Sequence record: DQ121662.1
Length of the DNA stretch: 46,072 nucleotides
Reading direction: 5' to 3' (one strand)
DNA from: Escherichia phage Jk06
Shown here: positions 1 to 46,072 of the stretch, piece after piece
How the letters are laid out: the number at the start of each line of letters is the position of its first letter
Numbering within the stretch: the stretch's first letter is position 1
Notes under the pieces: generated by a model
The model's database searches: none
Seen by the model: the letters and a program-made list of their open reading frames with translations, nothing else
What the model was told of the DNA's origin: nothing
Made by a program: the position numbers and the translations under genes

Positions 1-12
1 ACGCGTATATCA

Positions 13-76
13 AATAGCACGATTTGCTAAAGACTACCGCGGCAGCCTTTGCTATAGTTACTCCATCGAAACGAAA
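13..76 (+). promoter_or_regulatory. early promoter module (inverted repeat AATAGCAC-N4-TGCTAA, about 22 nt, TATAGT, CATCGAAACGAAA leader)
   Basis: IR at 13-30, TATAGT at 53-58, leader at 64-76, then RBS TAAGGAAT and ATG at 99. Same architecture recurs throughout the window. Confidence 0.55.
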
Positions 77-98
77 CATACTTACTAAGGAATACAAA

Positions 99-345
99 AT
101 GACTAACTTCATCAAATCAGCAATCATCGCATGCAGCAGTAATCATGACGGTAGGTTGTTCTTCTGGTCCGCGCCCTGACGGATGGTGTGCGACTCAGGC
201 GGGTGATGTTTGCGTAGCTAAGTGGAAAGGTGGTGTTATTGTTGCAGCTGGAGAGGTTGATATTCGTTATGCTGGCATTGAGTCAAAGGTTGGTGGAGGC
301 TACGGCGGCTCAGTTGCAGATCACGGCTCAAAGGAGTGGAAATAA
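99..345 (+). CDS. small hypothetical protein, frame apparently interrupted (ATG 99 frame stops at 179; ORF 145-345 continues in another frame)
   Basis: RBS-like TAAGGAAT 7 nt upstream of ATG 99; ORF 145-345 has no RBS of its own and ends in a TAATG overlap with the next gene. Confidence 0.3.
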
Positions 346-1307
346 TGCCTCAAGGTATCTTGATAGATTTGAATGACGGAAGGCCAGCAATGGAAATCAC
401 AGCTGGCTTGAGAGTTCCAGCCGTGACTGGTTCAATAAACACTAGCGGGTTAAGCTCACCAGCATCATCATGGGATTTCGGTCTGACTATGACTCCTGGC
501 TCAACAGCATTCTGCCTGCCAACTCAGGCTGTTTATGTTGATGCATATGATGTTATACCAGAAGTTTATTACATGAATGGGTTCTCGAAGGTTAATGATG
601 GGGTTGGAAGGATTACATTAAGTAACTTTAACGGCGCTAATGGTCGCATATTGCAGTTTGGCGGTCAGTGCTTTGAGATTTTACCAGCATCATCACAATC
701 AAGCCCCGGTGTCCTTGTTGAGAACTCGACTGACTTTACAGCGATATCAAGCAATTCCAGATTAATGACTGCTGCTTGGGTTGGTGGCATCCAGGTTAAT
801 GGCTCTGCATCATTGCCAGTTGCGGCATTCCTTTTGGTAAATGGGATAACCAAAACGGTATCACTTGAAAGTGATGGTAGTACGATATGGTGTAGGGATA
901 TAACGTACAATGGGATTGATGATGTTGCTGCAAGTACTTACGTTCAGTTAGTTATTTTCAATAATACACCTCCAGTAGCTGGTCCGGGTTTAACGATATC
1001 AAACAGCGCTGGGCAGATAGTTTTCTCTAGCGTCAGGAGGCCATTTGTTCTAAGTGGATTTATGCAGATTAATAATGGTTACCAGTCGGTGAATGGTGGG
1101 TTCTTCCCAATACTTAGATGCGGAGCGACAACTAGAGTCACTGGTGGATATAATAACTTACGATACAAGGGTGTTTGCATGTCTGGAGGTTCAGTTAGAG
1201 CCGTCCCAGGCACTGTTATAGGTAACTATTCAACTCAAACTGGCGCGCAATTCCCATTTGATACAAACATATCAATGGCACTTCCATTTATTCCCAACTT
1301 CTACTAA
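345..1307 (+). CDS. hypothetical Gly/Ser/Thr/Asn-rich protein (about 320 aa), fibre-like composition
   Basis: ORF 336-1307 in track; AAGGAG 8 nt upstream of ATG at 345; convergent with the tail module and ends at a hairpin terminator. Confidence 0.5.
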   Translation: MPQGILIDLNDGRPAMEITAGLRVPAVTGSINTSGLSSPASSWDFGLTMTPGSTAFCLPTQAVYVDAYDVIPEVYYMNGFSKVNDGVGRITLSNFNGANGRILQFGGQCFEILPASSQSSPGVLVENSTDFTAISSNSRLMTAAWVGGIQVNGSASLPVAAFLLVNGITKTVSLESDGSTIWCRDITYNGIDDVAASTYVQLVIFNNTPPVAGPGLTISNSAGQIVFSSVRRPFVLSGFMQINNGYQSVNGGFFPILRCGATTRVTGGYNNLRYKGVCMSGGSVRAVPGTVIGNYSTQTGAQFPFDTNISMALPFIPNFY

Positions 1308-1310
1308 AAG

Positions 1311-1334
1311 AAAAAGCCCCGAAAGGGGCTTAAT
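1311..1334. terminator. bidirectional intrinsic terminator hairpin AAGCCCCGAAAGGGGCTT
   Basis: Perfect GC-rich stem with GAAA loop at 1314-1331, A-run upstream and T-rich downstream, between convergent genes; identical hairpin at 42511-42528. Confidence 0.6.
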
Positions 1335-1337
1335 CAT

Positions 1338-4300
1338 TTACCATACTCCAACCACTACCCTACCTCCATTTGGTAAATTAACAGTTATGCCGTTATTGTT
1401 TATTACGACAGTATTGTTGGTTCCGTTAAACGCGAAGTTACCATTGTTAGCGTACAAACTACCGCGAACGGTAGCGTTACTTAACTCAGCAAAACCAGAT
1501 TTATCAATTGCCCAACCAGCACTACCAGCAACATAGTTGTTTGATTGAATCCTGTTACCAATCTTCGCGTTAGTAATTGAACCATCCTGAATCACCGCGC
1601 TCTGAATGAACACCTGGTTATTCTCCACAACGAAAGGCAGTGACCACTGACCGGATCCAGAACTAATACCGTTGCTGATTGCGAACCTGTTAGCATCGAA
1701 AATGAACTGACTGCGAACATTACCGCCGCTACCTGTTAACTCCATGCTCATACCAGCGCCATACTCAACCCCATTGTACTTAAGGCCTAGCTTGACGCCG
1801 TACTGAACACCAACCCCTTCGACAGTGGCATAAGAGTCAAGCTTCTGATTCAAAGACGCCTCGTTATCACCAAGCCTTGCGCTTAATTGAGTATCAGCTG
1901 TAGCCCTGGCTTCGGTCTCCGTAGCAAGCGCGGTTTCAATTGTCGTAATCTGACCAACAATCTCATCATCAATCTGCGCTTTAAGCTGCGTGAGAGCGTC
2001 CACACGGGCCTGAGTTTCATCAGCAATCAAACTTACAGCCTGACGATATTCAGCCTTCCTTGCGCCATTCTCGCGCTTCATAACGCGAACGTCAGTATCG
2101 TTTGCCAGAGCGTTCTCTATAATTGCCTCAGCCTGATTCTGGATATCCGTGTTTGCATCAATGGCGTTATGAAGTAGGTACTTGTAACCATCAGAGTTTT
2201 CGATATCAACCTTGATATCACCAATTATTGCACTTACGTCGTCAGATGCCATGCCCCTTACAAAATCAGTCCATGGCGATACGTTACCTATCCTGTCAAT
2301 AATCCTCGCTCTGTACCACCTCACGTTACCTGCTGGTAAAGTGGTGTGCCAGTATTCGTACTGAGGATACGGAACCAGTGTAAGCAGCGATGCGCTCTCT
2401 GGATTGTATGTACCGTCACCATTATCAGGAACCTGCTGAAGCTCAGTGTACGCAGTGTCAGCTGAATCAGTAGGAAAACCCCACTTAACCCTAATCCCGA
2501 AAACCTCATCATCAGATGCGGTAATTACAGGCGGCGCCGAAGGTTCCCCAATCTTGCCGGTCAGGCTAACTGTCGTTATATCAGACCAGGCAGATACTGA
2601 TTTCTGGTCAGTTACGGCACGAACCCTTACGTCGTAGATGCCAGCGTAAATTCCTTCAATATCAACCTCGGTGTTAGCCGTCTCTGGTACGTTAATCCAG
2701 TTACCATTGTTCTTACGCCATTGTACGTTGTATGTTTTCGCATACTGCACCTTGTCGTAACCAATAACCATCGTCTCAACGCTTAAACCCTGAACTACCT
2801 TGCTGTAACTAGTAACGGTGATATTTTCAGGTGGTAAAATCCTGTCAGGGTCAACGATACTTGTTGGCCTGTCGTCAATATTCACACCATAGTCAATCTC
2901 GTCATACTTGTTCGGGTCATACTGCACCGCAGTGATGCTGTACTGGAATGAATCCTCGCCGTCCGTGTTTGCTTTTTGAATTCCTGTCACAACGTATTGC
3001 TGCAACGCCAGATTCTGCTTGTCGATTGCAAATACCGTATCCGGCTGAGGTGTGAAGCTGAATGCTGTATTCAGTTCAAGCGTCAACTTATCGGCAGATA
3101 CTGAAGCGATAGTCCTGTACTCTGGGCTCCCATCTGGCTTGTTGATTAAAATCCTGTCGCCAGGGTCAGCATCAATAGCGAATGGCACGAACACCTGCAA
3201 GCCTGTAGCTTCAACAATTCGACCCGAAAGGTTTAATGTGTAGTTGCTTGACCAAGCCTGGTCATTAACGGCAATTACATCACCAATCATCGGAATCATC
3301 CCCTCAAGGCCAGTTGTGAACGTTACCGTTTCACTGCGAAGGTTTGTTTTCAGCAACCAACGCCCGCGACGGTTAGCTTCACTGCGCCTCACGCATCCAA
3401 TTGCAGTCAGGTCTACAGGGTTGTAACCAAACCGGCGAGTTGCTTCTAAATCGAATACTGGCTCGACGTCCTGCTGGTAGTTGTTCTGCTCGTCATCAAA
3501 CTGAACGTTAGCTGTCGTGTAAAGGCTCTTGTCGCTAGAGAATGTCCTGTTAAACAATCCATCAACAACGTTATCATTAGTGAACACATAGCTTGGCTGG
3601 CGCGGCCTGTCTACAACAATCCCGATTTGCTCACCATCATAGAAGGTTAAACCGCGGAAGATAGAACAGATGTCACGAATAAGCTGATACGCTTCCACTT
3701 TCTGCTGAATGACAACGTTACAAGTATATCGCGGCTCCATTCCACCCTTACCATCAGGAACCATCTGGTCGCAGAATTGCGCTGCTTCATACAGACCCCA
3801 TTTATCAATCTCAACACCAAGTTCTCGCTGATCTAAACCGTAACGCTGGCTAACCACCAGGTCATATAAAACCCAGGCCGGGTTGTCAGACCATGCCATT
3901 TTAAAGGTTCCATTCCATGCTCCGCTATAAGTTCTTGTCTCTGGATTGTAGTTTGTCGGCACACGGATAAGCTTCCACTTTTTCTTAATGGCTATCGTTG
4001 GGATGCCATTAGGGAACAGGTCAGAACTGAACTCCACATAAACAAGTGCCGTAAGAGGGTAGCGGAACTTAGCGTCGATTACTTCCTGATAGGTTGCAAT
4101 CTGCATTCCGTTAACCAGAGTGCTACTTGTTGAGTCTGGCGTTAACTTCCTAATACGAACAAGAGCGCTGCTAAACTCGGCTGGTAGGTTAACCCTGATG
4201 CTGCGGTCGTAACCTGTTGTAGTTTTACCGTTAGCCACGCCTCTGGTATATTCCGTGTACGCTGCGCCATTAACTGATAAATCGATTGCATATTCACATG

Positions 4301-4763
4301 TTGTTCCATTTAAATCTCCATTCTCTTCTTGCTTAACTAGTCGAGGCCAGAGCAGTTTAACGCGGATTGCTGATAGCTGACTGTTGTTAACTGCGATGAT
4401 GTAAGGTGTGTCGTTGTTAATTTCACGACTAACCTGAATCTCTGATGCCGCGCCATCTAGTCCTGCGATGTAATCTTGGGATTGAGTGCCGGCGCGAAAC
4501 TCAGCTGTCACACCTTCATAGTTGAATGAGTTATCCTGGTTCTGTACTGGAACGTCAGCAAGGTAAACATCCTTAAGTGAGAAGCTAGAATCAACTTCGC
4601 CATCAGCTACAGCCAGTAGCACCTTAATCTTGTTAAGTGAAATCAGGTTATCTTCTTGCTCTACAGGCGTGTGCGGCTTCTTGCTACCACCCTTGCTTCC
4701 ATAAATCTTTGGCAAATCGGCCATATCATATAACCTCGTTGTTTGTTTAACCATTTGTGCCAT
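1338..4763 (-). CDS. central tail fibre / host specificity protein (lambda J-like), 1141 aa
   Basis: Uninterrupted 1141 aa ORF; segments resemble lambda J by eye; last gene of the tail module after I/K/L/M-like genes. Confidence 0.85.
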   Translation of the reverse strand: MAQMVKQTTRLYDMADLPKIYGSKGGSKKPHTPVEQEDNLISLNKIKVLLAVADGEVDSSFSLKDVYLADVPVQNQDNSFNYEGVTAEFRAGTQSQDYIAGLDGAASEIQVSREINNDTPYIIAVNNSQLSAIRVKLLWPRLVKQEENGDLNGTTCEYAIDLSVNGAAYTEYTRGVANGKTTTGYDRSIRVNLPAEFSSALVRIRKLTPDSTSSTLVNGMQIATYQEVIDAKFRYPLTALVYVEFSSDLFPNGIPTIAIKKKWKLIRVPTNYNPETRTYSGAWNGTFKMAWSDNPAWVLYDLVVSQRYGLDQRELGVEIDKWGLYEAAQFCDQMVPDGKGGMEPRYTCNVVIQQKVEAYQLIRDICSIFRGLTFYDGEQIGIVVDRPRQPSYVFTNDNVVDGLFNRTFSSDKSLYTTANVQFDDEQNNYQQDVEPVFDLEATRRFGYNPVDLTAIGCVRRSEANRRGRWLLKTNLRSETVTFTTGLEGMIPMIGDVIAVNDQAWSSNYTLNLSGRIVEATGLQVFVPFAIDADPGDRILINKPDGSPEYRTIASVSADKLTLELNTAFSFTPQPDTVFAIDKQNLALQQYVVTGIQKANTDGEDSFQYSITAVQYDPNKYDEIDYGVNIDDRPTSIVDPDRILPPENITVTSYSKVVQGLSVETMVIGYDKVQYAKTYNVQWRKNNGNWINVPETANTEVDIEGIYAGIYDVRVRAVTDQKSVSAWSDITTVSLTGKIGEPSAPPVITASDDEVFGIRVKWGFPTDSADTAYTELQQVPDNGDGTYNPESASLLTLVPYPQYEYWHTTLPAGNVRWYRARIIDRIGNVSPWTDFVRGMASDDVSAIIGDIKVDIENSDGYKYLLHNAIDANTDIQNQAEAIIENALANDTDVRVMKRENGARKAEYRQAVSLIADETQARVDALTQLKAQIDDEIVGQITTIETALATETEARATADTQLSARLGDNEASLNQKLDSYATVEGVGVQYGVKLGLKYNGVEYGAGMSMELTGSGGNVRSQFIFDANRFAISNGISSGSGQWSLPFVVENNQVFIQSAVIQDGSITNAKIGNRIQSNNYVAGSAGWAIDKSGFAELSNATVRGSLYANNGNFAFNGTNNTVVINNNGITVNLPNGGRVVVGVW

Positions 4764-4773
4764 TCTACACTAA

Positions 4774-4798
4774 ATAAAAAACCCGCACTAGGCGGGTT
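4774..4798 (-). terminator. hairpin plus U-run between tail assembly I and J-like genes (possible attenuator)
   Basis: AACCCGCACTAGGCGGGTT stem-loop followed on the minus strand by a T-run, about 15 nt upstream of the J start. Confidence 0.4.
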
Positions 4799-4804
4799 GT
4801 GATT

Positions 4805-5380
4805 TTAACTAATGTCCTCGGAATATGAGCCTGCCGAAAATACAGCTCCACCAACAGTCCTGTAACCATAAGGTAAGCAAACGGGGTTGCCTGCCGCAAT
4901 TGTATTTACTGCTGAGCCGAATGCGTATGATGCTCGGTTGCTTGTTTGTGATGCCTGGTCATTCAATCCTGTAGCTTGTGGCGCCAATAACTGAGCCACT
5001 CCACCAGCAATGAGGCCTACAGCCACTGGCAAAAGAACAGGAAAGAAGTATGATGCCACCAAAAGTACACCTCCAAGGATGGTCTGGAATAAGCCGCCAG
5101 ATTTTCGACCTTGCGGGATTGGCATAATCCTAATTTCACTTACAGTCTCAAGGTCATTAATCTTGTGCTCGTTAACATTCTTACCGTCAACGAATACAGC
5201 AAACCTTGTGTTCTGGCCCACATGGCTACGCATGAATTCCTTAAATTCAGGGATGTTTACAGAGAGAGCTCGCATTGCCTCTGGAACTGTCTTAACGCAC
5301 AGTTTATGTAGCTTTCCAAACTTCCTGCCTAAGCCTAATCCCAGCTTAACATCAATCACGTTCTGGGTCATAACCCGCAT
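4805..5380 (-). CDS. tail assembly protein (lambda I-like)
   Basis: 191 aa ORF between K-like and J-like genes; hydrophobic C-terminal half; position conserved in lambda-type tail tip clusters. Confidence 0.6.
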   Translation of the reverse strand: MRVMTQNVIDVKLGLGLGRKFGKLHKLCVKTVPEAMRALSVNIPEFKEFMRSHVGQNTRFAVFVDGKNVNEHKINDLETVSEIRIMPIPQGRKSGGLFQTILGGVLLVASYFFPVLLPVAVGLIAGGVAQLLAPQATGLNDQASQTSNRASYAFGSAVNTIAAGNPVCLPYGYRTVGGAVFSAGSYSEDIS

Positions 5381-6158
5381 CCTCCGGTAAATATTTATGC
5401 CTTACGATTCGTACAGTCCGCTCACGATAGTAATCGCCGTACAAATCAACCTTACTCATCTTACCATATAAATGGTGTAGGATTTTATTGTCACCAATGT
5501 ATATGGCGGCGTGGTTGGTCTTCTCGCTCTGAATCTGCATCATAACCATTGAGCCAATTGGAATATCATTGCTTCTGACTAATTCGAACCCTTCTAACTC
5601 CCAATTATCATCGTAGATATTGTCAGGGTATTCATTGGTCCACCACTGATAATCTACGCGATAATCGTTAAGCTTAACACCGTGTAGCTTGTGAAATTCC
5701 ATAACCAAACCCCAGCAGTCGAAGCTGCCAAGACCCCATGGGCGACCAGCAAGCGGCATCTTTTCTGGCTGAATAATCCGTAAGTCCCCTTCAGGTATAG
5801 AAACAATAACATAAGGCAGCTCGCACTCATTGCAGCTGCAAATATCAGCTGCGCTTGGCCTAGTAGTAGCGCCATCACCAGTATGTGAATGTACAGCATA
5901 AACAACGCTTTCATTGTCCGAAATCTCCATGAATTCCATTGGGTCGAGAATGAATGATTGCTCTGGTGTTTTGGATACGTTGGTAATCCTGTGATACTTC
6001 TGCGCCATCCCCTTCTGAGTTACAACCCCGCAAGATTCTTGCGGGTAAACCTCGTTGGCGTGGCGAAATATTTCGATCTTAACTTTAGGCGTTAACATTA
6101 CCCTCTCCTTAGTTTTGGTTGGCTTTAGCTTGCAGGCTTGCAGCAGCGCAACCACCAA
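5352..6158 (-). CDS. tail assembly protein (lambda K-like; MPN/JAMM plus NlpC/P60-type domains); true start probably ATG near 6098
   Basis: HSHTGDGATTRPSAAD metalloprotease-like motif and Cys/His segment; the ORF track start overlaps the upstream L-like gene. Confidence 0.75.
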   Translation of the reverse strand: MVVALLQACKLKPTKTKERVMLTPKVKIEIFRHANEVYPQESCGVVTQKGMAQKYHRITNVSKTPEQSFILDPMEFMEISDNESVVYAVHSHTGDGATTRPSAADICSCNECELPYVIVSIPEGDLRIIQPEKMPLAGRPWGLGSFDCWGLVMEFHKLHGVKLNDYRVDYQWWTNEYPDNIYDDNWELEGFELVRSNDIPIGSMVMMQIQSEKTNHAAIYIGDNKILHHLYGKMSKVDLYGDYYRERTVRIVRHKYLPEDAGYDPERD

Positions 6159-6873
6159 AGTCTAACTGATTATTTTCTCCGAACCTTAGTTTGCACGCAC
6201 GAACCGTTCCGGCACAGAAGTCTTGCGATGGGTCAGTCACAGGCACGTTGTCCTTGTCGAAGTATCTATCACCCATATAGTTACATCCATTCCCTGATCG
6301 GTACTGATTGCGCTGAGCCCAATAACAAACTGACTGAACAAGTCTGGCCGGAATATAAATACCATCCATGTCCATTGGGCTGGTTAATTCAAATGAGGCC
6401 GTGTTGTAGTCAACCTGCTTAGGTCGCTCAATGAAGTAAACCAACTTGCGGTAATCCCCATCAGCAATGGTGCCATCTTCGTTAATATTCTCGCGAAGGG
6501 TGATCCAGATAGTAACCTTAGCCTGAACAAGACCGTTGTAAGTGCGGATAAGAGCCGAGATGTTTTGGTCAACGTTGGATACAACTAGTGTTACCTTGTT
6601 TGCCTTCCCGTCCGAAGTCATGTTAATACCCTGAATTCCAAAAGGCCTTGCGCCGTACTCTTCGCCACGGAAACTGATTGTCTTTGCTGGTAGGGTCTGG
6701 CCTGTTGATTGCGCCATCATAATTTCTTCAGGCGTGTAGCTGATGTTCTCCCCATGGAAGCGGTATGTTGGCGCCGAGAACTTGCTGCCATCAACTTCAA
6801 TTAGTGTAACAACCTCACCAGGGAACAAGCTTTGTAATTGATTCTCAAACTTAGTGCTTAATGGCGTAGCCAT
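6109..6873 (-). CDS. minor tail protein (lambda L-like)
   Basis: 254 aa ORF with a C-terminal Cys cluster; located between M-like and K-like genes; RBS GGAG upstream. Confidence 0.7.
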   Translation of the reverse strand: MATPLSTKFENQLQSLFPGEVVTLIEVDGSKFSAPTYRFHGENISYTPEEIMMAQSTGQTLPAKTISFRGEEYGARPFGIQGINMTSDGKANKVTLVVSNVDQNISALIRTYNGLVQAKVTIWITLRENINEDGTIADGDYRKLVYFIERPKQVDYNTASFELTSPMDMDGIYIPARLVQSVCYWAQRNQYRSGNGCNYMGDRYFDKDNVPVTDPSQDFCAGTVRACKLRFGENNQLDFGGCAAASLQAKANQN

Positions 6874-6912
6874 GATATTTCTCCAATAAAAAAGACCCCG
6901 TAGGGTCTTAGT

Positions 6913-7263
6913 TTACTGCATCGAGGTGAAAACTTCTACAAACTGCATTGATACAGTCTGCACTTCCTTGGTGTTTGGTGTGACGCTGATACTGTCCTGA
7001 GCTACAACAAACAGCTTAAGCTCACCCTGCGGAGTTGTCCATGCGAACGGGGTGATGATGTGAGCAAAGCAGAAGTCCAACACTTCCTTCCAGCTGGTGT
7101 TGGTGTAGGTCATGTTGTAGGTGCGCTTATTGGTCCTGTAACCTCCGGTTCCGCGCTGCTCGTAGCCATTGCCAAAGCTAACAACCCTAACGTTATTCGC
7201 GTTAGTAAAGTTTGCTGATCCACCTTGAATTTGGGTACACCATGTAAAAGTATCTAATGCCAT
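6913..7263 (-). CDS. minor tail protein (lambda M-like)
   Basis: 116 aa ORF immediately downstream of the tape measure gene; conserved position. Confidence 0.6.
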   Translation of the reverse strand: MALDTFTWCTQIQGGSANFTNANNVRVVSFGNGYEQRGTGGYRTNKRTYNMTYTNTSWKEVLDFCFAHIITPFAWTTPQGELKLFVVAQDSISVTPNTKEVQTVSMQFVEVFTSMQ

Positions 7264-7294
7264 TTAAAATCCTTAGGGGCCGAAGCCCCATTTA

Positions 7295-10200
7295 TTAACT
7301 ATAACCTCGCAAGAACTGGTAAGCCGTTCCGCCCTGCTGGAAGGACTGAGTAATCTCTTCCGCGATGATAACCCTGATACCAGATTCTAACTGTTTAGCG
7401 TCATTACCGCCACCACCGCCAAGACCTGTCTGAACGGTAACATTCACTCCACCAACATTAACGTTACTTCCACCAACAAGCCCGCCAGTCGCATAGCCAG
7501 GACCAGCACCAACCACTCCACCATTTGCGTATCCGCGCATTAACTTATAAAGGTTATCAACGCCAATCCTTGAGGTTGCCTCCTTCGTAAAGACGAATTC
7601 ACCTTTATGCACCGTGCCAGCTGGCTCGTACTTACCACCGTTTCCAGTATAACCGCCAGAAGCGAAACCAAATGCGCTACCAATAGAGCCAATTGCACCA
7701 CCACTACCGCCAAAACTGGAGATGGTTGATTCAATCGCCTTAATTAAAAGTAGCTGCGTTGCAATGCGTGCAATCTGCTTCAGAATCGATGCGGTAAACT
7801 CACGGAAGCTAGCTTCTCCAGTAGTTACCAGGTTTGTTATCTGGTCAGTCAATCCGTTAAAGGCACTCATGGCTAGCTCGGAACCAATCTGATTAAAGTT
7901 TGCCAATTCATCAGCCGTCTCAGCAAACGCAGATTTAACGCCAGCCAGCCAGTTACCACGTAATGCATCTTCCTGATTGTAGAAATTCTGACGAGCCTGA
8001 AGTAAAGCCTGGAAGTCAGTGTCATCTACGGAGCCACCTTTAGAAATTTGCTGGGCTTCTAGCGCCGCCAACTCACGCCGCCTTTCCGCTTCGCGCTGAG
8101 ATAATCCTGCTCCAACACTAATTGATGCCGCTTCAGCGTTAATCTGCCGAGTCTTCTTGATGTTGTCATCAAGAAGTTTATTGGCCCTTTCTTGCAGCAC
8201 AATCTGGTCGCCAATCTCAGCCTTCTCGCGAGCGAGTCCTAAGATTTTATCCTGCTGCAACAGTAATGATCGCTGTTGCTTTGTGATGGTTCCGTCTGCA
8301 AGCCTTTCATTAAGGATTGCAAACTTAGCTTCCTCCGCAAAAAGCTGCTTGCGTTCGTTACTGATAACATCACTAATCTGGCGGTGTTCCTGAAGAACCT
8401 TAAGCTGAGCCTGCAGAGCTAGAACGCCAGACTCATAACTTATAGTCAAATCCCTCTCTTCTTTTGCTCCAGATTTTGTCTTTTTACTTCTCTCCTCAAT
8501 TGCTTTAATCTCATCGGCCAAAGCCTTTCTTCTTGATTCTGAATCTCTATCAGAAGTTCCAGTTTGACTTTCTGAACCCTCTCCAACACTCAAGTAACCA
8601 GTCTCGCCCCTGCGAACCCTTGCATACCTATCAGCGATAGATTTAGCTAGCCTTATGTTTTCCTTTTCTATTGCGTCATTATCCTTCCTTAGTTGTTCGG
8701 CTATTCCATTACCAACGCCAGATGCTCCTGGTATCTTTTGTAAAGCCTCTATCCCGCGTATTACGAAATCATTTATTAGCTTGTCGCCAGTGCCAATTAT
8801 CAGTCTTATTTGCTCAATAGTCGCAGCTATAACGTCAGTAAATAGGTTTAGAGCTCCTATAGTCCTGTCACCTATAGCATCCCATGTGTCTGAAACGAAC
8901 TTACGGAAATCGCCCCAAGCCAATTCAAGAGGTGTAAGCGAGCCTTCAATCTGCTTTGTAACTGACTCATTTCTAGCTGCAAATATTTCTAAAGCTGCTG
9001 TTACTGCTGCTGTTTGCCCTTCCGTTTCTTTTAGGTTGTTAACTAGGGTCAGCTGCCCTTCGCTAAGAAAGTTAAATTGCTTATCTAACTCTATCAGCCC
9101 CTTAACTGGATCTTTTGCTATCTTATCAAAGTCAGATATTATTGATTTCCGCAGACCTTGAACTAACAGCTGAAAGGTTAGCAACAGACTTAGCTATTAA
9201 GTTAATCTGACTAACAGTAAGCCTTCCGTTTGATACTAGCGACTGGTAAATGTCACCAATAGAACCTTTTGTTGCCCTTGATGTTTCATTTAGCTGATCA
9301 GCGTAATCCTTGATAGCGGCAACTGATAAAGTCGACGACCTTCCAGTTTCAATTATTGCGTTATTAAGTTGCCTAACCTCAATAAATGAGTCGTAAGCGG
9401 CTTTACCAAGAACAGCTAATGAAGCAATTATCGCGCCACCAAATATAGTTGCAGCACGACCAAACCTTAAGATAGCCTCATCACCAAGAGTCCTAACATC
9501 AGCAAATGAACTTCTCAGCTCTCCTATTGATGATACATAATCTATAACTGCACCTTGCGCAGCTGATAATGTATTTGAAAATCCACCAAATGAATCTGTA
9601 ATCTGCGGTATTTGCTGGGTAAGCACCATAAATAAAGGCATACCGTTAGCAATCGAGCTAGTGATATCATTGATCTGTACAGGAAGGAACCTTAAGGCCT
9701 GATTGTACTGACCTGCCGATATCCCAGCCGCCTGAAACGCCCTACTTTGATTGGCTATAGCGTTAGTATTGTTACTTGATGCCTGTGTTATATCTATCTA
9801 TTATTGGTGCTGCCTGATCGCTAACTCCAAGCTGTGCCGCCCTTAACTTTAAGAACTCATCCCTACTTAATGTCGCTGCATCAGCCTGTGCTTGAAGCGA
9901 CCTAATAAATGATTGTGCTTGCCTCTCAGCGGACTCTTTATTTTTTGCAGCTTCTATAGCCGCCCTACCCTCCTCAGTTAATGCTGACCTAGACCTTATT
10001 AACCTATTTGTTTGCGTTTCTAATGCTTCACCAAGCCTGTAAAACTCAGCCTCTGGAACAACCCCTGCGGAGAAGGCTCTATCAAGAGAACTTGCTGCAT
10101 CTTGAAGTTTTCGCAATTTCGAAGCTGTTGGATCAATTGCCGACTGAAGCGACTGAAAAGCACTTCTCTGCTCAGAAAGATACCTTGCAGTGTCGCGAGC

Positions 10201-10352
10201 CTGATTCTTCGCAACCAGCTCAGCGTTTAACGAACTCGCTAACTCCAGCTGCCGCCTGTTCATTGGCACGTTTAAATTCTTGCAGGGACTTTATGCCCTG
10301 GATCAACCTGGCGAACGTCAACGCCAAGAGTGATACCTGCAAATTCTGCCAT
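7295..10352 (-). CDS. tail tape measure protein, reading frame interrupted at about 9.13-9.19 kb, 9.64-9.78 kb and 10.27 kb
   Basis: Track ORFs 9772-10269, 9132-9641 and 7295-9184 are contiguous, coiled-coil rich with a Gly-rich C-terminal part; ATG at 10352 preceded by GGAGG. Confidence 0.75.
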
Positions 10353-10361
10353 GTAACCTCC

Positions 10362-10388
10362 ATAAAAAAACCTCCACAAAGGGAGGTT
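10362..10388 (-). terminator. hairpin plus U7 run immediately upstream of tape measure RBS
   Basis: AACCTCCCTTTGTGGAGGTT stem-loop followed by TTTTTTT on the minus strand. Confidence 0.5.
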
Positions 10389-10641
10389 ATTTTTGCCTTA
10401 CTTGCATCATCTCAAGTGCTTTGCACTCCAGTATTCGCAAGTCATTTAAAGTCATCTCTTTGTCCTTGACATTATACACATCAAAGAGGAAAGGGAGTAC
10501 TGAATAATCTATTCCGGTAGCGCCGTTCATACCTACACGCCATTGAGTTGAAGCTGCCTGATAAACAGTCCATGCCAGCATCATGTCATCATCGAAGTGT
10601 AACTCCTCTGGCTCCTCATCTTCGTAATCGGAACGCCGCAT
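10387..10641 (-). CDS. tail assembly chaperone, distal ORF (possible frameshift extension of the upstream chaperone)
   Basis: 84 aa acidic ORF whose frame is open across the stop of ORF 10704-11018 (-1 frame); location between major tail and tape measure genes. Confidence 0.45.
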   Translation of the reverse strand: MRRSDYEDEEPEELHFDDDMMLAWTVYQAASTQWRVGMNGATGIDYSVLPFLFDVYNVKDKEMTLNDLRILECKALEMMQVRQK

Positions 10642-10703
10642 TCCAATGGCTTCAAGTTCGGCGTCCGTTGGCTCTCTTTGATACTGTAGATATACTGCGC
10701 GCT

Positions 10704-11018
10704 TTAGACCTTTGCGCGCTGGCCCGCCAGAGCTTGCATGTAAGCATTAGTCAGTGCCAGAACGGATGCGGGGAACAGAGATACCAGCTCTTCGATGTTC
10801 TCGTCGTTAAATTCTTCTTCAAGGTTCCAGCCGCTGCAAATCTCTTTAACAAAGTCAAAATCCTTAAGGCCTTCGGTCTGGAATACTTCCTGAATCTCCT
10901 TAGCCTTACGGTGCTTGGCATTGAAGATAACCTCAGCTTCCTCGCCGTTGATCATCTGGAACTTAACCGGAAGCTTGAAATCAGGGAGCGCGCCTAATTT
11001 TAATTTGAATTTCGCCAT
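10704..11018 (-). CDS. tail assembly chaperone
   Basis: 104 aa ORF directly downstream of the major tail protein gene and upstream of the tape measure gene. Confidence 0.55.
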   Translation of the reverse strand: MAKFKLKLGALPDFKLPVKFQMINGEEAEVIFNAKHRKAKEIQEVFQTEGLKDFDFVKEICSGWNLEEEFNDENIEELVSLFPASVLALTNAYMQALAGQRAKV

Positions 11019-11061
11019 TTAAATAATCCTCTCGTGTTTGTTTGAGTTGAAATTATAACAT

Positions 11062-11086
11062 AAAAAAAGCCCCTGTGAAGGGGCTT
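11062..11086 (-). terminator. hairpin plus U-run after major tail protein gene
   Basis: AGCCCCTTCACAGGGGCT stem-loop followed by TTTTTTT on the minus strand. Confidence 0.5.
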
Positions 11087-11091
11087 GATTG

Positions 11092-11742
11092 TTATGCAGC
11101 CAGGAAGCTATAGCGTCCACGTACCGTAATTGCTACGGATACAGTTTCGATCTCGTTAACGGAAACGTTTGGAGTTTCGTTAAACGCGATAGTGCCAGTC
11201 CAAAGTCGAACTTCGCCAGCTTTAGGAACGTATGCACGAATCGCAATCAGCGCGCCAGACTCGTCGTAGTTGCGGAGTACCGGGTAGATCGGGTTGGTGA
11301 ACTCGTGAGCAAACGTATAGGTCGTGTTTACCGCTGACTTATAAGTTGGAATCTGCTGCTCACGGTCATCAGCCAGGCACTGATAAGTAACGAACTGCTG
11401 CTCTCCGCCATCAGTTGAAACGTCTTGAACACAAGGCATTTCATACCAGGTAAGAACCTTGTAGATCGATGCCGTTCCGCCAGCTGGGAACTGAAGCGGG
11501 TCAGTAGTGTCAATGCCTTCAACGGTAATTGTTGTAGCCGTTGATGTAACTACTCGCAACTGTTTCTCTGAAAGTTTAGACCATGAAGATGACTCAACAA
11601 CAATGAAGTCACCAGCTGCGAAAGTTGAAGCGTCATCTACCGTCATAACTGGCTGAGCTGCGTTAGTGATAGCCGTTACGGCTACCGATTCAGATTTAGA
11701 GCCTTGCAAAAAAATTTGTGTGCCATTGCTGAGATGGGCCAT
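11092..11742 (-). CDS. major tail protein
   Basis: 216 aa ORF in the position of a siphovirus major tail subunit, between neck genes and chaperones. Confidence 0.65.
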   Translation of the reverse strand: MAHLSNGTQIFLQGSKSESVAVTAITNAAQPVMTVDDASTFAAGDFIVVESSSWSKLSEKQLRVVTSTATTITVEGIDTTDPLQFPAGGTASIYKVLTWYEMPCVQDVSTDGGEQQFVTYQCLADDREQQIPTYKSAVNTTYTFAHEFTNPIYPVLRNYDESGALIAIRAYVPKAGEVRLWTGTIAFNETPNVSVNEIETVSVAITVRGRYSFLAA

Positions 11743-11756
11743 GTAAATCTCCTTAA

Positions 11757-12143
11757 TTAATCCATACGTACGTAGAATCGGACAGGAATGAACCAGCCGG
11801 ATTGCGATTTCACTGGAGGAAATACGGATCCGCCTTCATAAATGTATCCGCTGTCAAGCATTGTACCATCGGCGAAAGCTTCTGACAATCGCCCAGCCAA
11901 TTGGCGAGGTCTATCAGTCCCCTCACCTGGTGAAAAGAATATAGAGACCTGAACCATGCCTACGTAATACCTGCATGTTCGCTGCAATCCCCATGTCACA
12001 CTATCAACCTCCGTGTAATCAAACTTCAACCATGAACTTCCGTTTTTGGGTGGCGTGAATCCGCAGTTCTCGTAAGCAACTGGTAGACTGCCAGCAATAT
12101 CAACTGCCGCATCACTAACCAGTTTCCTTGCTGCAACCATCAT
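11757..12143 (-). CDS. tail completion / tail terminator protein (start chosen at the internal ATG at 12143)
   Basis: Track ORF 11757-12272 overlaps the upstream gene by 128 nt; the internal Met gives an ATGA-type junction with the upstream stop. Confidence 0.45.
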   Translation of the reverse strand: MMVAARKLVSDAAVDIAGSLPVAYENCGFTPPKNGSSWLKFDYTEVDSVTWGLQRTCRYYVGMVQVSIFFSPGEGTDRPRQLAGRLSEAFADGTMLDSGYIYEGGSVFPPVKSQSGWFIPVRFYVRMD

Positions 12144-12144
12144 T

Positions 12145-12573
12145 TCATAGTGCACGTTTAGCCTCCTGTACCGCCTCAGCAAAGTAACGGCCAAGCCTCT
12201 TTTGGACAACTCCAAGAACACCAGAAGGTGCCTGATTGGATGAACCAAACTCAAGACCTTGCGCATAATCAAGGCGGTTGCTAATGTAAATTACGTTCGT
12301 ATTGGCATCTCTGGCTAGTGCGTAAATTTGCCTACGAAGAGAGTTACGAGTCTCATTGCCATCAGGGTCGTAATTATTCAGCGACTGCGCGGCAGGTGAG
12401 TTGCCAGTGGCCTGCCAGTTACCCCTGAATCGACCCGTATCAACCGGAGATAGCTTAACGATGTCTTTGGTAGCCTTGGTTAGCGTGCCTTCCACAATCA
12501 ATTCTACTCCCTCTGTCACGCCATCAATCCATGCGTTAATTGAGTTCCTGAAACTAACAACGTCATTAGCCAT
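12145..12573 (-). CDS. head-tail joining (neck) protein
   Basis: 142 aa ORF in the neck module; position-based call. Confidence 0.4.
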   Translation of the reverse strand: MANDVVSFRNSINAWIDGVTEGVELIVEGTLTKATKDIVKLSPVDTGRFRGNWQATGNSPAAQSLNNYDPDGNETRNSLRRQIYALARDANTNVIYISNRLDYAQGLEFGSSNQAPSGVLGVVQKRLGRYFAEAVQEAKRAL

Positions 12574-12627
12574 ATGTTGCAGCCCTCCGCAGTACTGGCC
12601 TGTAGGCGATTACCGTTCCGGTCGGCT

Positions 12628-12942
12628 TCACTGGTCTAGGGTCAATGACTGTGTAGCTTCCTGGTCAATGTAGATGCGGTCGCCTTCCGATACAACTGAA
12701 TCAGCAGTAAAAATTCCGCGACGGTCACCGAACTTGATGATGTCACCGTCAATGTCTCTTGCTTTGAATTCACGAATAACACCCCGCACAGTGTAGGAAG
12801 TGCCTGGTGTGCGCACTTCATAGCCATTAACGATAGAGATGGCTGGCTGTGTCGTAGCTTCGAAAACTCCATCACCATCTGACAGGAGATTAATACCAGC
12901 CTTAATTTGCTGCTGCAAAAGTGCATGATTCATCGGCAGCAC
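12628..12942 (-). CDS. head-tail adaptor / head closure protein
   Basis: 104 aa ORF in the neck module; position-based call. Confidence 0.4.
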   Translation of the reverse strand: MLPMNHALLQQQIKAGINLLSDGDGVFEATTQPAISIVNGYEVRTPGTSYTVRGVIREFKARDIDGDIIKFGDRRGIFTADSVVSEGDRIYIDQEATQSLTLDQ

Positions 12943-13307
12943 CTCGACCCACCAGAGGTAATCAAGCCCCAGCGGCCAACCTTGAGACGCATCAAATCAA
13001 TGTAAAGCTTACCCCATGAGGATTCCTCAAGGTTTGATGAGCTAGCTGCGGCAGTGCTTGTATCGTAGCTAATCGTGTACTCGCCTGAAAGTGAGTAGGA
13101 CTTAACCCGCTCAGATGATGTCTGGCTTGAATCATTCTCAGTCTTAAGTGCAATATCCTGGCTAAGCAAGTGAAGAGTGTAGAATGCCAGTGCCTGAACC
13201 TGCTTGTCACCAAACTTGTCTAAGCAGATGAATAGCTTGGCTACCTCAATCCATGCGTTAAGAACATCATCAGGCTGACTCTTAAGAGGCGGGTAAAGCG
13301 TGCGCAT
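12930..13307 (-). CDS. head-tail connector protein
   Basis: 125 aa ORF in the neck module; position-based call. Confidence 0.4.
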   Translation of the reverse strand: MRTLYPPLKSQPDDVLNAWIEVAKLFICLDKFGDKQVQALAFYTLHLLSQDIALKTENDSSQTSSERVKSYSLSGEYTISYDTSTAAASSSNLEESSWGKLYIDLMRLKVGRWGLITSGGSRCCR

Positions 13308-13374
13308 GTACGCAATTACTTCTCATTCATGTGATATCTCCATACAATAAAGGACGCCGAAGCGCCCTTTTGGT

Positions 13375-13620
13375 TTATTTGTAGTCGCCGCCATTCTCAG
13401 CTTCATCAATAGTCTTTGGTTGCTTCTTGGGCTTAGCCTTGGCTTTAACTTCCTGCTCGATTTCTTTAGTTGCCTTGTGGTCATCCTCAACCTCAAGCTT
13501 ACCTTCAGCTACCAAAATCTTTAATCCAACTGATAACTCTTCAACCTCGATAGTTTCGCCTGGAAGGTAATCTTTTGCGCCAAGACGGATAACACAAGCA
13601 CCTTTATGTAACAGTTTCAT
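13375..13620 (-). CDS. hypothetical Lys/Glu-rich protein downstream of the capsid gene
   Basis: 81 aa ORF preceded by TATATAAT, a CAATCGAAACAAAGGAGG leader and an RBS. Confidence 0.4.
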   Translation of the reverse strand: MKLLHKGACVIRLGAKDYLPGETIEVEELSVGLKILVAEGKLEVEDDHKATKEIEQEVKAKAKPKKQPKTIDEAENGGDYK

Positions 13621-13666
13621 TTATTCCTCCTTTGTTTCGATTGTTTGATTATATAGCCATATAAAC

Positions 13667-13689
13667 AAAAATACCACCCCGAAGGGTGG
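13667..13689 (-). terminator. intrinsic terminator after major capsid gene
   Basis: CCACCCTTCGGGGTGG hairpin followed by a T-rich run on the minus strand. Confidence 0.55.
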
Positions 13690-13712
13690 TAAGTAGTAAG
13701 CAATAATTGCCA

Positions 13713-14659
13713 TTACGCGAAGGTGATGCCTTTCATTACAGCCATTGTCAAAGGACGATACACGATCAAGCCAGTTGCCTTAGAGGTTACTGGAATTTTG
13801 AAATGTAAATCCTTAGGCTGAGCTGGCAGCGCGTTAGTCGCTTCCGGAATCTCGATGGCCATGTTGTTAGGGTCTTTCTCATAAGCAATAGCAGCAGAGG
13901 TGCCAGTGCCATTGTAATCATTCAGGTACTGAACGAACTCAACAGTTACTCCGCTGTTGTTCTGGCGGAAGAACTCACCGTAGCTAACAGAGGTACCAGG
14001 AACCAGGTTCTGCATGATACGACGAGCGGTAGTAGGCAGAAGCAGGTGAGTTGCACGGTGCTGACCATTAGTTGAAGTCTCAATGATATCCAGCAGGCTT
14101 GTAATATCGCTTACTGCTGTAGTTGGTTGAGACCATGAGCCACCGCTAACAACGTTGTTGATATTTGGATAGTCGAACACACTCGGGATACCGTGAGCAG
14201 TAGAGCCTGACCATACCAGTTTATCAAGCAGCTTATCGTGAGCTTCGAAAGCAAGAGATTGCTTGCGAGTAGATAGTGACTGACCGGTAGCTTGACCAAC
14301 TTTAATTTCATCGATGGAAATCAAGAAAGCATTACCAAAACGGAAAACTTTACCCTGACGTTCAGTTGCTAAAGCGTCAACAAGTGGCAGGTCATCAGTG
14401 TAGTCAGCTACGATCTGAGCAATACCAACGCCATCAAATACCGGATACTCGAAGTACTTAGCATAGCCGGGAATTTCATTGCTTACAGGGAACAGGTTTA
14501 CTACGGAGTTCTGGTCGTACTCAGTTTCGTAAGCTTTATTCAGGCTTGCAGTTAGCTGCTTCACGGTCCAGATACCAGCCGCATCAGCCTTATCAACGCC
14601 CATAGCTCGCAGGTGGTTAGTAATCTTTTCTTGCTCGAAGCGTCAAGTTTGATAGTCAT
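13713..14659 (-). CDS. major capsid protein, frame change near 14600-14660
   Basis: 296 aa track ORF has capsid-like composition; ATG at 14659 with AAGGA RBS lies in a different frame 19 codons upstream of the track start. Confidence 0.8.
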
Positions 14660-14750
14660 ATTAAGATGCATCCTTTTGTTTATGAGTTTACGTGTCAATT
14701 ATACACGAGATTTTGGTTGGGACAATAGAGTAATCATTTCTCTATTGATT

Positions 14751-15587
14751 TTATGCATCAAGCCTTACTAGCTCTATGCATAGGGCTTGGTTTCCATTCA
14801 CAATGTATCCAGCTGTAAATAGATTTATGGTTGCTCTCCACATTGTGTCTGTTGTGGTTTCATAAAAACTAAGAGTGTATGGCCTGATACCTTGGAACTC
14901 TCCAATATCACCAAGAAGTACTGTGCCAGTTTCTGTTGATGTAGATATCGAAGTTCTTACCGTTGTGTTAGTGTAAACTCCAGTTTCATTGAACGCTTCA
15001 ATATTACCCCTTATAGTTCTAGCTGTAGTGCCATCATCAATCCAAGCCCTAATACTAAAACGAATGTTTGAATCCAGTCTTATCCCTATAGAAATATTGC
15101 TTAAAGGTGCTGGAAGCCTAATCATGTGATTAGTGCCTGTGTTTGGTGATGTTCTAACTTTAAGGAATGATCTTGACATCCCTGCGTCACCTTTATCGCC
15201 TTTAGGGCCAATTGGACCTTGAGGGCCAACCGGACCTTGTGGACCTGCTTCACCTGAACCTCCGCCCTCATCACTTACAAAATCACCTTTCGCCAGAGCT
15301 GAAATATAAGCGCCATCCTCGAAGTGGGCATTACCAAACCTTCGCCAGCCCTGTGCTAGATATCGGTTAACCCTGTTAACTAAACCCTGAATTGTGGTGT
15401 CTGATGTAACCATGAAGTCTTCAACGTTGTTTGCTGTTCCTTTTGCCATCTTCATGCCAAATAGGGTACCGCTCAGCATCTGCACGTCGCCATATGGCTG
15501 GAATCCTGATGAAATCATCATTTTTACGTTTCTGGCTAAGGTTTCAGGTGAATTACCTACTGCCATAGCAATTTCTGTGTAAGCCAT
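14751..15587 (-). CDS. collagen-like repeat protein (candidate head fibre / decoration protein)
   Basis: 278 aa ORF with G-X-Y run GEAGPQGPVGPQGPIGPKGDKGDAG between an N-terminal domain and a Thr/Ser/Asn-rich C-terminal domain; RBS AGGAG upstream. Confidence 0.6.
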   Translation of the reverse strand: MAYTEIAMAVGNSPETLARNVKMMISSGFQPYGDVQMLSGTLFGMKMAKGTANNVEDFMVTSDTTIQGLVNRVNRYLAQGWRRFGNAHFEDGAYISALAKGDFVSDEGGGSGEAGPQGPVGPQGPIGPKGDKGDAGMSRSFLKVRTSPNTGTNHMIRLPAPLSNISIGIRLDSNIRFSIRAWIDDGTTARTIRGNIEAFNETGVYTNTTVRTSISTSTETGTVLLGDIGEFQGIRPYTLSFYETTTDTMWRATINLFTAGYIVNGNQALCIELVRLDA

Positions 15588-15638
15588 CTTTATCTCCTGA
15601 TTGGTTAATAATCATTGACAGTCTAACAGTAAAGAGCA

Positions 15639-15662
15639 ATAAAAAACCTCCCGAAGGAGGTT
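15639..15662 (-). terminator. intrinsic terminator
   Basis: ACCTCCTTCGGGAGGT hairpin followed by a T-run on the minus strand, downstream of gene 15680-16147. Confidence 0.5.
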
Positions 15663-15679
15663 TGATTAAGCGTTTATAG

Positions 15680-16147
15680 TTATTTTTGGATAACCTGAAC
15701 CTCAACCAGTGCTGGCTCTCCAGATGCGGCATCAGCTGCCTGGAATCCACCTGCGAATGTCCAGTTAGTAGTTAAGGTGCCGCCGCTTGTTGCTAATCCA
15801 TTGGCATCAACGGTAACGGCGCTACCAAATGCAGGAGCTGCTGAAAGGCTAGTTGCCATCCAGATTCGACCGTGAGTCATTACGTTAGACACGGAGAAGT
15901 TGTCAACATCACCAGCAGAACCGCCATAAGTTCCCTTAGGAGACTCGTAATGCGACCTTACCAGGACGCCGTAAACATTACCAGATGCCGGAGCTACCAG
16001 CACCTTGTGACCATCAACAACAGAATCAACTCAACAGCAGTGCCAACATTGCGCACGAGAGCCCGAAGATGTTACACAGGCACCATCAATATTGTACAGA
16101 GAGGTATCTGCAACCATACCAGCAGTAGCTTGACGACGAATTGCCAT
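15680..16147 (-). CDS. hypothetical head-module protein (possible decoration protein), frame interrupted near 16000-16030
   Basis: ATG at 16147 with AAGGAG RBS opens a 38-codon frame that stops near 16030; track ORF 15680-16003 continues in another frame. Confidence 0.4.
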
Positions 16148-16158
16148 ATTAAGACTCC

Positions 16159-17268
16159 TTATTTTTTCAATTTAGCGAGGCGAGCGCGCGGGTCTAATTT
16201 CTTAGGCGCGTCGGCTGCGTCAGATTTATCCGCAGCAGCAACTGCTTTGCGGGCTTCGGCCATTTTATCACTATCTTTAGCGATATCAAAGGCTGCATCG
16301 ATGTATGCGTCAGATTTCTCAGCAACTTCAATACCAGACACTTCTTTAACGTAAGCAACTTTGATTGCTTTAGCATCCAGGCCATCACATTTAACGCCAG
16401 CTTCTGCGGCAACTGCGACCAGGGCAGCCATTTCGTCAGCATCAGTCTTAGCTTTGGCTAAAGCAGCTTCGATTTCAGCGGGGATGCCATCAACTTTAGC
16501 TTTCAGTGCGTCGCGCTCAGCTTCCAGAGTGTCAGCTTTAGCTTTAGCCTGCTCCGCATCAGCCTTAACAGCTTCGATATGCTTAGCAACTTCCGGGGCG
16601 ATTTCGAACTCCTGTTCGCCATCGAGTTTAATCTTAATCATCAATTTATCCTCTTTATTTGATTGAACGGTATCAGTATACGGGTTTTCCTGTTCCGCGT
16701 CCAGATTGAGTTTAGCAATACCTGCGCGACCTTTATATACGAGTGCGATATGATTAACAACGATATTCGTCTGTAGCGCATCAAAGCGTACCCAATCAGC
16801 AGGAATCTCATCCTGGCTTGCGTACTCTCCATCAAGCTTGTACTCACCCGTTTCATTACTACCCCAGCCAGGAGACTCAATGTCAACAGTGTTGTAGCCA
16901 ACAGAGAGCTCACCAGCAACGCCAGACTTGGCCTTCTCAATTGCTTCCTTGTCGTAAACGGTAAGAGGAACAATCACTGCAGAGTCCTGACGCATAGCTG
17001 AGCCAGACACAGAACCAACAACCACCTCTTTAGCATTTTCAGAGTTGACAACCACGTGGCCAAGAGTTAGCGGCTTACCCTGATAACTCTGCAGCGAATC
17101 GGCTTTAAAAACCTCTGAAGCCGGACGGAACTCTCGGCGCTCTGAACCATCTGGCATATAGTAGGTTTGTACACCTACGCGAGCAACCACTGGGGTGTCC
17201 ACGAGAAAACCGTTCTCATCGAAACGGGCTTTTACCTTGGCGCTATCATAACGCATTTTACTCTTCAT
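16159..17268 (-). CDS. scaffolding protein (possibly protease-scaffold fusion)
   Basis: 369 aa ORF with Ala/Lys/Glu/Asp-rich coiled-coil C-terminal half; located between minor head and capsid genes. Confidence 0.55.
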   Translation of the reverse strand: MKSKMRYDSAKVKARFDENGFLVDTPVVARVGVQTYYMPDGSERREFRPASEVFKADSLQSYQGKPLTLGHVVVNSENAKEVVVGSVSGSAMRQDSAVIVPLTVYDKEAIEKAKSGVAGELSVGYNTVDIESPGWGSNETGEYKLDGEYASQDEIPADWVRFDALQTNIVVNHIALVYKGRAGIAKLNLDAEQENPYTDTVQSNKEDKLMIKIKLDGEQEFEIAPEVAKHIEAVKADAEQAKAKADTLEAERDALKAKVDGIPAEIEAALAKAKTDADEMAALVAVAAEAGVKCDGLDAKAIKVAYVKEVSGIEVAEKSDAYIDAAFDIAKDSDKMAEARKAVAAADKSDAADAPKKLDPRARLAKLKK

Positions 17269-18022
17269 TAATTAAATTCTCCCATTTAGGAACAGCCCAG
17301 CAACGACACCCGTATTGCTGACCGGGGAATATCGCAAGGCCGTCAAGTTTTCCAGCGTCCGAACCATCTGATTTAAAGCTAACCCCCTCACGCAAAACGT
17401 GAGATGGTCGCTCTTTGTCGTCAAGTCTACCACGCCAAACATACTGAGATACACCGGCATCTTCAAGCCTTCTCCGCATAAGGTTTGAGTTTAGAGACCC
17501 TGTAATTCCAGCAGCGATATTTGCTGTTCTCTTTCTGTAGATTCGGTATCTATCATCAAGGTCAACAGTGTTACCAGCCTGCGCAGTAATGGCGTTGTTT
17601 ATGAAATCATCCTTGATGTTGTTTAGCAGCTTTGATGCACTTAACTGCGTGCCAACAATCCAGGAGTTCCTGGTGTCGAGCCACCATGGTTCATCCGCGT
17701 TAATACCATACAATCCTAGCGCAAGAACTACAGGATTATTCTTACCTCCGGAGTTGTTGGCCACCTTAAGGAATTGCGCCGAGTTATAACGATATATTGC
17801 TAGCGCCAGCGCAGGCAGAGTGGAAACAAAACCAGATAGCAGCGCTGAGATTGCATCTGAAAGGTCTGAATCTTCATCTTCAATCTCCTGCGCTGTGTCA
17901 ATTTTTAGCCTCTTTGCAGATAACTTCATTTGCTCAATAAGTTCAGATACCGCAACCAAAAGGCTGCGGTTAATCTGGCTCTCAATTATTTGCGGATACA
18001 TCCAGCGGGTCTTCTGATTCAT
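17258..18022 (-). CDS. minor head / head morphogenesis protein (Mu F-like, SPP1 gp7-like)
   Basis: 254 aa ORF ending with a GCRCWAVP-type Cys motif; directly downstream of the portal gene. Confidence 0.7.
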   Translation of the reverse strand: MNQKTRWMYPQIIESQINRSLLVAVSELIEQMKLSAKRLKIDTAQEIEDEDSDLSDAISALLSGFVSTLPALALAIYRYNSAQFLKVANNSGGKNNPVVLALGLYGINADEPWWLDTRNSWIVGTQLSASKLLNNIKDDFINNAITAQAGNTVDLDDRYRIYRKRTANIAAGITGSLNSNLMRRRLEDAGVSQYVWRGRLDDKERPSHVLREGVSFKSDGSDAGKLDGLAIFPGQQYGCRCWAVPKWENLINEE

Positions 18023-19255
18023 TAATTACAACCTCCGTTTGAATTGAGCCTTCACCAATCTTAACCTCAGTTGAAATTGCGCGCAACGTATCTCTTGCTT
18101 CGTCTGCGTCAATGATTCCAGCTGCAATCAATGCAGCAACTGAGTTAACATTCTTCTCAAGAATCTCAGATTTATCCTTGTCACTAACCTGCGATAGAGG
18201 GTTAAATTCTACTGACCACTCTTGCTCGGTTACGATGAACGGCAGCAGGAACTCAAGCAGAGGCAATAATTCAGCCTTTCGCTTACGGTCAACATAACCG
18301 TAGAAAGTCTCTAGAGCAGTGTTCTGGCTTGCTGACACACCACCAACATTCTTACCCTTAAGGATAATCTCATGAATACCGCTCAGAGCAACGATTCGAT
18401 CGAACTTCTGACTCAGAAATGTATCAATACCGCCAATATCTGAGTTGAGAACGTTGTACTCTTCACTATCCGCGTCAATCCCGATAGCCTGACCAACGCC
18501 ACTGTTATTATCCACTTGAGCCAGACGTAAACGAGCTGCTCCATCTGAATCATCACATAAGTCAGCAAGGCCTTTTGCTTTCCACACTCGCCTGCTGTTT
18601 ACGACGAAGTAACTGAGTAGCTCAGTCGCTCACAGTTCTGATAGTCGTCAATCGCGTCAATTAAGTCACTCAGTTATTACTGCTTGCGCTCCCAGCCATC
18701 GTTATTACGACGTAGGTTGTTAGGTACTCGCTCGCCATCAATGATGTGACAGCGTGTATAGTGCACATCGTAGAACGTTGCCGACCCGTTTGGCGTGATG
18801 CGGTAAGTTAATGGCTTACCAAAACGCGCGTTACGTGGATTCTCCTCGCGAGTCTGGACCTTAATTTGCTGCCGGTCGTATACACGAACCGTTTCAAGCT
18901 CCGCACCTTCACGAACCGGGCTGGTTAGCGCCCTTCCATCCTTCACAATTGCCACTACAGCAGCGCCACCGTATAGTCTCGCCCAGGCTAGTGCGTCGAT
19001 TACGTTATCTGAAAGGCCTAAATCATCCCATCGCGACCAGAATGCACCCTCATCATCAATGCCTTCAATGTTAAAGCCTGCGCCAAGCGCGACCTCTGGC
19101 ACGATATCAATAATTCGACGAACCAACGCACTACTGACGTAAAGCTGCTCAAGCTGTGCTGGAGCTGTCAGGCCAAGGCCGCCAAACTTTCCGTAAATCT
19201 CGCTACCATCAATCCCGTTAAGAAAGATGTTTGCGTAGCTATCTGCTTTTACCAT
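17982..19255 (-). CDS. portal protein, frame interrupted near 18590-18680
   Basis: Track ORFs 18677-19282 and 17982-18587 are contiguous; likely start MVKADSY at 19255 with RBS GGAG. Confidence 0.75.
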
Positions 19256-19270
19256 GTAATTTCTCCAATA

Positions 19271-19297
19271 AAAAAGCCCCATGTAGGGGCTAGTTTA
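19271..19297 (-). terminator. intrinsic terminator after moron gene, overlapping portal RBS
   Basis: AGCCCCTACATGGGGCT hairpin followed by TTTTTT on the minus strand. Confidence 0.55.
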
Positions 19298-19312
19298 TCA
19301 TAGCTTTTGTGA

Positions 19313-19687
19313 TTACTGGAATTTTACTTCGAACTTGATTGTGTCGCATTTTACGCCATCCTCATCAAGTTGATCTACAGTATAGCGCACATTCCCGAAC
19401 TCAATCATGTCAACCTCATGCTCGTTTATGTAATATCTAAGCCTTGGCTTTTTATCACCATAAGAAGCTGCACCAGCGCAGTCAGTCTCAGTCTCGAAAC
19501 TCTGATCGCCATCAAGGAGTTCGAACTTGTAGAATGCTCCGTTTTCTACAGCTCGATAGCAACCATCGTCGTCGTAAGTTGAGATGTAGCCATCTCCATG
19601 ATCTTCAATGTCATATTGCTTTCCAACAGTGAAGCCAGGATGCTTTTCATCAGCGCATCCGGTAAACGTAGCTTTTAAAGTTTTCAT
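19313..19687 (-). CDS. hypothetical acidic Cys-containing protein (moron between terminase and portal)
   Basis: 124 aa ORF with its own promoter module (19717-19760) and terminator (19271-19297). Confidence 0.5.
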   Translation of the reverse strand: MKTLKATFTGCADEKHPGFTVGKQYDIEDHGDGYISTYDDDGCYRAVENGAFYKFELLDGDQSFETETDCAGAASYGDKKPRLRYYINEHEVDMIEFGNVRYTVDQLDEDGVKCDTIKFEVKFQ

Positions 19688-19716
19688 TCTATTAACCTTC
19701 TCGTTTGTGTGAGGTG

Positions 19717-19760
19717 ATTATAAGCCATCCATGGCGATTATCTTTACCAATTCGTGCTAT
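19717..19760 (-). promoter_or_regulatory. promoter module variant (IR-like ATAGCACGAATTGGTAA, 22 nt, TATAAT)
   Basis: Reverse complement of 19744-19760 matches the repeated IR motif with one change; perfect TATAAT at 19717-19722 on the minus strand. Confidence 0.5.
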
Positions 19761-21323
19761 CTAACGCCAGCTAGCCTCATTAAGCGGGCTCTCGGATCGT
19801 CACTCAAGTTCAATTCACAGTTGATGGCCATTGTTGTCGTATCCACAATGTCATCATGGGGATGAGAATCGTCAGCAGTGAACGCCGAGAACTCGGTTAA
19901 TAGCGAGGTAAGCCATGGCGCAGAGTCAGGCAGAACTACGTTACCAGCTTTAATCTGTGGCAGTGCGCTCATCACCCTGGTTAACTTATCTGTATCTGGA
20001 ACGAAAGGCTCGATAGGAGTTCGCATTACCCGACCCGCCGACTGGATAAGTCCTATTCCAGACGCTTTCTTCTCGATAATAACCTTGCGCAATATACCAT
20101 CTGTCTTACTAGCTGCTCTATGCTTACTCTCAAAGTCCAGAAGAGTTTGCTCAAGTTCAGGTGCTTCCCATTTACCCCTTACCATATCGAGAAGATAAAG
20201 CCTGTTATCTTTGCGCCCCCATAGCTGGAATACTGAGTAGTCGCTATAACTCTTAGTAGTCATGGCAGTATCAGCCGTAATGAATCGGTAGTCATACTTG
20301 GCTGGAGGTCTGTTATTCTCATCGAGGCGAACAACCAATCTACGTTGATCAGGTTTCCACCCAGAGCTACTGGAGATTGTTGGTACTGGCTAAGGAATGT
20401 GTACGGATCTGAGTCCCACATTGCCATCAAGTCATGCACAGATTCCTTCTGCGGGAAGTAGCTGTAATACTTAACACCATCTCGCTCGACGTACTCGGAT
20501 GAAAGCACGTCCTTCTCGAACTGCTCACGAATCCAGTCAGGGAGTTCATTCACATATTCTTCAGTGACCAGCGCCGGTATCTTCACTACATCAAAGTCGA
20601 TACCCATACCACCAGAAGTCATGAACCACGTTGAATCCTGAGTATGAAGCCTTTGCTGAATTGACAGAATTGGCGTAGCTTTACCTTTAACGCTACTCGC
20701 CCTACGTGAGCGAATGGTATTTTTAAGTAAAACGTGGACAGCTTCTCGCCTTACCTTGCTGAGCATATCGTCTGGCTTGTCTGGGTCATCAAGCATCAAG
20801 CAACCGCTATAGGTTTCAGTAATATAACCGCCACGAGCGCCGGTAATCTGACCGCCAATTGCCTTAGATATCGCTTCGAACCTAACCTTTCCACTCTCGT
20901 CAAGAACCTGAATCTCGTCATCCTTGCACGTGCCGAACTTACAGGGCCATAGTTCCTGAAACTCACTGACTTTATAAGGTCGCGAACACGCTTAGAGTTG
21001 CGCTTCACCAGACTGTCAGAGAATGAGAGGCTCAGATTTCGCACCTTCTTTAGCTTAAGCATTGAATATACAGGGAAGTGTATTGAAGTAATCTCGGTCT
21101 TCCCGGCCCCAGGAGCCACGTTAATGATGGTATCCCTACGCTCGCCACTAATAACCTCGTCAATTATTCGGCAAAGGTACTTGTGATGCCAGTTAGGGAT
21201 GTATCGCTCTCCCTGGCTTAGCTGAAACCACACGCGAAGGAATGCCTCGAAGCTGTGAGTGGACAGCGCTTTAACTGCCAGCTTTTCGGCTGGCGTCATT
21301 TCTTCCCAAACTAATGTCTTCAT
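19757..21323 (-). CDS. terminase large subunit, frame interrupted twice (about 20260-20340 and 20796)
   Basis: N-terminal fragment has Walker A VAPGAGKTE; C-terminal fragment has a nuclease-type acidic motif; three overlapping track ORFs 20796-21323, 20260-20799, 19757-20338. Confidence 0.85.
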
Positions 21324-21836
21324 AGTTTATCCATTACAGAAGCCAGAGCGGCCTTCATCGCTTCTTCATCGTTCACTACGGCATTTGAAGCGTTATTGAT
21401 GTTAACCTCTTGCGGCTTATCAATACCAAGGTCTTTGCCAATAAGTCCAGGGTTGACGATGTTGTTAACACCCAACTGGTACTTCTGTTCAAAGATAACT
21501 GAGTCGACGAACTCCATAACTTCATCGAATCCTGGTGATGATCGCCATTTGCTAATAGCATTATGACCAACGCCGCAGAAAAGCTGGAATCCAGGTTATC
21601 GTAAATACCCTCGGCTTGTGAACAAGGTTTTCCGTTACGACACCCTGAAAGCTTGCTGTCTCGATAGCTTTAATTGCCTGCTCTTCAGCCCAGCTGAAAT
21701 ACCTTACAGCCATGTCGAATACCTGCTCGGGAGTGTATCTGTGGTTAATCTTAAGATTGGCAATGTCGCCATACTTCTTATTGTAAAGCTCCTTGAAGTT
21801 ACCAATCTTCTGGTGAATTTTTTTCTCTTCTGACAT
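21320..21836 (-). CDS. terminase small subunit (putative), frame interrupted near 21520-21570
   Basis: Track ORFs 21561-21836 and 21320-21517 immediately upstream of the large terminase gene; position-based call. Confidence 0.45.
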
Positions 21837-21883
21837 TTGATATTCCTCCTGTTTTAAAAGTCATTGTACCATGACTATGGACG

Positions 21884-21907
21884 AAAAAAAGCCCTCACAA
21901 GGAGGGC
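21884..21907 (-). terminator. intrinsic terminator
   Basis: GCCCTCCTTGTGAGGGC hairpin followed by TTTTTTT on the minus strand. Confidence 0.5.
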
Positions 21908-21935
21908 AAAGTACTGCATTGCGAGATGACCAATC

Positions 21936-22121
21936 TCAAACGAGGGATACTTTATCAACGCTGACTTTGTGGACTGTCAGGTCAATCTTAAATGCTGCCT
22001 TTGCGGCTGCAACTGCTTCTTCAGGGCTTTTAGCAATGAACCTACCTTCGTAGGATTGCTGGCAAGATTTGCATTGCCGACCCATTAGGCGGGAAGTTAA
22101 ACGGACTTCGTAGTTATTCAC
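21936..22121 (-). CDS. hypothetical small protein with a CxxC pair
   Basis: 61 aa ORF downstream of the tRNA and followed by the terminator. Confidence 0.35.
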   Translation of the reverse strand: MNNYEVRLTSRLMGRQCKSCQQSYEGRFIAKSPEEAVAAAKAAFKIDLTVHKVSVDKVSLV

Positions 22122-22137
22122 TAGGATGCTCCATGTT

Positions 22138-22213
22138 TGGTGTTCCGCACTGGACTCGAACCAGTAACTGAGACTTAGGAGGTCTCTGCGTTATCCTGTT
22201 ACGCCAGCAGAAC
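22138..22213 (-). tRNA. tRNA-Arg (anticodon CCT), 76 nt with encoded CCA
   Basis: Hand-folded cloverleaf: 7 bp acceptor stem with one G-U pair, D-arm GCGT/ACGC, anticodon stem GAGAC/GTCTC with loop CTCCTAA, T-arm ACTGG/CCAGT with loop TTCGAGT, discriminator A, CCA. Confidence 0.75.
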
Positions 22214-22251
22214 TAGAATGAGTCCCGCTTACCGAATGCGGGGAGGTTTCA

Positions 22252-22292
22252 CAATCCTCGGAAGGTCCGGCCAATCCTCGGAAAGGTCCGGC
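22252..22292. repeat. tandem direct repeat, 2 x about 20 bp (CAATCCTCGGAA(A)GGTCCGGC)
   Basis: Two adjacent near-identical units directly upstream of the tRNA on the minus strand. Confidence 0.6.
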
Positions 22293-22488
22293 ATACACCA
22301 TTTGCGCTGGTGTAGTGGTATTTGCCTCGTATCTTTATCCAGCCCGGCTATCGGCTTGCATCTCCGCGATGCGCGTTACGGTCATTGCCGTCTACGTGGT
22401 TAATACTAACCACTTTTAACATTTTCGTCAAGCCATGACGACGAAATAAATCCACGTCAACATGCCAGCCAGGAACCAGATTGATAGC

Positions 22489-22704
22489 TCAGTCATAAAA
22501 TACCTCAAAGTAACCAAACTCAATGTCATTGCCATCTTTAACCATCTCTATACACCCATCTTCTGACTCACATTTAACCCAACCATATGCGGGTGATGAC
22601 AAAATGCTGTAAGATTTACCAGTTTTGAACTTCTTATCATTGTAAGACCCAATACATCTGACTTTCCCTAGTGATTTAGTCATAAATCTGCTCCCCATCT
22701 TCAC
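22489..22704 (-). CDS. hypothetical protein
   Basis: 71 aa ORF in a co-oriented cluster of small early genes. Confidence 0.4.
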   Translation of the reverse strand: MKMGSRFMTKSLGKVRCIGSYNDKKFKTGKSYSILSSPAYGWVKCESEDGCIEMVKDGNDIEFGYFEVFYD

Positions 22705-22915
22705 GCTTACCTACGCGACCAGCAAGATAGCCTGCAACCCAAACAAACTTCATCTTCTCGATGATTGTACTGACTGGGCTATGAAACTCACAGATAATCG
22801 CCTTCATGATGTCATTATCCTGCTTCTGCTTGCTTGTCAGCTTATCCACCGCCTCGTTAAGTTTCTTAGCTTGGGCGCGAACTGCATTAAATTGTGGTTG
22901 AGTAAGTCCGAACAT
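22676..22915 (-). CDS. hypothetical protein
   Basis: 79 aa ORF in a co-oriented cluster of small early genes. Confidence 0.4.
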   Translation of the reverse strand: MFGLTQPQFNAVRAQAKKLNEAVDKLTSKQKQDNDIMKAIICEFHSPVSTIIEKMKFVWVAGYLAGRVGKREDGEQIYD

Positions 22916-23055
22916 GATTAAGCCTTCTTGTAAGATTGAATATCGCCACCTAGGACTGCCTGCTGTGCCTTTGCTGATTCATAGCTGTCATACATTCGTT
23001 TGTGCATTACGCTATTGAACTTGCCAGTGTAGTACGTGTGAATCCATATCATGGG

Positions 23056-23349
23056 TTATTCTCCAGCGATGTAAAATTCAGCGTCGAGATAAAATGCAGG
23101 CTGAAACAATTCTCTCTCATCGTCATATTCATCATATCCAGTATATACGTAACCATTCCTAACCTGTTCCGCTTGAAGCTCACCATCACATACCCACAAG
23201 CAAACGAAGCTACCAATTTTAATTGCTTCATCAATAGATATGCGCCTCATTGTTTGTTTCTTACTCCCCATGTGAATTGCTCGCTTGCCGTCACCACCTT
23301 CAGAATCGTTGGCTGCCAATAAGTTGCCAGTGAATACGTTAATCTTCAT
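23056..23349 (-). CDS. hypothetical protein
   Basis: 97 aa ORF in a co-oriented cluster of small early genes. Confidence 0.4.
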   Translation of the reverse strand: MKINVFTGNLLAANDSEGGDGKRAIHMGSKKQTMRRISIDEAIKIGSFVCLWVCDGELQAEQVRNGYVYTGYDEYDDERELFQPAFYLDAEFYIAGE

Positions 23350-23486
23350 TTCTTCTCCTCGCGCTCATGCCACATGTTCATCAACTCAAAGTACGCCATT
23401 ACTTCATCCCCATCTTTAGCCTCATCCATCATCTTTTTACACCATTCACTTGGCAACTCATCATATCCACACATTTAATCTTTCCT

Positions 23487-23551
23487 CGTCTCATTTCGAT
23501 AAAGTAATGGTAACGCATCCTTGCGATGGATGTTTAGCAATTTGTGCTATT
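23487..23551 (-). promoter_or_regulatory. early promoter module (IR plus leader variant TATCGAAATGAGA)
   Basis: IR TTTAGCAATTTGTGCTATT at 23533-23551 on the plus strand (reverse orientation), leader-like element and RBS before a small minus-strand ORF starting near 23475. Confidence 0.45.
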
Positions 23552-23846
23552 TGTTGCTCCAGCTATCAAGATAATGTTTAGGTCCGTTGCGATACTTGTC
23601 TATAAGTTCCTGGACATGTGCACCCCTTTGATCATGGAATTCTATGGCCTTCTGAAGCGATACAATGGCCTCATTGATGTCGGTAGGGTAATCCTTATGT
23701 CGTGTTCGAATGCCGCTGCACAGTACCTTTTTGATGGCATGCTGTAGTGCCGGGTCCGTTACGCCAAATGCTGCGATGACGCGATATACATCAACCGTAG
23801 TCTTGGTGCCGTCCAGGCCAATGATCTCTTTTTCGTACTTACTCAT
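23547..23846 (-). CDS. hypothetical protein
   Basis: 99 aa ORF; translationally coupled to the small repeat-containing ORF upstream (TGAGATATG junction). Confidence 0.4.
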   Translation of the reverse strand: MSKYEKEIIGLDGTKTTVDVYRVIAAFGVTDPALQHAIKKVLCSGIRTRHKDYPTDINEAIVSLQKAIEFHDQRGAHVQELIDKYRNGPKHYLDSWSNK

Positions 23847-23849
23847 ATC

Positions 23850-23984
23850 TCAATCCTCAAATTCAAAGTCAAATTCAAAGTCAAAGTCAACATATGCAGT
23901 CATTGTATCAGCGTCGCATACAGCAATGTAGCCGTGACTGTAATCAAGAATCAAATCTTCAACAGGAATCATATAGTAGTACAT
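23850..23984 (-). CDS. small hypothetical protein with DFDFEFDFEF tail encoded by a hexanucleotide repeat
   Basis: 44 aa ORF; plus-strand repeat AAATTCAAAGTCAAATTCAAAGTCAAAGTCAA at 23859-23890. Confidence 0.3.
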   Translation of the reverse strand: MYYYMIPVEDLILDYSHGYIAVCDADTMTAYVDFDFEFDFEFED

Positions 23985-24102
23985 ATCTCAACCCTCATTA
24001 TAGTGCCGCCATGCGTCTTCTGCATTAACATGGCGTATCTCTCGTCTACGTAATGCAGGAGCATATCGATACCCCTGCTGCTGAATGTGTGTTCGTAGAT
24101 TG

Positions 24103-24336
24103 TCACTTGTATTGGCTATCCAGTTGGCAGCCTGATAGTGCCGAACAAATCTGCTCGTACTCAAGCCAGGCCAAGTCCTCTTCCCACGGCAGTATATCTT
24201 CAAACTCCTGATTTCGAATCTGATTTACAACCTCTGTAAGCGATTCTGACGCGCTAAACATCTTGCGGCTAAGGCAATGCATTAGTATAGCCCTAATCTC
24301 GGCAGCATGCTCTTCTGACAGGTTAATGGTAATCAT
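24103..24336 (-). CDS. hypothetical protein (overlaps ORF 23988-24203; possibly one interrupted gene)
   Basis: 77 aa ORF; the downstream 71 aa ORF overlaps it in another frame. Confidence 0.35.
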   Translation of the reverse strand: MITINLSEEHAAEIRAILMHCLSRKMFSASESLTEVVNQIRNQEFEDILPWEEDLAWLEYEQICSALSGCQLDSQYK

Positions 24337-24386
24337 GTTAGCTTCCTATCGTTTAGTTGTCATTTGCTTCAATTATGATACTGAAT

Positions 24387-24617
24387 TTACTCGCTTCTAC
24401 GCCGACCAGTGTAACCCTTGCCATTCTCAATCCCCTCAGCCGCCTGAATAAGCGCCGCCGCCAGTTTGCGCGCTTGGTAGGCAGTATAGTGAGCAAGCGC
24501 ACATCCGTCGCCATGGTTACCGAAGTTGATATCAATACTCACGATGCCTTCGTAATGTACTGAGGTTGACACCTCTGTGCGAGCGCCTGCGAAATCTTCA
24601 ATAATTACAGCTTTCAT
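24387..24617 (-). CDS. hypothetical protein
   Basis: 76 aa ORF with an IR promoter-like motif at 24674-24692 and an RBS upstream. Confidence 0.4.
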   Translation of the reverse strand: MKAVIIEDFAGARTEVSTSVHYEGIVSIDINFGNHGDGCALAHYTAYQARKLAAALIQAAEGIENGKGYTGRRRSE

Positions 24618-24673
24618 GGTTATTTCCTCTTTGTTGTTGATAGGGTAATCATAGCTGACTACCCAATTTATTG

Positions 24674-24692
24674 TTTAGCAATTTGTGCTATA
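24674..24692 (-). promoter_or_regulatory. inverted-repeat promoter/operator motif copy
   Basis: TTTAGCAATTTGTGCTATA on the plus strand, i.e. AATAGCAC-N4-TGCTAA oriented with minus-strand transcription. Confidence 0.45.
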
Positions 24693-25235
24693 TTCGCCAT
24701 TCAGGAGAGTTTTCGCTTTCCGGTAGAACTGTATGGCCTTCTCCACCTCATCGGCATCATAGCCATGGATTGTTGTTTGCGTTGGCACGTAGTTTGAGCG
24801 TGGCGCGTCGGATCGGTACTGACTGCACCAGTTTTGCACGTCGTCCTTATCCATCCCAACCAGGGCCGGATGAACATAAATCTTATCGCCAATGAGGCAA
24901 ACAATTCCCGCCTCCTGTAGTTCTGGGATGATGTTATTTGTCAGGTCATGCATAATCCCTTCGCGCCCGACGAATGGCTGGACCTTTCGGATTGCCTCGT
25001 ATAGAGATCGAATGCCAACCACTCCATTCCAGCCCTGGCGGCTAATCCTGCTCACTACGACACCGTATTTGTAGCTCAACTTGACGCACAGCATCTCTTC
25101 GGCGCTGGGCCAGAAATTGAATGATTGGCGGTATCCATTAGTATTGATTGCCACACGAAGTGGCGGCAGGTTATCTTGCCTGGCGACTTCCATCACCTGG
25201 TCATCAGTTAACTTATCTTCGTCGAAATCAAACAT
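24675..25235 (-). CDS. short paralogue of the 28217-29808 gene (shares its N-terminal and C-terminal domains, lacks the central P-loop region)
   Basis: N-terminus MFDFDEDKLTDDQVMEVARQDNLPPLRVAINTNGYRQS matches MFDFNDDKLTVEQVMAVAAQDGLPPLRVAINANGYRQS; segment GVVGIRSLYEAIRKV...CLIGDKIYVHP matches GVVGLRSLYEAARKV...CLIGDKVYINP. Confidence 0.5.
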   Translation of the reverse strand: MFDFDEDKLTDDQVMEVARQDNLPPLRVAINTNGYRQSFNFWPSAEEMLCVKLSYKYGVVVSRISRQGWNGVVGIRSLYEAIRKVQPFVGREGIMHDLTNNIIPELQEAGIVCLIGDKIYVHPALVGMDKDDVQNWCSQYRSDAPRSNYVPTQTTIHGYDADEVEKAIQFYRKAKTLLNGEYSTNC

Positions 25236-25777
25236 TAGTTAAACTCCTTGATCATCTCTTGATACATGCGGATAGCCTTAACTGCGCCAGTCAGCTCATC
25301 ACCTTCAAAATCCAGTACGTTAGGTGATAACTTAAGCAAGCGAGATTTGAACTTCTCAATAACAGCCCTCTCCTTTTCTTCTTTCTCTCTTTGTTTTGCT
25401 TTTGGCTCCTTAAGCCCCTCGGTGAGATGGATTAGCAGGTATTTATCAGCACCATCGCCATCATACTGGCGGGGCGTGGTATCTTCACCATCCGCATCAA
25501 TCCAGATGAATTGATAACGGGCGATATACTTAGCCTCACGCAACTCTCTCATTCGTGACAATGTATTATGAATGTATGAGTTCTTTAACTCACTCAACTT
25601 CCGCTCTCCAAGGTTGATAATATCCCCGGTTTTATCATCAGTCTCCATTTCCGGGTAATCATGACCTCTAATTTGTCGGTAAATATCTCGAACTGGAACC
25701 TTGAACTCCTTATCTTCTGACTGGAGTGCCTTTTTAGCCATGAATCGAATTACTTCACCTAAGGTCGTTTTGCTCAT
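25235..25777 (-). CDS. hypothetical protein (first gene of a leftward early operon)
   Basis: 180 aa ORF with RBS GAGAGGAA; TATAGT and CATCGAAACGAGG leader at about 25800-25830; stop overlaps the start of the next gene. Confidence 0.5.
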   Translation of the reverse strand: MSKTTLGEVIRFMAKKALQSEDKEFKVPVRDIYRQIRGHDYPEMETDDKTGDIINLGERKLSELKNSYIHNTLSRMRELREAKYIARYQFIWIDADGEDTTPRQYDGDGADKYLLIHLTEGLKEPKAKQREKEEKERAVIEKFKSRLLKLSPNVLDFEGDELTGAVKAIRMYQEMIKEFN

Positions 25778-26487
25778 GATGATTCCTCTCGTTGATTGTT
25801 GTTTGTTGCCTCGTTTCGATGAAATGACTATAGCAAAGATTTACGTGTCTATAAATGTATTTTTTTGTTTATTTTAAAATTGATACGCTTTTTTCCCTGC
25901 ATGCCGCATCGTTGCTGGGTGTGTACAGGCGTCTACGTGCGTCTACATATAGATGAGGGGGTTCTAGCTATATCCCCCTATATTTTCCTACAAGGTAGTA
26001 CAATTCCTACAGTGTAGGAATAAAAATAGAAATTTAAGCAAACCAACCTATATAGTAGCGTACAGATGATACGCTATATATACATAATACTATATATAAT
26101 AATAATAATAGTCTAAGTCCTTTATATATAAGGATATTTTAGTGTATATGGATTGTATCAAGGCGTATAAATTGTAAATGTGGATACGGTCGACAATCGG
26201 TAGACAGCGGACTACGCGTATATAAAAGAAGTCTCTCCGCGAGCGATAAAACCAACCAACTATTTGATCCAAACCTCCTTTCATTCAATCCATCCATCCA
26301 TCATTGCCAAACTGGCAACAATCAATAAACCTGTTGCACTCGATGAAATATTGCTTTATGTGTAATAGTCATGCTAATCATCGCAATGCCTGCAACAATC
26401 CATAAATCTGACGAATAGCACTTTTTGCTAAAGACAAATCCACCATGACTGGCTATAGTTTGCCAATCAACAGAGAGGAGAAGAAAC
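25778..26487. other. AT-rich intergenic region with iterons, palindromes and microsatellites between divergent early operons (candidate origin / control region)
   Basis: GCGTCTAC x2, palindrome ATTCCTACAGTGTAGGAAT, (ATA)n, TCCTTTATATATAAGGA, (CCAT)3, TTGCCAAACTGGCAA; no ORF of 60 aa or more. Confidence 0.5.
26414..26459 (+). promoter_or_regulatory. early promoter module (IR plus TATAGT)
   Basis: AATAGCACTTTTTGCTAA at 26414-26431, TATAGT at 26454-26459, RBS GAGGAG and ATG at 26488. Confidence 0.5.
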
Positions 26488-26706
26488 ATGAAAGCGATTA
26501 TTATCAACAACGAAATTAGGTACGACGAAGATTCAATGAGCCTTGCCGAACTTGGCTATCAGATTGGTGAGGAGGTGGAAGTTTACGAGATTGAAGGCTT
26601 CTACATGATGAGTTTAAAGGATCATGTATATGTTGATGGTACTCTTGCAATCTTTCAAGGTGAACAGTTTGTTGTTAGTAATGAAGAAATCAAGGTGGTA
26701 GCATGA
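26488..26706 (+). CDS. hypothetical protein
   Basis: 72 aa ORF with RBS; first gene of a rightward early operon. Confidence 0.45.
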   Translation: MKAIIINNEIRYDEDSMSLAELGYQIGEEVEVYEIEGFYMMSLKDHVYVDGTLAIFQGEQFVVSNEEIKVVA

Positions 26707-26942
26707 AGATTCGCTGCACCAACGTTATCCAAAGCACGGATAAGGATGTATTAACACCATTCATAAAAGGCTCCGTATACGACGCCGAGCCTCTAATCAT
26801 TAATGGTAAAACAATCCCGAACGAGTGGGTTATTAATGGCGCTGAGCGACCTCACAAGCACGATTCCGGCTGGATTGCTATCGCAGCATGGAAGGTTGGA
26901 ATGTTTATCCCTGGTGTTGCAACTTTTGATGAGGTTAAGTAA
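26703..26942 (+). CDS. hypothetical protein
   Basis: 79 aa ORF with ATGA overlap to the upstream gene. Confidence 0.45.
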   Translation: MKIRCTNVIQSTDKDVLTPFIKGSVYDAEPLIINGKTIPNEWVINGAERPHKHDSGWIAIAAWKVGMFIPGVATFDEVK

Positions 26943-27095
26943 ATGCTAAAGCCATCTGACTTGAACTATTACGATCTAGAAACCATAGCCAAGTACAGCG
27001 GTAAGGGTTGGCCTGTTGGTGACTACTTCAAAGAAGATTTGATTGAGAGCTTCAACATCGTCCAGAAGGAAATTGCAAAAGCAGCAAAGAAATAG
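26943..27095 (+). CDS. hypothetical small protein (50 aa)
   Basis: ATG overlapping the upstream stop (TAAATG); not in the ORF track because it is shorter than 60 aa. Confidence 0.35.
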   Translation: MLKPSDLNYYDLETIAKYSGKGWPVGDYFKEDLIESFNIVQKEIAKAAKK

Positions 27096-27153
27096 CACGA
27101 ATTGCTAAAGCCCTTCGGGGCTTTTACTGTATATTCATCTCATCGAAACGAAA
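27091..27153 (+). promoter_or_regulatory. early promoter module (IR, terminator hairpin, TATATT, CATCGAAACGAAA leader)
   Basis: IR at 27091-27108, hairpin GCCCTTCGGGGC, TATATT at 27130-27135, leader at 27141-27153, ATG at 27174. Confidence 0.55.
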
Positions 27154-27173
27154 AGTACTAAAGGAAAATAATC

Positions 27174-27527
27174 ATGGCTACTACTATCACAAAGAATTGG
27201 GTTAGCAGTGATAACAAATTATTTCAAGCTCGCGTGAAGGATGGAGTTGAGCAGATTAAAGTCGATGGTAAATGGCAAAACCTAACTGAGCGGGGGCGTT
27301 ACATCAAGACTAAGACTCTTTATGTCACATTTGTTAACCATAAATCAGGAGTATCAAAGTCATTCAAGCAAGGTCGTCGCTATCAGGTAGAAATGACCGC
27401 ATCTCTTGGACAGAACGCTGGTAAAATATTTGATGAAGATGGTGACTCATGGACGCTGATTCGCTCTGAAGATGTTGGATTTACAACTGTTTGCGGAACT
27501 TATAAATTCGAGAGCCAATACAAATGA
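27174..27527 (+). CDS. hypothetical protein
   Basis: 117 aa ORF with RBS AAGGAAA. Confidence 0.45.
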   Translation: MATTITKNWVSSDNKLFQARVKDGVEQIKVDGKWQNLTERGRYIKTKTLYVTFVNHKSGVSKSFKQGRRYQVEMTASLGQNAGKIFDEDGDSWTLIRSEDVGFTTVCGTYKFESQYK

Positions 27528-27718
27528 ATGAGACAGTAAGAATTTACATAACAAAAGATTCAATTTATTGCAAGTCTATACAACACGGCACTAAGTACAG
27601 ATACTGCAAAGATAGAGGCTATTTTTGCGTGGTTGATTTCATTACTAGAAAAGGGTTGCTTGAAACTTTCATAGATAAAATGCCTAGTAATAAGCTATCA
27701 TCTGGCGAAAGGTTTTAA
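27524..27718 (+). CDS. hypothetical protein
   Basis: 64 aa ORF overlapping the upstream stop. Confidence 0.4.
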   Translation: MNETVRIYITKDSIYCKSIQHGTKYRYCKDRGYFCVVDFITRKGLLETFIDKMPSNKLSSGERF

Positions 27719-27720
27719 TT

Positions 27721-27766
27721 AATAGCACTTTTTGCTAATGACACTACCCGCTTCGGCGGGTATATT
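27721..27766 (+). promoter_or_regulatory. early promoter module (IR, hairpin, TATATT)
   Basis: AATAGCACTTTTTGCTAA at 27721-27738, hairpin CCCGCTTCGGCGGG, TATATT at 27761-27766. Confidence 0.5.
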
Positions 27767-27803
27767 TGTTTCCATCAAGAAGACAAACACTAAGGTGAAC
27801 AAA

Positions 27804-27920
27804 ATGAAAAACATCTCTAAAGCAGTTGATGCGGTAATGGAACAAGTAATTAAGTTTGGTTTCTTTGGCTTCATGGGCGCAATCGCTGTTGTAGTTGGCA
27901 AATGTCTGGTTGGTCTTTAA
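27804..27920 (+). CDS. small hydrophobic protein (38 aa, single predicted transmembrane helix)
   Basis: ATG at 27804 with RBS TAAGGTG; sequence MKNISKAVDAVMEQVIKFGFFGFMGAIAVVVGKCLVGL. Confidence 0.35.
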   Translation: MKNISKAVDAVMEQVIKFGFFGFMGAIAVVVGKCLVGL

Positions 27921-27982
27921 TGGCACTTTTTGCTAAAGACCTTAACAACAAAAATTGATATATTCTCTTCATCGAAACGAAA
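27919..27982 (+). promoter_or_regulatory. early promoter module (IR, TATATT, CATCGAAACGAAA leader)
   Basis: IR at 27919-27936, TATATT at 27959-27964, leader at 27970-27982. Confidence 0.55.
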
Positions 27983-28002
27983 TACATTAAAAGGGCTAAA
28001 AA

Positions 28003-28182
28003 ATGGATATCATGACTACTATCGAAAACATCAAACCTGGCATGATGGTAAAAATGGGGCCGCTGTTCCGCAAAGTACTTCACGTTGACCTTAAGGAGAA
28101 TATCATCACCGTAATGATTAGAGGTCGCGCAAAGCTGTATCTTCCTCATAAAGGTCAGATGATTGAAGTTCGTATCAAGTAA
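28003..28182 (+). CDS. hypothetical small protein (59 aa)
   Basis: ATG at 28003 with RBS AAGGG; followed by hairpin AGCCCCTTCGGGGGC. Confidence 0.35.
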   Translation: MDIMTTIENIKPGMMVKMGPLFRKVLHVDLKENIITVMIRGRAKLYLPHKGQMIEVRIK

Positions 28183-28216
28183 ATAGTCAAGCCCCTTCGG
28201 GGGCATTTAGAGAGAG

Positions 28217-29808
28217 ATGATAATGTTTGATTTTAATGATGACAAATTGACTGTTGAACAAGTAATGGCTGTTGCCGCTCAGGATGGATTACCTCCTTTA
28301 CGTGTTGCTATTAATGCGAACGGTTATCGCCAGAGCGCATCATTCTGGAAAGCTCCGGTTGAGATTGATTCTACTGGCGACAAGTATCCTGTTATCTCGC
28401 TTGGTAACGACTATGATGTAGTTGGCAAACTATCAAGCAACATTGCTCGTTCTGTTCAGTTTCCTGAATCATCTGCTTATATGCACTTCCTTGGTTGCAT
28501 CTCGGCAGCTATGTTAGGTCGCTTTACGGTTGAGTATCACGGAACTCAACAACCAACATCACTGTATGTAGTGACCAGCCAGCCTCCATCAACTGGTAAA
28601 TCTGCCATTAACTCGCTGTCTCTGGCTCCAATGATTGCAGAGACTGAGCGACTAAACGATCTGCGTAAGCGTGACCGTAAAAAGATTATGGCCAAGCTGT
28701 CGGCTCTGGCTAAAGAAATGAAGCAGGAGAAGTCGCCTTCTGAGATGGCTGGTTTGTTTGAGGAGAAGGAGGAGCTGGAAGATAAGCTCGAGAAACTTTG
28801 CGACATCGTATTCCCTGTATCTGATACTACTCCTGAAGGTCTGGCACGCATTAACCATCGTCAGGGTAGCTTCGCTGTCATCTCGGATGAGGCGACGAGC
28901 GTCAACTCACTGCTGGGCATGACCTATGGTGATGGAACAAAGAAAACAAACAGCGAACTGGTACTTAAGGCCTGGGATGCTGGTAACGTATCTATCGCGC
29001 GTGCGAACGCAGAGAACAACATGAGCTTTATTGCTATGGGGTGTATTTCTGTAATTGCGCAGGATGAAACAATAGTCGCAATCATGAATGCTGGTGCTCG
29101 CGGTATTGGTGTATCCGAACGTTTCTTGCTTGTGCGTGAAAAGTCATTCCTTGGTGAGCGTGTTTTCGTCGATGATAATGGCGAGTCAACATATGAGCCG
29201 ATTGACGGAGCGTGAAGGGCTGATTACTTCCGTCTTTGTTCATGAAATTATGAGTGAGCAAGATGTTAAGTTGACTATTAGTAACTCAGCAATGAAGCAC
29301 CTTAACCGTGCTCGACAGGAAAATGGAGCCACACCTTGCAGATGGCGGTAAGTATTCACACACAATGCTGCGCGGCGCGTTAGGTAAAATGGATAAACAG
29401 GTAATTCGCATTGCTGCAGTTCTTCACACTATCCGTAACTGGTTTAACCCCAATGGCGGTAGTCCGCAGAAGTCCAGGGAGATTGAACTGGAAACCATGC
29501 AAGAGGCTTTGTTGATGTTTGGAGAACTTAGTAAGACTTACTTATCCTCAGCTAACGCAGCTGGTCATGCTGGCGATAACGCTGAGATGAACAAGTTAAT
29601 TGATATCCTTATCAAGCAAGGCAAGAACAGTAAAGGAGTTGTGGGTTTGCGTTCACTTTATGAAGCTGCGCGTAAGGTTCGACCTTTCGAGTCACAGGCT
29701 GGTGTTATGGCTAAAATTAAAGACCACTTACTGCCGATGCTTGATGAGAAAAACTATACCTGCCTGATTGGTGACAAGGTATATATCAATCCACGGCTGC
29801 TGGGGTAA
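28217..29808 (+). CDS. P-loop NTPase-like protein (about 530 aa), reading frame interrupted between about 29215 and 29310; long paralogue of 24675-25235
   Basis: Track ORFs 28217-29215, 29088-29351 and 29308-29808 are contiguous; Walker A-like SQPPSTGKSA; N- and C-terminal segments match the short paralogue. Confidence 0.55.
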
Positions 29809-29812
29809 TTAA

Positions 29813-30148
29813 ATGTTCATCCTTGATGTGTTCAAGTTCTGCGAGAGCTACGAAAAGTTTAACAGGCAGCACCTGGCGGTATTCATTTACCGCCACAAAG
29901 AATGTGAAAGAATGGCTAAGGCAGCTGGAGTTAATGCGCGTTACTTTGCATCATCTGCGTCAAAGGAGTTTCTGGCAAGATGCATGACTGAAGGTTACAT
30001 CGATGGAGTTAATGGCAGTTACTGGAGCAAAGGAAGCACGAAGCGACCTTTCGAATTTAGCTTCAGATGCCTTGGAGGTGAGAGCGATAAGTACACTAAT
30101 GAGATGATGACCATAAAAGAAATGACAGACGACCAACTGTTCGCATAA
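29813..30148 (+). CDS. hypothetical protein
   Basis: 111 aa ORF starting 5 nt after the upstream stop. Confidence 0.4.
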   Translation: MFILDVFKFCESYEKFNRQHLAVFIYRHKECERMAKAAGVNARYFASSASKEFLARCMTEGYIDGVNGSYWSKGSTKRPFEFSFRCLGGESDKYTNEMMTIKEMTDDQLFA

Positions 30149-30150
30149 AA

Positions 30151-30177
30151 GAAAGGAGCCATTAGGCTCCTTTTTTG
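30151..30177 (+). terminator. intrinsic terminator
   Basis: GGAGCCATTAGGCTCC hairpin followed by TTTTTT. Confidence 0.55.
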
Positions 30178-30566
30178 TTTCCTGGAAATCTTAAAGCGAA
30201 GTAAGTTAACAAACCAGAAACTAGTAAAGCAAGAACGCCCAAGACTAATGAGCCAACCCCGGAGTTTTCAGTGCTATGAATTTCAATCTTTTCAGCTGTT
30301 ATTGTGTTAGCTGAGAGACCCGTGGCAGCGGTCTTTTTCTGGCTTGATGAGTCTACGTCCCTGTTAGTTGAGTTGCGCATATCGCTTTCTACAGAGCTAG
30401 ATTTGTCTGTCTGATTTGATAATCCAACGCCCGTCTTCTGGTTAGACTCACCAGCCTGCGCTGTTGCTTCAATGCCATCCTTACTCGGTAATAAATCAGA
30501 GATAGCTGACATAGCAGAGCACCCTGTCAGCAAGATAATTGCCAGAACTACAACTCCGAAACGCAT
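30162..30566 (-). CDS. unimolecular spanin-type lysis protein (outer-membrane lipoprotein with C-terminal transmembrane helix)
   Basis: N-terminal signal with lipobox LLTGC; C-terminal hydrophobic helix VGSLVLGVLALLVSGLLTYFAL; downstream of the endolysin gene. Confidence 0.65.
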   Translation of the reverse strand: MRFGVVVLAIILLTGCSAMSAISDLLPSKDGIEATAQAGESNQKTGVGLSNQTDKSSSVESDMRNSTNRDVDSSSQKKTAATGLSANTITAEKIEIHSTENSGVGSLVLGVLALLVSGLLTYFALRFPGNKKGA

Positions 30567-31030
30567 AGCTTCACCTCCGCGTCACGTCTATTATCCAAAC
30601 CCTTAGATACAACCTTTTTACCATTAATTGTAATCTTGTTAAATAGCCTTAAGGCATTGCAACCGCCATAGATATCTCCGGAATTAATCCTCCTCATTGC
30701 CGTTGATTTGCGCATCGCATTAGTTCCCACGTTGAATGAGAAACTATACAAGGCAGCCCTGGTGCTAACTGGAACATCAACCTTTAACGCTTTATCAACA
30801 GCGGTGCGATGAATTGATAAGTGCTTCATAAGAAGTGTGTCACACTCTTTCTGAGTGTAAATCTTGCCACGAATAACGTCAGGACCAGTAATTCCAGCGC
30901 AAACAGTCCATACCCCAGCAACATCCTTGTAAGGCTTGTGCTCAACGCCTTCATGCTCATTCAGGAATGGAACCGCTAACGCCATTGCGCCAGCTACAGC
31001 TGAACCAATGACCTTATTTTTTATGCTCAT
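30548..31030 (-). CDS. SAR endolysin (T4 lysozyme-like glycoside hydrolase)
   Basis: Weakly hydrophobic Gly/Ala-rich N-terminus VIGSAVAGAMALAV, then E-x8-D-x5-T catalytic spacing (EGVEHKPYKDVAGVWT). Confidence 0.7.
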   Translation of the reverse strand: MSIKNKVIGSAVAGAMALAVPFLNEHEGVEHKPYKDVAGVWTVCAGITGPDVIRGKIYTQKECDTLLMKHLSIHRTAVDKALKVDVPVSTRAALYSFSFNVGTNAMRKSTAMRRINSGDIYGGCNALRLFNKITINGKKVVSKGLDNRRDAEVKLCVSEL

Positions 31031-31245
31031 TATTTACTCCTGATTCTCATTGCCTCTCGAATGTCTCCATCTTCAAGTGCTTTATGTAGCGCTTTACTGT
31101 CGCGCCAGCGAAGCCATGCGCCAAAAATACCAAAGCACACGGCTACGATTAAGCCAATAATGCCGATGATTGTATTGTCAGATAAGCCGCCGCCCATAGC
31201 TACTCCGCTGCCGGACAAGGCGGCTGCGTCATAGAAATGCTTCAT
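31030..31245 (-). CDS. holin (pinholin-like)
   Basis: 71 aa ORF with two hydrophobic segments and a charged C-terminus; stop overlaps the endolysin start. Confidence 0.6.
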   Translation of the reverse strand: MKHFYDAAALSGSGVAMGGGLSDNTIIGIIGLIVAVCFGIFGAWLRWRDSKALHKALEDGDIREAMRIRSK

Positions 31246-31546
31246 GTTGCGGCCTCTTTAAGTTGATTTGATTAAATAATACCAGATATTAAACTTTGAC
31301 ATAAACGAAAAAAAGGCAGCCTTAAAGGCCGCCTGTTTTCAAGTTGATGTTTCTTATAAGTTAGTCTGCGATAATGAATTCCACCAATTCTCCATCAATC
31401 GGGGCTAAGATCCAAGTCATGTCATCGCCATAAATCTTATAATTACCATCCCCCTGGTACTCACCACTGTAAGGGTTGTTTACAGTGAAAGGCAGTGATT
31501 TTGATTTGTTGCTAACGCAGAATAATTTAGTCATTTTGATAATCTC

Positions 31547-31735
31547 TTAACGGTTTACGCAAATAAGTGTGTTTACATTAATTGGGAAGCAGTTACCACC
31601 CATGGTCTTAATCATTACGAAAATACAGCCAGGGTAATACTCAAGGCTTGTAGCCTTAACTTTTTGCGGCGGGCAATTTGAGAACAAAACTTCATCACCA
31701 ACCTTTACCATTTCAGCTTTGATTGTAAGCAACAT
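31547..31735 (-). CDS. hypothetical protein
   Basis: 62 aa Cys-containing ORF. Confidence 0.35.
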   Translation of the reverse strand: MLLTIKAEMVKVGDEVLFSNCPPQKVKATSLEYYPGCIFVMIKTMGGNCFPINVNTLICVNR

Positions 31736-31774
31736 TAACGCTCTCCAAGTGCCGCAAGGATTGCATAAGCGATT

Positions 31775-31921
31775 TCACTTTGCATTTTTCTCCGTAAGGT
31801 TAATAACATCAACCTTGATATCTTCTTCGCTTGATCCGTACGCTTGTGCTATTTTAAAAGTTTTACCAAAACCAACATCTTTAACTTCGATTTGTGCGTC
31901 TGATTGGGTGAACTTAGCCAT
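31775..31921 (-). CDS. hypothetical small protein (48 aa)
   Basis: ATG at 31921 downstream of promoter module 31924-32000. Confidence 0.35.
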   Translation of the reverse strand: MAKFTQSDAQIEVKDVGFGKTFKIAQAYGSSEEDIKVDVINLTEKNAK

Positions 31922-31923
31922 TT

Positions 31924-32000
31924 TCTATTTCCTATCTCGTTGTCGATGAAACAAATATAGCGCCTTTCGGCGCTATAGTCTTTAGCAAAAAGTGCTATTT
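31924..32000 (-). promoter_or_regulatory. early promoter module (IR, hairpin, TATATT, CATCGACAACGAG leader)
   Basis: IR TTTAGCAAAAAGTGCTATTT at 31981-32000 (reverse orientation); hairpin AGCGCCTTTCGGCGCT. Confidence 0.5.
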
Positions 32001-32548
32001 ACTACTTCCATTAATTTATTCAAAGAACCATCTATATCACCACTATCTAGTTTCAAATCAACCTCAATCGCACCAGTATTGTAAAGGTATGACCTGGAAT
32101 CACCTGAGAAATCAAAGCCATCCCTATGAAGCCTTACAATCATAACATCAACGCCATTAGATAATAGTGGCTCAATTTCTGAACGCAAAACCACCGTCAG
32201 AAGAAACATAGAATCCATCAACAATCTTGCTGTACAGCCTCTTTCCGAACACGTCATTCCCAAACACTGGCTTCATTACAACTTCGCTAATCCATATCAT
32301 AACTCTCTCGGGGTTTTTCCACCAAGAAATGACTGATGGGACTCCTTGAATGACCTGTCGTCATAATTTTCAATAAATTTATCAAAATCATCTTTTGATA
32401 AAACACCTCTTGCAACATCAAATATTGGTGATTTGAATGATAATTTTTCATCAAAAAAACCAGATGTAACAAGAATATCAGCTAGCGTGTCCTTGCCGCA
32501 ACCCGCTGGACCATTAAGTACGACTAATTTCTTCATTTTATTCCCCAT
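31982..32548 (-). CDS. P-loop nucleotide kinase (dNMP kinase-like), frame interrupted near 32263-32300
   Basis: Walker A LNGPAGCGKDT in ORF 32297-32548; ORF 31982-32263 continues downstream in another frame. Confidence 0.5.
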
Positions 32549-33011
32549 GTGATTCGCAGTCTTTTGGTAAATTTTCGTAGCTTCTTACCTGCATAACACA
32601 GTAACCATTACTCCTTAAGTGTCTTATTACGTTTGGGTTATCCTCAAAAACTATACATTCATCAACTCCGTCTGTATTTTTCTCTAGCCACTCAAGTTTA
32701 ATATCAAAATCCTTTCTGTTATCTTCTCTATTTCTCATAGAGATTTCGCTGTACATTACATTATTTCTTTTAAGCCAGGATACTGTTTCATTCTTACACT
32801 CATCGCTCCTAGATGTGAGCAATACTACACGCTCACCTTTCATATAAAGACTATTCATCATATTTATGATTTGAGTCTTTGGCTCGTCATTCACACATGC
32901 AGAGTTGTAATTCCTCCAAGATTCTGTTAAGTGAAGATTATCTTTAGGCAGTAAATGCTGCCTTTTCTCATTTAAAGATATCGTACCATCTATATCAAAA
33001 ACATAAACCAT
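32538..33011 (-). CDS. HAD-superfamily phosphatase (nucleotidase / polynucleotide-phosphatase-like)
   Basis: N-terminal motif VFDIDGTI (DxDGT) and a later acidic motif; 157 aa. Confidence 0.55.
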   Translation of the reverse strand: MVYVFDIDGTISLNEKRQHLLPKDNLHLTESWRNYNSACVNDEPKTQIINMMNSLYMKGERVVLLTSRSDECKNETVSWLKRNNVMYSEISMRNREDNRKDFDIKLEWLEKNTDGVDECIVFEDNPNVIRHLRSNGYCVMQVRSYENLPKDCESHGE

Positions 33012-33013
33012 TC

Positions 33014-34140
33014 TTACATCCCCGGGCGGTAAATGAATCGACCAATCTCACCAAATTCCTTGTGGTATACGATTACCGCCGCCTGACGATAGCTTCTCCA
33101 TCCACCTCGAGCTGCATAAGCATCTTTACTCGCAAGCGCCGGGTGAACCTCGTCAATACCAAGCGTGCACTCACTTAACGTTGCATGATGGAAGTGCCCC
33201 GAATGACAGTAAACAAACTCACATTCGCCAAAATCTTTACGGAAATCTGTAGCCATTGCTGCCAGTCGACCTTCTGCTTTCTTCATTGTGTGACCATGCG
33301 TGTATCCAAGCAGTGTGGAGCCATAACGAGTCTTGTGCATAATTGCAGGGCTAACATCAACATGAACACGTGGCTCATTATCATAGAATGCAGCCATTGC
33401 AGCACGCAGCCAAATCATCGATGCCTGGTCGTGGTTGCCTTCAATAACCTGAATCTCAACCTCTTTATGTTTCATAAGCATTTTAGTTACTGTTGCTCGC
33501 AGTGATCGAATGGCAACATACACCAACTTAGCAAATCGACTATCCTGATCAAGTACGTGCTTACTGCCGGTGTAACAGCATCAAGACCATCAGAGTGAAG
33601 GAAGTCGCCACCAATCAGTAGCACTGCTTTCTCGGAATTTGGAGCCTTGCTGATTGAGTAATCAAAGTATGAGTTCATCAATTTTTCAGCTGTTGCCGTG
33701 TCGTAGTTCTCGCCAGCTTCGTGAGAGTGGGCCATCATACCAATATGAATGTCAAATACAGGGTAAAGAGTTAATGTATCATCAAAGTTAACATTTTCAT
33801 TTTTAACTAGCTCGGCCTTAGGAAGTTCTGAGCAAAATGCTTCGCGTGCCTTAGTAATAATCTCTTCAAGGCGTTCATTATCAACGCTAGTCTTAACCCA
33901 ACGAATCTTCTCGTTACCTTCTGCATCAATCATGGTTGAAGTGCCTTTAACCATGTATCCATCCGGAACTAGCTTCTTTATGCCTTCGTTTCCGTGGCCT
34001 TCGCCAGATTTTGACAGCTTGCTCCGGCGCAGTTCTACGTTACGAATGTTCATGCCGTACTTCTCTGCGATTGCTTTGTTAGTCATACCGTTTGCCAGTT
34101 CTTCTTTAAGTTGTTCTTTAGTGATTTTAGCGATAGCCAT
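33014..34140 (-). CDS. metallophosphoesterase (calcineurin-like) with N-terminal HTH-like segment, frame interrupted near 33490-33530; true start at ATG 34140
   Basis: Motifs FDIHIG, GDFLHSDG, GNHD and GHTH across track ORFs 33487-34263 and 33014-33526; the first 41 codons of the track ORF lie in the promoter. Confidence 0.6.
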
Positions 34141-34224
34141 TCTATATTTTCCTATTAGCAGGTTATGAAGTACATGATTATAAAGGTTACTGGCACTGCC
34201 AGCAATGGTAGTAATGTTTTCATC

Positions 34225-34298
34225 TGAGCCGCCTCTCGTTTCGATGAACACACTATAAGCCATCCCTGGCGATATGTTTTAACAAAAAGTGCTATTTA
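34225..34298 (-). promoter_or_regulatory. early promoter module (IR variant TTAACA, TATAGT, CATCGAAACGAGAGG leader)
   Basis: IR at 34277-34298 on the plus strand (reverse orientation); a 20-codon hydrophobic mini-ORF lies in the leader. Confidence 0.5.
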
Positions 34299-34908
34299 AC
34301 TTCTTTTAGCCAGTAATCAAGAAACTCAGTTTCAAGCGCAGCAATTGCTGGAGAATACTCACTAGGCATCATCATATTGCAGCCAGGTGAGTAGTACATC
34401 AACTCAGCCTTACCAATCTCAATTTGCACCAGTACATCGAGGTAGTCCGGAGGAATCCACTCAGAGAAAGGAATCTTCCGATAAGGCTTCTCACCAAAAA
34501 ACACAACCTGATACTTACTCTCATCAAAATCTAGACCAGAGTAAATTCATTTCTTCGCACCTTTCTTAAATATCTTCTTACCTTCCTCGCGATACATTGC
34601 GAGGCTAGGCGTTGCTGGAACTCTTACATACTTGCGTGGCCGCTGGTTCATATAACTAAACTTCCCATTGAAAACTACAGATATGTCATCAATATCAAAG
34701 TATTTACCTATCATCTTGATGTCATCCTGCAATCCCGCCTCTCCACAATGCGCCCATACAGCGGCGCGTCCGCTTTCAACTATCATAGGCCGTAAGCCAT
34801 TTTTAAATATTCTCGAGCGCACATCCAGCAATATTCAGATCCAGTCTTAACTGCGTCATTTGCGAAAGACTGCGCAATCTCGAACATCTCTTTGTCTATA
34901 ATTTTCAT
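34292..34908 (-). CDS. hypothetical protein, reading frame interrupted (track ORFs 34547-34831 and 34292-34504 plus N-terminal fragment from ATG 34908)
   Basis: Three co-linear ORF fragments in different frames downstream of promoter module 34939-34984. Confidence 0.35.
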
Positions 34909-34938
34909 CTCTTAACCCTCTCATTTGCTGATGTAATT

Positions 34939-34984
34939 AATATAATCCATCCTTGTATTTTAGTTTTAACAAAAAGTGCTATTT
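34939..34984 (-). promoter_or_regulatory. early promoter module (IR variant plus TATATT)
   Basis: IR TTTTAACAAAAAGTGCTATTT at 34964-34984; TATATT on the minus strand at 34939-34944. Confidence 0.5.
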
Positions 34985-35183
34985 ACTCATAAACAAGAAA
35001 ACTTACATGCTTACCTTTCGCATCATTACACCCGTAGTACCCATCAAATTCATTATGTAACTTCCATGCAAATCCGTCATCGCTAACTATTTCAACCTGG
35101 TCATTAATCGGGTCAAGTTTGAATTCGTAATCATTGAAAAGGGTGAATGAGCCATTGGTCTTTACGCAAGTTGCAGTAATCAT
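34983..35183 (-). CDS. hypothetical protein
   Basis: 66 aa ORF. Confidence 0.35.
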   Translation of the reverse strand: MITATCVKTNGSFTLFNDYEFKLDPINDQVEIVSDDGFAWKLHNEFDGYYGCNDAKGKHVSFLVYE

Positions 35184-35440
35184 CTCACAATCTCCACATC
35201 TAATTTTGAAACGCTAACAACCATTCCAGCATCGTTGCGAACAATGTACCTATCCGAGTCGGCCGAAATCTCAAGAACAAAATAGCTATTTCCGTTTTTT
35301 AGTAAGTATTCGTCAATCTCCATTCTGGGCTTGTTTCTTGGCTTAAATGTAACAACAAAAGGCCTTTCGTTAATCATAAAAAATCCTCTGGGCAATCTTT
35401 TTTCATTTCTTCGATGTCTGCAAACATGCGGTCTCGCCAC
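35180..35440 (-). CDS. hypothetical protein
   Basis: 86 aa ORF, translationally coupled to its neighbours. Confidence 0.35.
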   Translation of the reverse strand: MARPHVCRHRRNEKRLPRGFFMINERPFVVTFKPRNKPRMEIDEYLLKNGNSYFVLEISADSDRYIVRNDAGMVVSVSKLDVEIVR

Positions 35441-35592
35441 GTTTCGATATCTGTGTTCAGATAATCCTCTTCGAAACTATAATCAAGACACCAAGCTAAA
35501 TCCCAAACATCATTTTTATATCCAGCTTTACTCAACTCCTGCGCCACCATTGCCTGAAAGAGTTCCCATTGCTTATCAAAGGTTAATTTCAT
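35374..35592 (-). CDS. hypothetical acidic protein
   Basis: 72 aa ORF. Confidence 0.35.
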   Translation of the reverse strand: MKLTFDKQWELFQAMVAQELSKAGYKNDVWDLAWCLDYSFEEDYLNTDIETWRDRMFADIEEMKKDCPEDFL

Positions 35593-35786
35593 TATTCTGA
35601 CACCTCATCAAATTTTTCGCCGAATGCGTTTTTAACAGTCTCTAAATCATCTTTGTATGTTGGGCTAACTTCGAATGAGTAACCGTCTCCATCATCAAGA
35701 ATATAACCCTCAGGGGTGATTGCTAATTCATATTCATAACCAGTTTTGCGTGACTTGTACAGCTTTTCAGTGTAGATAGTAGTCAT
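35592..35786 (-). CDS. hypothetical protein (start at MTTIYTEK; track N-terminus lies in the promoter)
   Basis: Promoter module 35801-35863 sits inside the track ORF 35592-35906; the internal ATG at 35786 has a purine-rich RBS. Confidence 0.4.
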   Translation of the reverse strand: MTTIYTEKLYKSRKTGYEYELAITPEGYILDDGDGYSFEVSPTYKDDLETVKNAFGEKFDEVSE

Positions 35787-35800
35787 TTTGTTTCTCTCTC

Positions 35801-35863
35801 TTCGTTTCGATGAAGTAACTATATCGCATCCTTGCGAAATCTCTTTAGCAATTCGTGCTATTT
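35801..35863 (-). promoter_or_regulatory. early promoter module (IR, TATAGT, CATCGAAACGAA leader)
   Basis: IR at 35844-35863, TATAGT on the minus strand at 35818-35823, leader at 35801-35812. Confidence 0.55.
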
Positions 35864-36230
35864 GATAGATAATCTGTAATTGCCAACTTAAACATTTCAA
35901 ACCCATAACAGATTGCCGCGTAACCTCCTGTTTCTGATACCTTTTCCAGAAACTCCTTTTGCTCCTTTGAAACCTTGCTATCTGATTTTATTGCTCGCTT
36001 AAGCTCTATTGCGGCAAAGCCATTTGGTCCAATCAGTAGAATATCTGATACACCCTTAATTACTCCCTCCTGCTTGTCCTTCATTGCTGTGCCGATAGAC
36101 TTGAGACCTTCATTCTTCACGTGAAAAGCAAATATCTCTGGATGGTTGTGGCGAACCCAAGCTATTGAATTTATTTGGTGAACAACCTCTTTAGCCTGTC
36201 AGTGCTTGTTTTGTCGTGAAAAACCTTAAC
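35845..36230 (-). CDS. VRR-NUC-type PD-(D/E)xK nuclease, N-terminal frame interruption near 36120-36170
   Basis: Core GVSDILLIGPNGFAAIELK...EQKEFL...GGYAAICYGFE; open frame extends upstream of the track start, with ATG 36230 in another frame. Confidence 0.5.
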
Positions 36231-36232
36231 CA

Positions 36233-38178
36233 TTAGAACTCCTTATTAGCAATATTATCGCCACCTTTAGCGGTCTTGCGGTGAGTTACCCTCTTAGGAG
36301 CATGGATGTACTGCGAATACTCCATAATCTTGCGAGCATTGCGATATGCAGCCATATATCGCTTAGCGTTCATGTCGACTACGTGACCTTTAATTCCATT
36401 GTTCAACCAGAGTGTTTTACATACTCGATGGTCAGACTCTACGAAGAAAACCTCATGAGCTTTAAATGTCCCACCCATGCCATCATCAAGGATGTAGTTG
36501 TAGATGATTCCTGATTGGTTCTTTGTTAGCCCAACCTTAAAGTCAACAACATCAAACCAGTCGTTCTTGCGGTAATGTTTGCCGCTTAACTTGAGATTTG
36601 GATCAAGCAAAGTGCAATCGCAACCCCTACAAATCTTAGCTGCAACGTCATTCTGAACTCCGCAGCCTTTAACGATAACCTTTCCGGTTCGTGGGTCTTT
36701 CTGGTCTTCACATGTGCGACTAACCCAGAAATATTCGCAGCGATTATTATTCTCATCAATATGCATGCAACGTCGAGCAAAGAAGCTGTTCTCTGTTCCG
36801 CATACTGGACACTGCTTAGTCTCCTTGCCATTATCTTTCGTAGCTGATATTGAGCCTGCTCAAGAATTGGATTGAAGTACAATGATGCCATAGAGTCCAT
36901 CGTTCCTGCGAAGTCCAGTACCAAATGGTCATTCTTGACCATTCCTTTATCTTCATGGAGCTTCTTAAGCTTACGCATTCCTCGACCAAGTAGCTGAACC
37001 AGGAGCGTAAGGCTACCAATCTTACGCAGAATAACGCTTGTATCCCATGTAGGCACATTTACGCCAGTGGTTAGCGCCTGAACCTGAAAGCAATATTTAA
37101 TCTCCCCGCTAAAGCACTTATCAAGCAACTCCTTGCGCTGCTTCTCGCCAGTCTTTCCAGTTATAATGCAGAACTTTTCACCTTCAGGAAGGTAACTTGC
37201 GGCTTCGTGGCAATGGCGCTCACCTGCGCATGTTACCAGAACTCCATTCCTGTCTTTCGCGGCAAGCCATACTTTCTTCATTATCTCCGCTGTCATTGTT
37301 CCAGATGCCTGAATCTTTTTATCCATGGCTTCAAGCTGGGCTTTAGTGTAATCCTGAACACCATCTTCAGATGATGCATCAAACTCTGACAGGTCGTAAC
37401 CAACGCCATCAGTAGCACCAAAGTTTGTCGGAACCACGGAACCGAACTCGACCAGGTAGTTTGTATCGATATTTGTGACCGTCTCACGCCAAAATCCCAA
37501 CTCCTTTTTATTTTCAACAACTATTGGCGTAGTTCCACGGAAAGGAGAACCAGTCAGTCCAAAGATACGAAGATTCTTGCCATACTTAGCACGGCAGCGC
37601 TCCATTAAAGTCAGTATGATTACCGTATACTGGCTACGTCCCTTATCTGATGCCTGTTGCGCAGTCTCATTGTTATCTAGAGCCTCAGCCACATCCTGGT
37701 CATCAACATGGTGACACTCATCAATAGCAACTACCGCAGGGCAGAAATCGCCAAGTGACCTCTCAAGCCCGCCAACTACTGTACCCTCAGAGCCAACCAC
37801 CACAGGGAAATAAGATGATTTTATTCCAAGCCCAGAGCAATAGATGGAGTTAGGAACCCCGTAATCAGAAATCTCAGAAGCATTCTGGCTAACCAGCTCT
37901 GCCTGACGAGCAAGAACAAGCATAGGCAAGCCAAGCTCAGAGCAACGCTTAGCAACCATACCAAAAACCAGAGTCTTACCAGCAGAAACTGAAGCCATTG
38001 CGATAAATGGATGCTCATAGCGACTAATGCGCTTTGCAATCTCATTGTACATAACACACTGATAGCTATACGGAACCATACCGTTAGAAGAGGTGAATTT
38101 AGTTTGAATCTCTTTAATCTTATCTTCGCCCAATTCTTCAATCTGTTTTTGTATTGTTTTCAATCGGTTTTCCATAAT
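36233..38178 (-). CDS. SF2 DNA helicase with C-terminal zinc-ribbon region, frame interrupted near 36800-36840; start taken at MENRLKTIQ
   Basis: Motif I SVSAGKT, motif II DECHH; Cys-rich C-terminal continuation CPVCGTEN...CRGCDC in ORF 36233-36766; the first 16 track codons overlap a promoter module. Confidence 0.75.
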
Positions 38179-38189
38179 ATCAAATGCCT

Positions 38190-38256
38190 TTAATGTTTGT
38201 TCGATTGACGATATAATAACAGCCATCTAAACCAATGTTTAACAAAAAGTGCTATT
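38190..38256 (-). promoter_or_regulatory. early promoter module upstream of helicase
   Basis: IR TTTAACAAAAAGTGCTATT at 38238-38256 (reverse orientation), then TATATC and CAATCGAACAAAC leader before the internal ATG at 38178. Confidence 0.45.
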
Positions 38257-38267
38257 GAGGTGAGAAA

Positions 38268-38741
38268 ATGGATTCAATTGACAAGCGTACTCTTAATGGT
38301 AACAACGGAACAGTTCGCACAGAAGACAAGAAGCCGCGTAAGCGTCCATCAGGTTACTATGTACTAAAGGATGAAGTGAGAGCAGGATTAAGGTCGCGCC
38401 TTGAGATTGTATTGGACTTCTACGGCAGCAAGGCCAATCTAGCTAAGCAGCTAAAGGTTACGCGCCAGGCTGTAGAAGAATGGTGTAAGCGGGGAATGAT
38501 TTCAGCTCGCGGCGCACAGCTTGCGCATAATCGATATAAGCGAACTGGCGAGGGGTTCAGGGCTACATTCTGCCGACCTGATTTACAGTTCGACGGTAAC
38601 GGCAAGCCTCTAACACTGCGATGCAAGAAGCGTCAGATGCTTCGAGTTGTTACAGAAGCTGAGCTAGCAACCAAGCCGCAGCGTAAATCATGGCGAAAGG
38701 TTAAGAAAGAAAGAGAAGAAGCACGAAAAGCTAAAGAGTAA
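38268..38741 (+). CDS. HTH DNA-binding protein (Cro/YdaS-like transcriptional regulator) with basic C-terminal tail
   Basis: Helix-turn-helix-like segment LAKQLKVTRQAVEEWCKRGMIS; RBS GAGGTGAG; 157 aa. Confidence 0.55.
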   Translation: MDSIDKRTLNGNNGTVRTEDKKPRKRPSGYYVLKDEVRAGLRSRLEIVLDFYGSKANLAKQLKVTRQAVEEWCKRGMISARGAQLAHNRYKRTGEGFRATFCRPDLQFDGNGKPLTLRCKKRQMLRVVTEAELATKPQRKSWRKVKKEREEARKAKE

Positions 38742-38747
38742 AAATTA

Positions 38748-38780
38748 AGGTTGTGCCATAATCGGTACAACCTTTTTATT
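38748..38780 (+). terminator. hairpin plus T-run
   Basis: AGGTTGTGCCATAATCGGTACAACCT followed by TTTTT. Confidence 0.45.
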
Positions 38781-38793
38781 GGATTAAATATAA

Positions 38794-39717
38794 ATGAATT
38801 ACGACAAGAATGAAGTAATACCTAAAATGGCTGGATTGTGGAAATCATTTTATGCAAAGGAGCTTGGTTGGAATGATAGACACCTTAGCAAGAAGCACGG
38901 GCCGTGCCCTTATTGCTTTGGTACTGACAGATTCAGGTTTACAGACGAAATAGGAAGCGAAAAAGGTAATGGGGCCGCAGTTTGCTCTAAGTGCGGCAGT
39001 GACTCAGGAATAGGCTGGGTTATGAAATGTTCCGGCCTTAGATTTGCGGAAGCTATAAATTTACTTGGCGACTGGCTTAATTTGACTCCCGTCGAAATCA
39101 TAGTGAAGGCAAACAAAGCAGCGAGCCGAGTTCAGAGATATAACTTTGGCGCTCAGGCATCCATTGAATCAATCGAGAAGGTAATCTCTCGCACCAAGTC
39201 TGTAGAAATGACACAGCTTACGAGATTTGAAGCAATTATTACTGAACGGGAATACAAAATAGGAATAAAGGGGTCTGGAGAAGAAATTATAGCCGAGCAA
39301 TGCTTTATGGTTTACGAGGATGGTTTATCAGATGAGCCTTGTAACGTAAAGTTTATAGATGAAGAGGGTAATGAGTCATATCTCGCAAAAGACTACACTC
39401 GCGGCTCGGTTGTTCCGGTAAGTAAATGTAGTGATGGCGCTATCTACCTCACTGTTGGCTGGATTAACGCACTACATGTATCGGCATGCACAAAAAGGAC
39501 AACTTACGACTGCCTAACTCACCACAACTTAGAAATGGTTGCTTATGAACTCAGGAATAAAGAGTGCAGGATAGCTTGCTTAGCTGATGAAAAGGAGTCG
39601 CTTTATGTTGCTGATGATAGAGGTCTAAAAGTCGTAATACCTAAAGGTGGCAATTTCAAGATGGGGCTTGAAAGAAGGTTATATAACCCGCAAGATCTGA
39701 TAGATAAGCATTCATAG
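38794..39717 (+). CDS. DNA primase (zinc-ribbon plus Toprim-like)
   Basis: N-terminal Zn-binding pattern CPYCFGTDRFRF...CSKCGSDSG typical of phage/plasmid primases; 307 aa. Confidence 0.7.
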   Translation: MNYDKNEVIPKMAGLWKSFYAKELGWNDRHLSKKHGPCPYCFGTDRFRFTDEIGSEKGNGAAVCSKCGSDSGIGWVMKCSGLRFAEAINLLGDWLNLTPVEIIVKANKAASRVQRYNFGAQASIESIEKVISRTKSVEMTQLTRFEAIITEREYKIGIKGSGEEIIAEQCFMVYEDGLSDEPCNVKFIDEEGNESYLAKDYTRGSVVPVSKCSDGAIYLTVGWINALHVSACTKRTTYDCLTHHNLEMVAYELRNKECRIACLADEKESLYVADDRGLKVVIPKGGNFKMGLERRLYNPQDLIDKHS

Positions 39718-39721
39718 CAAT

Positions 39722-39746
39722 CACCCTCTTCGGAGGGTTTTTTATT
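39722..39746 (+). terminator. intrinsic terminator
   Basis: ACCCTCTTCGGAGGGT hairpin followed by TTTTTT. Confidence 0.6.
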
Positions 39747-39795
39747 GCATTTAATCTGATACAATAGGTTTCATCTATCAAATAGGAGAAATAAC

Positions 39796-42012
39796 ATGGC
39801 AATTTATGACGCTGGAACTGCATCGCTTGCAGCTGACGGAACTGTAACTGGTGTTGGCACCACGTGGAGGCAACCACTAACACTAATCCGAGTTGGCGCA
39901 ACAATGATTTTTAACACCACCCCGACAAGCATTGTTACTATCGCTGAGATTTTAAGCGATACAGAGATTCGTGTATTCAATGATAAAGGTTTTACTGCGC
40001 CAGCTGGGACTCAGTACTCAATCCTTGCTCATGACGGAATTACTGTCCAAGGTCTTGCTCAGGACGTTGCTGAGACACTTCGTTATTATCAGTCCCGTGA
40101 AACAGAGGTTGCAGCGGCAGTTGATGCTTTTAATCAATTTGATTCTGATTCTTTCCAGCAAAGCGTAAATAATGTCAACATGCAATCTCAGCAAGTTGCT
40201 GTTGATGCTGCTCAAGTTTCTTCTGACAAAGATCAGGTATCTTATGATAGGCAGTTAGCTGAAAGTAGCGCTAACTCGGCTTACTCTTCAGCTACAATAG
40301 CAAGCTCTGCTGCGGCTTCTGTGTCATCTGCTCTTGTAGTTGATTTCTCAAATGGTGGAGAAATAAACTCAAGAACTCAGCCTGCAATTTACTTTAATGA
40401 CAATCATGTTTCGGTTTATTACTGGTCTGGTAGCGTTCCAAAATCCATACCACAAAACTCATCACCACAGTCTACAGGTGGTATTGGAGTTGGTTTTTGG
40501 ATTCAACAGGATTACACAAGAAGGTTTGAATCAGTATCAGCAATGACAAACTCTGCCAGAATTTATGACTTAGAGGTTGTCTATTGTGATTCTTACATTG
40601 GTGGTCTTGGTTATGGTGGTGGGTTCTTTGTTTGTAAGCCGGAGTCATCGTTATCATATGGATTATCTTCAGGATTGGTTTTTGAATCAAGTACCGGTTA
40701 TTACTGGGAAAGAATCTGTAGCGGGGAGCTGTCGCCTTGCGAACTTGGAGCTATTAAGTCATCGACATCAGACTCAACGACACAGATACAGCAAATCCTA
40801 GACTCTGGGCTGGCATTAAAGCTTGATAGCGACTACATGGCATCAAACCTGGTAATGAGAAATAAATCTTGCTCTATAATTGGTTTTGGCAAGCACAAAT
40901 CAAGAATAACTCAGCTTAGTTCATCAATTGGCTCTTTAATTGAGGTATCTGATTCTTGCTCGCTCATTCATATTGAAGGCATTGCTCTTTACGGCACTGG
41001 AGCCCAGCAAGACACGGCGTTTACTGATGGTACTGCTGGGATTTACATCCCTACGCCGACTGGGTTATCAACCAATTACCCATTCAACACTGGTGCTGAC
41101 CCTAGGAGGGACTTAACGATAAGAAACACTCACATTGCTGGGTTTGATGTTTACGGAATTTTCGTTGCTGCTGGTAACTACTCTCCTGTTCTTGATGATG
41201 TTCTTATTCAGCACATAAAAAAAGACGGATTGATTAACGAAACAACAGACTTCACATGGAATAACATACAGGTAAACACCTGTGGAAGAAATTGTCTAAT
41301 ACTTAGGAATGCCGGAAACTGTAGGATTGTTGGCGGTAAGTTTATTTGGTCGGGTTGGTCGGCTTATAATGAGCTTGATGATGCTTATGGCATCCTGATT
41401 GATAACTGCCAAAACATCACCATGTCAGCTATAGAGGCGCAGGATTGCGGTGGTGACGGTGTTAGAATTGTAAACTCTAGAAATGTGGTATTTAATGGAT
41501 TAAATAGTAACAGGAACAGCATAAACTCAAACTACAGAGATTATAACGTTTCGTTTTCAAATAGCTCTGTAAGAATCTATGGTTTTGTTGGGCTTAACTA
41601 TGTATCTAACAATGGCGATGGAAGGCCAACTTCCGCTGGCAACTTCAGATTCCTTGACTCAAGATCTGATGTTGTGATCGATGGGGTTGTTGAATCTGGT
41701 TACTTTGGCCCAAATTTCTCAGGGGACACTAACTATGTTGCTGAGTATTCAGGAAACCTGAAGATAAACGGACTGATAGACAAAAGGAAGACAAGAATTA
41801 AGCCAGCAAACGACACTTCAGCTTTTGATGGGGTCTCTAATACACCAGTATTCGCCGCAGCGGCATCATCAGTTGGGCAGCAATATTGGCTAAGGCTTTC
41901 ACAGGCAAATAAAGATAAGATTATATGCACTGGATTTGACCCGTCACTAGGTTTCACCGCTACATGCAATATATCGCCGACCATAACTGTTGTGAAGACT
42001 TTAACCTTATAG
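39796..42012 (+). CDS. tail fibre / tailspike protein with probable right-handed beta-helix domain
   Basis: 738 aa uninterrupted ORF; fibre-like N-terminus MAIYDAGTASLAADGTVTGVGTTW; Asn/Gly/Ser-rich repeats with periodic hydrophobics in the C-terminal two thirds. Confidence 0.65.
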   Translation: MAIYDAGTASLAADGTVTGVGTTWRQPLTLIRVGATMIFNTTPTSIVTIAEILSDTEIRVFNDKGFTAPAGTQYSILAHDGITVQGLAQDVAETLRYYQSRETEVAAAVDAFNQFDSDSFQQSVNNVNMQSQQVAVDAAQVSSDKDQVSYDRQLAESSANSAYSSATIASSAAASVSSALVVDFSNGGEINSRTQPAIYFNDNHVSVYYWSGSVPKSIPQNSSPQSTGGIGVGFWIQQDYTRRFESVSAMTNSARIYDLEVVYCDSYIGGLGYGGGFFVCKPESSLSYGLSSGLVFESSTGYYWERICSGELSPCELGAIKSSTSDSTTQIQQILDSGLALKLDSDYMASNLVMRNKSCSIIGFGKHKSRITQLSSSIGSLIEVSDSCSLIHIEGIALYGTGAQQDTAFTDGTAGIYIPTPTGLSTNYPFNTGADPRRDLTIRNTHIAGFDVYGIFVAAGNYSPVLDDVLIQHIKKDGLINETTDFTWNNIQVNTCGRNCLILRNAGNCRIVGGKFIWSGWSAYNELDDAYGILIDNCQNITMSAIEAQDCGGDGVRIVNSRNVVFNGLNSNRNSINSNYRDYNVSFSNSSVRIYGFVGLNYVSNNGDGRPTSAGNFRFLDSRSDVVIDGVVESGYFGPNFSGDTNYVAEYSGNLKINGLIDKRKTRIKPANDTSAFDGVSNTPVFAAAASSVGQQYWLRLSQANKDKIICTGFDPSLGFTATCNISPTITVVKTLTL

Positions 42013-42025
42013 CTAAGGGACTGGT

Positions 42026-42508
42026 TTGGAGTTAATAGTAATGCTCTTACTGCAGTATAACGTGATGGCATCAGGAGAACACAGTGTCTCATTGTTAATA
42101 TCAGCATCAGGTGAAACAAGAGTTTTATCAGGTGTGTTGCCAGTCTCATCAAGAATGGTCAACGGTGGTACTTACAATATTGCTCTTGGTTTTGATGTAT
42201 CTGGTAAGGTTTGGTGGAGCATCTTAAACCTGAATACTGGATTTAGAGTTAGAAGGTCATTTGATTCTCAGTATATAGATATTGATGTCAGACCTATACT
42301 AACAACAGCTGGTAACTATGTAACCATGTATTCAGGTCAAGGCGCTGGTGATGTAGCTTGCTCTGGATATGGCTTTGGTGTTTACGTTGGCAGCTATTCA
42401 GATGAGTCTGATTATTGCGCTTCAAGATACTATTCGCTTAAAGGTGGTGTTGATTTGACAAAACAATCAGTATTTTTGAGTTTGAATGGTGATGTAACGT
42501 CACAATAA
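42026..42508 (+). CDS. hypothetical protein downstream of tail fibre gene (possible fibre-associated protein)
   Basis: 160 aa ORF, Gly/Ser/Tyr-rich; ends at a bidirectional terminator. Confidence 0.4.
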   Translation: MELIVMLLLQYNVMASGEHSVSLLISASGETRVLSGVLPVSSRMVNGGTYNIALGFDVSGKVWWSILNLNTGFRVRRSFDSQYIDIDVRPILTTAGNYVTMYSGQGAGDVACSGYGFGVYVGSYSDESDYCASRYYSLKGGVDLTKQSVFLSLNGDVTSQ

Positions 42509-42536
42509 AAAAGCCCCGAAAGGGGCTTTATCTTTT
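42506..42536. terminator. bidirectional intrinsic terminator AAGCCCCGAAAGGGGCTT
   Basis: Same hairpin as 1314-1331, flanked by an A-run and a T-rich tract, between convergent genes. Confidence 0.6.
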
Positions 42537-42539
42537 GCA

Positions 42540-42962
42540 TTAAAACGGAATATCCTCTTCATCACTAAATCGGCTTTGTTGCTGCGGCTGCTGTCTCTGT
42601 TGCTGTTGAGCTTGTTGTCGCTGCTGCTGCTGTTCTGATTCACCTCCTCGCTGACTAAACATCAATCGAGGATTCTGCAACTCAAGCGTAATATATGTCT
42701 TGCCATTATGTTCGCGCTCATTAACCGCTAATGAATCGCCGCTCACAGAGATAACTTTTCCTTCCTGGAAGGCTTCATCATACCAACTAATCTGCGCCTC
42801 ACTAGCAAACATCGTAATCCGGTAATTGGTATACTTACGCTCGCCATCTTTAGTCTTGTATGATTCGCTTATTTCGATAGCGTACATTTTCCAGTTGCCT
42901 TTGGCGTTCTGACCATCTTTAGTGAAAGGAGCCTTACGAATTACGCCTGTTAAAGTATGCAT
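42540..42962 (-). CDS. ssb: single-stranded DNA-binding protein
   Basis: 140 aa; Gln-rich linker and acidic C-terminus ending DEEDIPF, the classic bacterial/phage SSB tail. Confidence 0.8.
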   Translation of the reverse strand: MHTLTGVIRKAPFTKDGQNAKGNWKMYAIEISESYKTKDGERKYTNYRITMFASEAQISWYDEAFQEGKVISVSGDSLAVNEREHNGKTYITLELQNPRLMFSQRGGESEQQQQRQQAQQQQRQQPQQQSRFSDEEDIPF

Positions 42963-43009
42963 TTTATATTCTCTTCTCGTTTGATTTTGGGGCCGAAGCC
43001 CCGTTTAGT

Positions 43010-43658
43010 TTAGAACTGCTCGATTGATTGTGATTCTACTACTTCATTAGTTGCGTTTGCAACTTTTTTAGCGACTTCCTTTGGCTTAGCTGGGTTGAAG
43101 CCACTTGCGGAAGCCATTTTGATCTCTGCTTGTTTATCTATTATCGCTTTCTCTACTATACCCCACGTTGCCGTGTCAGCTTGTGATTTGCATGATTTGT
43201 AGATTTCGATAAGCTCTTCTCGAGTTTCTGCCTTCTCAATATCGCGCTTCCAGTCCTTGACGCTCTTAACTGACCATCTGCGCATCATCGTCAGACTGAC
43301 TAATTCCCAAAGCCGCCGCTAGTGAGTAACGCCGAGCGTATGTAAATGCAGATCCTACTCCTTGCGGGTCTTTCTTAACGATTGGCATAATCATGAAGAA
43401 GCTAACCCACTCGCCAGAAACGTGATAGAGAGTCGTCTCTACGTTAAGATTGTCAGCAGTTGATGTTTCTAACATGCTCTGCATAATCATTAAGTCGTTA
43501 TCATCAAGTGCTGGGATTACAGCCTCCAGCATGGAATCAAGTGTTGCGTATCTATTCTTTAGGTGACTGTTCTGCTTGTCTCTTGCTGCCTTCGCAAATC
43601 CTGTGCGAGCTTTAAATAGTGCCTGTAAAACTGTTTTGTTACTCTCTGAAGTCTTCAT
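43010..43658 (-). CDS. putative single-strand annealing protein (ERF-like), two overlapping ORFs, possibly one interrupted gene
   Basis: ORF 43266-43658 has a [14 protein letters not shown]-type motif; ORF 43010-43288 overlaps by 23 nt; promoter module upstream. Confidence 0.4.
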
Positions 43659-43670
43659 TTCTATCTCTCT

Positions 43671-43733
43671 TTGTTGTCGATGAGGTAACTATACCCCATC
43701 GATTTAATACCGTTTTAGCTATTCGTGCTATCT
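43671..43733 (-). promoter_or_regulatory. early promoter module (IR, TATAGT, CATCGACAACAAAG leader)
   Basis: IR at 43714-43733, TATAGT on the minus strand at 43688-43693, leader at 43671-43682. Confidence 0.55.
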
Positions 43734-43845
43734 TCGTACTTCTTCATCTCATACTCAGGAACTTGCAGTTCCATCTCTGTTTCGCCAAATCCGTAACCAG
43801 GCCAAATATCAAGTTTCTTGCATTGCTTGTATGTGGATAGGGCGC

Positions 43846-44682
43846 TCATGTATTGCAATCTACCAACCTTAAGTGCTCTTTTGTTATCGTGTAGCACATT
43901 GGAAGGAATGGGCTTTTCTTTTCCTGGCAAAGAAGCTGAACAACAACTCGACGCTTCTCATTAAAGGCGCGAACAAACAAATCATGCTGAAGCGCCATTT
44001 TTAGCAAATAACCATGCTTGAAGGCCAATCTCCCAAATCCAGATGGAGATGCGTCGCTAGTCGTCTTGTAGTCACGGATATAAACTACATCATCAACGAC
44101 ATCGACATGGTCAAGACGAACCTTAACGCCGCACTCGTTAATCTCACCGAAGATTGATAACTCTCGCTGAGCGGTTTTACTGTTCACTATCGCATTGTAT
44201 GCAGGAATGCCACACAGCACCTCTCGCATCGCATGTACTGTGTCAAAGTCTTTAGCTGATACAATCTCGCGACCGTTCGCTTTAACCTCGATAGAGCGCT
44301 GAATATCCCACCATACGTTAAGTGATTCACCGGCTCAGCGCCAGAATCTCCATTAATTCTGGATAATCCTTACCAGATGTTCCAGCAATACCCATCGACT
44401 TCAACCGAGTTGCCAAAGCAGTCTGCTAGTAATCAGATCCTCAAACTCTTCTTGCGCTGGCTGGCGATAGTAAGTCGCATCGAATACAGAGTTTTCAAGA
44501 ATAACCGTGTGGGCTAATGTACCGAACTTTAACGCCTTATTGCTATCATCATGCTCTGCAAACTTATAAGCAGCGGGGCAAGTTGAGAAGATGTGAGCCA
44601 GACCAGAGCCAGACACATGGTCTGACTCCTTGTGGTAGGCTTCGTTGGTTAACTCGTCGCTAGTGTAAACCTTGAAGCTCAT
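43846..44682 (-). CDS. PD-(D/E)xK family exonuclease, reading frame interrupted at least twice
   Basis: Fragments 44401-44682, 43846-44229 and 43715-43930; motif VRLDHVDVVDDVVYIRDYKTT; adjacent to the annealing protein and SSB genes. Confidence 0.5.
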
Positions 44683-44685
44683 GAT

Positions 44686-44880
44686 TTATTCCTTCACCTT
44701 AATAATCTTCATTACTGAACCAAGCTCCTCATCTGTCACGTGGGCGTATTCAATAGCTTCCTGCTTTGTATCAAATCTTGCCGCCTCTGATTTATTGCTT
44801 GTGTAACCTGAGCCATCTACACAGTAGTAACATGTGCCGAAAATAGGATTGTTTCGCTCTTGAATAATGAAGTATGCCAT
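44686..44880 (-). CDS. hypothetical Cys-containing small protein
   Basis: 64 aa ORF with RBS. Confidence 0.35.
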   Translation of the reverse strand: MAYFIIQERNNPIFGTCYYCVDGSGYTSNKSEAARFDTKQEAIEYAHVTDEELGSVMKIIKVKE

Positions 44881-45018
44881 TTCTATATCTCTCTTTGTTT
44901 GTGTGGTTTAACTATGCCATCCGTAGCTAAGCTTATCCAATTGGTTTTGCCTATTATTTCAACTTAATAATCTCGCTATTCTTATCTACCAGATTAGAGA
45001 TCAACTCATCCTTGTCGT

Positions 45019-45582
45019 TTAACTTCTGGCAAAGAATTTCACACTGAGATTGATATGAGTAACCATCTCAAGAGCATCAAAGAGCCTGCTAGATTCAAAT
45101 TTAACCTTATAAAGCTCATCGTGAATCTCTTCACCATTTGAAGCCTTATCAATATACTTATAAATAATCTTCTCTAGCTTGTAAACCTCATCTTCGGCGC
45201 GATTGCGTGCCGATAGCTCCTTGTTGGTTTGCTGCTTCTCTTTTAATACCAGATCGTAAGATACCATCTTGGCCATGTGCTCTTTGAGTAACTTGTTCTC
45301 CCGCTCAAGGTGAAGCCAGCGGTCAATGATTCTGGCAGCAATTTCCTGGCTATAACCAGCCATCAAAATCATCGTTTCCCTGAATTTTAGGTTATACATT
45401 GGTAAATCCTTGTTCTGGCTTGATTTGTAGGAGGATACAAATTTGTATTCTCCTCCATCACCAAACTGCCTATTAAGCATATCCCTAATATCCCTTAGTA
45501 CTATAAAGTGTTCCTTTCCAGTTAATTCAGCAATCTCAAGGCTACTCATGGTTACGTTTTCATCAATATTCATCAGATTCAT
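45019..45582 (-). CDS. Rha-family phage regulatory protein (antirepressor-like)
   Basis: N-terminal motif SSLEIAELTGKEHFIVLRDIRDML typical of Rha regulators; coiled-coil C-terminal half. Confidence 0.6.
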   Translation of the reverse strand: MNLMNIDENVTMSSLEIAELTGKEHFIVLRDIRDMLNRQFGDGGEYKFVSSYKSSQNKDLPMYNLKFRETMILMAGYSQEIAARIIDRWLHLERENKLLKEHMAKMVSYDLVLKEKQQTNKELSARNRAEDEVYKLEKIIYKYIDKASNGEEIHDELYKVKFESSRLFDALEMVTHINLSVKFFARS

Positions 45583-45684
45583 ATCTATTCTCCCTCGTTA
45601 CCGCTCCCGAGTTTGAGGAGCGATTTCATTTGTATCTACCATTTTTTGGTAGATAGACGCAGCACCATTGCTGCCTGTAAGTGC

Positions 45685-45729
45685 ACTATACCCAATCATG
45701 TCGTATACGTTTTGATTATTCGTGCTATT
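45685..45729 (-). promoter_or_regulatory. promoter module variant upstream of Rha-like gene
   Basis: IR-like TTGATTATTCGTGCTATTT at 45712-45729; TATAGT on the minus strand at 45685-45690; about 100 nt leader with a hairpin. Confidence 0.4.
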
Positions 45730-45864
45730 TTGTATATCGGTGTAAAACGCACCCAAATACGCTTTGAGACTTCGCACGCCGCATGGATGCTGAGTGTAAC
45801 TCTTGTAACTAATGTATCCACCAAATTTGCACCCTATCTATATCTATATGCATTTAATCCTTAA

Positions 45865-46072
45865 CAGGAAATCAAACATAGTCTTTTAGAAAAACACAAC
45901 AACATAGCTATAGAGAGTAGTTACAAGGTATACATAGTAACATATATAATAATAATAATACTCTAAACCCTTATTATATAAGGATTTATAAATGTAACCA
46001 ATGCGTATCTGCGCGTAAAAAGCGTATACAATTTTCCGCGGATGAGATTGTATACATCGAGTTACATCGGTT
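45865..46072. other. second AT-rich repeat region sharing about 45 bp with 26093-26138
   Basis: ATATATAATAATAATAATA...TCTAAACCCTTATTATATAAGGATTTATA at about 45943-45985 closely resembles 26093-26138. Confidence 0.45.

Follow-up and report, generated by a model that had tools for sequence, protein, structure and literature searches.

The repeated promoter module of Escherichia phage Jk06 carries, upstream of its -10, an element that by its sequence would be a nearly perfect site for MarA, SoxS and Rob, the activators of stress response and antibiotic resistance in the host, and this suggests that the phage ties its early transcription to these proteins. Almost all early genes appear to start from this one module. 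On balance, we favour the reading that each copy is a class II, activator-dependent sigma70 early promoter served by a host activator of the AraC/XylS family.

The window, that is, the whole stretch of 46,072 nucleotides that was analysed, is a complete, circularly permuted genome of the Rogue1/AKS96-like type within the Drexlerviridae. The phage is a virulent, T1-like coliphage. The repeat as such was already known: the 21-nt direct repeats of the related phage TLS (aaATAGCACnnnTTGnTAAAA) are the same element, are intergenic and transcription-oriented about 76 nt ahead of start codons, have stated counterparts in T1, Rtp and Rogue1, and were left by their authors undecided between stoperators, enhancer sites and UP-like elements (PMC11447400). 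However, that work made no link to the marbox, to a fixed -10 distance or to an absent -35, and the identity of the repeat as a marbox seems to be the new part. Genome papers on T1-like phages report "too few promoters" together with an unexplained repeat. To our knowledge, the mechanism by which transcription starts in these phages has never been worked out.

Copies and anatomy of the module

The original prediction listed 15 copies of a composite promoter module, and all of them could be confirmed. TAGCA-N5-TGCTA, with at most one mismatch, has 15 matches in the window against 1.96 expected, a number that no shuffle reached; 14 of these are listed copies, and the copy at 45712, the right arm of which is degenerate (ATAGCACGAATAATCAAA), was recognized by the remainder of its module, which is kept. 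The N4 of the prediction, read literally, corresponds to AATAGCAC-N4-TGCTAA, and arms of 5 nt with N6 between them have zero matches in the window. The remaining match, at 40298, is intragenic, has no -10, was judged to be due to chance and was rejected as a module. The primase gene is preceded by a 16th module, absent from the earlier list, at 38718-38762.

The oriented alignment bears out the composite of box, spacer, -10 and leader, and every copy points, as predicted, towards its downstream gene. The box is 20 nt long, ATAGCAC-N4-TG(C/T)TAAA(G/A)N, and its distance to the -10 (TATAGT, TATATT or TATAAT) is 18 nt in 8 copies, 19 nt in 6 and 17 nt in 1; 6 nt further on come a (C)ATCGA(A/C)AACGA leader, the ribosome-binding site and the ATG. 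The leader CATCGAAACGA occurs exactly six times, and seven times at up to one mismatch, where 0.75 are expected. Five exact copies are in listed modules and the sixth belongs to a related, box-less promoter (25775..25880, minus strand), where an A/T-rich stretch (25880-25856) takes the place of the box and is followed by a -35 TTTATA (25855-25850), 17 nt, a TGn, TATAGT (25832-25827), the leader (25821-25811) and an ATG at 25777.

On the plus strand, the module at 14..101 joins the box ATAGCACGATTTGCTAAAGA (14-33; 16.6 bits, all bit values being scores on the ChIP-derived marbox matrix described below) to TATAGT (53-58) with TGn before it; the predicted +1 is A65 of CATCGAAACGA, the ATG is at 99, and the module would drive a small ORF and the genes of a phage lipoprotein (145-345) and a DUF6453 membrane protein (336-1307). 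At 26415..26490 are found the box ATAGCACTTTTTGCTAAAGA (26415-26434; 17.0 bits), a weak -35 AAGACA, TATAGT (26454-26459), a predicted +1 at 26466 and an ATG at 26488. The module at 27092..27176 has the box ATAGCACGAATTGCTAAAGC (27092-27111; 17.0 bits), a spacer containing the GC hairpin GCCCTTCGGGGC and a T-run, TATATT (27130-27135), a predicted +1 at 27142 within CATCGAAACGA and an ATG at 27174. At 27722..27806 the B half of the box ATAGCACTTTTTGCTAATGA (27722-27741; 9.6 bits) is weakened, but there is a -35 ATGACA; a terminator hairpin (27745-27762) lies in the spacer, TATATT at 27761-27766 and the ATG at 27804. The module at 27920..28005, with the box ATGGCACTTTTTGCTAAAGA (27920-27939; 17.0 bits), TATATT (27959-27964), a predicted +1 at 27971 in CATCGAAACGA and an ATG at 28003, would drive a small ORF followed by the DUF3987 helicase operon. 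In the newly found module (38718..38796), the box GAAGCACGAAAAGCTAAAGA (38718-38737; 14.4 bits) doubles as the final codons (ARKAKE) of the Cro-like regulator gene and is followed after 19 nt by CATAAT (38757-38762), which lies within a hairpin (38747-38774); the primase ATG is at 38794.

The remaining modules are on the minus strand. The one at 19685..19760, with the box ATAGCACGAATTGGTAAAGA (19760-19741; 13.6 bits), TATAAT (19722-19717), a predicted +1 at 19710 and an ATG at 19687, serves a 124-aa ORF (19313-19687) situated between the terL and portal segments. Two modules carry the box ATAGCACAAATTGCTAAACA at 17.8 bits: 23472..23550 (box 23550-23531, TACCAT 23512-23507, predicted +1 23500, ATG 23474) and 24615..24691 (box 24691-24672, TATGAT 24653-24648, predicted +1 24641, ATG 24617). 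At 31919..31998, the box ATAGCACTTTTTGCTAAAGA (31998-31979; 17.0 bits) is followed by a terminator hairpin (31977-31956) the T-run of which overlaps the -10, TATATT (31959-31954); the predicted +1 is 31947 and the ATG 31921. The box ATAGCACTTTTTGTTAAAAC, at 15.3 bits, is found both at 34221..34295 (box 34295-34276, TATAGT 34257-34252, predicted +1 34245 in CATCGAAACGA, ATG 34223), upstream of the DNA-repair exonuclease gene, and at 34906..34982 (box 34982-34963, TATATT 34944-34939, predicted +1 34932, ATG 34908). The module at 35784..35861 contains the box ATAGCACGAATTGCTAAAGA (35861-35842; 17.0 bits), TATAGT (35823-35818), a predicted +1 at 35811 in CATCGAAACGA and an ATG at 35786.

At 38173..38255, the box ATAGCACTTTTTGTTAAACA (38255-38236; 15.3 bits), a -35 TAAACA, a TGn and TATTAT (38218-38213) precede a predicted +1 at 38206 and the ATG of an ATP-dependent helicase gene at 38175. 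The Cro-like regulator gene (ATG 38268) is divergent from this gene and has the same box, in reverse, in its 5' leader; the -10 elements of the two directions overlap. For the ORF at 36586..38226, the AKS96 annotation places the start at 38175, while the ORF itself begins upstream of the predicted +1, an example of the artefactual ORF starts that had been suspected of running into the modules. The last two modules are 43656..43731, upstream of the Erf-type annealing protein gene, with the box ATAGCACGAATAGCTAAAAC (43731-43712; 15.5 bits), TATAGT (43693-43688), a predicted +1 at 43681 and an ATG at 43658, and 45676..45728, upstream of the Rha-like gene (45019-45582), with the degenerate box ATAGCACGAATAATCAAAAC (45728-45709; 10.4 bits), TATAGT (45690-45685) and a predicted +1 at about 45678.

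The box, the marbox and class II geometry

The published marbox consensus GCAHWWWWTGYYAAA (PMC6900184) has 8 perfect matches in the window where 0.07 are expected, and 14 at up to one mismatch against 1.6 expected; a second, looser consensus, gcannwwntgnnaaa (PMC12052159), has 13 perfect matches against 1.0 expected. [quoted passage not shown] Eight phage boxes score above 97-99% of the real MarA/SoxS/Rob/RamA ChIP-seq sites, and two tie with the best SoxS ChIP site; two copies, among them that of the module at 23472..23550, have a core identical to this site, which lies on pSLT and is bound by SoxS in vivo. At positions -3 and -2, which are outside the matrix, A (86%) and T (78%) prevail, which are the AY of the 20-bp marbox.

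The upstream element had been predicted to resemble a protein-binding site, and on this we agree; its reading as the symmetric site of a phage-encoded dimeric regulator is not borne out. C4, T8, A14, A15 and A-3 are strongly conserved and break the two-fold symmetry, the palindrome covers only 5+5 nt, and the invariant G1 is mirrored by C in 64% and T in 31%. As is characteristic of a marbox, the site is asymmetric and has a single orientation relative to the gene in all copies. Since the conservation is asymmetric and the whole box equals the marbox of monomeric activators, a symmetric dimer site is improbable, and the inverted repeat appears to be a by-product of the marbox.

As the original prediction had noted, the distance between TTGCTA and the -10 is too large for a sigma70 -35. 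A -35 with at least four of six matches is present in 3 of the 12 listed modules of the scanned range, and the information at the -35 positions is approximately 0, while the -10 reads TAtaaT; the modules thus combine, by sequence, the lack of a recognizable -35 with a -10 of functional type, as class II promoters do. The absence of a -35 is typical of such promoters, and sigma region 4 is occluded by Rob. The 15-mer of micF has its centre at -41, counted from the annotated RNA start, and its 20-mer is 18 bp away from the -10; in the phage copies the gap is 18 or 19 bp and the boxes, counted from the predicted starts, are centred at -39 to -41. Among 108 boxes from six T1-like genomes, a -10 is found at gap 18 in 59, at 17 in 9 and at 19 in 7. 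Of the two published definitions of class II, one asks for a forward box over the -35 with its centre at -36 to -55 and the other for a box 30-42 bp upstream of the start (PMC12052159 for one); the phage boxes fall within both, the start sites being predicted. The geometry therefore appears to be class II as in micF, with a forward box that precedes a good -10 by 18±1 bp and lies over a missing -35.

Since G occupies -14 in 78% of modules next to a strong -10, an extended -10 could drive firing with no dedicated factor, the box serving as an UP-like contact for RNA polymerase. The TLS authors propose UP-like elements (PMC11447400), a Keio screen found no transcription-factor requirement (PMC7229145), and the box-less promoter (25827-25832) has the same core and leader with an A/T-rich tract in the place of the box. 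Even so, we regard this explanation as distinctly unlikely. The consensus UP element is an A/T-rich tract at -40 to -60 with which the alpha C-terminal domain of RNA polymerase makes contact, and such a tract is seen in the box-less promoter and not in the box, where invariant positions include G and C (GCAC and TG; G1, C2, C4, G10) and the spacer variants TTTT, GAAT and AAAT are interchangeable. The top rank of the box among real MarA/SoxS/Rob sites would also be left unexplained.

Conservation in other phages and the phage-encoded candidates

The same box and architecture are found in T1, ISF001, Rogue1, AKS96, one Klebsiella Webervirus and Vc1, with 21 box matches in T1 (0.7 expected), 28 in ISF001 (0.73 expected) and none in Lambda. 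The major-capsid promoter has a reversed box in its spacer in T1, Vc1 and, apparently, ISF001. Four complete modules, leader included, are present in the T4-type phage Lw1 (Straboviridae), which also shares a small gene with this module-bearing group; the modules have moved between phage families.

We also consider it unlikely, if worth weighing, that the box is an operator or activator site of a phage protein, foremost the Cro-like regulator (38268-38741), which, expressed first and from a box-less promoter of its own, would activate the box promoters and autoregulate through the box in its leader. Its gene is the sole early gene without a forward box, and all T1-like genomes examined have a reversed box at most about 30 bp upstream of the start codon of this gene; an HTH dimer would fit TAGCA/TGCTA arms with 10 bp between them, and the regulator occurs in 832 phage records. 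Boxes are, in addition, kept in T1-like phages whose recorded hosts are Vibrio cholerae and Pseudomonas aeruginosa, species from which, as far as we know, MarA and SoxS are absent; these host labels are doubtful, since T1-like phages have also been deposited as "Campylobacter phages". However, the protein has a single-HTH Cro fold, and no residue is invariant in the HTH helices (residues 54-74) of its homologues, while the box is the same in all phages of that comparison, across subfamilies. An operator for a dimeric Cro/cI-type regulator would be conserved symmetrically and be read by residues that co-vary with it or equal it in conservation, and neither feature was found; Lw1 has its four modules with no homologue of the regulator (best E 0.57, the T1 control giving 1e-62). 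The marbox match and the class II spacing would be left to coincidence. The Rha-like protein, likewise proposed as a binder, fits poorly, as the annotation of T1, a phage with 21 boxes, lists no gene of Rha or anti-repressor type. The phage encodes no AraC-type protein of its own: a six-frame search of the window with MarA, the query being verified against 1BL0, found no MarA-like ORF (best E 0.58).

The modules double as compact gene boundaries. Boxes are intergenic save for an overlap with the final 4-17 nt of the upstream ORF, so that stop codons of upstream genes fall within the box, and terminator hairpins are nested in the spacer of some modules, a clear stem-loop being present in 4 of the 16. 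Together with the modules and small gene common to the unrelated phage Lw1, the separate module of the 124-aa ORF, which is unmatched in AKS96 and Rogue1, and the precedent of PeSL cassettes (PMC2839356, PMC4122927), this could mean that the repeats are chiefly recombination linkers or boundary cassettes, like T4-type PeSLs or L5 stoperators, conserved for shuffling or for stopping transcription. We find this highly improbable as the main explanation: it accounts neither for the fixed 18±1 bp to the -10 nor for the marbox identity, and no repressor is known in the virulent phages of this group. It is also compatible with activation by the host rather than an alternative to it.

Proposed activation by the host and comparison with known systems

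Host activation would rest on a good -10, often with G at -14, essentially no -35 and, instead, a forward near-consensus marbox centred at about -40. A monomer of the host AraC/XylS-family activator would bind GCAC (A site) and TG(C/T)TAAA (B site) and, by touching sigma70 region 4 and the alpha C-terminal domain of RNA polymerase in the manner of the solved activation complex of Rob and micF, would recruit the host enzyme. The predicted first nucleotide of the transcript is the A of cATCGAAACGA, which would give a short A/C-rich leader. In unstressed cells the likeliest activator would be Rob, a constitutively abundant protein whose expression is constitutive and high (PMC9178005); under antibiotic or oxidative stress, MarA or SoxS would join in.

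Against host activation, MarA and SoxS are scarce without stress, and most Rob is reported to stay sequestered and inactive as long as inducers are lacking. T1-like phages grow well in plain medium. The boxes of phages recorded on V. cholerae and P. aeruginosa also count against it, subject to the doubt about these host labels. In a Keio screen with the T1-like phage LL5, no more than eight genes proved to be required, and the main text of that paper contains none of the words rob, marA and soxS (PMC7229145), so that probably no single one of the three is essential. In view of this screen, host activation would have to involve redundancy or substantial basal promoter activity; with a G at -14 and a good -10, the promoters could also fire independently of an activator.

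A wider programme for the Drexlerviridae can be imagined, in which Mar/Sox/Rob would act as a master switch: forward boxes would turn on all early units, the same protein would keep late functions silent from reversed boxes (those in the leader of the Cro-like regulator gene and in the capsid promoter spacer of T1, Vc1 and, apparently, ISF001), and replication, by multiplying 15-28 high-affinity sites per genome, would titrate the activator and flip early to late. We hold this programme to be doubtful. If true, infection efficiency would vary with host stress such as bile salts, salicylate, oxidants or mar-type resistance mutations.

The class II marbox reading would supply a concrete mechanism and the promoters of most early operons. 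T1-like phages are ubiquitous wherever E. coli and Klebsiella are grown or treated, and MarA, SoxS and Rob, which are responsive to bile, salicylate and oxidants, are drivers of multidrug efflux. If the reading is true, the activity of a whole phage family is tied to these proteins, which would bear on phage-antibiotic combinations, phage behaviour in the gut and the host quality of mar-type resistant clinical strains, and would provide synthetic biology with very strong natural marboxes. If it is wrong, a defined promoter family of precise architecture still remains, with better annotation for hundreds of Drexlerviridae genomes.

The closest known systems are the class II marbox promoters of the mar-sox-rob regulon (micF type), which have the same asymmetric 15-20 bp sequence, forward over a poor -35 and 18-19 bp from the -10, and for which Rob and SoxS activation complexes have been solved. 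In contrast, the sites described here, known from sequence, are on a virulent phage, number 16 per 46 kb, are nearer consensus than most chromosomal sites and are joined to a common -10, leader, stop codons and terminators. PeSLs (PMC2839356, PMC4122927) are likewise repeated cassettes of early promoter and stem-loop beside small variable ORFs and appear mobile by recombination, and the modules described here also occur in a T4-type phage, Lw1; however, PeSLs have near-consensus -35 and -10 elements, an A/T-rich upstream region and the stem-loop upstream of the promoter, whereas here a marbox replaces the -35 and the hairpin, if any, lies between box and -10. The L5 stoperators, which the TLS authors named, are also many asymmetric, transcription-oriented intergenic sites, but they are bound by a phage repressor with no tie to a -10, while the boxes described here belong to virulent phages and lie 18±1 bp from their -10.

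Copies and layout of the promoter module

Over an 8-kb stretch, the window shares 99% identity with the Escherichia phages vB_EcoS_AKS96 and Rogue1 (Drexlerviridae, Rogunavirus). The reverse complement of AKS96 is collinear with the window, whose base 46072 joins base 1; the window is therefore the whole of a circularly permuted T1-like genome, and the promoter modules numbered 15 (from 45728, minus strand) and 1 (from 14, plus strand) diverge within one intergenic region. A tRNA-Arg gene with anticodon CCU (22138-22213, minus strand) is present in related phages too. Most long genes show at least one frame change relative to their AKS96 orthologues (17985-21314, 33017-34140, 36236-38175, 39796-42505, 43013-43658, 7298-10352 and 28223-29805), with frame counts of three for terL, two for the portal, at least three for the tape measure and two for Erf; both helicases, the exonuclease and the tail fibre are frame-shifted as well. 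These changes look like indel errors of the sequence, not biology.

When the window was scanned for TAGCA-N5-TGCTA with at most one mismatch, 15 matches were obtained against approximately two expected. The original prediction had listed about 15 copies of an oriented inverted repeat, and this was confirmed: 14 of the 15 matches are copies on that list, the listed copy at 45712 is degenerate yet real, and all copies align once oriented on the downstream gene. The match at 40298 lies inside the tail-fibre gene and was discarded as chance, and an arm spacing of six (TAGCA-N6-TGCTA) gave zero matches, the real gap being 5 nt. The copies share the consensus ATAGCAC-N4-TG(C/T)TAAA(G/A)N (the 20-nt upstream element, hereafter called the box), a spacer, a TATAGT-like hexamer, 6 nt, (C)ATCGA(A/C)AACGA, a ribosome-binding site and ATG, the spacer measuring 18 nt in eight copies, 19 nt in six and 17 nt in one. 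The leader CATCGAAACGA is enriched, with seven matches (at most one mismatch) against 0.75 expected; judged from the sequence, it is doubtful as a hairpin or sigma-dependent pause site, since its stem would have only 3 bp and a -10-like element would lack the final T.

A 16th module, absent from the earlier list, lies on the plus strand upstream of the primase gene (box 38718-38737; CATAAT 38757-38762). At 38718-38741 the box, GCACGAAAAGCTAAAGAG, also encodes the C-terminal tail ARKAKE of a Cro-like regulator, and several of the long-tailed homologues of this protein carry comparable A-x-KAK(E) peptides at their ends; the box DNA may thus constrain the protein sequence. On the minus strand, the promoter at 25775-25880 has the same TGn-TATAGT core (-10 at 25827-25832), an exact CATCGAAACGA leader and a TTTATA -35, with an A/T-rich UP-like tract where the box would be; it is a candidate for an early promoter independent of an activator.

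As an observation, the repeat is already published. The Rogue1 and AKS96 papers relied on resemblance to TTGACA-N17-TATAAT alone to find promoters and leave the repeat unmentioned; the 2024 re-annotation of phage TLS reports a 21-nt direct repeat, aaATAGCACnnnTTGnTAAAA, in 21 copies that share the orientation of transcription and lie ~76 nt ahead of start codons, mentions similar repeats in T1, Rtp and Rogue1, and offers a stoperator, an enhancer-binding site or an UP-like element as possible functions (PMC11447400).

Fit of the box to a class II marbox

The box matches the marbox, to which MarA, SoxS and Rob, activators of the AraC/XylS family, bind as monomers. The marbox consensus, 5'-GCAHWWWWTGYYAAA-3' (PMC6900184), has eight perfect matches in the window against 0.07 expected, and 14 against 1.6 with at most one mismatch, while the looser gcannwwntgnnaaa (PMC12052159) has 13 perfect matches against 1.0. 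With a matrix built from 87 Salmonella ChIP-seq sites for MarA, SoxS, Rob or RamA, 16 window matches reached at least 14 bits (0.85 expected); eight phage boxes score above 97-99% of the genuine sites, and the box core shared by 23533 and 24674, GCACAAATTGCTAAA, equals the best SoxS site of the same table (PMC10268841). The micF box in the Rob crystal reads TGACAGCACTGAATGTCAAAG (PMC8279559). Matrix matches inside genes (671, 4760, 16509, 16725 and 24951) were treated as chance because no -10 lies at 17-20 nt. A literature search for marboxes in phage promoters or for T1 start-site mapping gave nothing relevant, and, within the literature searched, the assignment of this element to the consensus class II marboxes appears to be new.

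The three positions preceding GCAC, which lie outside the matrix, are A in 86%, T in 78% and A in 84% of 58 modules from four phages. These bases agree with the 'AYn' that opens the 20-bp consensus AYnGCACnnWnnRYYAAAYn, reportedly given by Martin et al. in 1999. The inverted repeat itself comprises only five plus five complementary bases; its symmetry is broken at the conserved C4, T8, A14, A15 and A-3 of the box, and the position that mirrors the invariant G1 is C in 64% of the same modules and T in 31%. Since conservation is asymmetric and GCA...TGC is an inherent part of the marbox consensus, the palindrome is a by-product of an asymmetric site, which also explains the constant single orientation of the element.

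The gap between repeat and TATA hexamer had been predicted to be too long for a sigma70 -35, and this holds: TTGCTA stands 23-24 bp from the -10 and was rejected as a -35. In class II promoters of the mar-sox-rob regulon the box is forward and overlaps the -35, and these promoters 'lack a recognizable -35'; the box centre is placed at -36 to -55 in one paper, and in another the motif lies 30-42 bp ahead of the start. At micF of E. coli K-12 the 15-mer is centred at -41 from the annotated RNA start and 18 bp separate the end of the 20-mer from the -10 TAGAAT; the window boxes end 18 or 19 bp before the -10 (17 in one copy), and their centres, relative to the predicted starts, fall at -39 to -41. 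Among 108 distinct boxes from six T1-like genomes, 59 are followed by a -10-like hexamer at a gap of 18, nine at 17 and seven at 19, and such hexamers are almost absent at other gaps. A -35 with 4/6 matches occurs in only three of 12 listed modules (20 kb scanned), and the -35 columns of the module alignment hold almost zero information; conservation is seen in the -10, at -14 (G, 78%), at -1 (pyrimidine, 92%) and at +1 (A, 78%).

The cryo-EM structure of Rob at micF shows a single monomer that reads GCAC and CAAA; it touches both the alpha C-terminal domain and region 4 of sigma, and keeps the latter off the -35 (PMC9178005). A host MarA, SoxS or Rob monomer on the phage box would recruit polymerase as Rob does at micF, and the modules have, at the level of sequence, the anatomy that this mechanism requires.

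The AKS96 record annotates a promoter at 22079-22113 as 'TTGACA(N23)TATAAT with 3 bp mismatch', a spacing unusable by sigma70, and this entry may correspond to a box-type promoter. Sigma70 consensus-like promoters in 26000-45990 number 32, below shuffled sequence (45.6 ± 6.5).

The same box and architecture are found in T1, where 21 matrix matches reach 14 bits or more (0.70 expected), and in Shigella phage ISF001, with 28 (0.73 expected); Rogue1 has 18 matrix matches, AKS96 17 and Vibrio phage Vc1 12 (1.3 expected), and a Klebsiella Webervirus has 15 consensus matches against 1.2 expected. The box is thus invariant across several widely diverged Drexlerviridae lineages. Perfect consensus matches number 4-13 in each T1-like genome and 0 in lambda. 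Among the matches listed in an IMG/VR scan, multi-copy contigs were 46-52 kb T1-like genomes with one exception: Lw1, a T4-type phage of 176 kb (Straboviridae), together with its RB16/RB43 relatives; contigs with a single match, which have no -10 or leader, were set aside as chance, and real modules among these matches were confined to T1-likes and Lw1/RB16/RB43-type phages.

Candidate readers of the box

The original prediction of a promoter module with a regulator site stands, while the phage-encoded binders proposed with it, among them a Cro-like HTH protein (38268-38741) and a Rha-like protein (45019-45582), are unsupported. In Pfam these candidates yielded only a weak match to Cro/YdaS and one to Rha, with zero matches for the two exonuclease fragments. 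The Cro-like protein is conserved in 832 phage records, and its model (pLDDT 89) has one HTH of the Cro type rather than a dual HTH and is closest in structure to Xfaso-1 Cro and N15 Cro. Across 41 aligned homologues the HTH helices (54-74) contain zero invariant residues, the invariant segments being an N-terminal DKRxxNGNNGTxR and a C-terminal FCRPDLxFDxNG; a variable reading helix is ill-suited to an invariant site, and the protein is therefore doubtful as the reader. For the Rha-like protein, the T1 annotation has zero Rha-type or anti-repressor genes. A phage-encoded AraC-type activator was rejected after a six-frame profile search of the window, which found no MarA/SoxS/Rob-like ORF (best E 0.58; MarA query checked against PDB 1BL0).

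Lw1 bears on this question. Its full genome has four complete modules with a aCATCGAAACGA leader (10292, 10908, 91964 and 92336), but the Cro-like regulator has no homologue in it (best E 0.57, versus 1e-62 in the T1 control) and no MarA-like ORF was found, which favours a host-supplied reader. In two of these modules the gap between box and -10 is 29 nt, one extra helical turn, with the box centre near -51 and a hairpin between; a forward marbox at -52 is reported to have activated a MarA-dependent promoter derivative (PMC6900184).

We consider it somewhat probable that host MarA, SoxS or Rob act on the box, and a phage-encoded reader unlikely. MarA and SoxS are scarce in unstressed cells, and Rob, constitutively abundant (PMC9178005), is described as mostly sequestered until an inducer binds; both points count against a host factor. 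A Keio screen with the T1-like phage LL5 identified eight required genes, and rob, marA and soxS are unmentioned in its main text (PMC7229145), so probably no single activator is essential. Boxes in Vc1 and 'Pseudomonas phage Motto', recorded on non-enteric hosts, would argue, if the labels are true, for a reader carried by the phage or for an upstream element sensed by polymerase only, the latter being quite improbable in our estimate. Host labels are unreliable for T1-likes, which affects the host-factor argument. T1-like genomes are deposited under Campylobacter (MG065641 and others), Vibrio cholerae (NC_054898.2) and Pseudomonas aeruginosa (ON843697.1), and these labels may be wrong.

Boxes also occur in reverse. 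One always lies within ~30 bp upstream of the start codon of the Cro-like regulator (window 38205-38268; also T1, ISF001, Webervirus, Vc1 and Motto), where the regulator promoter and the helicase promoter have overlapping -10 elements (38212-38218); box occupancy may couple the two genes inversely. At the major-capsid promoter of T1 (15062-15089) and Vc1 (5706-5733), read as TTGACG/TTGAAC-N16-TATTAT/TATATT, a reversed box exactly fills the spacer, and ISF001 has a box at ~28813 with a similar flank, apparently in the same arrangement; the feature is absent from the window (14600-14760). The factor reading the box might also repress this late promoter.

Modules at gene boundaries

The stop codon of the upstream gene often falls within the box, as the TAG of aTAGcac (19757, 23547, 27095, 27923 and 34292) or the TAA of gcTAAa (24688, 31995, 35858 and 43728), so that gene ends overlap the predicted activator site of the next promoter. 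Terminator-like GC hairpins stand between box and -10 at 27745-27762, 27110-27125 and 38747-38774 (plus strand) and 31977-31956 (minus strand); their T-run overlaps the -10, one unit's terminator being built into the next promoter. A 124-aa ORF (19313-19687, minus strand) with a weak DUF7244 match is flanked by terL and portal segments and has its own module; no counterpart was matched in AKS96 or Rogue1, and it is like a moron insertion. The ORF behind one Lw1 module has 43% identity to a small early protein of ISF001. Taken together, the stop codons, the nested hairpins and these two ORFs indicate that the modules behave as portable gene-boundary cassettes too.

If correct, the class II marbox reading would supply a precise mechanism that is cheap to test. 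The PeSLs of T4-type phages are analogous gene-boundary cassettes; however, the modules differ from them in promoter type, and identity with PeSLs is doubtful on this ground (PMC2839356, PMC4122927).

Follow-up and report, generated by a model that had tools for sequence, protein, structure and literature searches.

Phage cassettes that combine a receptor-binding protein (RBP) gene with a small lipoprotein gene are already known: they were assigned to the receptor LptD in 2021 and have been described by genetics and structure in 2025. Allelic variants located downstream of gpJ were matched to terminal receptors, small in-frame deletions in lptD stopped phages carrying the variant considered here, and phage Rtp was predicted to target LptD (Maffei et al., 2021). 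Mutants with loop deletions in lptD are not infected by phage OzMSK (Black et al., 2025). The RBP of phage Oekolampad (RBP_Oeko) has been solved inserted in an open, 27-stranded LptD, and the Rtp lipoprotein, Rtp45, was resolved by cryo-EM on LptDE, where it sits between LptE and LptM on the periplasmic side and its hairpin shifts extracellular loop 4 outward by up to 20 Å; structure predictions of Rtp45 had been wrong (Dunbar et al., 2025). According to a 2026 preprint, this RBP family tracks LptD specificity at >30% identity and full coverage.

The same logic, a dedicated RBP and a small, periplasm-facing lipoprotein that alters its receptor, is found in phage T5 with pb5 (oad) and Llp; there the receptor is FhuA, and Llp acts through long-range allostery and not by displacing loops sterically (Dunbar et al., 2025). 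In the locus described here, the lipoprotein and RBP genes overlap in one operon, unlike T5 llp and oad, which are transcribed as separate units and at different times. The Cor proteins of T1, phi80 and N15 presumably follow the same logic as T5 pb5/Llp. The type of locus considered here was reportedly noted as early as 2006.

We analyzed the 46,072-bp record of Escherichia phage JK06 (DQ121662.1; hereafter the window), which starts with acgcgtatatcaaatagcac, has a GC content of 44.0% and encodes one tRNA-Arg(CCT). The same opening bases are reported for JK06 by Kropinski et al. (2012), who describe a 46.1-kb genome of 44.0% GC. Positions 14-1331 of the window very probably form the LptD-specific host-recognition cassette of this Rogunavirus, the anomalies seen within it being errors in the record. 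The family membership of the proteins, the reading frames, the indels, the order of the genes and the repetition of the promoter module are shown by the sequence comparisons themselves, whereas binding to LptD, the mechanism of exclusion and the docking on J are what we infer from homologues; dependence on LptD has been shown by experiment in relatives only, namely OzMSK, AugustePiccard, VogelGryff and Oekolampad.

In Rtp, rtp44 and rtp45 (PDB 9rps) have the same order and orientation beside a J-like gene. Rtp45 is 77% identical to the window lipoprotein, with which it has the signal peptide, the lipobox and Cys30/Cys38 in common, and Rtp44 belongs to the same Pfam family as the window RBP and aligns with it over its full length, yet the two are only 38.6% identical. 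The two phages also differ in subfamily (Braunvirinae for Rtp, Rogunavirinae for the window phage), in five additional residues in the window lipoprotein and in the three single-base indels that the cassette genes carry in the JK06 record. OzMSK/MSK (Black et al., 2025) has an RBP that is 85% identical, annotated in OzMSK as putative LptD-binding, and a lipoprotein that is 90% identical. OzMSK has the same promoter module as the window, the same overlap of the two genes and the same arrangement of the terminator; its upstream neighbour is a DNA methylase gene, and both of its cassette genes are intact, unlike those in the window record. RBP_Oeko of Oekolampad (Bas18; PDB 9rpt/9rpw/9rqi, with open LptDE) is homologous over its full length and shares N- and C-terminal motifs and a GxPFxxW segment with the window RBP. 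Oekolampad is, however, a Dhillonvirus from outside the Drexlerviridae, the sequence relationship of its RBP is only distant, and its exclusion lipoprotein and Rtp45 share only about 35% identity (Dunbar et al., 2025).

Single-base indels in the deposited record

The putative superinfection-exclusion lipoprotein gene (99-345, plus strand) follows a ribosome-binding site, AAGGAA at 87-92, that is invariant in a four-phage alignment. An earlier note, made from the sequence of the window, had described a small ORF with a CSS/GCSSG segment here and suspected a problem with its frame. The ATG at 99, the ribosome-binding site and both motifs are indeed present; the motifs, however, lie in two out-of-frame ORFs, one at 99-179 (26 aa, with CSS) and one at 145-345 (66 aa, with GCSSG). 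The suspicion about the frame proved correct, as an extra T at position 132 (GCA-T-GCAGCA) breaks the reading frame, such that 99-131 supply codons 1-11 and 133-345 the remainder. T132 is absent from C119, phiJLA23 and OzMSK in the alignment. When positions 80-200 were used as a blastn query, the matching span was one base shorter than the query in all of the 60 listed phage records, and the best match differed from it by that gap alone. Deletion of T132 yields an 81-aa protein that is identical at 81/81 residues to the annotated lipoprotein of AHP42 (AHP42_27).

The repair also changes how the N-terminus is read. The earlier note had considered it unconvincing as a lipoprotein signal, and this is true of the deposited sequence, in which T132 parts the n- and h-regions (in the frame of 99) from the TVGC motif (in the frame of 145), so that signal peptide and lipobox do not share a frame; we attribute this failure to the sequence error. 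Once T132 is removed, a textbook Sec/lipoprotein signal appears, with a Lys-containing n-region, a hydrophobic h-region (mean Kyte-Doolittle hydropathy 2.24), the lipobox TVG↓C and Ser at +2. The repaired protein conforms to a PROSITE-type lipobox rule.

A second disturbance lies in the RBP gene (345-1307, plus strand; 320 aa), where the segment 822-858 is read out of frame because a G is lacking after 821 and there is one G too many at 857/858. DNA and protein alignments indicate that this -1/+1 pair scrambles 12 codons, corresponding to RBP residues 160-171, and turns GGIPFGKWDNQN into AAFLLVNGITKT. With both indels corrected, the protein is identical at 320/320 residues to JLA_2 of phiJLA23. 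The motif lost through the scrambling, GIPFGKW (GxPFxxW), is kept even in RBPs that are only 38-40% identical.

Over positions 1-1400, the window shares 99.2% identity with phiJLA23 and 99.1% with both C119 and BECP10; these phages belong to the genus Rogunavirus (Drexlerviridae). In a comparison among C119, AHP42, phiKP26 and the window, the window has 22 private 1-nt indels, versus 0 in C119, 10 in AHP42 and 1 in phiKP26. These indels are clustered (for example, five in 18588-18690 and five in 41993-42051), and they interrupt the genes for the portal, two helicase-like proteins and the lateral tail fibre. Numerous errors and frameshifts have been described in the JK06 sequence (Kropinski et al., 2012). 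Since disruption of the portal gene would leave a phage non-viable, and given this published statement, T132 and the 822/858 pair are most likely sequencing errors in the deposited record and not biology.

If T132 and the scrambled RBP segment were instead real, JK06 would represent natural variation, with the exclusion lipoprotein lost and the RBP altered. Such a reading could draw on the position of T132 outside any homopolymer, where it makes a clean GCATGC, and on the RBP ORF remaining open through the compensating pair. We consider it improbable, because the same record holds the many other private single-base indels, clustered and in part disrupting the essential portal gene; because the sequence has been called error-rich in the literature; and because the 12 scrambled residues replace a motif conserved down to RBPs of 38-40% identity. 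Furthermore, the flanking DNA is about 99% identical to that of relatives, and single-base repairs restore 100% protein identity. Programmed frameshifting at position 132 was rejected as well: there is no slippery or homopolymer sequence at the site, relatives have the gene in one frame, and many other genes in the record are broken.

Family assignment of the two proteins

The repaired lipoprotein matches Pfam family PF24052 (Phage_lipoprotein) with 128.8 bits (E = 7.7e-38; gathering threshold 27 bits) over profile positions 1-80. The unrepaired 66-aa ORF scores 104.6 bits over profile positions 16-80 only, and so lacks the signal-peptide part. PF24052 was the sole lipoprotein family found in a Pfam scan at E <= 1, and no NCBIfam model matched either the lipoprotein or the 320-aa protein. 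The repaired protein aligns with Rtp45 in PDB entry 9rps (chain D) at E = 9.7e-33. Cys30 and Cys38, which form a disulphide pair in the Rtp45 structure, are invariant in a five-sequence alignment; the additional residues of the window protein relative to Rtp45 are an insertion of SKVGG after residue 61. These matches support the proposal of the earlier note that the small ORF next to the host-recognition gene encodes a receptor-blocking superinfection-exclusion lipoprotein, and place its predicted product in the Rtp45 family.

The RBP gene starts within the end of the lipoprotein gene, the stop codon of the latter overlapping its start codon (TAATG, 343-347), and its ribosome-binding site, AAGGAG at 331-336, also lies in the end of the lipoprotein gene. 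The ORF runs from the ATG at 345 to 1307 and, as the earlier note had stated, encodes a protein of 320 aa that is rich in Gly, Ser, Thr and Asn (36.9% in sum). Its description as fibre-like has to be abandoned. The protein matches PF20051 (DUF6453) with 429.1 bits (E = 1.1e-128; gathering threshold 25 bits), residues 4-297 covering profile positions 1-291 of 291, and residues 2-320 align with the Oekolampad RBP bound to LptDE (9rpt_C) at E = 2.5e-59. Homologues were detected by tblastn in 424 phage records. Identity is 40% to the RBP of AugustePiccard and, by tblastn, 39.5% to that of VogelGryff at 92% coverage, while the alignment with Rtp44 has 100% coverage. The receptor-prediction preprint of 2026 delimits the LptD family by >30% identity at full or near-full coverage to RBPs of LptD-dependent phages, and the window RBP falls within these limits. 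In the literature, the fold of the family has been modelled as a pair of lectin-like beta-sandwiches whose tip carries loops and whose base is conserved; such a protein is a compact tip protein and not a fibre. We conclude that the 320-aa protein is an RBP of the DUF6453/Rtp44 family, predicted from its sequence to bind LptD.

It is highly improbable that the small protein is instead a FhuA blocker of the Cor/Llp type, as in T1, phi80 and T5. Its position by host-recognition genes is similar, it would likewise be a small outer-membrane lipoprotein, and the record of one relative names the homologue "Cor superinfection exclusion protein". PF24052 is nevertheless its only family match, and a PDB-wide phmmer search (E <= 1) returned Rtp45 on LptDE as the only related chain, along with unrelated noise, and detected no similarity to T5 Llp, chains of which should be in the library, given that a structure of FhuA with Llp has been published. 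The family of the partner RBP is specific for LptD and not for FhuA, and phages with this cassette lose infectivity on lptD mutants. Rtp, moreover, reportedly does not need FhuA. The analogy with T1-like and T5-like phages drawn in the earlier note thus fails as regards the receptor, which is predicted to be LptD by family membership and by the lptD dependence of relatives.

We likewise give next to no credence to readings in which the 320-aa product is not the terminal RBP but a lateral tail fibre or a "moron" membrane protein for host takeover, despite its Gly/Ser/Thr/Asn-rich composition, the phrog_1265 label ([quoted passage not shown]) and the "membrane protein" entries in RefSeq, since membership of its family coincides with LptD specificity in several phage families and a separate large lateral fibre gene is located elsewhere (39796-42012, plus strand).

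Gene order and transcription signals

Downstream of the RBP gene and convergent with it lies a gene for a 1141-aa protein (1338-4763, minus strand), which we regard as a lambda-J-like tail-tip or central fibre protein because of its Pfam domains FNIII-A_GpJ, Phage-tail_3 and Phage_Tail_Tip; its relatives are annotated as tail fibre or J-like tail tip. The coordinates of the locus (99-1307) and its convergence with the J-like gene are as given in the earlier note. The RBP gene is thus directly downstream of a gpJ homologue and paired with a lipoprotein gene, and the order J-like gene, convergent RBP gene, lipoprotein gene is the same in C119, phiJLA23, OzMSK, AugustePiccard and Rtp.

A GC-rich hairpin, AAGCCCCGAAAGGGGCTT, separates the convergent genes at 1314-1331. 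Its predicted folding energy is -14.5 kcal/mol on the plus strand and -16.3 kcal/mol on the minus strand, and none of 200 shuffled sequences was as stable. In a terminator scan, a qualifying T-tract was found on the minus strand, that of the J-like gene, only; the tail on the plus strand is UUAAUCAUUU. Terminators are annotated on both strands at this site in the AHP42 record. The hairpin would be a good intrinsic terminator for the J-like gene, and less effective for the operon on the plus strand. The "shared terminator" of the earlier note is a reasonable description, with the plus-strand direction as the weaker of the two.

Upstream of the cassette, the earlier note had marked a full promoter module at 13-76. 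A repeated module is indeed present at 14-74, with a geometry that is non-canonical for sigma-70. It begins with an inverted repeat, ATAGCACGATTTGCTA (14-29, plus strand), with half-sites TAGCA/TGCTA in the arrangement ATAGCAC-N3-TTGCTA. A -10-like hexamer, TATAGT, follows at 53-58, 23 nt past TTGCTA and directly preceded by TGc, and 3' of the hexamer is a conserved leader element, CATCGAAACGA (64-74). The core of the module, ATAGCACGATTTGCTA, occurs in 14 copies in the window at <=3 mismatches, versus 0.57 expected by chance. A TAnnnT hexamer is located 21-23 nt past the repeat in all 14 modules; in 11 of them an ATCGAAA-like element occurs at the same offset, 6 nt past the hexamer, followed by a ribosome-binding site and a start codon. 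Because the module is also conserved ahead of the lipoprotein gene in C119, phiJLA23, OzMSK and AugustePiccard, the last of which belongs to another subfamily yet keeps it, we regard the module as real and as part of the cassette.

A scan of positions 1-1500 for canonical sigma-70 promoters, in which the -35 and -10 hexamers are 16-18 nt apart, called no promoter at 13-76. TTGCTA cannot serve as a -35 element, since it lies 21-23 nt from the hexamer. The only site returned by the scan was inside the RBP gene, versus 2.9 expected in shuffled sequences; a site at this chance level gives no evidence of an internal RBP promoter. The inverted repeat at 14-29 is probably the binding site of a phage regulator, for which a Rha-like gene at 45019-45582 and a homologue of a 157-aa regulator are candidates. 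Its centre lies about 43 nt 5' of the likely transcription start, a position that corresponds to activator-site geometry and in our reading suggests dependence on an activator.

Most copies of the module precede small ORFs and genes for replication and recombination (helicase, Erf-like protein, exonuclease). One copy precedes a virion-structural gene adjoining the portal gene, and the tail cluster of C119 contains one. A literature search on transcription timing in T1-like phages returned nothing relevant; the "early" timing ascribed to the cassette in the earlier note is a conjecture. As a tentative suggestion, the cassette could be transcribed apart from the late structural operon, by way of a regulator-dependent class of promoters used by replication, recombination and small early-type genes; equally tentatively, this class could be defined by a repeat about 43 nt 5' of the start, the lack of a usable -35 element and the conserved CATCGAAACGA leader.

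Proposed working and implications

By analogy with its homologues, the cassette could work as follows. The phage-specific promoter module would drive a bicistronic, translationally coupled operon. Its first gene would give an 81-aa prolipoprotein of the Rtp45 family that is exported by Sec, lipidated at Cys20 and relieved of its signal peptide; given Ser at +2, the mature lipoprotein is expected at the inner leaflet of the outer membrane. There it would bind the periplasmic face of LptDE between LptE and LptM, and its hairpin would thread into the lumen of LptD and push extracellular loop 4 outward. LptD would then be closed to the phage RBP, such that superinfection is excluded and progeny are not wasted on infected cells or debris. 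Exclusion by a protein of the Rtp45 type is itself suggested by the structure. The second gene would supply the 320-aa RBP, the conserved base of which may bind the distal end of the J-like tail-tip protein non-covalently, as in the literature model of RBP attachment (Maffei et al., 2021), while its tip would enter the open state of LptD and so lead to irreversible adsorption. Phages of the JK06/Rogue1 group are O157-specific and use the lateral fibre as well.

The cassette looks odd in JK06 only through what are most likely single-base errors that break the lipoprotein frame. A single error-rich sequence read alone can mislead through such indels, and close relatives settle the matter. For annotation, the JK06 record should carry the repaired lipoprotein gene and the corrected RBP, and the RefSeq/PHROG label "membrane protein / moron" is misleading for this RBP family. 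Since LptD is essential, cassettes of this kind are relevant to phage steering, to phage-resistant production strains and to the prediction of receptors from genomes. If the tentative reading of the promoter module were true, the RBP, a structural protein of the virion, and the lipoprotein that antagonizes it would be produced jointly before tail assembly, in a ratio set by coupling at TAATG. This would be an unusual solution to timing, and it raises the question of how newly made RBP escapes titration by LptD, or vice versa.

Repeated promoter module and its candidate regulator

The promoter module that precedes the exclusion lipoprotein gene occurs 14 times in the window, each copy comprising an inverted repeat (ATAGCAC-N3-TTGCTA), a fixed gap of 21-23 nt, a TAnnnT hexamer and a conserved CATCGAAACGA leader. 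The inverted repeats lie at 14-29, 19745-19760, 23535-23550, 24676-24691, 26415-26430, 27092-27107, 27722-27737, 27920-27935, 31983-31998, 34280-34295, 34967-34982, 35846-35861, 38240-38255 and 43716-43731. Since the 21-23 nt spacing to TAnnnT exceeds -35 geometry, TTGCTA is not a -35 element. The gap between repeat and hexamer holds a GC-rich hairpin in three copies (27092, 27722, 31983).

A regulatory gene of the Rha family (Phage_pRha, anti-repressor-like) is found at 45019-45582 (-), on the strand opposite to the lipoprotein promoter and upstream of it across the ends of the record. We consider its product a candidate binder of the repeated inverted repeat. Because this product is 187 aa long in the window vs 243 aa in C119, the gene may, like others in the record, have been truncated by an indel; with phiKP26 as the reference, indels were seen in this region at 45061-45394.

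Private indels, annotation and tRNA

Comparison with three relatives revealed 19 further single-base indels private to the window and frequently clustered (18588-18690, 19281, 20333, 20966, 29235, 29320, 31779, 31925, 36198, 36834 and 41993-42051), consistent with the published description of the JK06 sequence as error-rich. Private indels break the portal gene into 17982-18587 and 18677-19282, split helicase-like genes (28217-29215; 36233-36766 and 36586-38175) and likewise disrupt the lateral tail-fibre gene (39796-42012).

The lipoprotein is annotated in C119 (record L001, 1524-1844) and phiKP26 (record L007, 25715-26035) as an over-long 106-aa ORF whose TTG start codon falls within the promoter module (equivalent to window position 24). 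Its start in OzMSK and AHP42 is the ATG equivalent to window position 99, with a proper RBS. The RefSeq and PHROG label for the RBP, 'membrane protein / moron', is misleading.

The single tRNA-Arg of the window (22138-22213, -; anticodon CCT) reads the rare AGG codon, and a single tRNA-Arg has likewise been reported in Rogue1, JK06 and the AHP phages.

Matches to the RBP and lipoprotein in other phages

In Citrobacter phage HCF1 (matched record H170, 29326-29442), only RBP residues 1-39 have a counterpart (59% identity), located at the beginning of a tail protein that is unrelated beyond this segment. This restricted resemblance suggests a common N-terminal adaptor that would attach differing RBP bodies to the J-like tip.

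Searches with tblastn also gave weak but significant matches in Kuravirus-like podophages of Escherichia/Shigella with genomes of about 75-78 kb (matched records H119-H130 and H162-H169, e.g., SU10, KBNP1711, Paul, SGF2, Bas88, Bas92 and Bas94), with identities of 35-55% over part of the lipoprotein and of about 24% across about 93% of the RBP. As these podophages match both proteins, the pairing of an LptD-type RBP with an exclusion lipoprotein, or a relative of that pair, may be present beyond siphophages.

Follow-up and report, generated by a model that had tools for sequence, protein, structure and literature searches.

Terminators of T1-like phages and the late region of Jk06

In phage T1, the late region has been described as successive modules bounded by rho-independent terminators (PMC11447400), and the 'transcripton' layout of T1 is credited there to Roberts, Martin and Kropinski (2004). 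Rogunavirus genomes contain 18–21 terminators each (PMC4070988), and the GenBank records of phages T1, AHP42, G29-2 and SA32RD list rho-independent terminators at junctions equivalent to those of Jk06. The window analysed here, 46,072 nucleotides of Escherichia phage Jk06 (DQ121662.1), represents a T1-like coliphage (Rogunavirus) with 97% identity to phage Rogue1. Its late genes are located on the minus strand, and the summed gaps between them make up only about 4–5% of the late region. Essential genes in the window contain about 30 single-base indels relative to Rogue1, so the exact U-run lengths in Jk06 may be unreliable; despite these indels, the hairpins agree with those of relatives.

The initial annotation had reported hairpins followed by U-runs near late-gene starts, and these elements are indeed present, all on the minus (coding) strand and where they had been placed. 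A strict site required a perfect stem (5 bp or longer, with four or more GC pairs), a loop of 3–6 nt and five or more T within the following 8 nt. By this definition the late coding strand contains eight sites, all in intergenic gaps, versus 0.2 ± 0.46 expected from 200 dinucleotide-preserving shuffles of this strand (shuffle maximum 2). The full terminator signature, including the U-tract, was found at 8–10 Jk06 sites, and sites at 21907–21891, 13370–13349 and 1331–1314 supplement those listed previously. The proposed loop classes were recovered in part: UUCG loops occur at 13691, 15663, 13370, 7289 and 43002, but none of the loops in the range is of the GNRA type; the loop at 6909 is UACG, and the remaining loops, 4–6 nt long, belong to no special class. 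The hairpin and U-run elements of Jk06 are ordinary canonical intrinsic terminators, already known from relatives. Taken as a whole, the late cassettes are quite probably canonical intrinsic terminators at fixed Drexlerviridae junctions, most likely leaky attenuators that are read through without a dedicated antiterminator. The enzyme stopped, in a factor-independent manner, would be the host RNA polymerase; the terminators would split the late region into transcription units that nest and overlap, as in the T1 layout, and their hairpins would also give the upstream mRNA stable 3' ends.

Two arrangements of the late terminators

In the first arrangement, the U-tract leads straight into the Shine–Dalgarno sequence, which is the case for portal, TMP, L and the gp25-like gene; in the second, the terminator overlaps a promoter, as upstream of G in Jk06, with less convincing candidates before J and other genes. 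Accordingly, the claim that the hairpins lie directly upstream of the ribosome-binding site holds for the first four genes (16–20 nt from stem to ATG) but not for G, gp24, the collagen-like gene and J, where the hairpin is 48–56 nt upstream, with promoter-like sequence between.

The portal hairpin AGCCCCUACAUGGGGCU (19275..19291, minus strand, as all elements below; dG −11.3) has a stem starting 21 nt past the stop codon of orf124. TerL was rejected as the gene upstream of this hairpin, where an inserted 124-aa ORF (orf124) stands. The U-tract fused to the ribosome-binding site (19253..19275) comprises the 17-mer UUUUUUAUUGGAGAAAU (19275–19259), UAC and AUG (19255–19253); an ATG at 19282, inside the hairpin loop, was rejected as the portal start, the Rogue1 start mapping to 19255. 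Orthologues of the TerL/portal terminator are annotated in T1, AHP42, G29-2 and SA32RD. The T/TMP terminator (10350..10388) consists of a hairpin (10388–10369; UAACCUCCCUUUGUGGAGGUU) followed by UUUUUAUGGAGGUUAC and the tape measure AUG; its stem begins inside the T-frame stop codon, and across all 14 genomes the stop-to-stem distance is −2 (0 in AHP42). The M/L element (6874..6909) carries the hairpin AAGACCCUACGGGGUCUU (6909–6892, 3 nt past the M stop codon), the same 17-mer, AUC and the L AUG at 6873; both AHP42 and T1 have a terminator annotated here. Upstream of the gp25-like gene, the weak tail AUUGUAUG of the hairpin AAAGGGCGCUUCGGCGUCCUUU (13349..13370) enters the Shine–Dalgarno sequence, and T1, AHP42, G29-2 and SA32RD all have an annotated terminator at the orthologous site.

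The identity of the L and portal cassettes over the 17-mer TTTTTTATTGGAGAAAT is exact (6893–6877 and 19275–19259, each followed by 3 nt and ATG). Its interpretation as a fixed initiation cassette peculiar to this phage is not supported, as more than 120 viral contigs of unrelated origin also contain exact copies; among 94 distinct viral contexts, a hairpin precedes it in 69, ATG follows it in 72, and both apply in 58. In Rogue1, the closest relative, the L copy matches at only 16 of 17 positions. Given this distribution, with a hairpin before and ATG after in most cases, the 17-mer is a generic consensus of U-tract and ribosome-binding site, not a phage-specific signal.

In the second arrangement, a −35-like hexamer is located in the loop, the 3' arm and U-tract make up a 16–17-nt spacer, and a −10-like hexamer follows; transcription would re-initiate at such a terminator-fused promoter. 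The composite at the junction of the major tail protein gene (MTP) and G (11052..11086) contains the hairpin AAGCCCCUUCACAGGGGCUU with a U-run (11086–11067, dG −12.4) and an overlapping predicted promoter (11079–11052; 11/12 match plus TG) with TTCACA in the loop, a 16-nt spacer formed by the 3' arm and U-tract, and the extended −10 element TGTTATAAT; the promoter is annotated in Rogue1, and overlapping promoter and terminator in AHP42. At I/J (4762..4798), the hairpin AACCCGCCUAGUGCGGGUU (4798–4780), 55 nt ahead of the J start (4724), is followed by UUUUAUUU and then TGTAGAAT, with a −10-like hexamer at 4767–4762. A −35-like TTGCGC in the loop, with a spacer of 16–17 nt, is conserved at MTP/G, I/J and M/L in other genera.

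Several terminators are overlapped or trailed by conserved promoter-like sequence. The gp14/TerS hairpin GCCCUCCUUGUGAGGGC with U7 (21891..21907) precedes a canonical extended −10 TGGTACAAT (21871–21863), and both terminator and promoter are annotated at the AHP42 orthologue. The gp20/collagen-like gene hairpin AAACCUCCUUCGGGAGGUUU (15644..15663; cUUCGg loop, then UUUAUUG), 56 nt upstream of the ATG, is trailed by a possible extended −10 TGTTAGACT (15628–15620). The hairpin UACCACCCUUCGGGGUGGUA (dG −12.6) with UUUUUGUUU (13672..13691), between the major capsid protein gene and the gp24-like gene, is followed by TATAAT at 13653–13648, and the T1, AHP42 and G29-2 records list a terminator at this junction. 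Upstream of the major capsid gene, a promoter-like site TTGTCC-16-TATAAT (14698..14725; 10/12), matched by promoter-like TTGACG...TATTAT at the corresponding junction of T1, Ec_L1 and KLPN1, would restore transcription past the upstream terminators. The predicted Jk06 promoters are no more than consensus matches, and in total, promoter-like sites show no excess over shuffles (26 versus 32.7). The end-of-operon terminator after J (1314..1331), annotated in Rogue1 and AHP42, is bidirectional and faces convergent plus-strand genes; across 29 nt it shares 93% identity with the terminator that follows ssb (42510–42529).

Conservation of the junctions and gene insertion

T1 (NC_005833) resembles Jk06 in having terminators at TerL/portal, gp49/gp48, MCP/gp46, gp46/gp45, major tail/gp40, gp39/TMP, M/L, I/J and after J. 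The I/J hairpins are homologous (AACCCGCCTTGCGCGGGTT in T1, AACCCGCCTAGTGCGGGTT in Jk06), whereas most stem sequences differ, and the exact 17-mer is found in T1 at another junction, MCP/gp46. At M/L, the T1 terminator is followed by a promoter-like −10 hexamer, whereas in Jk06 the U-tract is fused to the Shine–Dalgarno sequence; at TMP/M, the T1 genes abut with no hairpin, unlike in Jk06. The terminators of AHP42 (KF771237; Niu et al. 2014, PMC4070988), annotated by WebGeSTer/TransTermHP at I/J, M/L, T/TMP, MTP/G (with overlapping promoter), gp11/gp12, MCP/gp11, gp07/gp08 and TerL/portal, are near-identical in sequence to those of Jk06, but the capsid-proximal gene set differs, orf124 is inserted before the portal hairpin in Jk06, and Jk06 has no HNH gene between K and L. 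More broadly, late junctions with a hairpin and U-run, with differing stem sequences, were found in Tunavirus, Hanrivervirus, Webervirus, Eclunavirus and a Salmonella relative, and matching junctions carry them in nearly every genome compared (T1, SA32RD, G29-2, KLPN1, Ec_L1, KKP3830 and Rogunavirus relatives; stem dG −9 to −20 kcal/mol). From genus to genus the stems vary but the U-tract persists. In the T/TMP stem, the outer five pairs show 97.4% pairing, with GC/CG swaps, a level reached by only 1 of 500 shuffles, and slid registers give 33–63%.

The repeated cassettes might chiefly be recombination or insertion boundaries, short sequences shared by module junctions that would promote the shuffling of genes and the entry of homing-endonuclease genes. 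The extra genes of relatives (HNH endonucleases, small ORFs) do occur at TerL/portal, MCP/gp24, M/L, TMP/M and I/J, Jk06 itself has orf124 at TerL/portal, the 10-mer TTTTTTATTG is common to four terminator tails, and the L and portal cassettes share 76% identity over 46 nt. Such coincidence is expected, however, because insertions are tolerated only in intergenic gaps; the inserted genes carry a different repeat of their own (AATAGCAC...TTGCTAAAG), and the shared tail is a generic consensus present in unrelated phages. This role of the cassettes therefore appears highly improbable.

Read-through, antitermination and RNA stability

Portal, TMP, L and the gp25-like gene lack room for a promoter between U-tract and Shine–Dalgarno sequence, and can therefore be transcribed only by read-through, on which their expression would depend. 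The hairpins are terminator-like and family-conserved, and their description as partial terminators is the logical reading at these four junctions. In E. coli, a ribosome at a nearby stop codon reduces the efficiency of the lambda terminator tR2 from about 90% to less than 10% (Li et al. 2016, PMC4824070). That construct resembles Jk06 T/TMP, M/L, gp24/gp25, MTP/G and I/J in having an intrinsic terminator a few nucleotides past a translated gene; the tR2 result comes from a reporter in uninfected E. coli. In Jk06, the upstream stop codon of most stems lies between 2 nt within the stem and 6 nt ahead of it, and a closely trailing ribosome would block hairpin folding. True operon ends have equally short distances (6 and 10 nt), so compaction of the genome, not regulation, may account for the spacing, and ribosome help would be rare at T/TMP, where translation of the T frame requires a −1 frameshift.

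The terminators that follow the major capsid and major tail genes and precede low-copy genes fit a stoichiometry staircase, with transcript levels that would drop after these abundant products. A staircase generated by serial terminators in gene clusters was measured in Pseudomonas phage LUZ7, where more than 60% of mapped phage terminators have efficiencies below 50% (PMC9163698); LUZ7, an N4-like phage that has polymerases of its own, is unrelated to Jk06, for which the staircase is inferred. As an observation against the leaky-terminator view, ten strong terminators in series would erode transcription severely.

Efficient terminators overcome by dedicated processive antitermination, with a protein like lambda Q/N or an RNA like HK022 put, would be another account of late expression. 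Lambda shares with Jk06 a long late block broken by intrinsic terminators, and the Jk06 hairpins and U-tracts look strong (dG −9 to −12.6, 5–7 U in the next 8 nt); four junctions offer no promoter room, many early proteins have no known function, and late-gene regulation in T1-like phages is regarded as unresolved (PMC11447400). The antitermination layer and the Q/N-like factor anticipated by the initial annotation found no support, though: PHROGs and Pfam searches of about 44 non-structural proteins revealed no Q, N, Nun or other antitermination family, the only transcription-related matches being a Cro-like helix-turn-helix regulator (38268–38741) and a Rha-type anti-repressor (45019–45582), and an Rfam search of Jk06 found a tRNA only. 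Unlike lambda with its one late promoter, Jk06 has several internal promoter-like sites; those conserved after terminators would be superfluous under a processive system, and stop-codon proximity offers a factor-free route to read-through. Dedicated antitermination is thus unlikely. Under leaky termination, no such factor is needed, because intrinsic terminators are rarely 100% efficient and the stems adjoin upstream stop codons.

It is very unlikely, too, that the hairpins are mainly post-transcriptional elements, which with little termination would block 3'-to-5' exonucleases or flank RNase E sites and so segment the late transcript into pieces of differing stability. AU-rich sequence is the type targeted by RNase E, and the AU-rich tails after the stems resemble it. 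RNase III needs a duplex of about 20 bp, which makes a layer of RNase III processing unlikely for stems of 5–8 bp. A pure stability element would not need the U-tract found at 8–10 sites and kept across genera, and a terminator hairpin stabilises the 3' end as well, so the two roles are not exclusive.

Hairpins of the cUUCGg type stand out for their exceptional stability and first came to attention in T4 mRNA (Tuerk et al. 1988, as described in PMC4371310); there, as in Jk06, CUUCGG tetraloop hairpins occur between genes of a virulent coliphage. Three of the five in Jk06 (13691, 15663, 13370) are terminator stems with U-tracts; the other two share the 14-mer GGGGCTTCGGCCCC, found exactly as reported at 7289–7276 and 43002–42989. 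These GGGGCUUCGGCCCC hairpins, conserved in Rogunavirus, lack a U-run (tails UAAGGAUU and AAAAUCAA) and hence are probably not terminators, which favours the post-transcriptional explanation at these sites; they would be stable stem-loops, probably for RNA stability or folding. The TMP/M copy (7276..7289) is specific to Rogunavirus, TMP and M abutting or overlapping in other genera. The second copy (42989..43002; tail AAAAUCAA) lies at erf/ssb, a junction with an annotated terminator in G29-2 and SA32RD.

Predicted terminators of the late gene block

Positions 6000–20000 of the window share 97% identity over 97% of their length with Enterobacteria phage vB_EcoS_Rogue1 (Drexlerviridae, Rogunavirus, T1-like), and mapping of the Rogue1 genes placed the packaging, head and tail block entirely on the minus strand, from about 21836 (terminase small subunit, TerS) to 1338 (end of the J-like tail tip gene). 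A terminator scan and direct reading of this strand confirmed the compact GC-rich hairpins with U-runs described in the initial annotation. With each junction named by its upstream and downstream genes, these hairpins lie at I–J (4798–4780), M–L (6909–6892), T–TMP (tape measure protein; 10388–10369), MTP–G (major tail protein; 11086–11067), MCP–gp24-like gene (major capsid protein; 13691–13672), gp20–collagen-like gene (15663–15644) and before the portal gene (19291–19275); a further hairpin with a U-run follows J (1331–1314), and additional scans revealed one before TerS (21907–21891) and a weaker terminator-like hairpin at gp24–gp25 (13370–13349), all on the minus strand. The stems are 5–8 bp long with at least four GC pairs, the loops comprise 4–6 nt and dG ranges from -9.1 to -12.6 kcal/mol; 5–7 of the 8 nt after the stem are U at 21907, 19291, 15663, 13691, 11086, 10388, 6909, 4798 and 1331, and the U-tract at 13370 is weak (4/8). 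UUCG or UACG loops were found in six hairpins, UUCG-type loops having been proposed initially; the other loops are unremarkable, and the GNRA loops also proposed did not occur in the range.

All sites are intergenic and located on the coding strand; the distance from the stop codon to the stem ranges from -2 to 21 nt. The late coding strand contains eight strict sites (perfect stem of at least 5 bp with at least four GC pairs, loop of 3–6 nt, at least five T in the next 8 nt) versus 0.2 ± 0.46 expected from 200 dinucleotide-preserving shuffles, which rules out chance or base composition as the source of the hairpins; a looser scan yielded 30 sites versus 16.3 ± 3.4 in shuffles. The strict sites all fall within intergenic gaps, which, by summed lengths, make up about 4–5% of the late region.

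The junctions were compared in Rogue1, AHP42, four further Rogunavirus-like contigs, T1 and SA32RD (Tunavirus), G29-2 (Hanrivervirus), KLPN1 (Webervirus), Ec_L1 (Eclunavirus) and Salmonella phage KKP 3830; metagenomic loci found via the major tail protein (L011–L026) were left out, as the genes common to them were only MTP, G and T. Nearly every compared genome carries a hairpin and U-run at the same junction with a different stem sequence, four to six distinct stems being found per junction across six genera, and this turnover of stems with a retained hairpin is repeated at every junction. At T–TMP, the stems include CCUCC/GGAGG, GCCGCC/GGCGG, GCGCC/GGCGC and GCGCUCC/GGGCGC (dG -6.5 to -11.8). 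Since MAFFT junction alignments spanning several genera kept the structural register only in part, the pairing count at T–TMP was limited to the outer five pairs of the helix; in this small sample of eight sequences, 97.4% of cells were paired, with GC-to-CG swaps and two pairs changed on both sides, a level reached in 1 of 500 shuffles, while slid registers gave 33–63%.

The GenBank record of T1 lists a "rho-independent transcriptional termination site" at TerL–portal, gp49–gp48, MCP–gp46, gp46–gp45, major tail–gp40, gp39–TMP, M–L, I–J and after J, and the window matches this "transcripton" layout, where late modules are flanked by rho-independent terminators, junction by junction. Terminators are annotated on orthologous, near-identical sequences in the record of AHP42, a close relative, and likewise at these junctions in the records of G29-2 and SA32RD; 18–21 terminators per genome have been reported for Rogunavirus (Niu et al., PMC4070988), and, according to the T1 record and to the 2004 T1 genome paper as cited in PMC11447400, the T1 terminators have been known since 2004. 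The literature searched yielded no transcriptome for any T1-like phage or other member of Drexlerviridae. The authors of the TLS paper were unable to confirm transcriptons in phage TLS (PMC11447400). Judged by sequence and conservation, the hairpin and U-run elements are predicted intrinsic (Rho-independent) terminators; the feature is real and functional-looking, yet ordinary and already described for this phage family. Being standard terminators annotated in several relatives, the elements matter little beyond correct annotation, where some ten terminators should be added to the late region, along with three or more promoters that overlap or adjoin them.

Ribosome-binding sites and promoters adjoining the stems

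A hairpin directly upstream of the ribosome-binding site, initially described for the L, tape measure, chaperone, capsid-adjacent and portal genes, was found at four sites only, namely before the portal, TMP, L and gp25-like genes; the description does not hold for the remaining sites. At these four, the U-tract continues into the Shine-Dalgarno (SD) sequence, and 16–20 nt separate the stem from the ATG (19255–19253 in the case of portal; the ATG at 19282, chosen in the ORF list, falls within the hairpin loop). A scan for promoter-like matches found no candidates before portal, TMP, L and gp25, and the spacing leaves no room for a promoter, so these genes would rely on read-through. Compact designs of this kind, with the terminator tail merged into the ribosome-binding site, are widespread among phages.

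Direct reading confirmed that the 17-mer TTTTTTATTGGAGAAAT, following the hairpins at L and portal, is identical at 6893–6877 and 19275–19259; its parts are the U-tract end, AUU, GGAG and AAAU. The view of this stretch as a special initiation cassette gave way to that of a generic consensus, since an IMG/VR scan found it, among the matches listed, in more than 120 unrelated viral contigs of diverse size and source. Among the 94 distinct contexts in the matches listed, a stable hairpin ends at the U-run in 69, an ATG follows 1–6 nt downstream in 72, and both features occur in 58. In T1, an exact copy of the 17-mer lies at another junction, MCP–gp46, and two further junctions have close variants; G29-2 contains the 17-mer at two junctions, with GGAGG, and the Rogue1 copy at L matches in 16 of 17 positions. 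A phage-specific signal or a recent duplication is thus ruled out as the main explanation by the unrelated contigs and by the T1 and Rogue1 copies, and the broad distribution points to a local coincidence on a widely used terminator tail and ribosome-binding site design. The L and portal cassettes show 76% similarity over 46 nt, which may reflect convergence or an old local duplication.

The 14-mer GGGGCTTCGGCCCC is also exact in both copies, at 7289–7276 (TMP–M) and 43002–42989 (before ssb), as read directly. It represents a minimal all-GC stem closing a cUUCGg tetraloop, a loop described in PMC4371310 as exceptionally stable and first noticed in T4 mRNA, and it recurs in KLPN1 at a third, non-homologous junction, there with a U-run, which rules out its identity as a sign of a shared regulator. 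The U-run ascribed to these hairpins (GGGGCUUCGGCCCC) is absent at both 7289 and 43002, and for this reason they were not classed as terminators; they most likely stabilise the RNA or shape its local fold. In other genera, TMP and M abut, which confines the TMP–M copy to Rogunavirus; the erf–ssb junction has annotated terminators in G29-2 and SA32RD.

Several other junctions combine a terminator with a promoter-like sequence. The MTP–G hairpin overlaps the best promoter match of the region (11/12 plus TG), with the -35 hexamer TTCACA in the loop, a 16-nt spacer consisting of the 3' arm and the U-tract, and the extended -10 element TGTTATAAT; this promoter is annotated in Rogue1 and AHP42. The terminator-promoter design at MTP–G, I–J and M–L is also present in T1, SA32RD, KKP 3830, G29-2 and Ec_L1, where the composites have a TTGCGC-like hexamer in the loop, a 16–17-nt spacer and then TATAAT, TACAAT, TAGAAT or TAAAAT. 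Each module of the transcripton layout would also hold a sigma-70-type promoter; by consensus matching on the minus strand, good candidates of this type precede G, MCP (TTGTCC-16-TATAAT, 10/12) and TerS (TGGTACAAT, after the terminator), and weaker -10-like hexamers precede J, gp24 and the collagen-like gene. The extended -10 pattern TGnTAnnnT fits only the hexamers before G, TerS and the collagen-like gene; at the other -10-like hexamers after terminators, TG directly abuts the hexamer. Promoter-like sites overall are not enriched over shuffles, so only the conserved matches carry weight.

Read-through, antitermination and expression steps

The terminators come after the two most abundant structural genes (major capsid and major tail) and stand before the genes of low-copy products, such as connector proteins, chaperones, tape measure, tip proteins and J; a promoter-like site lies ahead of the capsid gene. 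As far as gene order can tell, this placement fits an expression staircase, in agreement with the stoichiometric role suggested initially and with the standard reading of such terminators. Two promoter-like matches on the minus strand lie inside genes, TTGTCA-17-TACAAT with TG at 11860–11888, 118 nt upstream of the major tail gene, and TTGATA-16-TAAAAT with TG at 16262–16289, before gp20; if real, they would boost transcription just ahead of abundant products.

The antitermination or RNA-processing layer thought to follow from the hairpins was neither implied nor found. The lambda-type system depends on a phage-encoded protein of a Q/N family, whereas no antitermination family was recognised among about 44 non-structural proteins of the window compared with PHROGs, ten of them also with Pfam; highly divergent or novel factors could escape such scans. 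The only transcription-related hits among the scanned proteins were a Cro-like helix-turn-helix regulator (38268–38741) and a Rha-type anti-repressor (45019–45582). An Rfam scan at gathering thresholds revealed only a tRNA among known RNA families, and RNase III sites are ruled out by stem length, on general knowledge.

Many early proteins are without known function, and the phage may encode a novel antitermination factor among them, but read-through does not require one: several terminators have candidate promoters after them, stepwise termination at leaky sites is frequent among phages (an efficiency below 50% was measured for more than 60% of the mapped LUZ7 terminators; PMC9163698), and most stems start between 2 nt inside and 6 nt after the upstream stop codon. 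In E. coli, the efficiency of the terminator tR2 dropped from about 90% to below 10% when the distance from the upstream stop codon was shortened from 28 to 5 nt, an effect that disappeared once translation was uncoupled (Li et al., PMC4824070). Taken with this precedent, the stop-to-stem geometry makes ribosome-assisted read-through a sufficient factor-free explanation; true operon-end terminators are equally near stop codons (6 and 10 nt), so the short spacing may just reflect genome compaction. The elements are plausibly partial terminators that tune expression.

In each of the 14 genomes compared, from six genera, the T–TMP stem starts at the T-frame stop codon or within it. In the -1 frame, T is open from 10746 and shares 42 nt with the end of G (10704–10746, minus strand), which is the usual G/GT chaperone arrangement; a canonical XXXYYYZ slippery heptamer was not found in the overlap, the nearest candidate being GCAAAGG. 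Since translation of T requires a -1 frameshift from G, ribosomes would seldom help at this junction. An attenuator gated by translation and tied to the programmed G/GT frameshift is conceivable here, albeit improbable: a polymerase trailed by a frameshifted ribosome would read through into the TMP gene, and others would terminate. If true, this coupling would make transcription of the tape measure gene follow the level of GT chaperone and, if true more broadly, the ratios of late proteins in T1-like phages would be determined by stop-to-stem spacing and not by a protein antiterminator. In the same element (10353–10388, minus strand), the 5' arm CCUCC could pair with its own 3' arm GGAGG or with the TMP SD GGAGG 12 nt further on, so the hairpin and an SD-masking fold may compete in read-through transcripts.

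Sequence quality and other repeats

Compared with Rogue1, the window shows about 30 single-base insertions and deletions within essential genes, few of them in homopolymer runs; they split TMP (7295–10352) into three ORFs, portal (17982–19255) into two and TerL (terminase large subunit; 19757–21299) into three, and also touch the helicase, RecE, Erf and tail fibre genes. The pattern suggests errors of sequencing or assembly, or else a sequence that is altered or non-viable, and homopolymer lengths in the window are not reliable to the single base.

The gene directly upstream of the portal hairpin is not TerL; it is an inserted 124-aa ORF (19313–19687, minus strand) between TerL and the portal terminator, assigned to PHROG 14592 ("virion structural protein", E 2e-46). 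Rogue1, AHP42 and T1 have no gene at this position, and other relatives contain different inserts. The ORF carries its own upstream AATAGCAC-type cassette (19776–19699).

This 63–78-nt cassette, rather than the terminators, forms the dominant repeat family of the genome, with copies on the plus strand at 13–85, 26414–26460, 27090–27162, 27721–27767 and 27919–27991 and, besides the one upstream of the 124-aa ORF, on the minus strand at 23553–23491, 24694–24632, 25832–25810, 32001–31972, 34311–34234, 34985–34956, 35877–35800, 38258–38229, 43734–43672 and 45731–45708. The cassette consists of AATAGCACnnnTTGCTAAAG, a short variable GC hairpin, TATAnT and CATCGAAACGAAA, and is apparently always oriented along the local direction of transcription; in relatives, it occurs at the stop codon that precedes an inserted HNH gene or small gene. 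The 21-nt direct repeat at its core has been reported in phage TLS, where no function was assigned to it (PMC11447400). At 22–24 nt, the TTGCTA-to-TATAAT spacing exceeds that of normal sigma-70 promoters; the cassette may be a phage-specific promoter or operator.

Bidirectional terminators are located at two convergent junctions, 1311–1339 (end of J) and 42508–42536 (end of ssb, facing the tail fibre gene), and are 93% identical over 29 nt (AAAAAGCCCCGAAAGGGGCTT...). An AT-rich 68-nt direct repeat, 82% identical between 26079–26146 and 45929–45996 (TATACATA..TATATATAATAATAATAATA..), sits at two divergent or early-region boundaries and may be connected with an origin or with early promoters.

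What the first reader, a model, noticed from the sequence alone, without database searches (positions are those of the whole stretch)
7295..44682. Many essential genes appear split by frame changes
Adjacent ORF fragments in different frames with short overlaps or gaps occur in the tape measure gene (3 breaks), large terminase (2), portal, major capsid, small terminase, helicase, VRR-NUC nuclease, metallophosphoesterase, dNMP kinase, the P-loop paralogue, the exonuclease and others, roughly one break every 2-3 kb. The pattern fits uncorrected indel errors in a long-read assembly better than biology; a defective genome is the alternative. Either way, automated annotation will fragment these genes, so I report them here as single interrupted CDSs.
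Basis: seen in the sequence. Interest (0 to 1): 0.55.

Follow-up and report, generated by a model that had tools for sequence, protein, structure and literature searches.

The report
Sequencing errors fragment phage JK06 genes
The broken genes are real features of this sequence record, which is coliphage JK06 (deposited by 2007), but they come from about 43 single-base sequencing errors rather than biology, and the problem was already noted in print in 2012.

Summary
The window is the complete 46,072-bp genome of Escherichia phage JK06 (NC_007291). Compared with seven close relatives and one independent Logan contig, all of which have intact genes, it carries 43 private single-base insertions or deletions. 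These fall at 27 sites, break 20 genes and span positions 132–45063.

Reverting 41 of them restores 19 of 20 genes to full length with no internal stop. The 20th gene is explained by a further −T/+G pair.

The evidence favours error over decay:
- Substitutions on the window's own branch downstream of the breaks are still 73% synonymous, against 22% expected by chance.
- The events do not avoid coding sequence.
- The window is a closed phage genome with no host flanks.
- Packaging and virion genes (both terminase subunits, portal, major capsid, tape measure) would all be broken at once in an isolated phage.

None of the 100 homopolymer runs of 5 or more bases is affected, and 11 of 19 insertions sit next to no identical base. 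The record was in RefSeq by 2007, before long-read platforms existed. The events cluster tightly, and site spacing is enriched at about 600–700 nt. Both suggest poor stretches of Sanger-type reads.

Kropinski et al. 2012 already reported numerous errors and frameshifts in JK06. This is an artefact of low interest.

The parts
24..345 (+). Lipoprotein gene (homologue of C119_22 / Rogue1 gp40), split by an extra T at 132
   Evidence: tblastn gives two HSPs in frames +3 and +1. The +T at 132 is private against all relatives. After repair the match is full length, 106 aa.
336..1307 (+). Membrane protein JK_1, with a compensated pair: -G at 823 and +G at 858 (about 12 codons out of frame)
   Evidence: Identity to Rogue1 gp39 rises from 95% to 98.8% after repair. 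The protein is an exact match to JK_1P.
6101..6101 (.). Extra C in the 9-nt spacer between two minor tail genes (non-coding event)
7295..10352 (-). Tape measure gene in five frame segments, from four insertions: +T 9146-9148, +A 9792, +T 10226-10228, +A 10302
   Evidence: tblastn with Rogue1 gp32 gives 5 HSPs in frames -3/-1/-2/-3/-1. After repair there is a single 1017-aa match at 99.3% with no stops. At the 9792 site, viral contigs show only the allele without the extra base.
12566..12933 (-). gp26 homologue, split by a 1-nt deletion at 12656
12930..13330 (-). gp25 homologue (virion structural protein), with a 1-nt deletion at 13323 in codon 3 that separates the start codon from the body of the gene
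13713..14659 (-). Major capsid gene, with a 1-nt deletion at 14638 that puts the first 7 codons out of frame
   Evidence: tblastn matches q8-315 only. After repair q1-315 matches at 99%.
15634..15634 (.). 1-nt deletion in an intergenic stretch (non-coding event)
15680..16147 (-). gp20 homologue, with a compensated pair (-C at 16033, +C at 16064); the 10 codons between contain a stop
   Evidence: Identity rises from 92% with 1 stop to 99.4% with 0 stops after repair.
17982..19282 (-). Portal gene, with five extra T (each directly after a C) at 18588, 18622, 18670, 18681 and 18690, plus a 6-nt in-frame deletion at 18540
   Evidence: (column-by-column alignment). After repair there is a 424-aa match with no stops. 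In the 90% protein cluster the listed members are 422-425 aa, except the JK06 fragment (201 aa) and e4/1c (388 aa, annotated as truncated). Viral contigs show only the allele without the extra T.
19757..21323 (-). Large terminase gene in three frame segments, from 1-nt deletions at 20333 and 20966
   Evidence: After repair q1-514 matches at 98.2% with no stops.
21320..21836 (-). Small terminase gene, split by an extra G at 21594/21595
   Evidence: After repair the match is 171 aa at 100%.
28217..29808 (+). DUF3987-type helicase gene, with a -T/+G pair at 29214/29217 (creates an in-frame TGA), +T at 29235-29237 and +A at 29320-29323
31735..31921 (-). gp59 homologue, split by an extra T at 31779; an extra C at 31925 lies just upstream of its start (non-coding)
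31982..32548 (-). dNMP-kinase-like P-loop gene, with a compensated pair: one base missing at 32301-32303 and one extra at 32182-32184, leaving 40 codons out of frame with three stops
   Evidence: Three-frame translation against the ACG-M12 and ES homologues. Confirmed at nucleotide level against an independent Logan contig, L022, that encodes an intact 184-aa protein.
33014..34263 (-). Metallophosphoesterase (DNA repair exonuclease) gene, split by a 1-nt deletion at 33565
   Evidence: Seen against e4/1c and independently against L022. After repair the match is 416 aa with no stops.
35845..36233 (-). VRR-NUC nuclease gene, split by a 1-nt deletion at 36198
   Evidence: After repair the match is 129 aa at 100%.
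36233..38226 (-). SNF2-type ATP-dependent helicase gene, split by a 1-nt deletion at 36834
   Evidence: After repair the match is 647 aa at 98.8%.
39796..42508 (+). Second tail fibre gene, with five 1-nt deletions (C, T, T, T, T) within 59 nt at 41993, 42016, 42025, 42047 and 42051
   Evidence: After repair the match is 905 aa at 99.4% with no stops.
43010..43658 (-). Erf-type single-strand annealing protein gene, split by an extra A at 43273
   Evidence: After repair the match is 215 aa at 100%. The one viral contig with this site has the allele without the extra base.
43715..44682 (-). Exonuclease VIII (RecE-like) gene, with a 1-nt deletion at 43865-43869 and a compensated pair (+G at 44332, -T at 44424)
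   Evidence: Identity rises from 88% with 3 stops to 99.7% with 0 stops after repair.
44954..45582 (-).
   Evidence: After repair the match is 209 aa at 100%.

Best explanation
The window is the deposited genome of the virulent coliphage JK06 (NC_007291). The frame breaks are base-calling or assembly errors in that record: 43 spurious single-base insertions (22) and deletions (21) at 27 sites. They are not features of the phage's DNA.

The most likely source is stretches of low-quality, low-coverage first-generation (Sanger-type) reads that were never finished on both strands. That would explain three features of the errors:
- They come in tight bursts, such as five extra T after C within 103 nt, and five missing bases within 59 nt.
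- They often come in nearby plus/minus pairs that conserve length.
- The sites tend to lie about one read length (roughly 600-700 nt) apart.

What is shown: the identity of the record, the privacy of the events, their non-homopolymer context, their clustering, and that reverting them restores the genes. What is inferred: the exact laboratory cause (Sanger read ends or single-read coverage).
For: **Identity**
- Window ORFs are exact matches to JK_1P, JK_11P, JK_34P and JK_61P of Escherichia phage Jk06, from a 46,072-bp contig.
- The window length and 44.0% G+C match the JK06 entry in PMC4070988.
- The window begins with ACGCGTATATCAAATAGCAC, the string quoted for JK06 in PMC3496638.

**The events are private to the window**
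- All aligned relatives (up to 7 independent genomes) agree against the window at each event.
- An eighth independent source, Logan contig L022, confirms three of them.
- The window has 35 private non-3n indels, against 1-3 in five relatives.
- In IMG/VR, only the relatives' allele is found at the three sites scanned.

**Repair**
- Reverting 41 events turns 19 of 20 broken genes into single full-length matches at 92-100% identity to close relatives (61% for the P-loop gene, scored against the distant ACG-M12), with zero internal stops.
- The remaining stop is a -T/+G scramble 20 nt from another event.
- No clean nonsense substitution exists anywhere.

**No decay signal**
- Of 22 substitutions private to the window that lie downstream of the first break in a broken gene, 16 are synonymous and 17 fall at codon position 3 of the repaired frame. 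Chance gives 22% synonymous; P = 6e-7.
- Events hit coding sequence in proportion to its length: 38 of 41 events against 88% of the sequence, P = 0.47.

**Error-like pattern**
- 13 neighbour pairs lie 100 nt or less apart, against 2.6 expected; none of 5000 simulations reached this.
- T accounts for 17 of 36 events, against a 29% base frequency (P = 0.016).
- There are five compensated pairs 3-119 nt apart.
- Eight of 26 inter-site gaps fall in 596-709 nt, with interval-corrected P = 0.009.

**Literature**
- Kropinski et al. 2012 state that JK06 contains 'numerous errors', that 19 of its genes should be deleted, some because of frameshifts, and that five should be reclassified as pseudogenes.
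Against: - No raw reads or resequencing of JK06 are available here, so no single event is directly proven to be an error.
- Some events could be genuine variants. The candidates are the four non-coding ones (6101, 15634, 31925 and a possible one at 19280), the two at gene starts (13323, 14638) and the compensated pairs.
- The Sanger attribution is inferential. The 600-700 nt spacing is only moderately significant.
- The enrichment of private substitutions near the events is modest: 15 observed within 25 nt against 5.6 expected.
- I found no paper describing how JK06 was sequenced.
Confidence: 0.94

Rival explanations
1. One reading: uncorrected indel errors of a long-read (or other homopolymer-sensitive) assembly, concentrated in homopolymer runs.
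For: The events are all single-base indels. A few sit in short runs of 2-4 bases, for example 9146, 29320 and 42025.
Against: - None of the 100 runs of 5 or more bases is affected.
- Eleven of 19 insertions have no identical neighbour.
- Deletion run lengths follow the genome background.
- NC_007291 was already cited in September 2007, before long-read sequencing existed (my own knowledge of platform dates).
- Bursts of five events within 60-100 nt in otherwise clean sequence do not fit homopolymer-driven error.
Confidence: 0.02
2. The frame breaks are real: a decayed or defective phage genome, such as a dying lineage, a cryptic prophage, or a defective particle population.
For: Without raw reads, the sequence alone cannot exclude it. 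One relative, e4/1c, has a portal gene its depositors annotated as truncated by a frameshift.
Against: - Packaging and virion genes (both terminase subunits, portal, major capsid, tape measure) would all be broken at once in a phage that was isolated and propagated (that these genes are essential is established phage biology).
- Selection is not relaxed on the window's own branch downstream of the breaks.
- Coding sequence is not avoided.
- There are no nonsense substitutions, against 43 indels.
- The two ends of the window are adjacent in the relatives, so there is no host DNA.
- The one break-site pattern scanned was found in none of 185,579 bacterial and archaeal species genomes.
- Five identical C-to-CT insertions within 103 nt are not a plausible mutational spectrum.
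Confidence: 0.03
3. An artefact of another kind: mutations selected or introduced while shotgun or restriction fragments were cloned in E. coli, then read from single clones.
For: This would also give private, non-homopolymer changes and would fit a 2005-2007 workflow. Several affected genes are nucleases or DNA-metabolism genes that can be toxic when cloned (36198, 33565, 43869, 44332).
Against: - It does not explain bursts of five same-type events within 60-100 nt, nearby plus/minus pairs, or the T bias.
- Structural genes with no expected toxicity (tape measure, tail fibre) are hit as often as any.
- The events fall in proportion to sequence length.
Confidence: 0.08
4. Programmed recoding: the genes are expressed through ribosomal frameshifting or transcriptional slippage at these sites.
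For: None specific. The only place where a programmed -1 shift is plausible is the tail assembly chaperone pair (10387-11018), which is not one of the breaks.
Against: At every site, seven relatives that are 90-99% identical have a continuous reading frame. Several sites need multiple shifts within 100 nt. Most breaks lie at scattered, non-repetitive sequences; I did not run a dedicated scan for slippery motifs.
Confidence: 0.005

Closest known systems
Published assessment of the JK06 record (Kropinski et al. 2012, Virol J 9:207, PMC3496638)
   Same: [quoted passage not shown]
   Different: In the passages I read, the paper gives no site-by-site list, no error spectrum and no test of error against decay.
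Homopolymer frameshift errors of pyrosequencing and nanopore assemblies (for example the two '454 sequencing induced frameshifts' corrected in Rogue1)
   Same: Single-base indels that split genes and are removed by targeted resequencing.
   Different: Here the events avoid long homopolymers, occur in bursts and in plus/minus pairs, and number 43 rather than 1-3 per genome.
Isolated frame-disrupting indels in other deposited Rogunavirus genomes
   Same: These are private, gene-splitting indels in single records. Examples are the e4/1c portal (23-nt deletion, annotated as truncated), the UDF157lw tail fibre (split by -T at L004:31892) and the phiJLA23 endolysin (-2 nt at L002:29175).
   Different: Each record has one to three, so a real variant and an error cannot be told apart. 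In JK06, the number, the clustering and the simultaneous loss of the packaging and virion genes settle the question.
Bacterial and prophage pseudogene decay
   Same: Genes are interrupted by frameshifts.
   Different: Decay also produces nonsense substitutions, larger deletions and relaxed selection. None of these is seen here.

Membership tests
Escherichia phage JK06 (NC_007291), genus Rogunavirus, Drexlerviridae | Exact identity of encoded proteins, genome length and start of the sequence | tested here: met
   Four window ORFs are exact matches to JK_1P, JK_11P, JK_34P and JK_61P, from a 46,072-bp contig. The length of 46,072 bp and 44.0% G+C match. The first 20 bases are as quoted for JK06. 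Nucleotide identity to Rogue1 and phiJLA23 is about 96%.
Sequencing or assembly indel artefact | Events are private to one record and contradicted by all independent close relatives | tested here: met
   All aligned relatives agree against the window at each event. Logan contig L022 confirms three. IMG/VR contigs show only the relatives' allele at three sites.
Sequencing or assembly indel artefact | Reverting the events restores full-length, stop-free genes | tested here: met
   19 of 20 genes are restored by 41 reversions. The 20th is restored by a further -T/+G pair.
Sequencing or assembly indel artefact | No evolutionary footprint of gene loss: selection is maintained and coding sequence is not avoided | tested here: met
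   16 synonymous to 6 non-synonymous private substitutions downstream of breaks, P = 6e-7. 38 of 41 events are in coding sequence, against 88% of the length.
Sequencing or assembly indel artefact | Events disappear on resequencing, or coincide with low-quality bases in the raw reads | not testable with these tools
   No reads, traces or phage stock are available.
Homopolymer-type (long-read, 454 or Ion Torrent) indel error | Events are concentrated in homopolymer runs, more so the longer the run | tested here: not met
   None of the 100 runs of 5 or more bases is hit. Eleven of 19 insertions are next to no identical base.
Homopolymer-type (long-read, 454 or Ion Torrent) indel error | The record was produced after such platforms existed | tested here: not met
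   NC_007291 is listed in a paper dated 17 September 2007, and PMC4070988 places JK06 at 2005. Long-read platforms came later (my own knowledge). 454 existed from late 2005 and is not excluded by date alone.
Decayed or defective (pro)phage genome | Relaxed selection, nonsense mutations and larger deletions alongside frameshifts; host flanks if it is a prophage | tested here: not met
   The window's ends are contiguous in the relatives. The one break-site pattern scanned was not found in the bacterial genome collection.
Programmed ribosomal frameshifting | The frame change is conserved in relatives at the same site | tested here: not met
   Relatives have continuous frames at all sites. I did not scan the break sites for slippery motifs.

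The most novel reading that the evidence does not exclude
The frame breaks are really present in JK06 DNA, and the phage still makes full-length terminase, portal, capsid and tape measure proteins through unusually pervasive recoding or slippage. A weaker version is that a handful of the events, such as the compensated pairs in the membrane protein, exonuclease and kinase genes, are genuine natural compensated frameshifts. Sequence evidence alone cannot strictly exclude either version without reads from the original stock.
Probability: 0.01. Interest if true: 0.85.

Novelty: not a real feature. Interest (0 to 1): 0.07.

Why it matters
The biological interest is low. The practical value is modest but real.

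NC_007291 is a RefSeq genome, and a genus was once named after this phage ('Jk06likevirus'). Its fragment proteins sit in NCBI and UniRef under functional names. A 169-aa piece is called 'tail length tape measure protein', and a 201-aa portal piece is called 'virion structural protein'.

These fragments distort gene counts, core-gene comparisons and protein clustering. Kropinski et al. said they could not compare the proteomes for this reason.

The site list given here would allow the record to be corrected or flagged. The same test battery can separate error from decay in other suspect genomes. It combines privacy against relatives, repair, selection on the terminal branch, homopolymer context and clustering.

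Tried and rejected
1. **IMG/VR search for close relatives carrying the polynucleotide kinase module**. It returned only matches at 29-35% identity, which were no use. The gap was filled through the protein search and a Logan contig.
3. **Population scans of JGI metagenomes and GTDB genomes** for the SNF2-helicase break site found nothing in either allele. They add no population evidence beyond showing no bacterial-genome copy of that site.
4. **IMG/VR allele scans** found only 1-3 contigs per site.
5. **The stop at 29213-29215** at first looked like a true nonsense mutation. The column alignment shows a -T/+G scramble instead.
6. **Private indels in BECP10 (11) and e4/1c (9)** at first seemed to weaken the control. 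All of BECP10's lie in 18337-18679, a divergent segment where its gene is annotated intact. Those of e4/1c are mostly pairs, plus the annotated portal deletion.
7. **The split of the gp11 homologue at 22939** is not a window error. Rogue1 alone differs there.
8. **Enrichment of private substitutions near the events** is only 2.3-2.7 fold. I treat it as weak support.
9. **The 600-700 nt spacing** has a corrected P of 0.009. It is suggestive, not proof, of read-length periodicity.

Full report
**What the window is**

Megablast against deposited phage genomes shows a Rogue1-like siphophage (Rogunavirus, Drexlerviridae). It is about 96% identical and collinear to Rogue1, phiJLA23, phiKP26, C119, AHP42 and others.

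An exact-sequence look-up identifies it outright. Four window ORFs are letter-for-letter JK_1P, JK_11P, JK_34P and JK_61P of Escherichia phage Jk06, each recorded on a 46,072-bp contig. Three further details agree:
- The window is 46,072 bp with 44.0% G+C, as tabulated for JK06 (NC_007291) in PMC4070988.
- It begins with ACGCGTATATCAAATAGCAC, the string quoted for the start of JK06 in PMC3496638.
- Its last and first 300 bases align as one continuous stretch in Rogue1, C119 and other relatives.

The window is therefore a complete, closed phage genome with no host DNA.

**Checking the observation**

I translated the annotated proteins of intact relatives: Rogue1, plus e4/1c, C119, AHP42 and ACG-M12 where needed. 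I then ran tblastn against the window. Twenty genes are split across frames or carry a local out-of-frame stretch:

| Group | Genes affected |
|---|---|
| Virion and packaging | tape measure, gp26 and gp25 homologues, major capsid, gp20 homologue, portal, large terminase, small terminase, second tail fibre |
| DNA metabolism | DUF3987-type helicase, dNMP-kinase-like P-loop gene, metallophosphoesterase, VRR-NUC nuclease, SNF2 helicase, Erf, exonuclease VIII |
| Other | lipoprotein, membrane protein JK_1, gp59 homologue, Rha anti-repressor |

Nucleotide alignments to seven relatives place the cause at single-base indels. The tape measure gene has four events rather than three. The second tail fibre, Erf, lipoprotein, membrane protein, two small virion genes, gp59 and the anti-repressor were missed. 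The events run from 132 to 45063, beyond the stated span.

The total is 43 events, made up of 22 insertions and 21 deletions, at 27 sites.

**Is it more than background?**

I ran the same procedure with each genome in turn as query, counting indels on which all aligned others agree against the query.

| Genome | Private indels not a multiple of 3 |
|---|---|
| Window | 35 |
| Rogue1, phiJLA23, UDF157lw | 2 each |
| AHP42 | 3 |
| C119 | 1 |
| BECP10 | 11 |
| e4/1c | 9 |

All of BECP10's lie within 18337-18679, a locally divergent segment whose gene is annotated intact. Those of e4/1c are mostly pairs, plus a 23-nt portal deletion that its depositors already annotate as a truncation. The ratio of private indels to private substitutions is 0.21 for the window and 0.01-0.07 for the rest.

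**Error or biology?** Five tests bear on this.

1. *Repair.* Reverting 41 events gives a 46,071-bp sequence in which 19 of 20 genes become single, full-length, stop-free matches. Identity is 92-100% to close relatives, and 61% for the P-loop gene scored against the distant ACG-M12. The one remaining stop, in the DUF3987 helicase, is not a clean nonsense change. Relatives read GCGTTGAAGGC and the window reads GCGTGAAGGGC, a -T/+G pair 4 nt apart and 20 nt from the next event. So there are 43 indels and no nonsense substitution.

2. *Selection.* Of the 167 substitutions private to the window, 22 lie downstream of the first break in a broken gene. Sixteen of these are synonymous, and 17 fall at codon position 3 of the repaired frame. 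Random change would give 22% synonymous (P = 6e-7). In unbroken genes the split is 47 synonymous to 36 non-synonymous. The reading frames were therefore under purifying selection for essentially the whole of the window's own branch.

3. *Position.* 38 of 41 events lie in coding sequence, which makes up 88% of the genome (P = 0.47). Selection has not filtered them.

4. *Viability.* Both terminase subunits, portal, major capsid and tape measure would be broken at the same time in a phage that was isolated and propagated. That these functions are essential is established phage biology.

5. *Independent sequences.* A Logan assembly from run SRR23460813 (L022) is 90% identical over the kinase and phosphoesterase region. 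It differs from the window by exactly three gaps in 2,220 bases, at 32184, 32303 and 33565, and it encodes intact 184-aa and 375-aa proteins. In the 90% portal cluster, listed members are 422-425 aa except the JK06 fragment and e4/1c. IMG/VR contigs carry only the relatives' allele at the three sites scanned.

**What kind of error?**

That check fails:
- None of the window's 100 runs of 5 or more bases is affected.
- Eleven of 19 insertions add a base with no identical neighbour.
- Deleted bases come from runs of 1-4, much like the genome background.

The events are instead strongly clustered, with 13 neighbour pairs 100 nt or less apart against 2.6 expected. Several details point the same way:
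- The portal burst is five extra T, each directly after a C, within 103 nt.
- The tail-fibre burst is five missing bases (C, T, T, T, T) within 59 nt.
- T accounts for 17 of 36 events, against a 29% base frequency (P = 0.016).
- Five plus/minus pairs lie 3-119 nt apart: 823/858, 16033/16064, 29214/29217, 32182/32301 and 44332/44424.
- Eight of 26 gaps between sites fall in 596-709 nt, with P = 0.009 after correcting for the choice of interval.

NC_007291 is already listed in a paper of September 2007, and PMC4070988 dates JK06 to 2005.

Taken together, these suggest unfinished first-generation reads: low-quality read ends or single-read coverage, with a channel-specific base-calling problem in at least two stretches. 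This last step is inference. I found no description of how JK06 was sequenced. Cloning-derived mutations remain a minor alternative.

**Comparison with what is known**

This is not new.

**Verdict**

The interpretation as artefact is supported with about 0.94 confidence. The 'long-read, homopolymer' attribution is not supported, and the 'decayed genome' alternative is contradicted.

Biological interest is low. The value lies in curation, because the fragment proteins remain in RefSeq and UniRef under functional names.

Noticed in passing
window 10387-11018 (- strand), overlap 10704-10746: The two tape-measure chaperone ORFs (homologues of Rogue1 gp30 and gp31) are annotated as separate genes in the relatives. 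The downstream ORF's frame stays open upstream to 10746, overlapping the last 14 codons of the upstream ORF in a -1 relation. That is the arrangement expected for the conserved programmed -1 frameshift of siphophage tail assembly chaperones. I identified no clear slippery heptamer by eye.
   Followed up: partly
L001 (Rogue1) 2547-2924, event at 2659; window 22679-23052: Rogue1's 'putative fusion protein' gp11 exists only because of a T private to Rogue1 inside a TTT run. The window and six other relatives have two separate ORFs here. Since Rogue1 was sequenced by 454, the fusion may itself be a homopolymer error.
   Followed up: partly
L004 (UDF157lw) 31892; L002 (phiJLA23) 29175; L007 (e4/1c) 3910: Other deposited Rogunavirus genomes each carry one to three private frame-disrupting indels. 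The UDF157lw tail fibre is split in two by -T. The phiJLA23 endolysin is shortened by a 2-nt deletion. The e4/1c portal is truncated by a 23-nt deletion.
   Followed up: no
window 24675-25235 (- strand) versus 28217-29808 (+ strand): The intact 186-aa ORF (homologue of AHP42_64) resembles the DUF3987-type helicase at both ends. The first 48 aa are 67-69% identical and the last ~70 aa are 46-47% identical. It looks like a paralogue that has lost the whole central part.
   Followed up: no
window 19282-19757: An insert of about 475 nt lies between the large terminase and portal genes. It carries a 124-aa ORF (19313-19687) and aligns to none of the seven relatives. Rogue1 has only a 50-nt spacer here, and e4/1c carries HNH endonuclease ORFs at the same junction. 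Pfam gives only a weak DUF7244 hit.
   Followed up: no
window 31941-33016: A module holding a polynucleotide-kinase-type phosphatase gene and a dNMP-kinase-like gene is absent from the seven close Rogunavirus relatives. It is present at 70-72% nucleotide identity in Braunvirinae phages (ACG-M12, ES) and at 90% in an unnamed Logan contig. This is a mosaic exchange between subfamilies.
   Followed up: partly
window 18540: A 6-nt in-frame deletion in the portal gene (relatives have TCCAAA or GCCAAA before TCCATC) is private to the window and lies 48 nt from the burst of five extra T. I cannot tell whether it is a real variant or part of the same bad stretch.
   Followed up: no
window 14751-15587 (- strand): The collagen-like protein is 278 aa here and 481 aa in Rogue1 gp21. 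The internal stretch of about 170-200 aa is missing, as already described by Kropinski et al., who found GPVGP repeats at its borders. The JK06 record mislabels it 'hypothetical DNA polymerase I'.
   Followed up: no
window 1338-9146 and 21595-29214: Two stretches of about 7.6-7.8 kb carry almost no events (only 6101). The errors are concentrated elsewhere, which suggests uneven read quality or coverage across the original assembly.
   Followed up: no

Follow-up and report, generated by a model that had tools for sequence, protein, structure and literature searches.

A collagen-like protein of Escherichia phage Jk06 as a candidate capsid-anchored head fibre with a tandem DUF1737 anchor

Dispensable surface adhesion modules carried on a capsid-binding domain have been described for several phages, including T4 Hoc, T5 pb10 and phi29 gp8.5 (review PMC7602432). 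Two further systems lie closer to the locus considered here. SPP1 gp12 is a non-essential, collagen-like capsid protein whose trimer sits at the hexon centre, that is, a threefold object on a quasi-sixfold site. In phi24B, the DUF1737 domain forms a hexameric plug at the central pore of the capsid hexon, with only the flat hexons at the face centres being occupied; this capsid-binding role of DUF1737 is known from one cryo-EM preprint (bioRxiv 10.64898/2026.04.10.717836). In the phage Rogue1, lastly, gp21 was identified by mass spectrometry with 59.5% coverage in CsCl-purified virions, as one of three bands analysed, together with the major capsid protein and the major tail protein; its band ran at 52.7 kDa on the gel, and the 2012 paper gave it neither a location nor a function (Kropinski et al., PMC3496638).

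Here we analysed the JK06 ortholog of Rogue1 gp21 within a window comprising the whole 46,072-nt stretch of the phage record (DQ121662.1). We propose, with a probability of roughly two in three, that the product of this collagen-like gene is a dispensable trimer anchored to the capsid as a head fibre or decoration protein.

A collagen-like gene in the head module and its shortened JK06 allele

The gene coincides exactly with the bounds of an open reading frame that begins at ATG and is preceded by AGGAG at 15594..15598 (Table 1), and its product matches phrog_5073 with an E value of 1.8e-76. Along the minus strand, the genes are ordered as MuF-like, protease/scaffold (DUF2213), cement (PF22758), collagen-like and major capsid (PF09950), in agreement with the initial annotation, which had placed the frame between a scaffold/decoration region and the major capsid gene. 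In Rogunavirinae and Braunvirinae alike, the collagen-like gene always has the cement gene on one side and the major capsid gene on the other, and the major capsid protein would be the likely binding partner of the collagen-like protein. The N-terminal anchor described below was found in only 40 phage records as compared to 107 matching the head region, showing that the gene is accessory and suggesting that it is dispensable.

Table 1 Features of the collagen-like gene and its neighbours in the JK06 record.
Feature	Position	Strand	Evidence
Whole gene; product of 278 aa, a collagen-like virion protein orthologous to Rogue1 gp21 but internally deleted	14751..15587	-	ORF list, tblastn, phrog_5073
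DUF1737-like repeat 1, aa 1-53, predicted strand-helix-strand-strand	15429..15587	-	Pfam, hhalign, AF2
DUF1737-like repeat 2, aa 54-107, tandem duplicate of repeat 1	15267..15428	-	hhalign, Pfam, AF2
Collagen-like run of 10 unbroken G-X-Y triplets, aa 109-138; triple-helical stalk of ~9 nm predicted	15174..15263	-	regular expression on translation
Deletion junction, 11-bp microhomology GGTCCGGTTGG; 609 bp (203 aa) of Rogue1 gp21 absent	15227..15237	-	register comparison with Rogue1
C-terminal tip, aa 139-278, Thr/Ser/Asn-rich 10-strand beta-sandwich, low GC3, exchangeable cassette	14754..15173	-	
Putative terminator-like hairpin AAACCTCC-TTCG-GGAGGTTT followed by a T-run, separating the cement and collagen-like genes	15644..15663	-	pattern scan and direct reading
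Capsid cement protein gene (PF22758), upstream neighbour	15680..16146	-	Pfam E 8.9e-16; alignment with Rogue1 and phiJLA23
Major capsid protein gene (PF09950), downstream neighbour	13713..14659	-	Pfam E 1.4e-41; alignment with Rogue1

Comparison with relatives also exposed irregularities of the record itself. The cement gene is broken by two compensating 1-nt indels relative to Rogue1 and phiJLA23, and a 1-nt deletion moves the start of the major capsid frame to 14603, the true start being the ATG at 14659. The hairpin upstream of the collagen-like gene is listed for description only, as the pattern scan that returned it performed at background level (5 promoter-like sites versus 5.4 expected, and 4 terminator-like sites versus 2.5).

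That the product is a virion protein, as the initial annotation had supposed, is supported by the presence of the Rogue1 ortholog in purified particles (PMC3496638). GenBank labels in JK06, phiKP26, C119, phiJLA23 and Sf12, along with the ‘DNA polymerase’ label of phrog_22681, would instead make it a non-structural protein, for example a ‘DNA polymerase I’ or a moron without a role in the particle, and the terminator-like hairpin upstream and the atypical composition of the gene could be read in the same direction. Against the backdrop of the virion data and of a Pfam search that found no polymerase domain in the protein, we consider such a product highly improbable and reject the polymerase annotation, which PMC3496638 likewise calls wrong.

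The JK06 protein aligned to Rogue1 gp21 (YP_007112223) in two tblastn segments, both 100% identical and together covering 90% of the query. Rogue1 gp21 occupies the same gene position and measures 481 aa, with ~98 and 85 collagen residues (~183) and a central CBM5/12-like domain, as opposed to the far shorter collagen run of JK06. At the nucleotide level, JK06 stays in the prefix register of Rogue1 as far as gene nt 361 and is in its suffix register from nt 351 onwards; outside this in-frame gap the two genes differ at two nucleotides only. The JK06 allele is Rogue1 gp21 shortened by a 609-bp deletion between two GGTCCGGTTGG repeats, with the loss of ~150 collagen residues and the CBM5/12-like domain. 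The gap in JK06 and the GPVGP repeats at its borders had already been noted in 2012, when an intein was weighed and rejected as the nature of the extra Rogue1 region (PMC3496638); that region consists of collagen and the CBM5/12-like domain.

The short form could alternatively be an artefact of the record, a collapsed repeat or mis-assembly, in which case the true fibre would measure ~481 aa and function in the same manner, and the short stalk would be unreal. Numerous errors in the JK06 record have been reported (PMC3496638), and in three adjacent genes the sequence departs from that of close relatives by single-base indels. The region is also scrambled elsewhere: phiJLA23 contains runs of N, Opt-719 is broken in two, and a Logan contig shows another junction as well as a frameshift. 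The JK06 junction is nevertheless clean and in frame, and with only 11 bp of perfect identity it resembles a microhomology-mediated deletion more than an overlap collapse; the near-identity of the remaining gene to that of Rogue1 points the same way. Naturally short homologs exist besides, such as that of BECP10 (282 aa, 12 triplets), and in SPP1 gp12, 8 triplets suffice. An artefact thus appears rather unlikely to us. Irrespective of the outcome for JK06, assemblies routinely collapse or frameshift the collagen repeats found in this gene, a point to be heeded during annotation.

A tandem DUF1737 anchor

Upstream of the collagen run, residues 1-107 are, by profile comparisons, two tandem DUF1737 domains, an assignment new to this work. 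Searched with the whole protein, Pfam DUF1737 (PF08410) scored 24.1 bits (E 3.4e-5) against a gathering score of 24, a marginal value that represents the sum of two sub-threshold copies of 17.2 and 13.7 bits; the Bas01 ortholog reached 26.7 bits. DUF1737 was the best Pfam match to each repeat taken alone, with E values of 0.0046 for repeat 1 and 0.058 for repeat 2. The two repeat profiles aligned to one another over 47 columns (hhalign probability 97.3%, E 1.7e-11), and repeat 1 carries a GFQPYG motif where the family consensus reads EGWQPY.

The same relationship emerged from the phi24B side. Within residues 1-57 of phi24B gp84, the DUF1737 studied by experiment, residues 1-38 matched the family alignment of repeat 1 with 96.8% probability (hhalign, E 2.3e-10), sharing the EGWQPYGS motif, and gp84 matched the repeat 2 profile with 86.5% probability (E 4.6e-6). 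The aligned region ends at residue 38 of gp84, such that the hairpin bearing the Tyr42 ‘tooth’ falls outside it; at the equivalent positions, likewise outside the alignment, repeat 1 has L42/F43 and repeat 2 a tyrosine. In the AF2 model, the repeats formed two strand-helix-strand-strand units (pLDDT 70-88), in agreement with the helix and three antiparallel strands of DUF1737. Repeat 1 (pLDDT 72-88) was modelled as E5-11, H14-26, E30-39 and E42-49, and repeat 2 as E54-63, H66-78, E82-90 and E93-102.

Other searches yielded little. With the phi24B DUF1737 as the query, tblastn returned Stx/lambdoid phages and one Burkholderia phage, but no Drexlerviridae, implying that the DUF1737 link requires profile methods. 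A PDB sequence search with the whole protein and with the repeat 1 profile revealed nothing relevant and no solved DUF1737 structure, and Foldseek, run with the full-length model on the PDB, gave no match at E ≤ 0.001. Large protein databases hold few relatives: word-index searches gave 1, 1 and 4 matches, and an exhaustive HMMER search with the anchor gave 16, about 10 of them genuine family members. In Sf12, Opt-719 and Bas01, an SGNH/GDSL hydrolase gene adjoins the collagen-like gene; we looked for a DUF1737 anchor on these hydrolases, as a possible parallel to the phi24B esterase, and found none.

Stalk, tip and their exchange relative to the anchor

The collagen-like run, announced in the initial annotation by the peptide GEAGPQGPVGPQGPIGPKGDKGDAG, is present in the translation with proline in the X position of 5 of its 10 triplets. 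At a glycine content of ~10%, an uninterrupted run of this length cannot be chance. The predicted stalk length assumes the ~0.29 nm rise per residue that is standard for collagen. The Pfam Collagen model (PF01391), which spans 60 residues, gave no match to the JK06 protein at E ≤ 0.01, the run being limited to 30 residues, whereas the Bas01 ortholog matched it with an E value of 2.1e-29.

Windowed GC and codon-position comparisons set the distal part of the gene apart from its surroundings. GC amounted to 0.388 in the C-terminal domain, as compared to 0.44 in the genome and 0.46-0.51 in the flanking genes, and GC3 fell from 0.42 in the N-terminal domain to 0.27 in both the collagen run and the C-terminal domain. 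Taken together, the collagen run and C-terminal domain had a GC3 of 0.269; across 14 structural genes, all of the 165 windows of 171 codons lay higher, with a minimum of 0.368 and an average of 0.461 (sd 0.040). Total GC reached only the 10th percentile among genome-wide 423-nt windows, and the composition therefore stands out within the structural module but not within the genome. The AT-rich distal half proposed in the initial annotation hence holds relative to the structural genes, with one amendment: the shift at synonymous sites begins at the boundary between the N-terminal domain and the collagen run rather than mid-gene. Within the collagen run, low GC3 may be a simple effect of glycine and proline codon choice (GGT, CCA). 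As had also been claimed, the C-terminal domain (aa 139-278) is rich in Thr, Ser and Asn, which make up 30.5% of its residues versus 19.4% in the pool of 14 structural proteins.

Anchor and tip have different relatives. In Sf12 gp57, a 98% identical anchor is joined to an unrelated C-terminal domain; in the Vequintavirinae myophage UPEC06, it is the C-terminal domain that is alike (69% identical) and the N-terminus that differs. Both cases bear out the swapped distal domain suggested earlier, and on these comparisons the collagen and tip cassette is exchanged independently of the anchor. The anchor, in turn, tracks the allele of the major capsid protein and not the tail genes: identities to JK06 for anchor and major capsid protein, respectively, were 100% and 99% in Rogue1, 98% and 98% in Sf12, and 28% and 72% in BECP10, in which the flanking protease and DUF4054 genes are still 93-94% identical. 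The modelled tip, whose quality is limited by a shallow alignment, resembles in its fold proteins that are called tail fibres in JS10 and Aeromonas phage 65.2; a similarity to the 10-strand jelly-roll of C1q/TNF-like trimeric heads (BclA, collagen VIII/X) was not found.

Such resemblances bear on the question of whether the protein should be counted among tail, neck or side fibres, in line with its RefSeq and PHROG labels, with an N-terminal domain that docks on the tail or connector and a gene that lies in the head module by chance. Besides the fold of the tip, phrog_5073 and many collagen matches bear the name ‘tail fiber’ and the RefSeq orthologs that of ‘tail fiber protein’; in UPEC06, the cassette of collagen, CBM5/12-like domain and tip adjoins a large collagen protein and lies upstream of tail genes; and mass spectrometry of virions cannot separate head from tail. 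The labels, however, are automatic and driven by the collagen repeats. What distinguishes this family is its tandem DUF1737, a domain placed on the capsid hexon by the only structural data available for it, and the anchor follows the capsid-protein allele instead of the tail genes. The location of the gene, flanked by those for cement and capsid proteins, is conserved, and the different N-terminus of the UPEC06 cassette is what one would expect if the N-terminus sets the attachment site. We found neither a known tail or baseplate attachment domain nor a location in the tail module, the N-terminus being tandem DUF1737 and the gene lying amid the cement and capsid genes. Attachment to the tail is therefore improbable in our estimation.

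A head fibre model and its described counterparts

A head rather than tail position, as initially annotated, is thus favoured by indirect evidence on attachment: the DUF1737 anchor, a gene slot like that of SPP1 gp12 and co-variation with the capsid allele. In the proposed head fibre, the two DUF1737 domains of residues 1-107 would hold the protein at the central pore of the major-capsid hexon, the G-X-Y run of residues 109-138 would wind three chains together as a short triple helix of the collagen type, and the beta-sandwich of residues 139-278 would form an exposed adhesion module at the tip. Six domains, as in the hexameric DUF1737 ring on the phi24B hexon, would come from three chains bearing two anchors apiece, and a threefold fibre could thus occupy a sixfold hexon site. 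Stalk and tip constitute a horizontally exchanged AT-rich cassette, and the anchor stays with the capsid gene. The AF2 models behind this proposal are of monomers. Proteomics of the AHP24 group, which covered only seven excised bands, recorded no homolog.

A wider reading is possible, though we advance it tentatively: duplication of DUF1737 may have been the adaptation that turned a sixfold capsid plug into a threefold fibre base, solving the mismatch between threefold and sixfold symmetry differently from SPP1 gp12. The head would then bear interchangeable adhesins of variable length, T1-like phages trading cassettes with tail fibres from unrelated groups such as Vequintavirinae, and the JK06 deletion would exemplify rapid variation in stalk length.

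Should the head fibre proposal be true, a group of T1-like coliphages would possess head fibres that have been misnamed ‘DNA polymerase I’ or ‘tail fiber protein’ for 20 years. The group concerned takes in Rogunavirinae and some Braunvirinae, with therapy and biocontrol candidates as well as the BASEL phage Bas01 among them. The DUF1737 capsid anchor would reach from Stx podophages to siphophages with another capsid family, and two anchors per chain times three chains to give six sites would suggest itself as a rule. Payloads on the anchor vary, from long or short collagen and various tips to a non-collagen fibre in phiEB49; if dispensable and tolerant of payloads, the anchor would make an attractive handle for phage display, and capsid-borne adhesins could affect binding to host surfaces or mucus.

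Among described proteins, the 532-aa protein of UPEC06 and the collagens of E. coli O157 prophages (PMC3368898) have another N-terminal attachment domain and no DUF1737, and have in common with the family the succession of collagen, CBM5/12-like domain, collagen and beta-sandwich tip. T4 Hoc, T5 pb10 and phi29 gp8.5 share its functional logic, their folds being unrelated (Ig-like monomers, coiled-coil trimer). SPP1 gp12 is encoded directly upstream of the major capsid gene, as is the JK06 protein, and has 8 G-X-Y triplets to the 10 of JK06, yet it comprises just 64 aa, without a DUF1737 anchor or globular tip. BLASTP against SPP1 gp12 aligned only the G-X-Y run, in several registers, with no homology beyond the repeat, and the JK06 protein is best regarded as a probable analog of gp12, not a member of its family.

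A further counterpart is the phi24B gp84/NanS-p esterase, which has a homologous N-terminal DUF1737 anchor ahead of a functional payload, as in JK06. The capsid proteins of the two phages belong to different Pfam families (PF13252 in phi24B, a T=9 podophage, versus PF09950 here) without BLASTP similarity, their T numbers probably differ, and the anchoring Tyr42 hairpin of phi24B has no aligned counterpart in the JK06 anchor. The payload of phi24B is an esterase that is cleaved off, that of JK06 a collagen stalk and tip; and where phi24B gp84 contributes one DUF1737 per chain to a homo-hexamer, each JK06 chain carries two copies in tandem.

A collagen-like gene within the head module

The window (46,072 bp, beginning with acgcgtatatcaaatagcac) agrees in length and start with what PMC4070988 and PMC3496638 state for coliphage JK06 (NC_007291), and its positions 13000-18000 share 98.2% identity with vB_EcoS_Rogue1, a Rogunavirus of the Drexlerviridae. 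The initial annotation had described an ORF with G-X-Y repeats in the head module. This ORF, including the quoted peptide, is present and adjoins the cement and capsid genes, within a same-strand series of protease/scaffold, cement, fibre and major capsid genes.

Positions of the fibre gene, its neighbours and other features in JK06 and its relatives (window coordinates unless a sequence handle is named)
Feature	Position	Strand	Remarks
Portal gene, seemingly split	17982-19282	(-)	two 201-aa ORFs, 17982..18587 and 18677..19282; one 424-aa gene in Rogue1
DUF2213 protease/scaffold gene	16159..17268	(-)	neighbour
Cement protein gene, PF22758	15680..16146	(-)	neighbour
Collagen-like fibre gene	14751..15587	(-)	278 aa
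Collagen run	aa 109-138		10 uninterrupted G-X-Y triplets
Promoter-like TTGTCC-N16-TATAAT	14698..14725		between fibre and capsid genes, just upstream of the latter
Major capsid protein gene, PF09950	13713..14659	(-)	neighbour
Site of Rogue1 gp23	13621-13712		no HNH gene in JK06
Tape-measure region	about 7295-10263		likewise fragmented in appearance
Low-GC3 ORFs	9132-9641; 32297-33011; 42041-42508		GC3 0.27-0.33
HNH homing-endonuclease gene gp23	Rogue1 (L001) 2151-2636		~490 bp
HNH_3/AP2 gene	Logan relative (L011) 2828-3301		same spot as gp23
SGNH/GDSL hydrolase gene	Sf12 (L003) 2127-3419; Opt-719 (L005) 2633-3919; Bas01 (L009) 2129-3418		~430 aa
gp53	phiEB49 (L008) 3492-4181		non-collagen fibre
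Predicted anchor unit 1	E5-11/H14-26/E30-39/E42-49		AlphaFold2
Predicted anchor unit 2	E54-63/H66-78/E82-90/E93-102		AlphaFold2

Thr, Ser and Asn make up 30.5% of the C-terminal domain versus 19.4% of 14 structural proteins, bearing out the earlier description of this domain as rich in these residues. The AT-richness ascribed to the distal half likewise held (C-terminal domain GC, 0.388), with its onset relocated: GC3 is 0.42 in the N-domain and 0.27 in both collagen run and C-domain, placing the start of the synonymous-site shift at the N-domain/collagen boundary. Compared with 165 windows of the same length drawn from 14 structural genes (mean 0.461, sd 0.040, minimum 0.368), the distal 171 codons have a lower GC3 (0.269) than any; the per-gene genome background is 0.437 +/- 0.07. 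Three other ORFs are as low in GC3 as the fibre tip and are possibly further horizontally acquired segments, the one at 9132-9641, inside the fragmented tape-measure region, being perhaps spurious.

A tandem, putatively capsid-binding anchor

Searched with the whole protein, Pfam returned DUF1737 right at threshold (24.1 bits; cutoff 24). With the halves of the N-domain (aa 1-107) submitted separately, DUF1737 was the best family for each (E 0.0046 and 0.058), in both cases over one and the same stretch of the model. The two half profiles aligned to each other in hhalign over 47 columns (probability 97.3%, E 1.7e-11), and AlphaFold2, run on an 11-sequence alignment, predicted two strand-helix-strand-strand units (pLDDT 70-88). 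When aa 1-107 was compared exhaustively with 1.84 billion representatives in HMMER, 16 matches came back at E <= 0.001, about 10 of them real family members; in all complete ones, collagen comes after the same N-domain of ~105 aa. The genuine DUF1737 at the N-terminus of phi24B gp84 (65.4 bits) matched the family profile with a probability of 96.8% (E 2.3e-10), sharing the motif EGWQPYGS, and the second-half profile with 86.5% (E 4.6e-6). The fibre N-terminus is, by these comparisons, a tandem DUF1737.

A single 2026 preprint (bioRxiv 10.64898/2026.04.10.717836) is the evidence for what DUF1737 does and the only source of structural information on the family. It describes, in the Stx phage phi24B, a DUF1737 hexamer that closes off the central hexon pore at every face centre of the capsid (T=9); only these flat hexons are occupied, and Tyr42 sits in the pore as a 'tooth'. 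The authors named DUF1737 a capsid-binding domain. Our search of a PDB copy turned up no solved structure of it. The gp84 hairpin carrying Tyr42 falls outside the region aligned with the fibre anchor. The capsid proteins also differ: that of phi24B belongs to PF13252, that of JK06 to PF09950, with no BLASTP similarity.

In every relative inspected (Rogue1, phiJLA23, Sf12, Opt-719, BECP10, phiEB49, Bas01 AugustePiccard and one Logan contig), the fibre gene has the cement gene on one side and the major capsid gene on the other. A tblastn search placed the anchor in 40 phage records, every one from Drexlerviridae, and 107 records matched the head region, implying that the gene is accessory.

Amino-acid identity (%) of head-region proteins to JK06/Rogue1
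Relative	Anchor	Major capsid	Cement	DUF7444	Protease	DUF4054
Rogue1	100	99				
Sf12	98	98	76	94		93
BECP10	28	72	58	60	93	94
Bas01	27	74	51	54	82	46
phiEB49	20	74	59	54	73	95

The divergent block of BECP10 comprises exactly the cement, fibre, capsid and DUF7444 genes, between protease and DUF4054 flanks conserved at 93-94%; the anchor is therefore inherited with the capsid-surface genes, and these four look like a cassette that is swapped as a unit. Such co-inheritance fits a capsid partner for the anchor, and simple linkage would yield the same pattern.

In some relatives an additional SGNH/GDSL hydrolase gene separates the cement gene from the fibre gene; records call it 'head decoration' or 'putative head outer capsid protein'. 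The product, with a ~170-aa N-terminal domain, recalls the capsid-bound phi24B esterase; no DUF1737 was detectable in it. The HNH gene of Rogue1 is inserted directly behind a terminator hairpin, on the downstream side of the capsid gene.

An internal deletion relative to Rogue1 gp21

The JK06 gene is identical to that of Rogue1 gp21 (481 aa) up to gene nt 361 and, in the other register, from nt 351 through its end with only 2 substitutions. It lacks 609 bp (203 aa), with an 11-bp repeat, GGTCCGGTTGG, at the junction. Absent are most of collagen run 1, a central domain of ~49 aa (LTFRGMYDAATAYVKDDVV...) with a weak Pfam CBM_5_12 match (E 8.8e-4), and collagen run 2. As recorded, the gene is an allele of this known virion protein with an internal deletion. 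Kropinski et al. noted several points of this difference earlier, and weighed and rejected an intein in gp21 (PMC3496638).

Could the short form be an artefact of the record? JK06 is an error-prone record with many frameshift errors (PMC3496638); genes near the fibre show three types of damage (mutually compensating +1/-1 G indels in cement, capsid-ORF truncation, a split portal gene); and the collagen region is damaged in other assemblies too, with runs of N in phiJLA23, a gene in two pieces in Opt-719, and a frameshift plus a junction unlike that of JK06 in a Logan contig. However, the JK06 junction is clean and in frame, with an identity of only 11 bp, and short homologs occur naturally (BECP10; 282 aa, 12 triplets). 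We consider an artefact unlikely, and the functional reading is the same even if the deletion is one.

Public records recurrently show mis-assembly or frameshifts in the collagen region (L004, phiJLA23, 2501-3320; L005, Opt-719, 4001-5512; L010 1199-2016), and mis-annotation of the gene as 'DNA polymerase I' is widespread. Relative to Rogue1 and phiJLA23, the JK06 cement gene has an extra G (TCGGGC vs TCGGC) and, 31 nt downstream, a missing one, leaving a 107-aa ORF of a 155-aa gene; both are probably sequencing errors in G runs. One T is missing from the capsid gene at 14604-14659 (minus strand; GACGC-TTCGAG vs GACGCTTTCGAG), so the record's ORF starts at 14603 as opposed to the Rogue1-type ATG at 14659. 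The split portal gene and fragmented tape-measure region agree with the published remark on JK06 frameshifts.

Exchangeable tips and a putative head fibre

The distal part behaves unlike the anchor, as judged from its distribution. Sf12 joins a JK06-type anchor to an unrelated C-domain, and UPEC06 (Vequintavirinae, 143 kb) encodes, in similarly low-GC DNA (0.37-0.41), a protein of 532 aa whose N-terminus is different but which shares the collagen and the central domain of gp21 and has a tip 69% identical to that of JK06. Both cases favour the swapped distal domain proposed in the initial annotation. In phiEB49, gp53 continues from the tandem anchor into a segment rich in Ala and Gly that bears the motif WGDVTGKPSTF, and then a helical stretch at the C-terminus, implying that the DUF1737-like anchor also takes non-collagen fibres. 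In a Foldseek search of BFVD (E <= 1e-3), the modelled tip matched the C-terminal domains of 16 phage proteins, among them the collagen-like one of BECP10 (TM 0.73) and those named tail fibre in JS10 and Aeromonas phage 65.2; the tip is thus a phage-specific fibre-tip fold.

Absence from particles, named as a refutation in the initial annotation, is not what virion proteomics found: MALDI MS/MS identified Rogue1 gp21 in CsCl-purified virions at 59.5% coverage, in one of three analysed bands, the others being the major capsid protein and the major tail protein (PMC3496638). The question has in effect been answered on the ortholog, whose MS makes the fibre protein a particle component. Gel-band proteomics of the AHP24 group do not list the homolog.

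The observation of a collagen-like head-module protein is thus confirmed, and its interpretation as a trimeric head fibre or decoration protein supported. The collagen run would trimerise three chains, and their six DUF1737 domains would fill the six equivalent hexon-pore sites, seating a 3-fold fibre on a 6-fold site; the tip would mediate adhesion. With a collagen rise of about 0.29 nm per residue, the stalk would measure ~9 nm in JK06 and ~50 nm in Rogue1 (~183 collagen residues). The literature already covered the presence of the ortholog in virions and the internal gp21 segment missing from JK06 (PMC3496638); our literature search did not find the tandem-anchor head-fibre reading or the 3 x 2 geometry published.

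The JK06 fibre combines two known kinds of protein, the DUF1737-anchored capsid decoration and the collagen-like capsid accessory protein. Its closest functional analog is SPP1 gp12 (64 aa, 8 G-X-Y triplets), a non-essential protein encoded directly upstream of the capsid gene and located as a trimer at hexon centres, which has nothing in common with the JK06 fibre except the repeat.

Follow-up and report, generated by a model that had tools for sequence, protein, structure and literature searches.

The gene JK_35P of Escherichia phage JK06, read here in a stretch of 46,072 nucleotides (record DQ121662.1; hereafter the window), appears to be dispensable cargo at the terminase-portal junction of the Rogunavirinae and Braunvirinae (T1-like, Drexlerviridae). 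The comparisons below describe an accessory gene lodged in a slot whose border signals are family-wide, and in this description of the locus as a whole we are highly confident. The complete explanation that we prefer, which joins a cargo slot with generic borders to an intracellular role directed at the host or a defence component, we hold to be moderately probable. JK_35P is an ordinary accessory gene of a long-known, published phage, and its location is an instructive hot spot.

The JK_35P gene and the terminase-portal slot

JK06 is a virulent, T1-like member of the Drexlerviridae. Three genes in identical orientation, the late-gene direction, make up the locus:

19757..20338, minus strand: 3' part of the large terminase gene (TerL), left border of the slot (PHROG 38 and 5573)
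19313..19687, minus strand: coding sequence JK_35P, 124 aa plus stop (100% identity to JK_35P of phage Jk06; PHROG 14592)
19253..19255, minus strand: start codon of the portal gene (MVKADSYANIF...; PHROG 146), right border of the slot

An earlier note on this DNA had described the ORF at 19313-19687 (minus strand) as encoding an acidic, Cys-containing protein of 124 aa, placed between large terminase and portal in the late orientation. Both statements hold: the gene starts with the ATG at 19687 and ends with the stop codon at 19315-19313, its product has a pI of 4.46 with 27 acidic residues and 4 Cys, and the PHROG matches confirm the neighbours. The TerL stop is a TAG at 19759-19757. The PHROG 14592 profile is matched over its full length (E 2.2e-46, 158 bits; residues 3-124 on profile positions 1-116 of 116), and the GC content of JK_35P is 42.7% versus 47.6% in the flanks. 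In the deposited JK06 sequence, genes neighbouring JK_35P carry frameshifts, which affect TerS, TerL and portal.

The dN/dS of the gene (0.17-0.53) shows it to be, on comparative evidence, a genuine, translated gene under selection. Among 5.8 billion proteins, its homologues fall into 73 clusters at 90% identity and have approximately 30 representatives at 50%, and the C-terminal strand is kept in Sd1 (VKFEIKFE) and L064 (IKLEVRFE) despite synonymous and conservative changes. A chance or decaying ORF without a protein product, a reading that might draw on the frameshifts next door and on a copy in phiEB49 truncated to 68 aa, is hardly conceivable against full-length homologues in all 73 clusters, a dN/dS below 0.55, a conserved RBS and leader, and a confident fold prediction (C-domain pLDDT 96); the clusters, the dN/dS and the fold effectively refute it. 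PADLOC and NCBIfam returned no matches to JK_35P, and a search of positions 19150-19850 against Rfam gave only an lncRNA match at E 0.32, which we judged meaningless.

The records nearest to JK06 in the phage collection are Rogue1, phiJLA23, C119, phiKP26 and the AHP/AHS phages, all of them Rogunavirus (Drexlerviridae; virulent T1-like siphoviruses). JK_35P is missing from every one of these, although the flanks are 86-97% identical (86% at the nucleotide level for the last 600 nt of TerL in JK06 versus Rogue1), and TerL and portal lie only 49-53 nt apart in Rogue1, AHP24, C119 and others. The earlier note had proposed a comparison of the junction in relatives, and the gene indeed proves to be present in some and absent from others: among 54 Drexlerviridae TerL-portal junctions sampled from IMG/VR, 46 hold no cargo. 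The gap measures 52-100 nt in 42 of these 46, and in the other four it only appears longer, the portal N-terminus being divergent. Cargo occupies the remaining eight junctions, split evenly between the JK_35P family (Sd1, IME253, Rtp and phiEB49, where a C-terminal coding remnant is still visible behind the truncated copy) and HNH endonucleases (e4/1c, L015, L032 and L056). In the phage collection, tblastn finds a homologue in 26 records, as against a related TerL in 909 (approximately 120 at 60% identity or more), which leaves about 97% of the records that have a related TerL devoid of the gene. The earlier note had named, as contrary to its reading, a gene conserved here throughout the related phages, and this is clearly not what is found.

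The HNH genes share the slot in several arrangements. In e4/1c and L015, the endonuclease gene lies between borders of the JK06 type: to its left stand the repeat, the inverted repeat and a -10 box, and to its right the -10-like box and the terminator. Two T1-like phages carry the HNH gene ahead of the repeat, and in Bas01 the order is TerL, HNH, JK_35P homologue, portal.

Border signals and cassette exchange

The intergenic sequences on either side of JK_35P contain the following elements:

19743..19760, minus strand: copy of the Drexlerviridae intergenic direct repeat, ATAGCACGAATTGGTAAA, 0 mismatches to ATAGCACnnnTTGnTAAA (18-nt core)
19724..19735, minus strand: small inverted repeat GCCATGGATGGC, 4-bp arms and 4-nt loop, read from the sequence
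19717..19722, minus strand: -10-like box TATAAT (TATATT, TATAGT or TATACT at the equivalent position in relatives)
19688..19716, minus strand: conserved leader (CACCTCACACAAACGAGAAGG...), Shine-Dalgarno-like GAAGG at 19696-19700
19292..19300, minus strand: extended -10-like box TGATAAACT, directly 5' of the terminator hairpin (kept in Rogue1, L014, Rtp, JulesPiccard and IME253)
19265..19291, minus strand: intrinsic terminator, hairpin AGCCCCTACATGGGGCT (19291-19275) plus T-run, from a terminator scan and folding

The earlier note had credited JK_35P with a promoter of its own, citing the TATAAT at 19717-19722 and an IR-like motif, which we identify as the inverted repeat at 19735-19724, and both motifs are present as placed. 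They form part of a larger module that begins with the repeat. A re-annotation of phage TLS described a 21-nt intergenic direct repeat, aaATAGCACnnnTTGnTAAAA, which it found 18 times between genes, some 76 nt ahead of start codons, reported it also from T1, Rtp and Rogue1, listed its function as an open question, and likened the late region of T1 to a string of “transcriptons” bounded by terminators (PMC11447400). The JK06 element at 19743-19760 fits this consensus; the TAG inside it is the TerL stop codon, and the ATG of JK_35P follows 55 nt past the repeat end, or approximately 75 nt from the repeat start. The pattern ATAGCACnnnTTGnTAAA has 15 matches in the window versus 0.68 expected, of which we accept 14 as genuine (the one left aside has two mismatches and runs over a start codon), and the 18-nt TAGCACGAATTGGTAAAG from the TerL stop codon occurs seven times in the window with up to three mismatches, versus 0.05 expected. 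As in TLS, the 14 repeats split into GAA, AAA and TTT subgroups.

A common layout follows all 14 real repeats: a spacer of approximately 20 nt, often with a small or terminator-like hairpin, then TATAnT (the form of the -10 box in the other 13 modules), a conserved leader (...CATCGAAACGA...), an RBS, and an ATG 55-65 nt past the repeat. The inverted repeat GCCATGGATGGC is kept as GCCAYGGATGGC in Rtp, JulesPiccard, IME253, CEB_EC3a, Sd1 and L064, and analogous hairpins stand at its position in the other JK06 modules. The leader ACACAAACGAGAGGAG is common to gene-bearing relatives and is similar to the leader CATCGAAACGA found in the other modules. The copy ahead of JK_35P is the sole one in the minus-strand late block (about 1.3-21.8 kb). 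The remaining modules stand ahead of Erf, of a helicase and of small ORFs in the early and middle regions.

A sigma-70 scan did not call the TATAAT at 19722-19717 and found no acceptable -35 box. A TTGGTA (the repeat's TTGnTA) lies 22 nt upstream of the TATAAT, a distance at which the module is not a canonical sigma-70 promoter. Promoter-like matches in the region stand at chance level (17 found versus 16.8 expected), and the one nearby call, 19713-19686, which overlaps the RBS and start codon, was discarded. A search of the literature on the Drexlerviridae for transcript-start maps found none. The left border module (repeat ATAGCACnnnTTGnTAAA, small hairpin, -10 box and leader) most likely drives JK_35P transcription, as a putative promoter. 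What stands of the earlier claim is a promoter-like module far above chance; the module has no -35 box, is one of 14 genome-wide copies and is found also at gene-less T1-like junctions, and its ownership by the gene is doubtful. In the latter, the T1-type junctions, the repeat is retained in the order TAGCACGAATTGCTAAAC, GCATG, TATAAT, hairpin. The module is, by this distribution, apparently a family-standard element and not one brought in by JK_35P. Because the gene-less junctions within the JK06/Rogue1 clade lack the repeat that the outgroup keeps, the comparison leans towards secondary deletion of the gene in the Rogue1 lineage over its gain in the JK06 lineage.

A comparable picture emerges for the terminator of the right border. 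Its hairpin (19291-19275) has 6 bp, 5 of them GC, and is followed by TTTTTATT; the predicted fold (-17.5 kcal/mol, z = -2.7) is more stable than 199 of 200 shuffles. A real hairpin and T-run stand where the earlier note had placed a terminator belonging to the gene, but relatives that lack the gene have this hairpin ahead of portal as well. In Rogue1 the junction reads TerL stop, TCATGATAAACT, hairpin, TTTTTTATTGGAGAAATTAC, portal ATG; in AHP24, which also lacks the gene, the annotation marks the homologous hairpin between TerL and portal as a rho-independent terminator. The terminator was found in 40 or more gene-less junctions, and hairpin plus T-run lie immediately before the portal start in every no-cargo junction read out. 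The -10-like box likewise adjoins the hairpin in all junction types read, with TATAAT, TAAAAT or TACAAT at the position of TGATAAACT in other subfamilies. The terminator is a constant of the TerL-portal junction, independent of cargo. In the JK06 late block, the coding strand has at least nine intrinsic terminators, this one included. Since the portal and head genes lie downstream, with a margin of only about 20 nt, the terminator would have to be leaky or bypassed, and the box at 19292..19300 may serve as a re-initiation site for portal transcription.

The coding region between these borders has a history different from that of its flanks. The closest JK_35P homologue (78% aa) is found on metagenomic contigs L069 and L070, which share the TerL-gene-portal order, and nucleotide identity of L070/L069 to JK06 varies by segment:

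TerL, last 600 nt: 70%
leader: 71%
gene, codons 1-58: 91%
linker: 66%
gene, codons 80-124: 94%
portal, first 560 nt: 69%

Between JK06 and JulesPiccard, the C-domain has a dS of 0.15, compared with 1.07 for the N-domain. Together, the segment identities and this dS contrast show that the coding cassette, or parts of it, recombines between phage lineages. Break points lie within the JK_35P coding sequence and also where its conserved 3' end meets the terminator, a region that is >90% identical even where the gene is only 30% identical. As the leader is only ~70% identical to that of L070, the exchanged tract is the coding region and not the promoter.

These results bear directly on the possibility, raised by the earlier note, that JK_35P is a classical self-contained moron, that is, a promoter-gene-terminator block inserted in the late operon with its own signals. 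The gene does lie between genes adjacent in relatives, with a promoter-like element upstream and a terminator downstream, its GC content is somewhat lower than that of the flanks, and it shows evidence of horizontal transfer. However, T1-like junctions without the gene have repeat, TATAAT and terminator, and Rogue1, AHP24 and L014 have the terminator without the gene; the left signal is a single copy of a genome-wide phage module; exchange with the L070 lineage covers the coding region and not the promoter; and a virulent phage offers no prophage state for moron expression. A self-contained moron is therefore improbable. What survives of the claim is dispensable, horizontally exchanged cargo between otherwise adjacent genes, flanked by a promoter-like element and a terminator.

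The recurrence of endonucleases at this site suggests a further alternative, in which JK_35P is a selfish or neutral passenger, spread by co-conversion after HNH enzymes cut at the TerL-portal junction and of little benefit to the phage. The HNH genes in the slot of e4/1c, L015, L032 and L056, the one directly upstream of the homologue in Bas01, those adjoining terminase genes in Rtp, AHP24 and L073, and the patchy and mosaic distribution all agree with such an origin. Against it, both domains are under purifying selection with residues invariant across three phage families, and the slot has no HNH gene in JK06 and most carriers. Co-conversion explains movement and not retention; as a full account of JK_35P it is very improbable, but the explanation that we prefer can accommodate it as a way for the gene to spread.

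In that preferred explanation, the right border, -10-like box plus intrinsic terminator, stands before the portal gene with or without cargo, and the slot can be filled by a JK_35P-type gene or by an HNH homing endonuclease. Cargo would be gained, lost and swapped between phages through recombination in the conserved borders, with co-conversion beside homing endonucleases as a possible further contribution.

Predicted protein architecture and candidate role

Both structure prediction and conservation divide JK_35P into three parts:

19514-19687, minus strand: N-domain, codons 1-58
19451-19513, minus strand: acidic linker, codons 59-79
19316-19450, minus strand: C-domain, codons 80-124

The AlphaFold model, built with 67 sequences in the alignment, has a mean pLDDT of 77. 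Residues 3-57 are modelled as a five-stranded barrel that superposes on SH3 domains, and we accordingly describe the N-domain as having a predicted SH3-like fold; residues 61-78 form a disordered acidic linker; and residues 83-123 form a beta-beta-alpha-beta domain, with a pLDDT of 96 when modelled alone. The C-domain, a conserved stretch of 45 residues, terminates in IKFEVKFE. Mean pairwise identity among homologues is 43% in the N-domain, 31% in the linker and 57% in the C-domain, which is consistent with a fast-evolving N-domain and a constant C-domain.

The remote homology search and structure prediction called for by the earlier note thus yielded a two-domain fold, with no PADLOC, NCBIfam or useful PDB-sequence match. 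Pfam DUF7244 (SH3 clan) scores 16.7 bits against the whole protein and 18.1 bits against the N-domain alone, both below the gathering threshold of 27 bits, and Foldseek against viral models matched small DUF7244 phage proteins. A structure search with the predicted C-domain gave no informative neighbour. We considered an HNH or beta-beta-alpha-Me nuclease for this domain and rejected it, the putative catalytic His being variable and the metal ligands not conserved. Searches of PDB sequences with the protein and the family profile found only designed “Cake” propellers, matched through repeated stretches below threshold, and an intein with an E of about 1, both of which we dismissed as spurious; long Fn3 and galectin repeat proteins from an exhaustive profile search are unrelated by Pfam. 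Within JK06 itself, we considered a 71-aa ORF (22489-22704) as a paralogue of the N-domain and dropped the idea, the profile match being weak (E 0.0018, probability 15%).

Homologues also occur outside the Drexlerviridae, in one metagenomic contig for each of two other contexts. One, a full-length protein that matches PHROG 14592 at E 3e-28, is encoded immediately after a DNA polymerase gene, among small ORFs of unknown function, on a 140-kb contig related to the Vequintavirinae myoviruses FFH2, FV3 and WalterGehring; the other, P0071, belongs to an array of small ORFs that separates lysozyme/tail-spike genes from a primase-helicase gene, on a 41.7-kb contig related to vB_EcoP-type podoviruses. 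The invariant residues of both domains are kept in the two. With a myovirus and a podovirus among the carriers, a tie to the Drexlerviridae portal or capsid is not to be expected, and a target common to E. coli cells fits.

The main competitor to an intracellular role is a virion-associated accessory protein, whether minor head, portal-proximal or decoration-like, in which the C-domain anchors to a conserved capsid or portal surface and the SH3-like domain is displayed outward, as a non-essential decoration of the Hoc/Dec kind. PHROG 14592 is categorized as “head and packaging / virion structural protein,” the RefSeq names for Rtp, IME253, CEB_EC3a and Sd1 agree with this label, and one record reads “minor outer capsid protein.” The gene sits among the head and packaging genes, flanked by TerL and portal and in the late-gene orientation, and a conserved C-domain with a variable N-domain (57% versus 43%) fits an anchor-and-display protein as well. 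All of these observations count against a host- or defence-directed role. However, we found no proteomic or structural report behind the label in the literature (phiEB49, ACG-M12, Sd1, MSK and Drexlerviridae proteomics). The gene is missing in near-identical phages as well as in nearly all records with a related TerL, and both domains are kept in homologues from a myovirus and a podovirus, whose neighbours are replication or early genes. Moreover, TLS-type phages have a separate decoration protein beside the capsid gene (PMC11447400), with which Phage_cement genes that we found agree. Finally, the module ahead of JK_35P otherwise precedes non-structural genes, as the positions of Erf, the helicase and the small early-type ORFs illustrate. 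On balance, we consider a virion role unlikely, if by no means negligible, and we do not think that JK_35P is part of the packaging machine or the capsid. The propagated “virion structural protein” label for PHROG 14592 in RefSeq and PHROGs should be treated as unverified.

We tentatively assign JK_35P to the intracellular host- or defence-interaction factors, a functional class that we regard as possible and would not put higher. As such a factor, JK_35P would work in the infected cell on a host or defence component, with the variable SH3-like domain conferring specificity and the constant C-domain mediating self-association or binding to a common partner. A more specific joint reading, unlikely in its entirety and offered as speculation, would have the TerL-portal slot with its repeat promoter carry in PHROG 14592 a host-directed counter-defence or decoy protein, whose SH3-like domain diversifies and is traded among siphovirus, myovirus and podovirus families of coliphages, while the ATAGCAC...TAAA modules would also serve, like the T4 PeSL, as sites at which recombination shuffles cassettes. 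If this joint reading were true, the locus would give a concrete handle on the unexplained repeat of the T1 family.

Should the preferred explanation be true, the locus would be a simple natural test bed for the function of T1-like intergenic repeats, in which one copy drives a single dispensable gene of the late block, and an example of a hot spot occupied by accessory genes and homing endonucleases in turn. The two-domain family, spread over three coliphage groups, would then be a candidate host- or defence-interaction factor.

Comparison with known systems

Beyond the shared consensus, our description of the repeat differs from that of the TLS paper in two respects: the repeat was not linked there to a TerL-portal cargo slot, and no fixed downstream -10 box and leader were described, whereas every JK06 copy has both (PMC11447400). 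For the protein, the points of comparison are Gp54 of phage Bas11 (PDB 9axb; PMC11578894) and the standalone SH3/DUF7244 proteins of the Drexlerviridae (PMC13164509). JK_35P has no significant sequence similarity to these. It differs from them in its additional linker and conserved C-domain and in its genomic position, and we found no link of JK_35P to CapRel or lysis.

The freestanding HNH homing endonucleases (e4/1c, AKS96, L015 and Bas01) share with JK_35P the slot, its borders and the pattern of presence and absence. The proteins are unrelated, however, and the beta-beta-alpha element of JK_35P lacks the conserved catalytic His and metal ligands.

In T4-type phages, modular shuffling involves PeSL (promoter-early stem-loop) cassettes. 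As in the PeSL system, repeated promoter and hairpin modules flank small accessory ORFs and provide homology through which cassettes could be gained, lost or exchanged. The JK06 module differs from the PeSL in sequence, in phage family and in the order of its elements, and recombination at it is deduced only from mosaic boundaries.

The morons of lambdoid phages such as HK97 and HK022, as defined by Juhala and Hendrix, are the remaining comparison. JK_35P resembles them as a dispensable extra gene between genes that are adjacent in relatives, with a promoter-like element upstream, an intrinsic terminator downstream, a patchy distribution and signs of horizontal transfer. It differs in that its signals are those of the junction and of a repeat family spread over the genome and do not belong to the insert, that its promoter-like element is not a canonical sigma-70 promoter, and that JK06 is virulent, with no prophage expression. 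In the strict sense JK_35P is not a moron, because the terminator is not its own and prophage expression does not apply to a virulent phage. The word fits if it is used loosely for additional DNA lodged between late genes that adjoin elsewhere.

Homologues of JK_35P and other genes at the TerL-portal junction

We identified full-length homologues of JK_35P (the 124-residue protein encoded between TerL and portal) in a 140-kb Vequintavirinae contig (L067:2465-2875), 3' of the DNA polymerase gene, and in the early small-ORF array of a 41.7-kb vB_EcoP-type podovirus contig (L072:5001-5426); the family therefore spans three coliphage groups. In a 43-kb IMG/VR contig (L061:2483-2860), small early-type ORFs rather than TerL precede the homologue and the portal gene 3' of it appears frameshifted, an arrangement that stems from rearrangement of the phage or else from faulty assembly. 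The phiEB49 homologue gp57 (L016/L068), located between gp58 and gp56, is truncated to 68 residues and comprises only the N-domain. It is a frameshifted or decaying copy, because a remnant encoding the C-terminal strand (...SSIKFEVKFE) persists downstream.

The TerL-portal junction holds HNH homing endonucleases in other T1-like phages (L010, L015, L032, L056 and L071), with two insertion points, either 5' or 3' of the intergenic repeat. In Bas01, an HNH gene adjoins the JK_35P homologue.

Elsewhere in the window, hhalign gave a weak resemblance (E = 0.0018, probability 15%) between the SH3-like N-domain of JK_35P and the middle part of a 71-residue ORF (KFKTGKSYSI...SEDGCIEMVKDG). This ORF possibly encodes a small, free-standing barrel protein. 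A tRNA gene was also observed, in agreement with the single arginyl-tRNA reported for JK06's phage group.

22489-22704 (-), 71-residue ORF
22138-22213 (-), tRNA-Arg, anticodon CCT

Single-base indels in the deposited sequence

Comparison with Rogue1, a close relative lacking JK_35P, showed that TerS, TerL and portal are broken by single-base indels, leaving TerL as three ORFs and portal as two. Five of these, all T insertions that turn C-C into CTC, fall within roughly 100 nt of the portal gene and adjoin a 6-nt deletion. Since JK06 is a viable phage, the indels seem to be mistakes in the deposited sequence and not marks of pseudogenes.

Indel sites relative to Rogue1
18540-18690
20333
20966
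21594

Repeat modules and terminators

The T1-family intergenic repeat ATAGCACnnnTTGnTAAA occurs in 14 copies, which fall into GAA, AAA and TTT subgroups.

Copies of the intergenic repeat
+ strand: 14-31, 26415-32, 27092-109, 27722-39, 27920-37
(-) strand: 19743-19760, 23533-50, 24674-91, 31981-98, 34278-95, 34965-82, 35844-61, 38238-55, 43714-31

Every copy has the same 3' layout at constant spacing, with TATAnT, then a conserved leader and then a start codon, and in several modules a terminator-like hairpin separates the repeat from the -10 box. The 22 nt between TTGnTA of the repeat and the -10 box is a non-canonical spacing for sigma-70.

At every Drexlerviridae junction type, a -10-like box (TGATAAACT, TATAAT, TAAAAT or TACAAT) is directly contiguous with the 5' arm of the terminator at the junction, which suggests overlapping terminate-and-restart signals 5' of the portal gene.

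19292-19300, -10-like box; homologous sites in L001, L014 and L019-L060

The late morphogenesis block (1314-21907, -) contains at least nine intrinsic-terminator-like hairpins on its coding strand.

Terminator-like hairpins, coding strand (-)
21907, 19291, 15663, 13691, 11086, 10388, 6909, 4798, 1331

This division of the JK06 late block by terminator-like hairpins is consistent with the "transcripton" layout described for T1.
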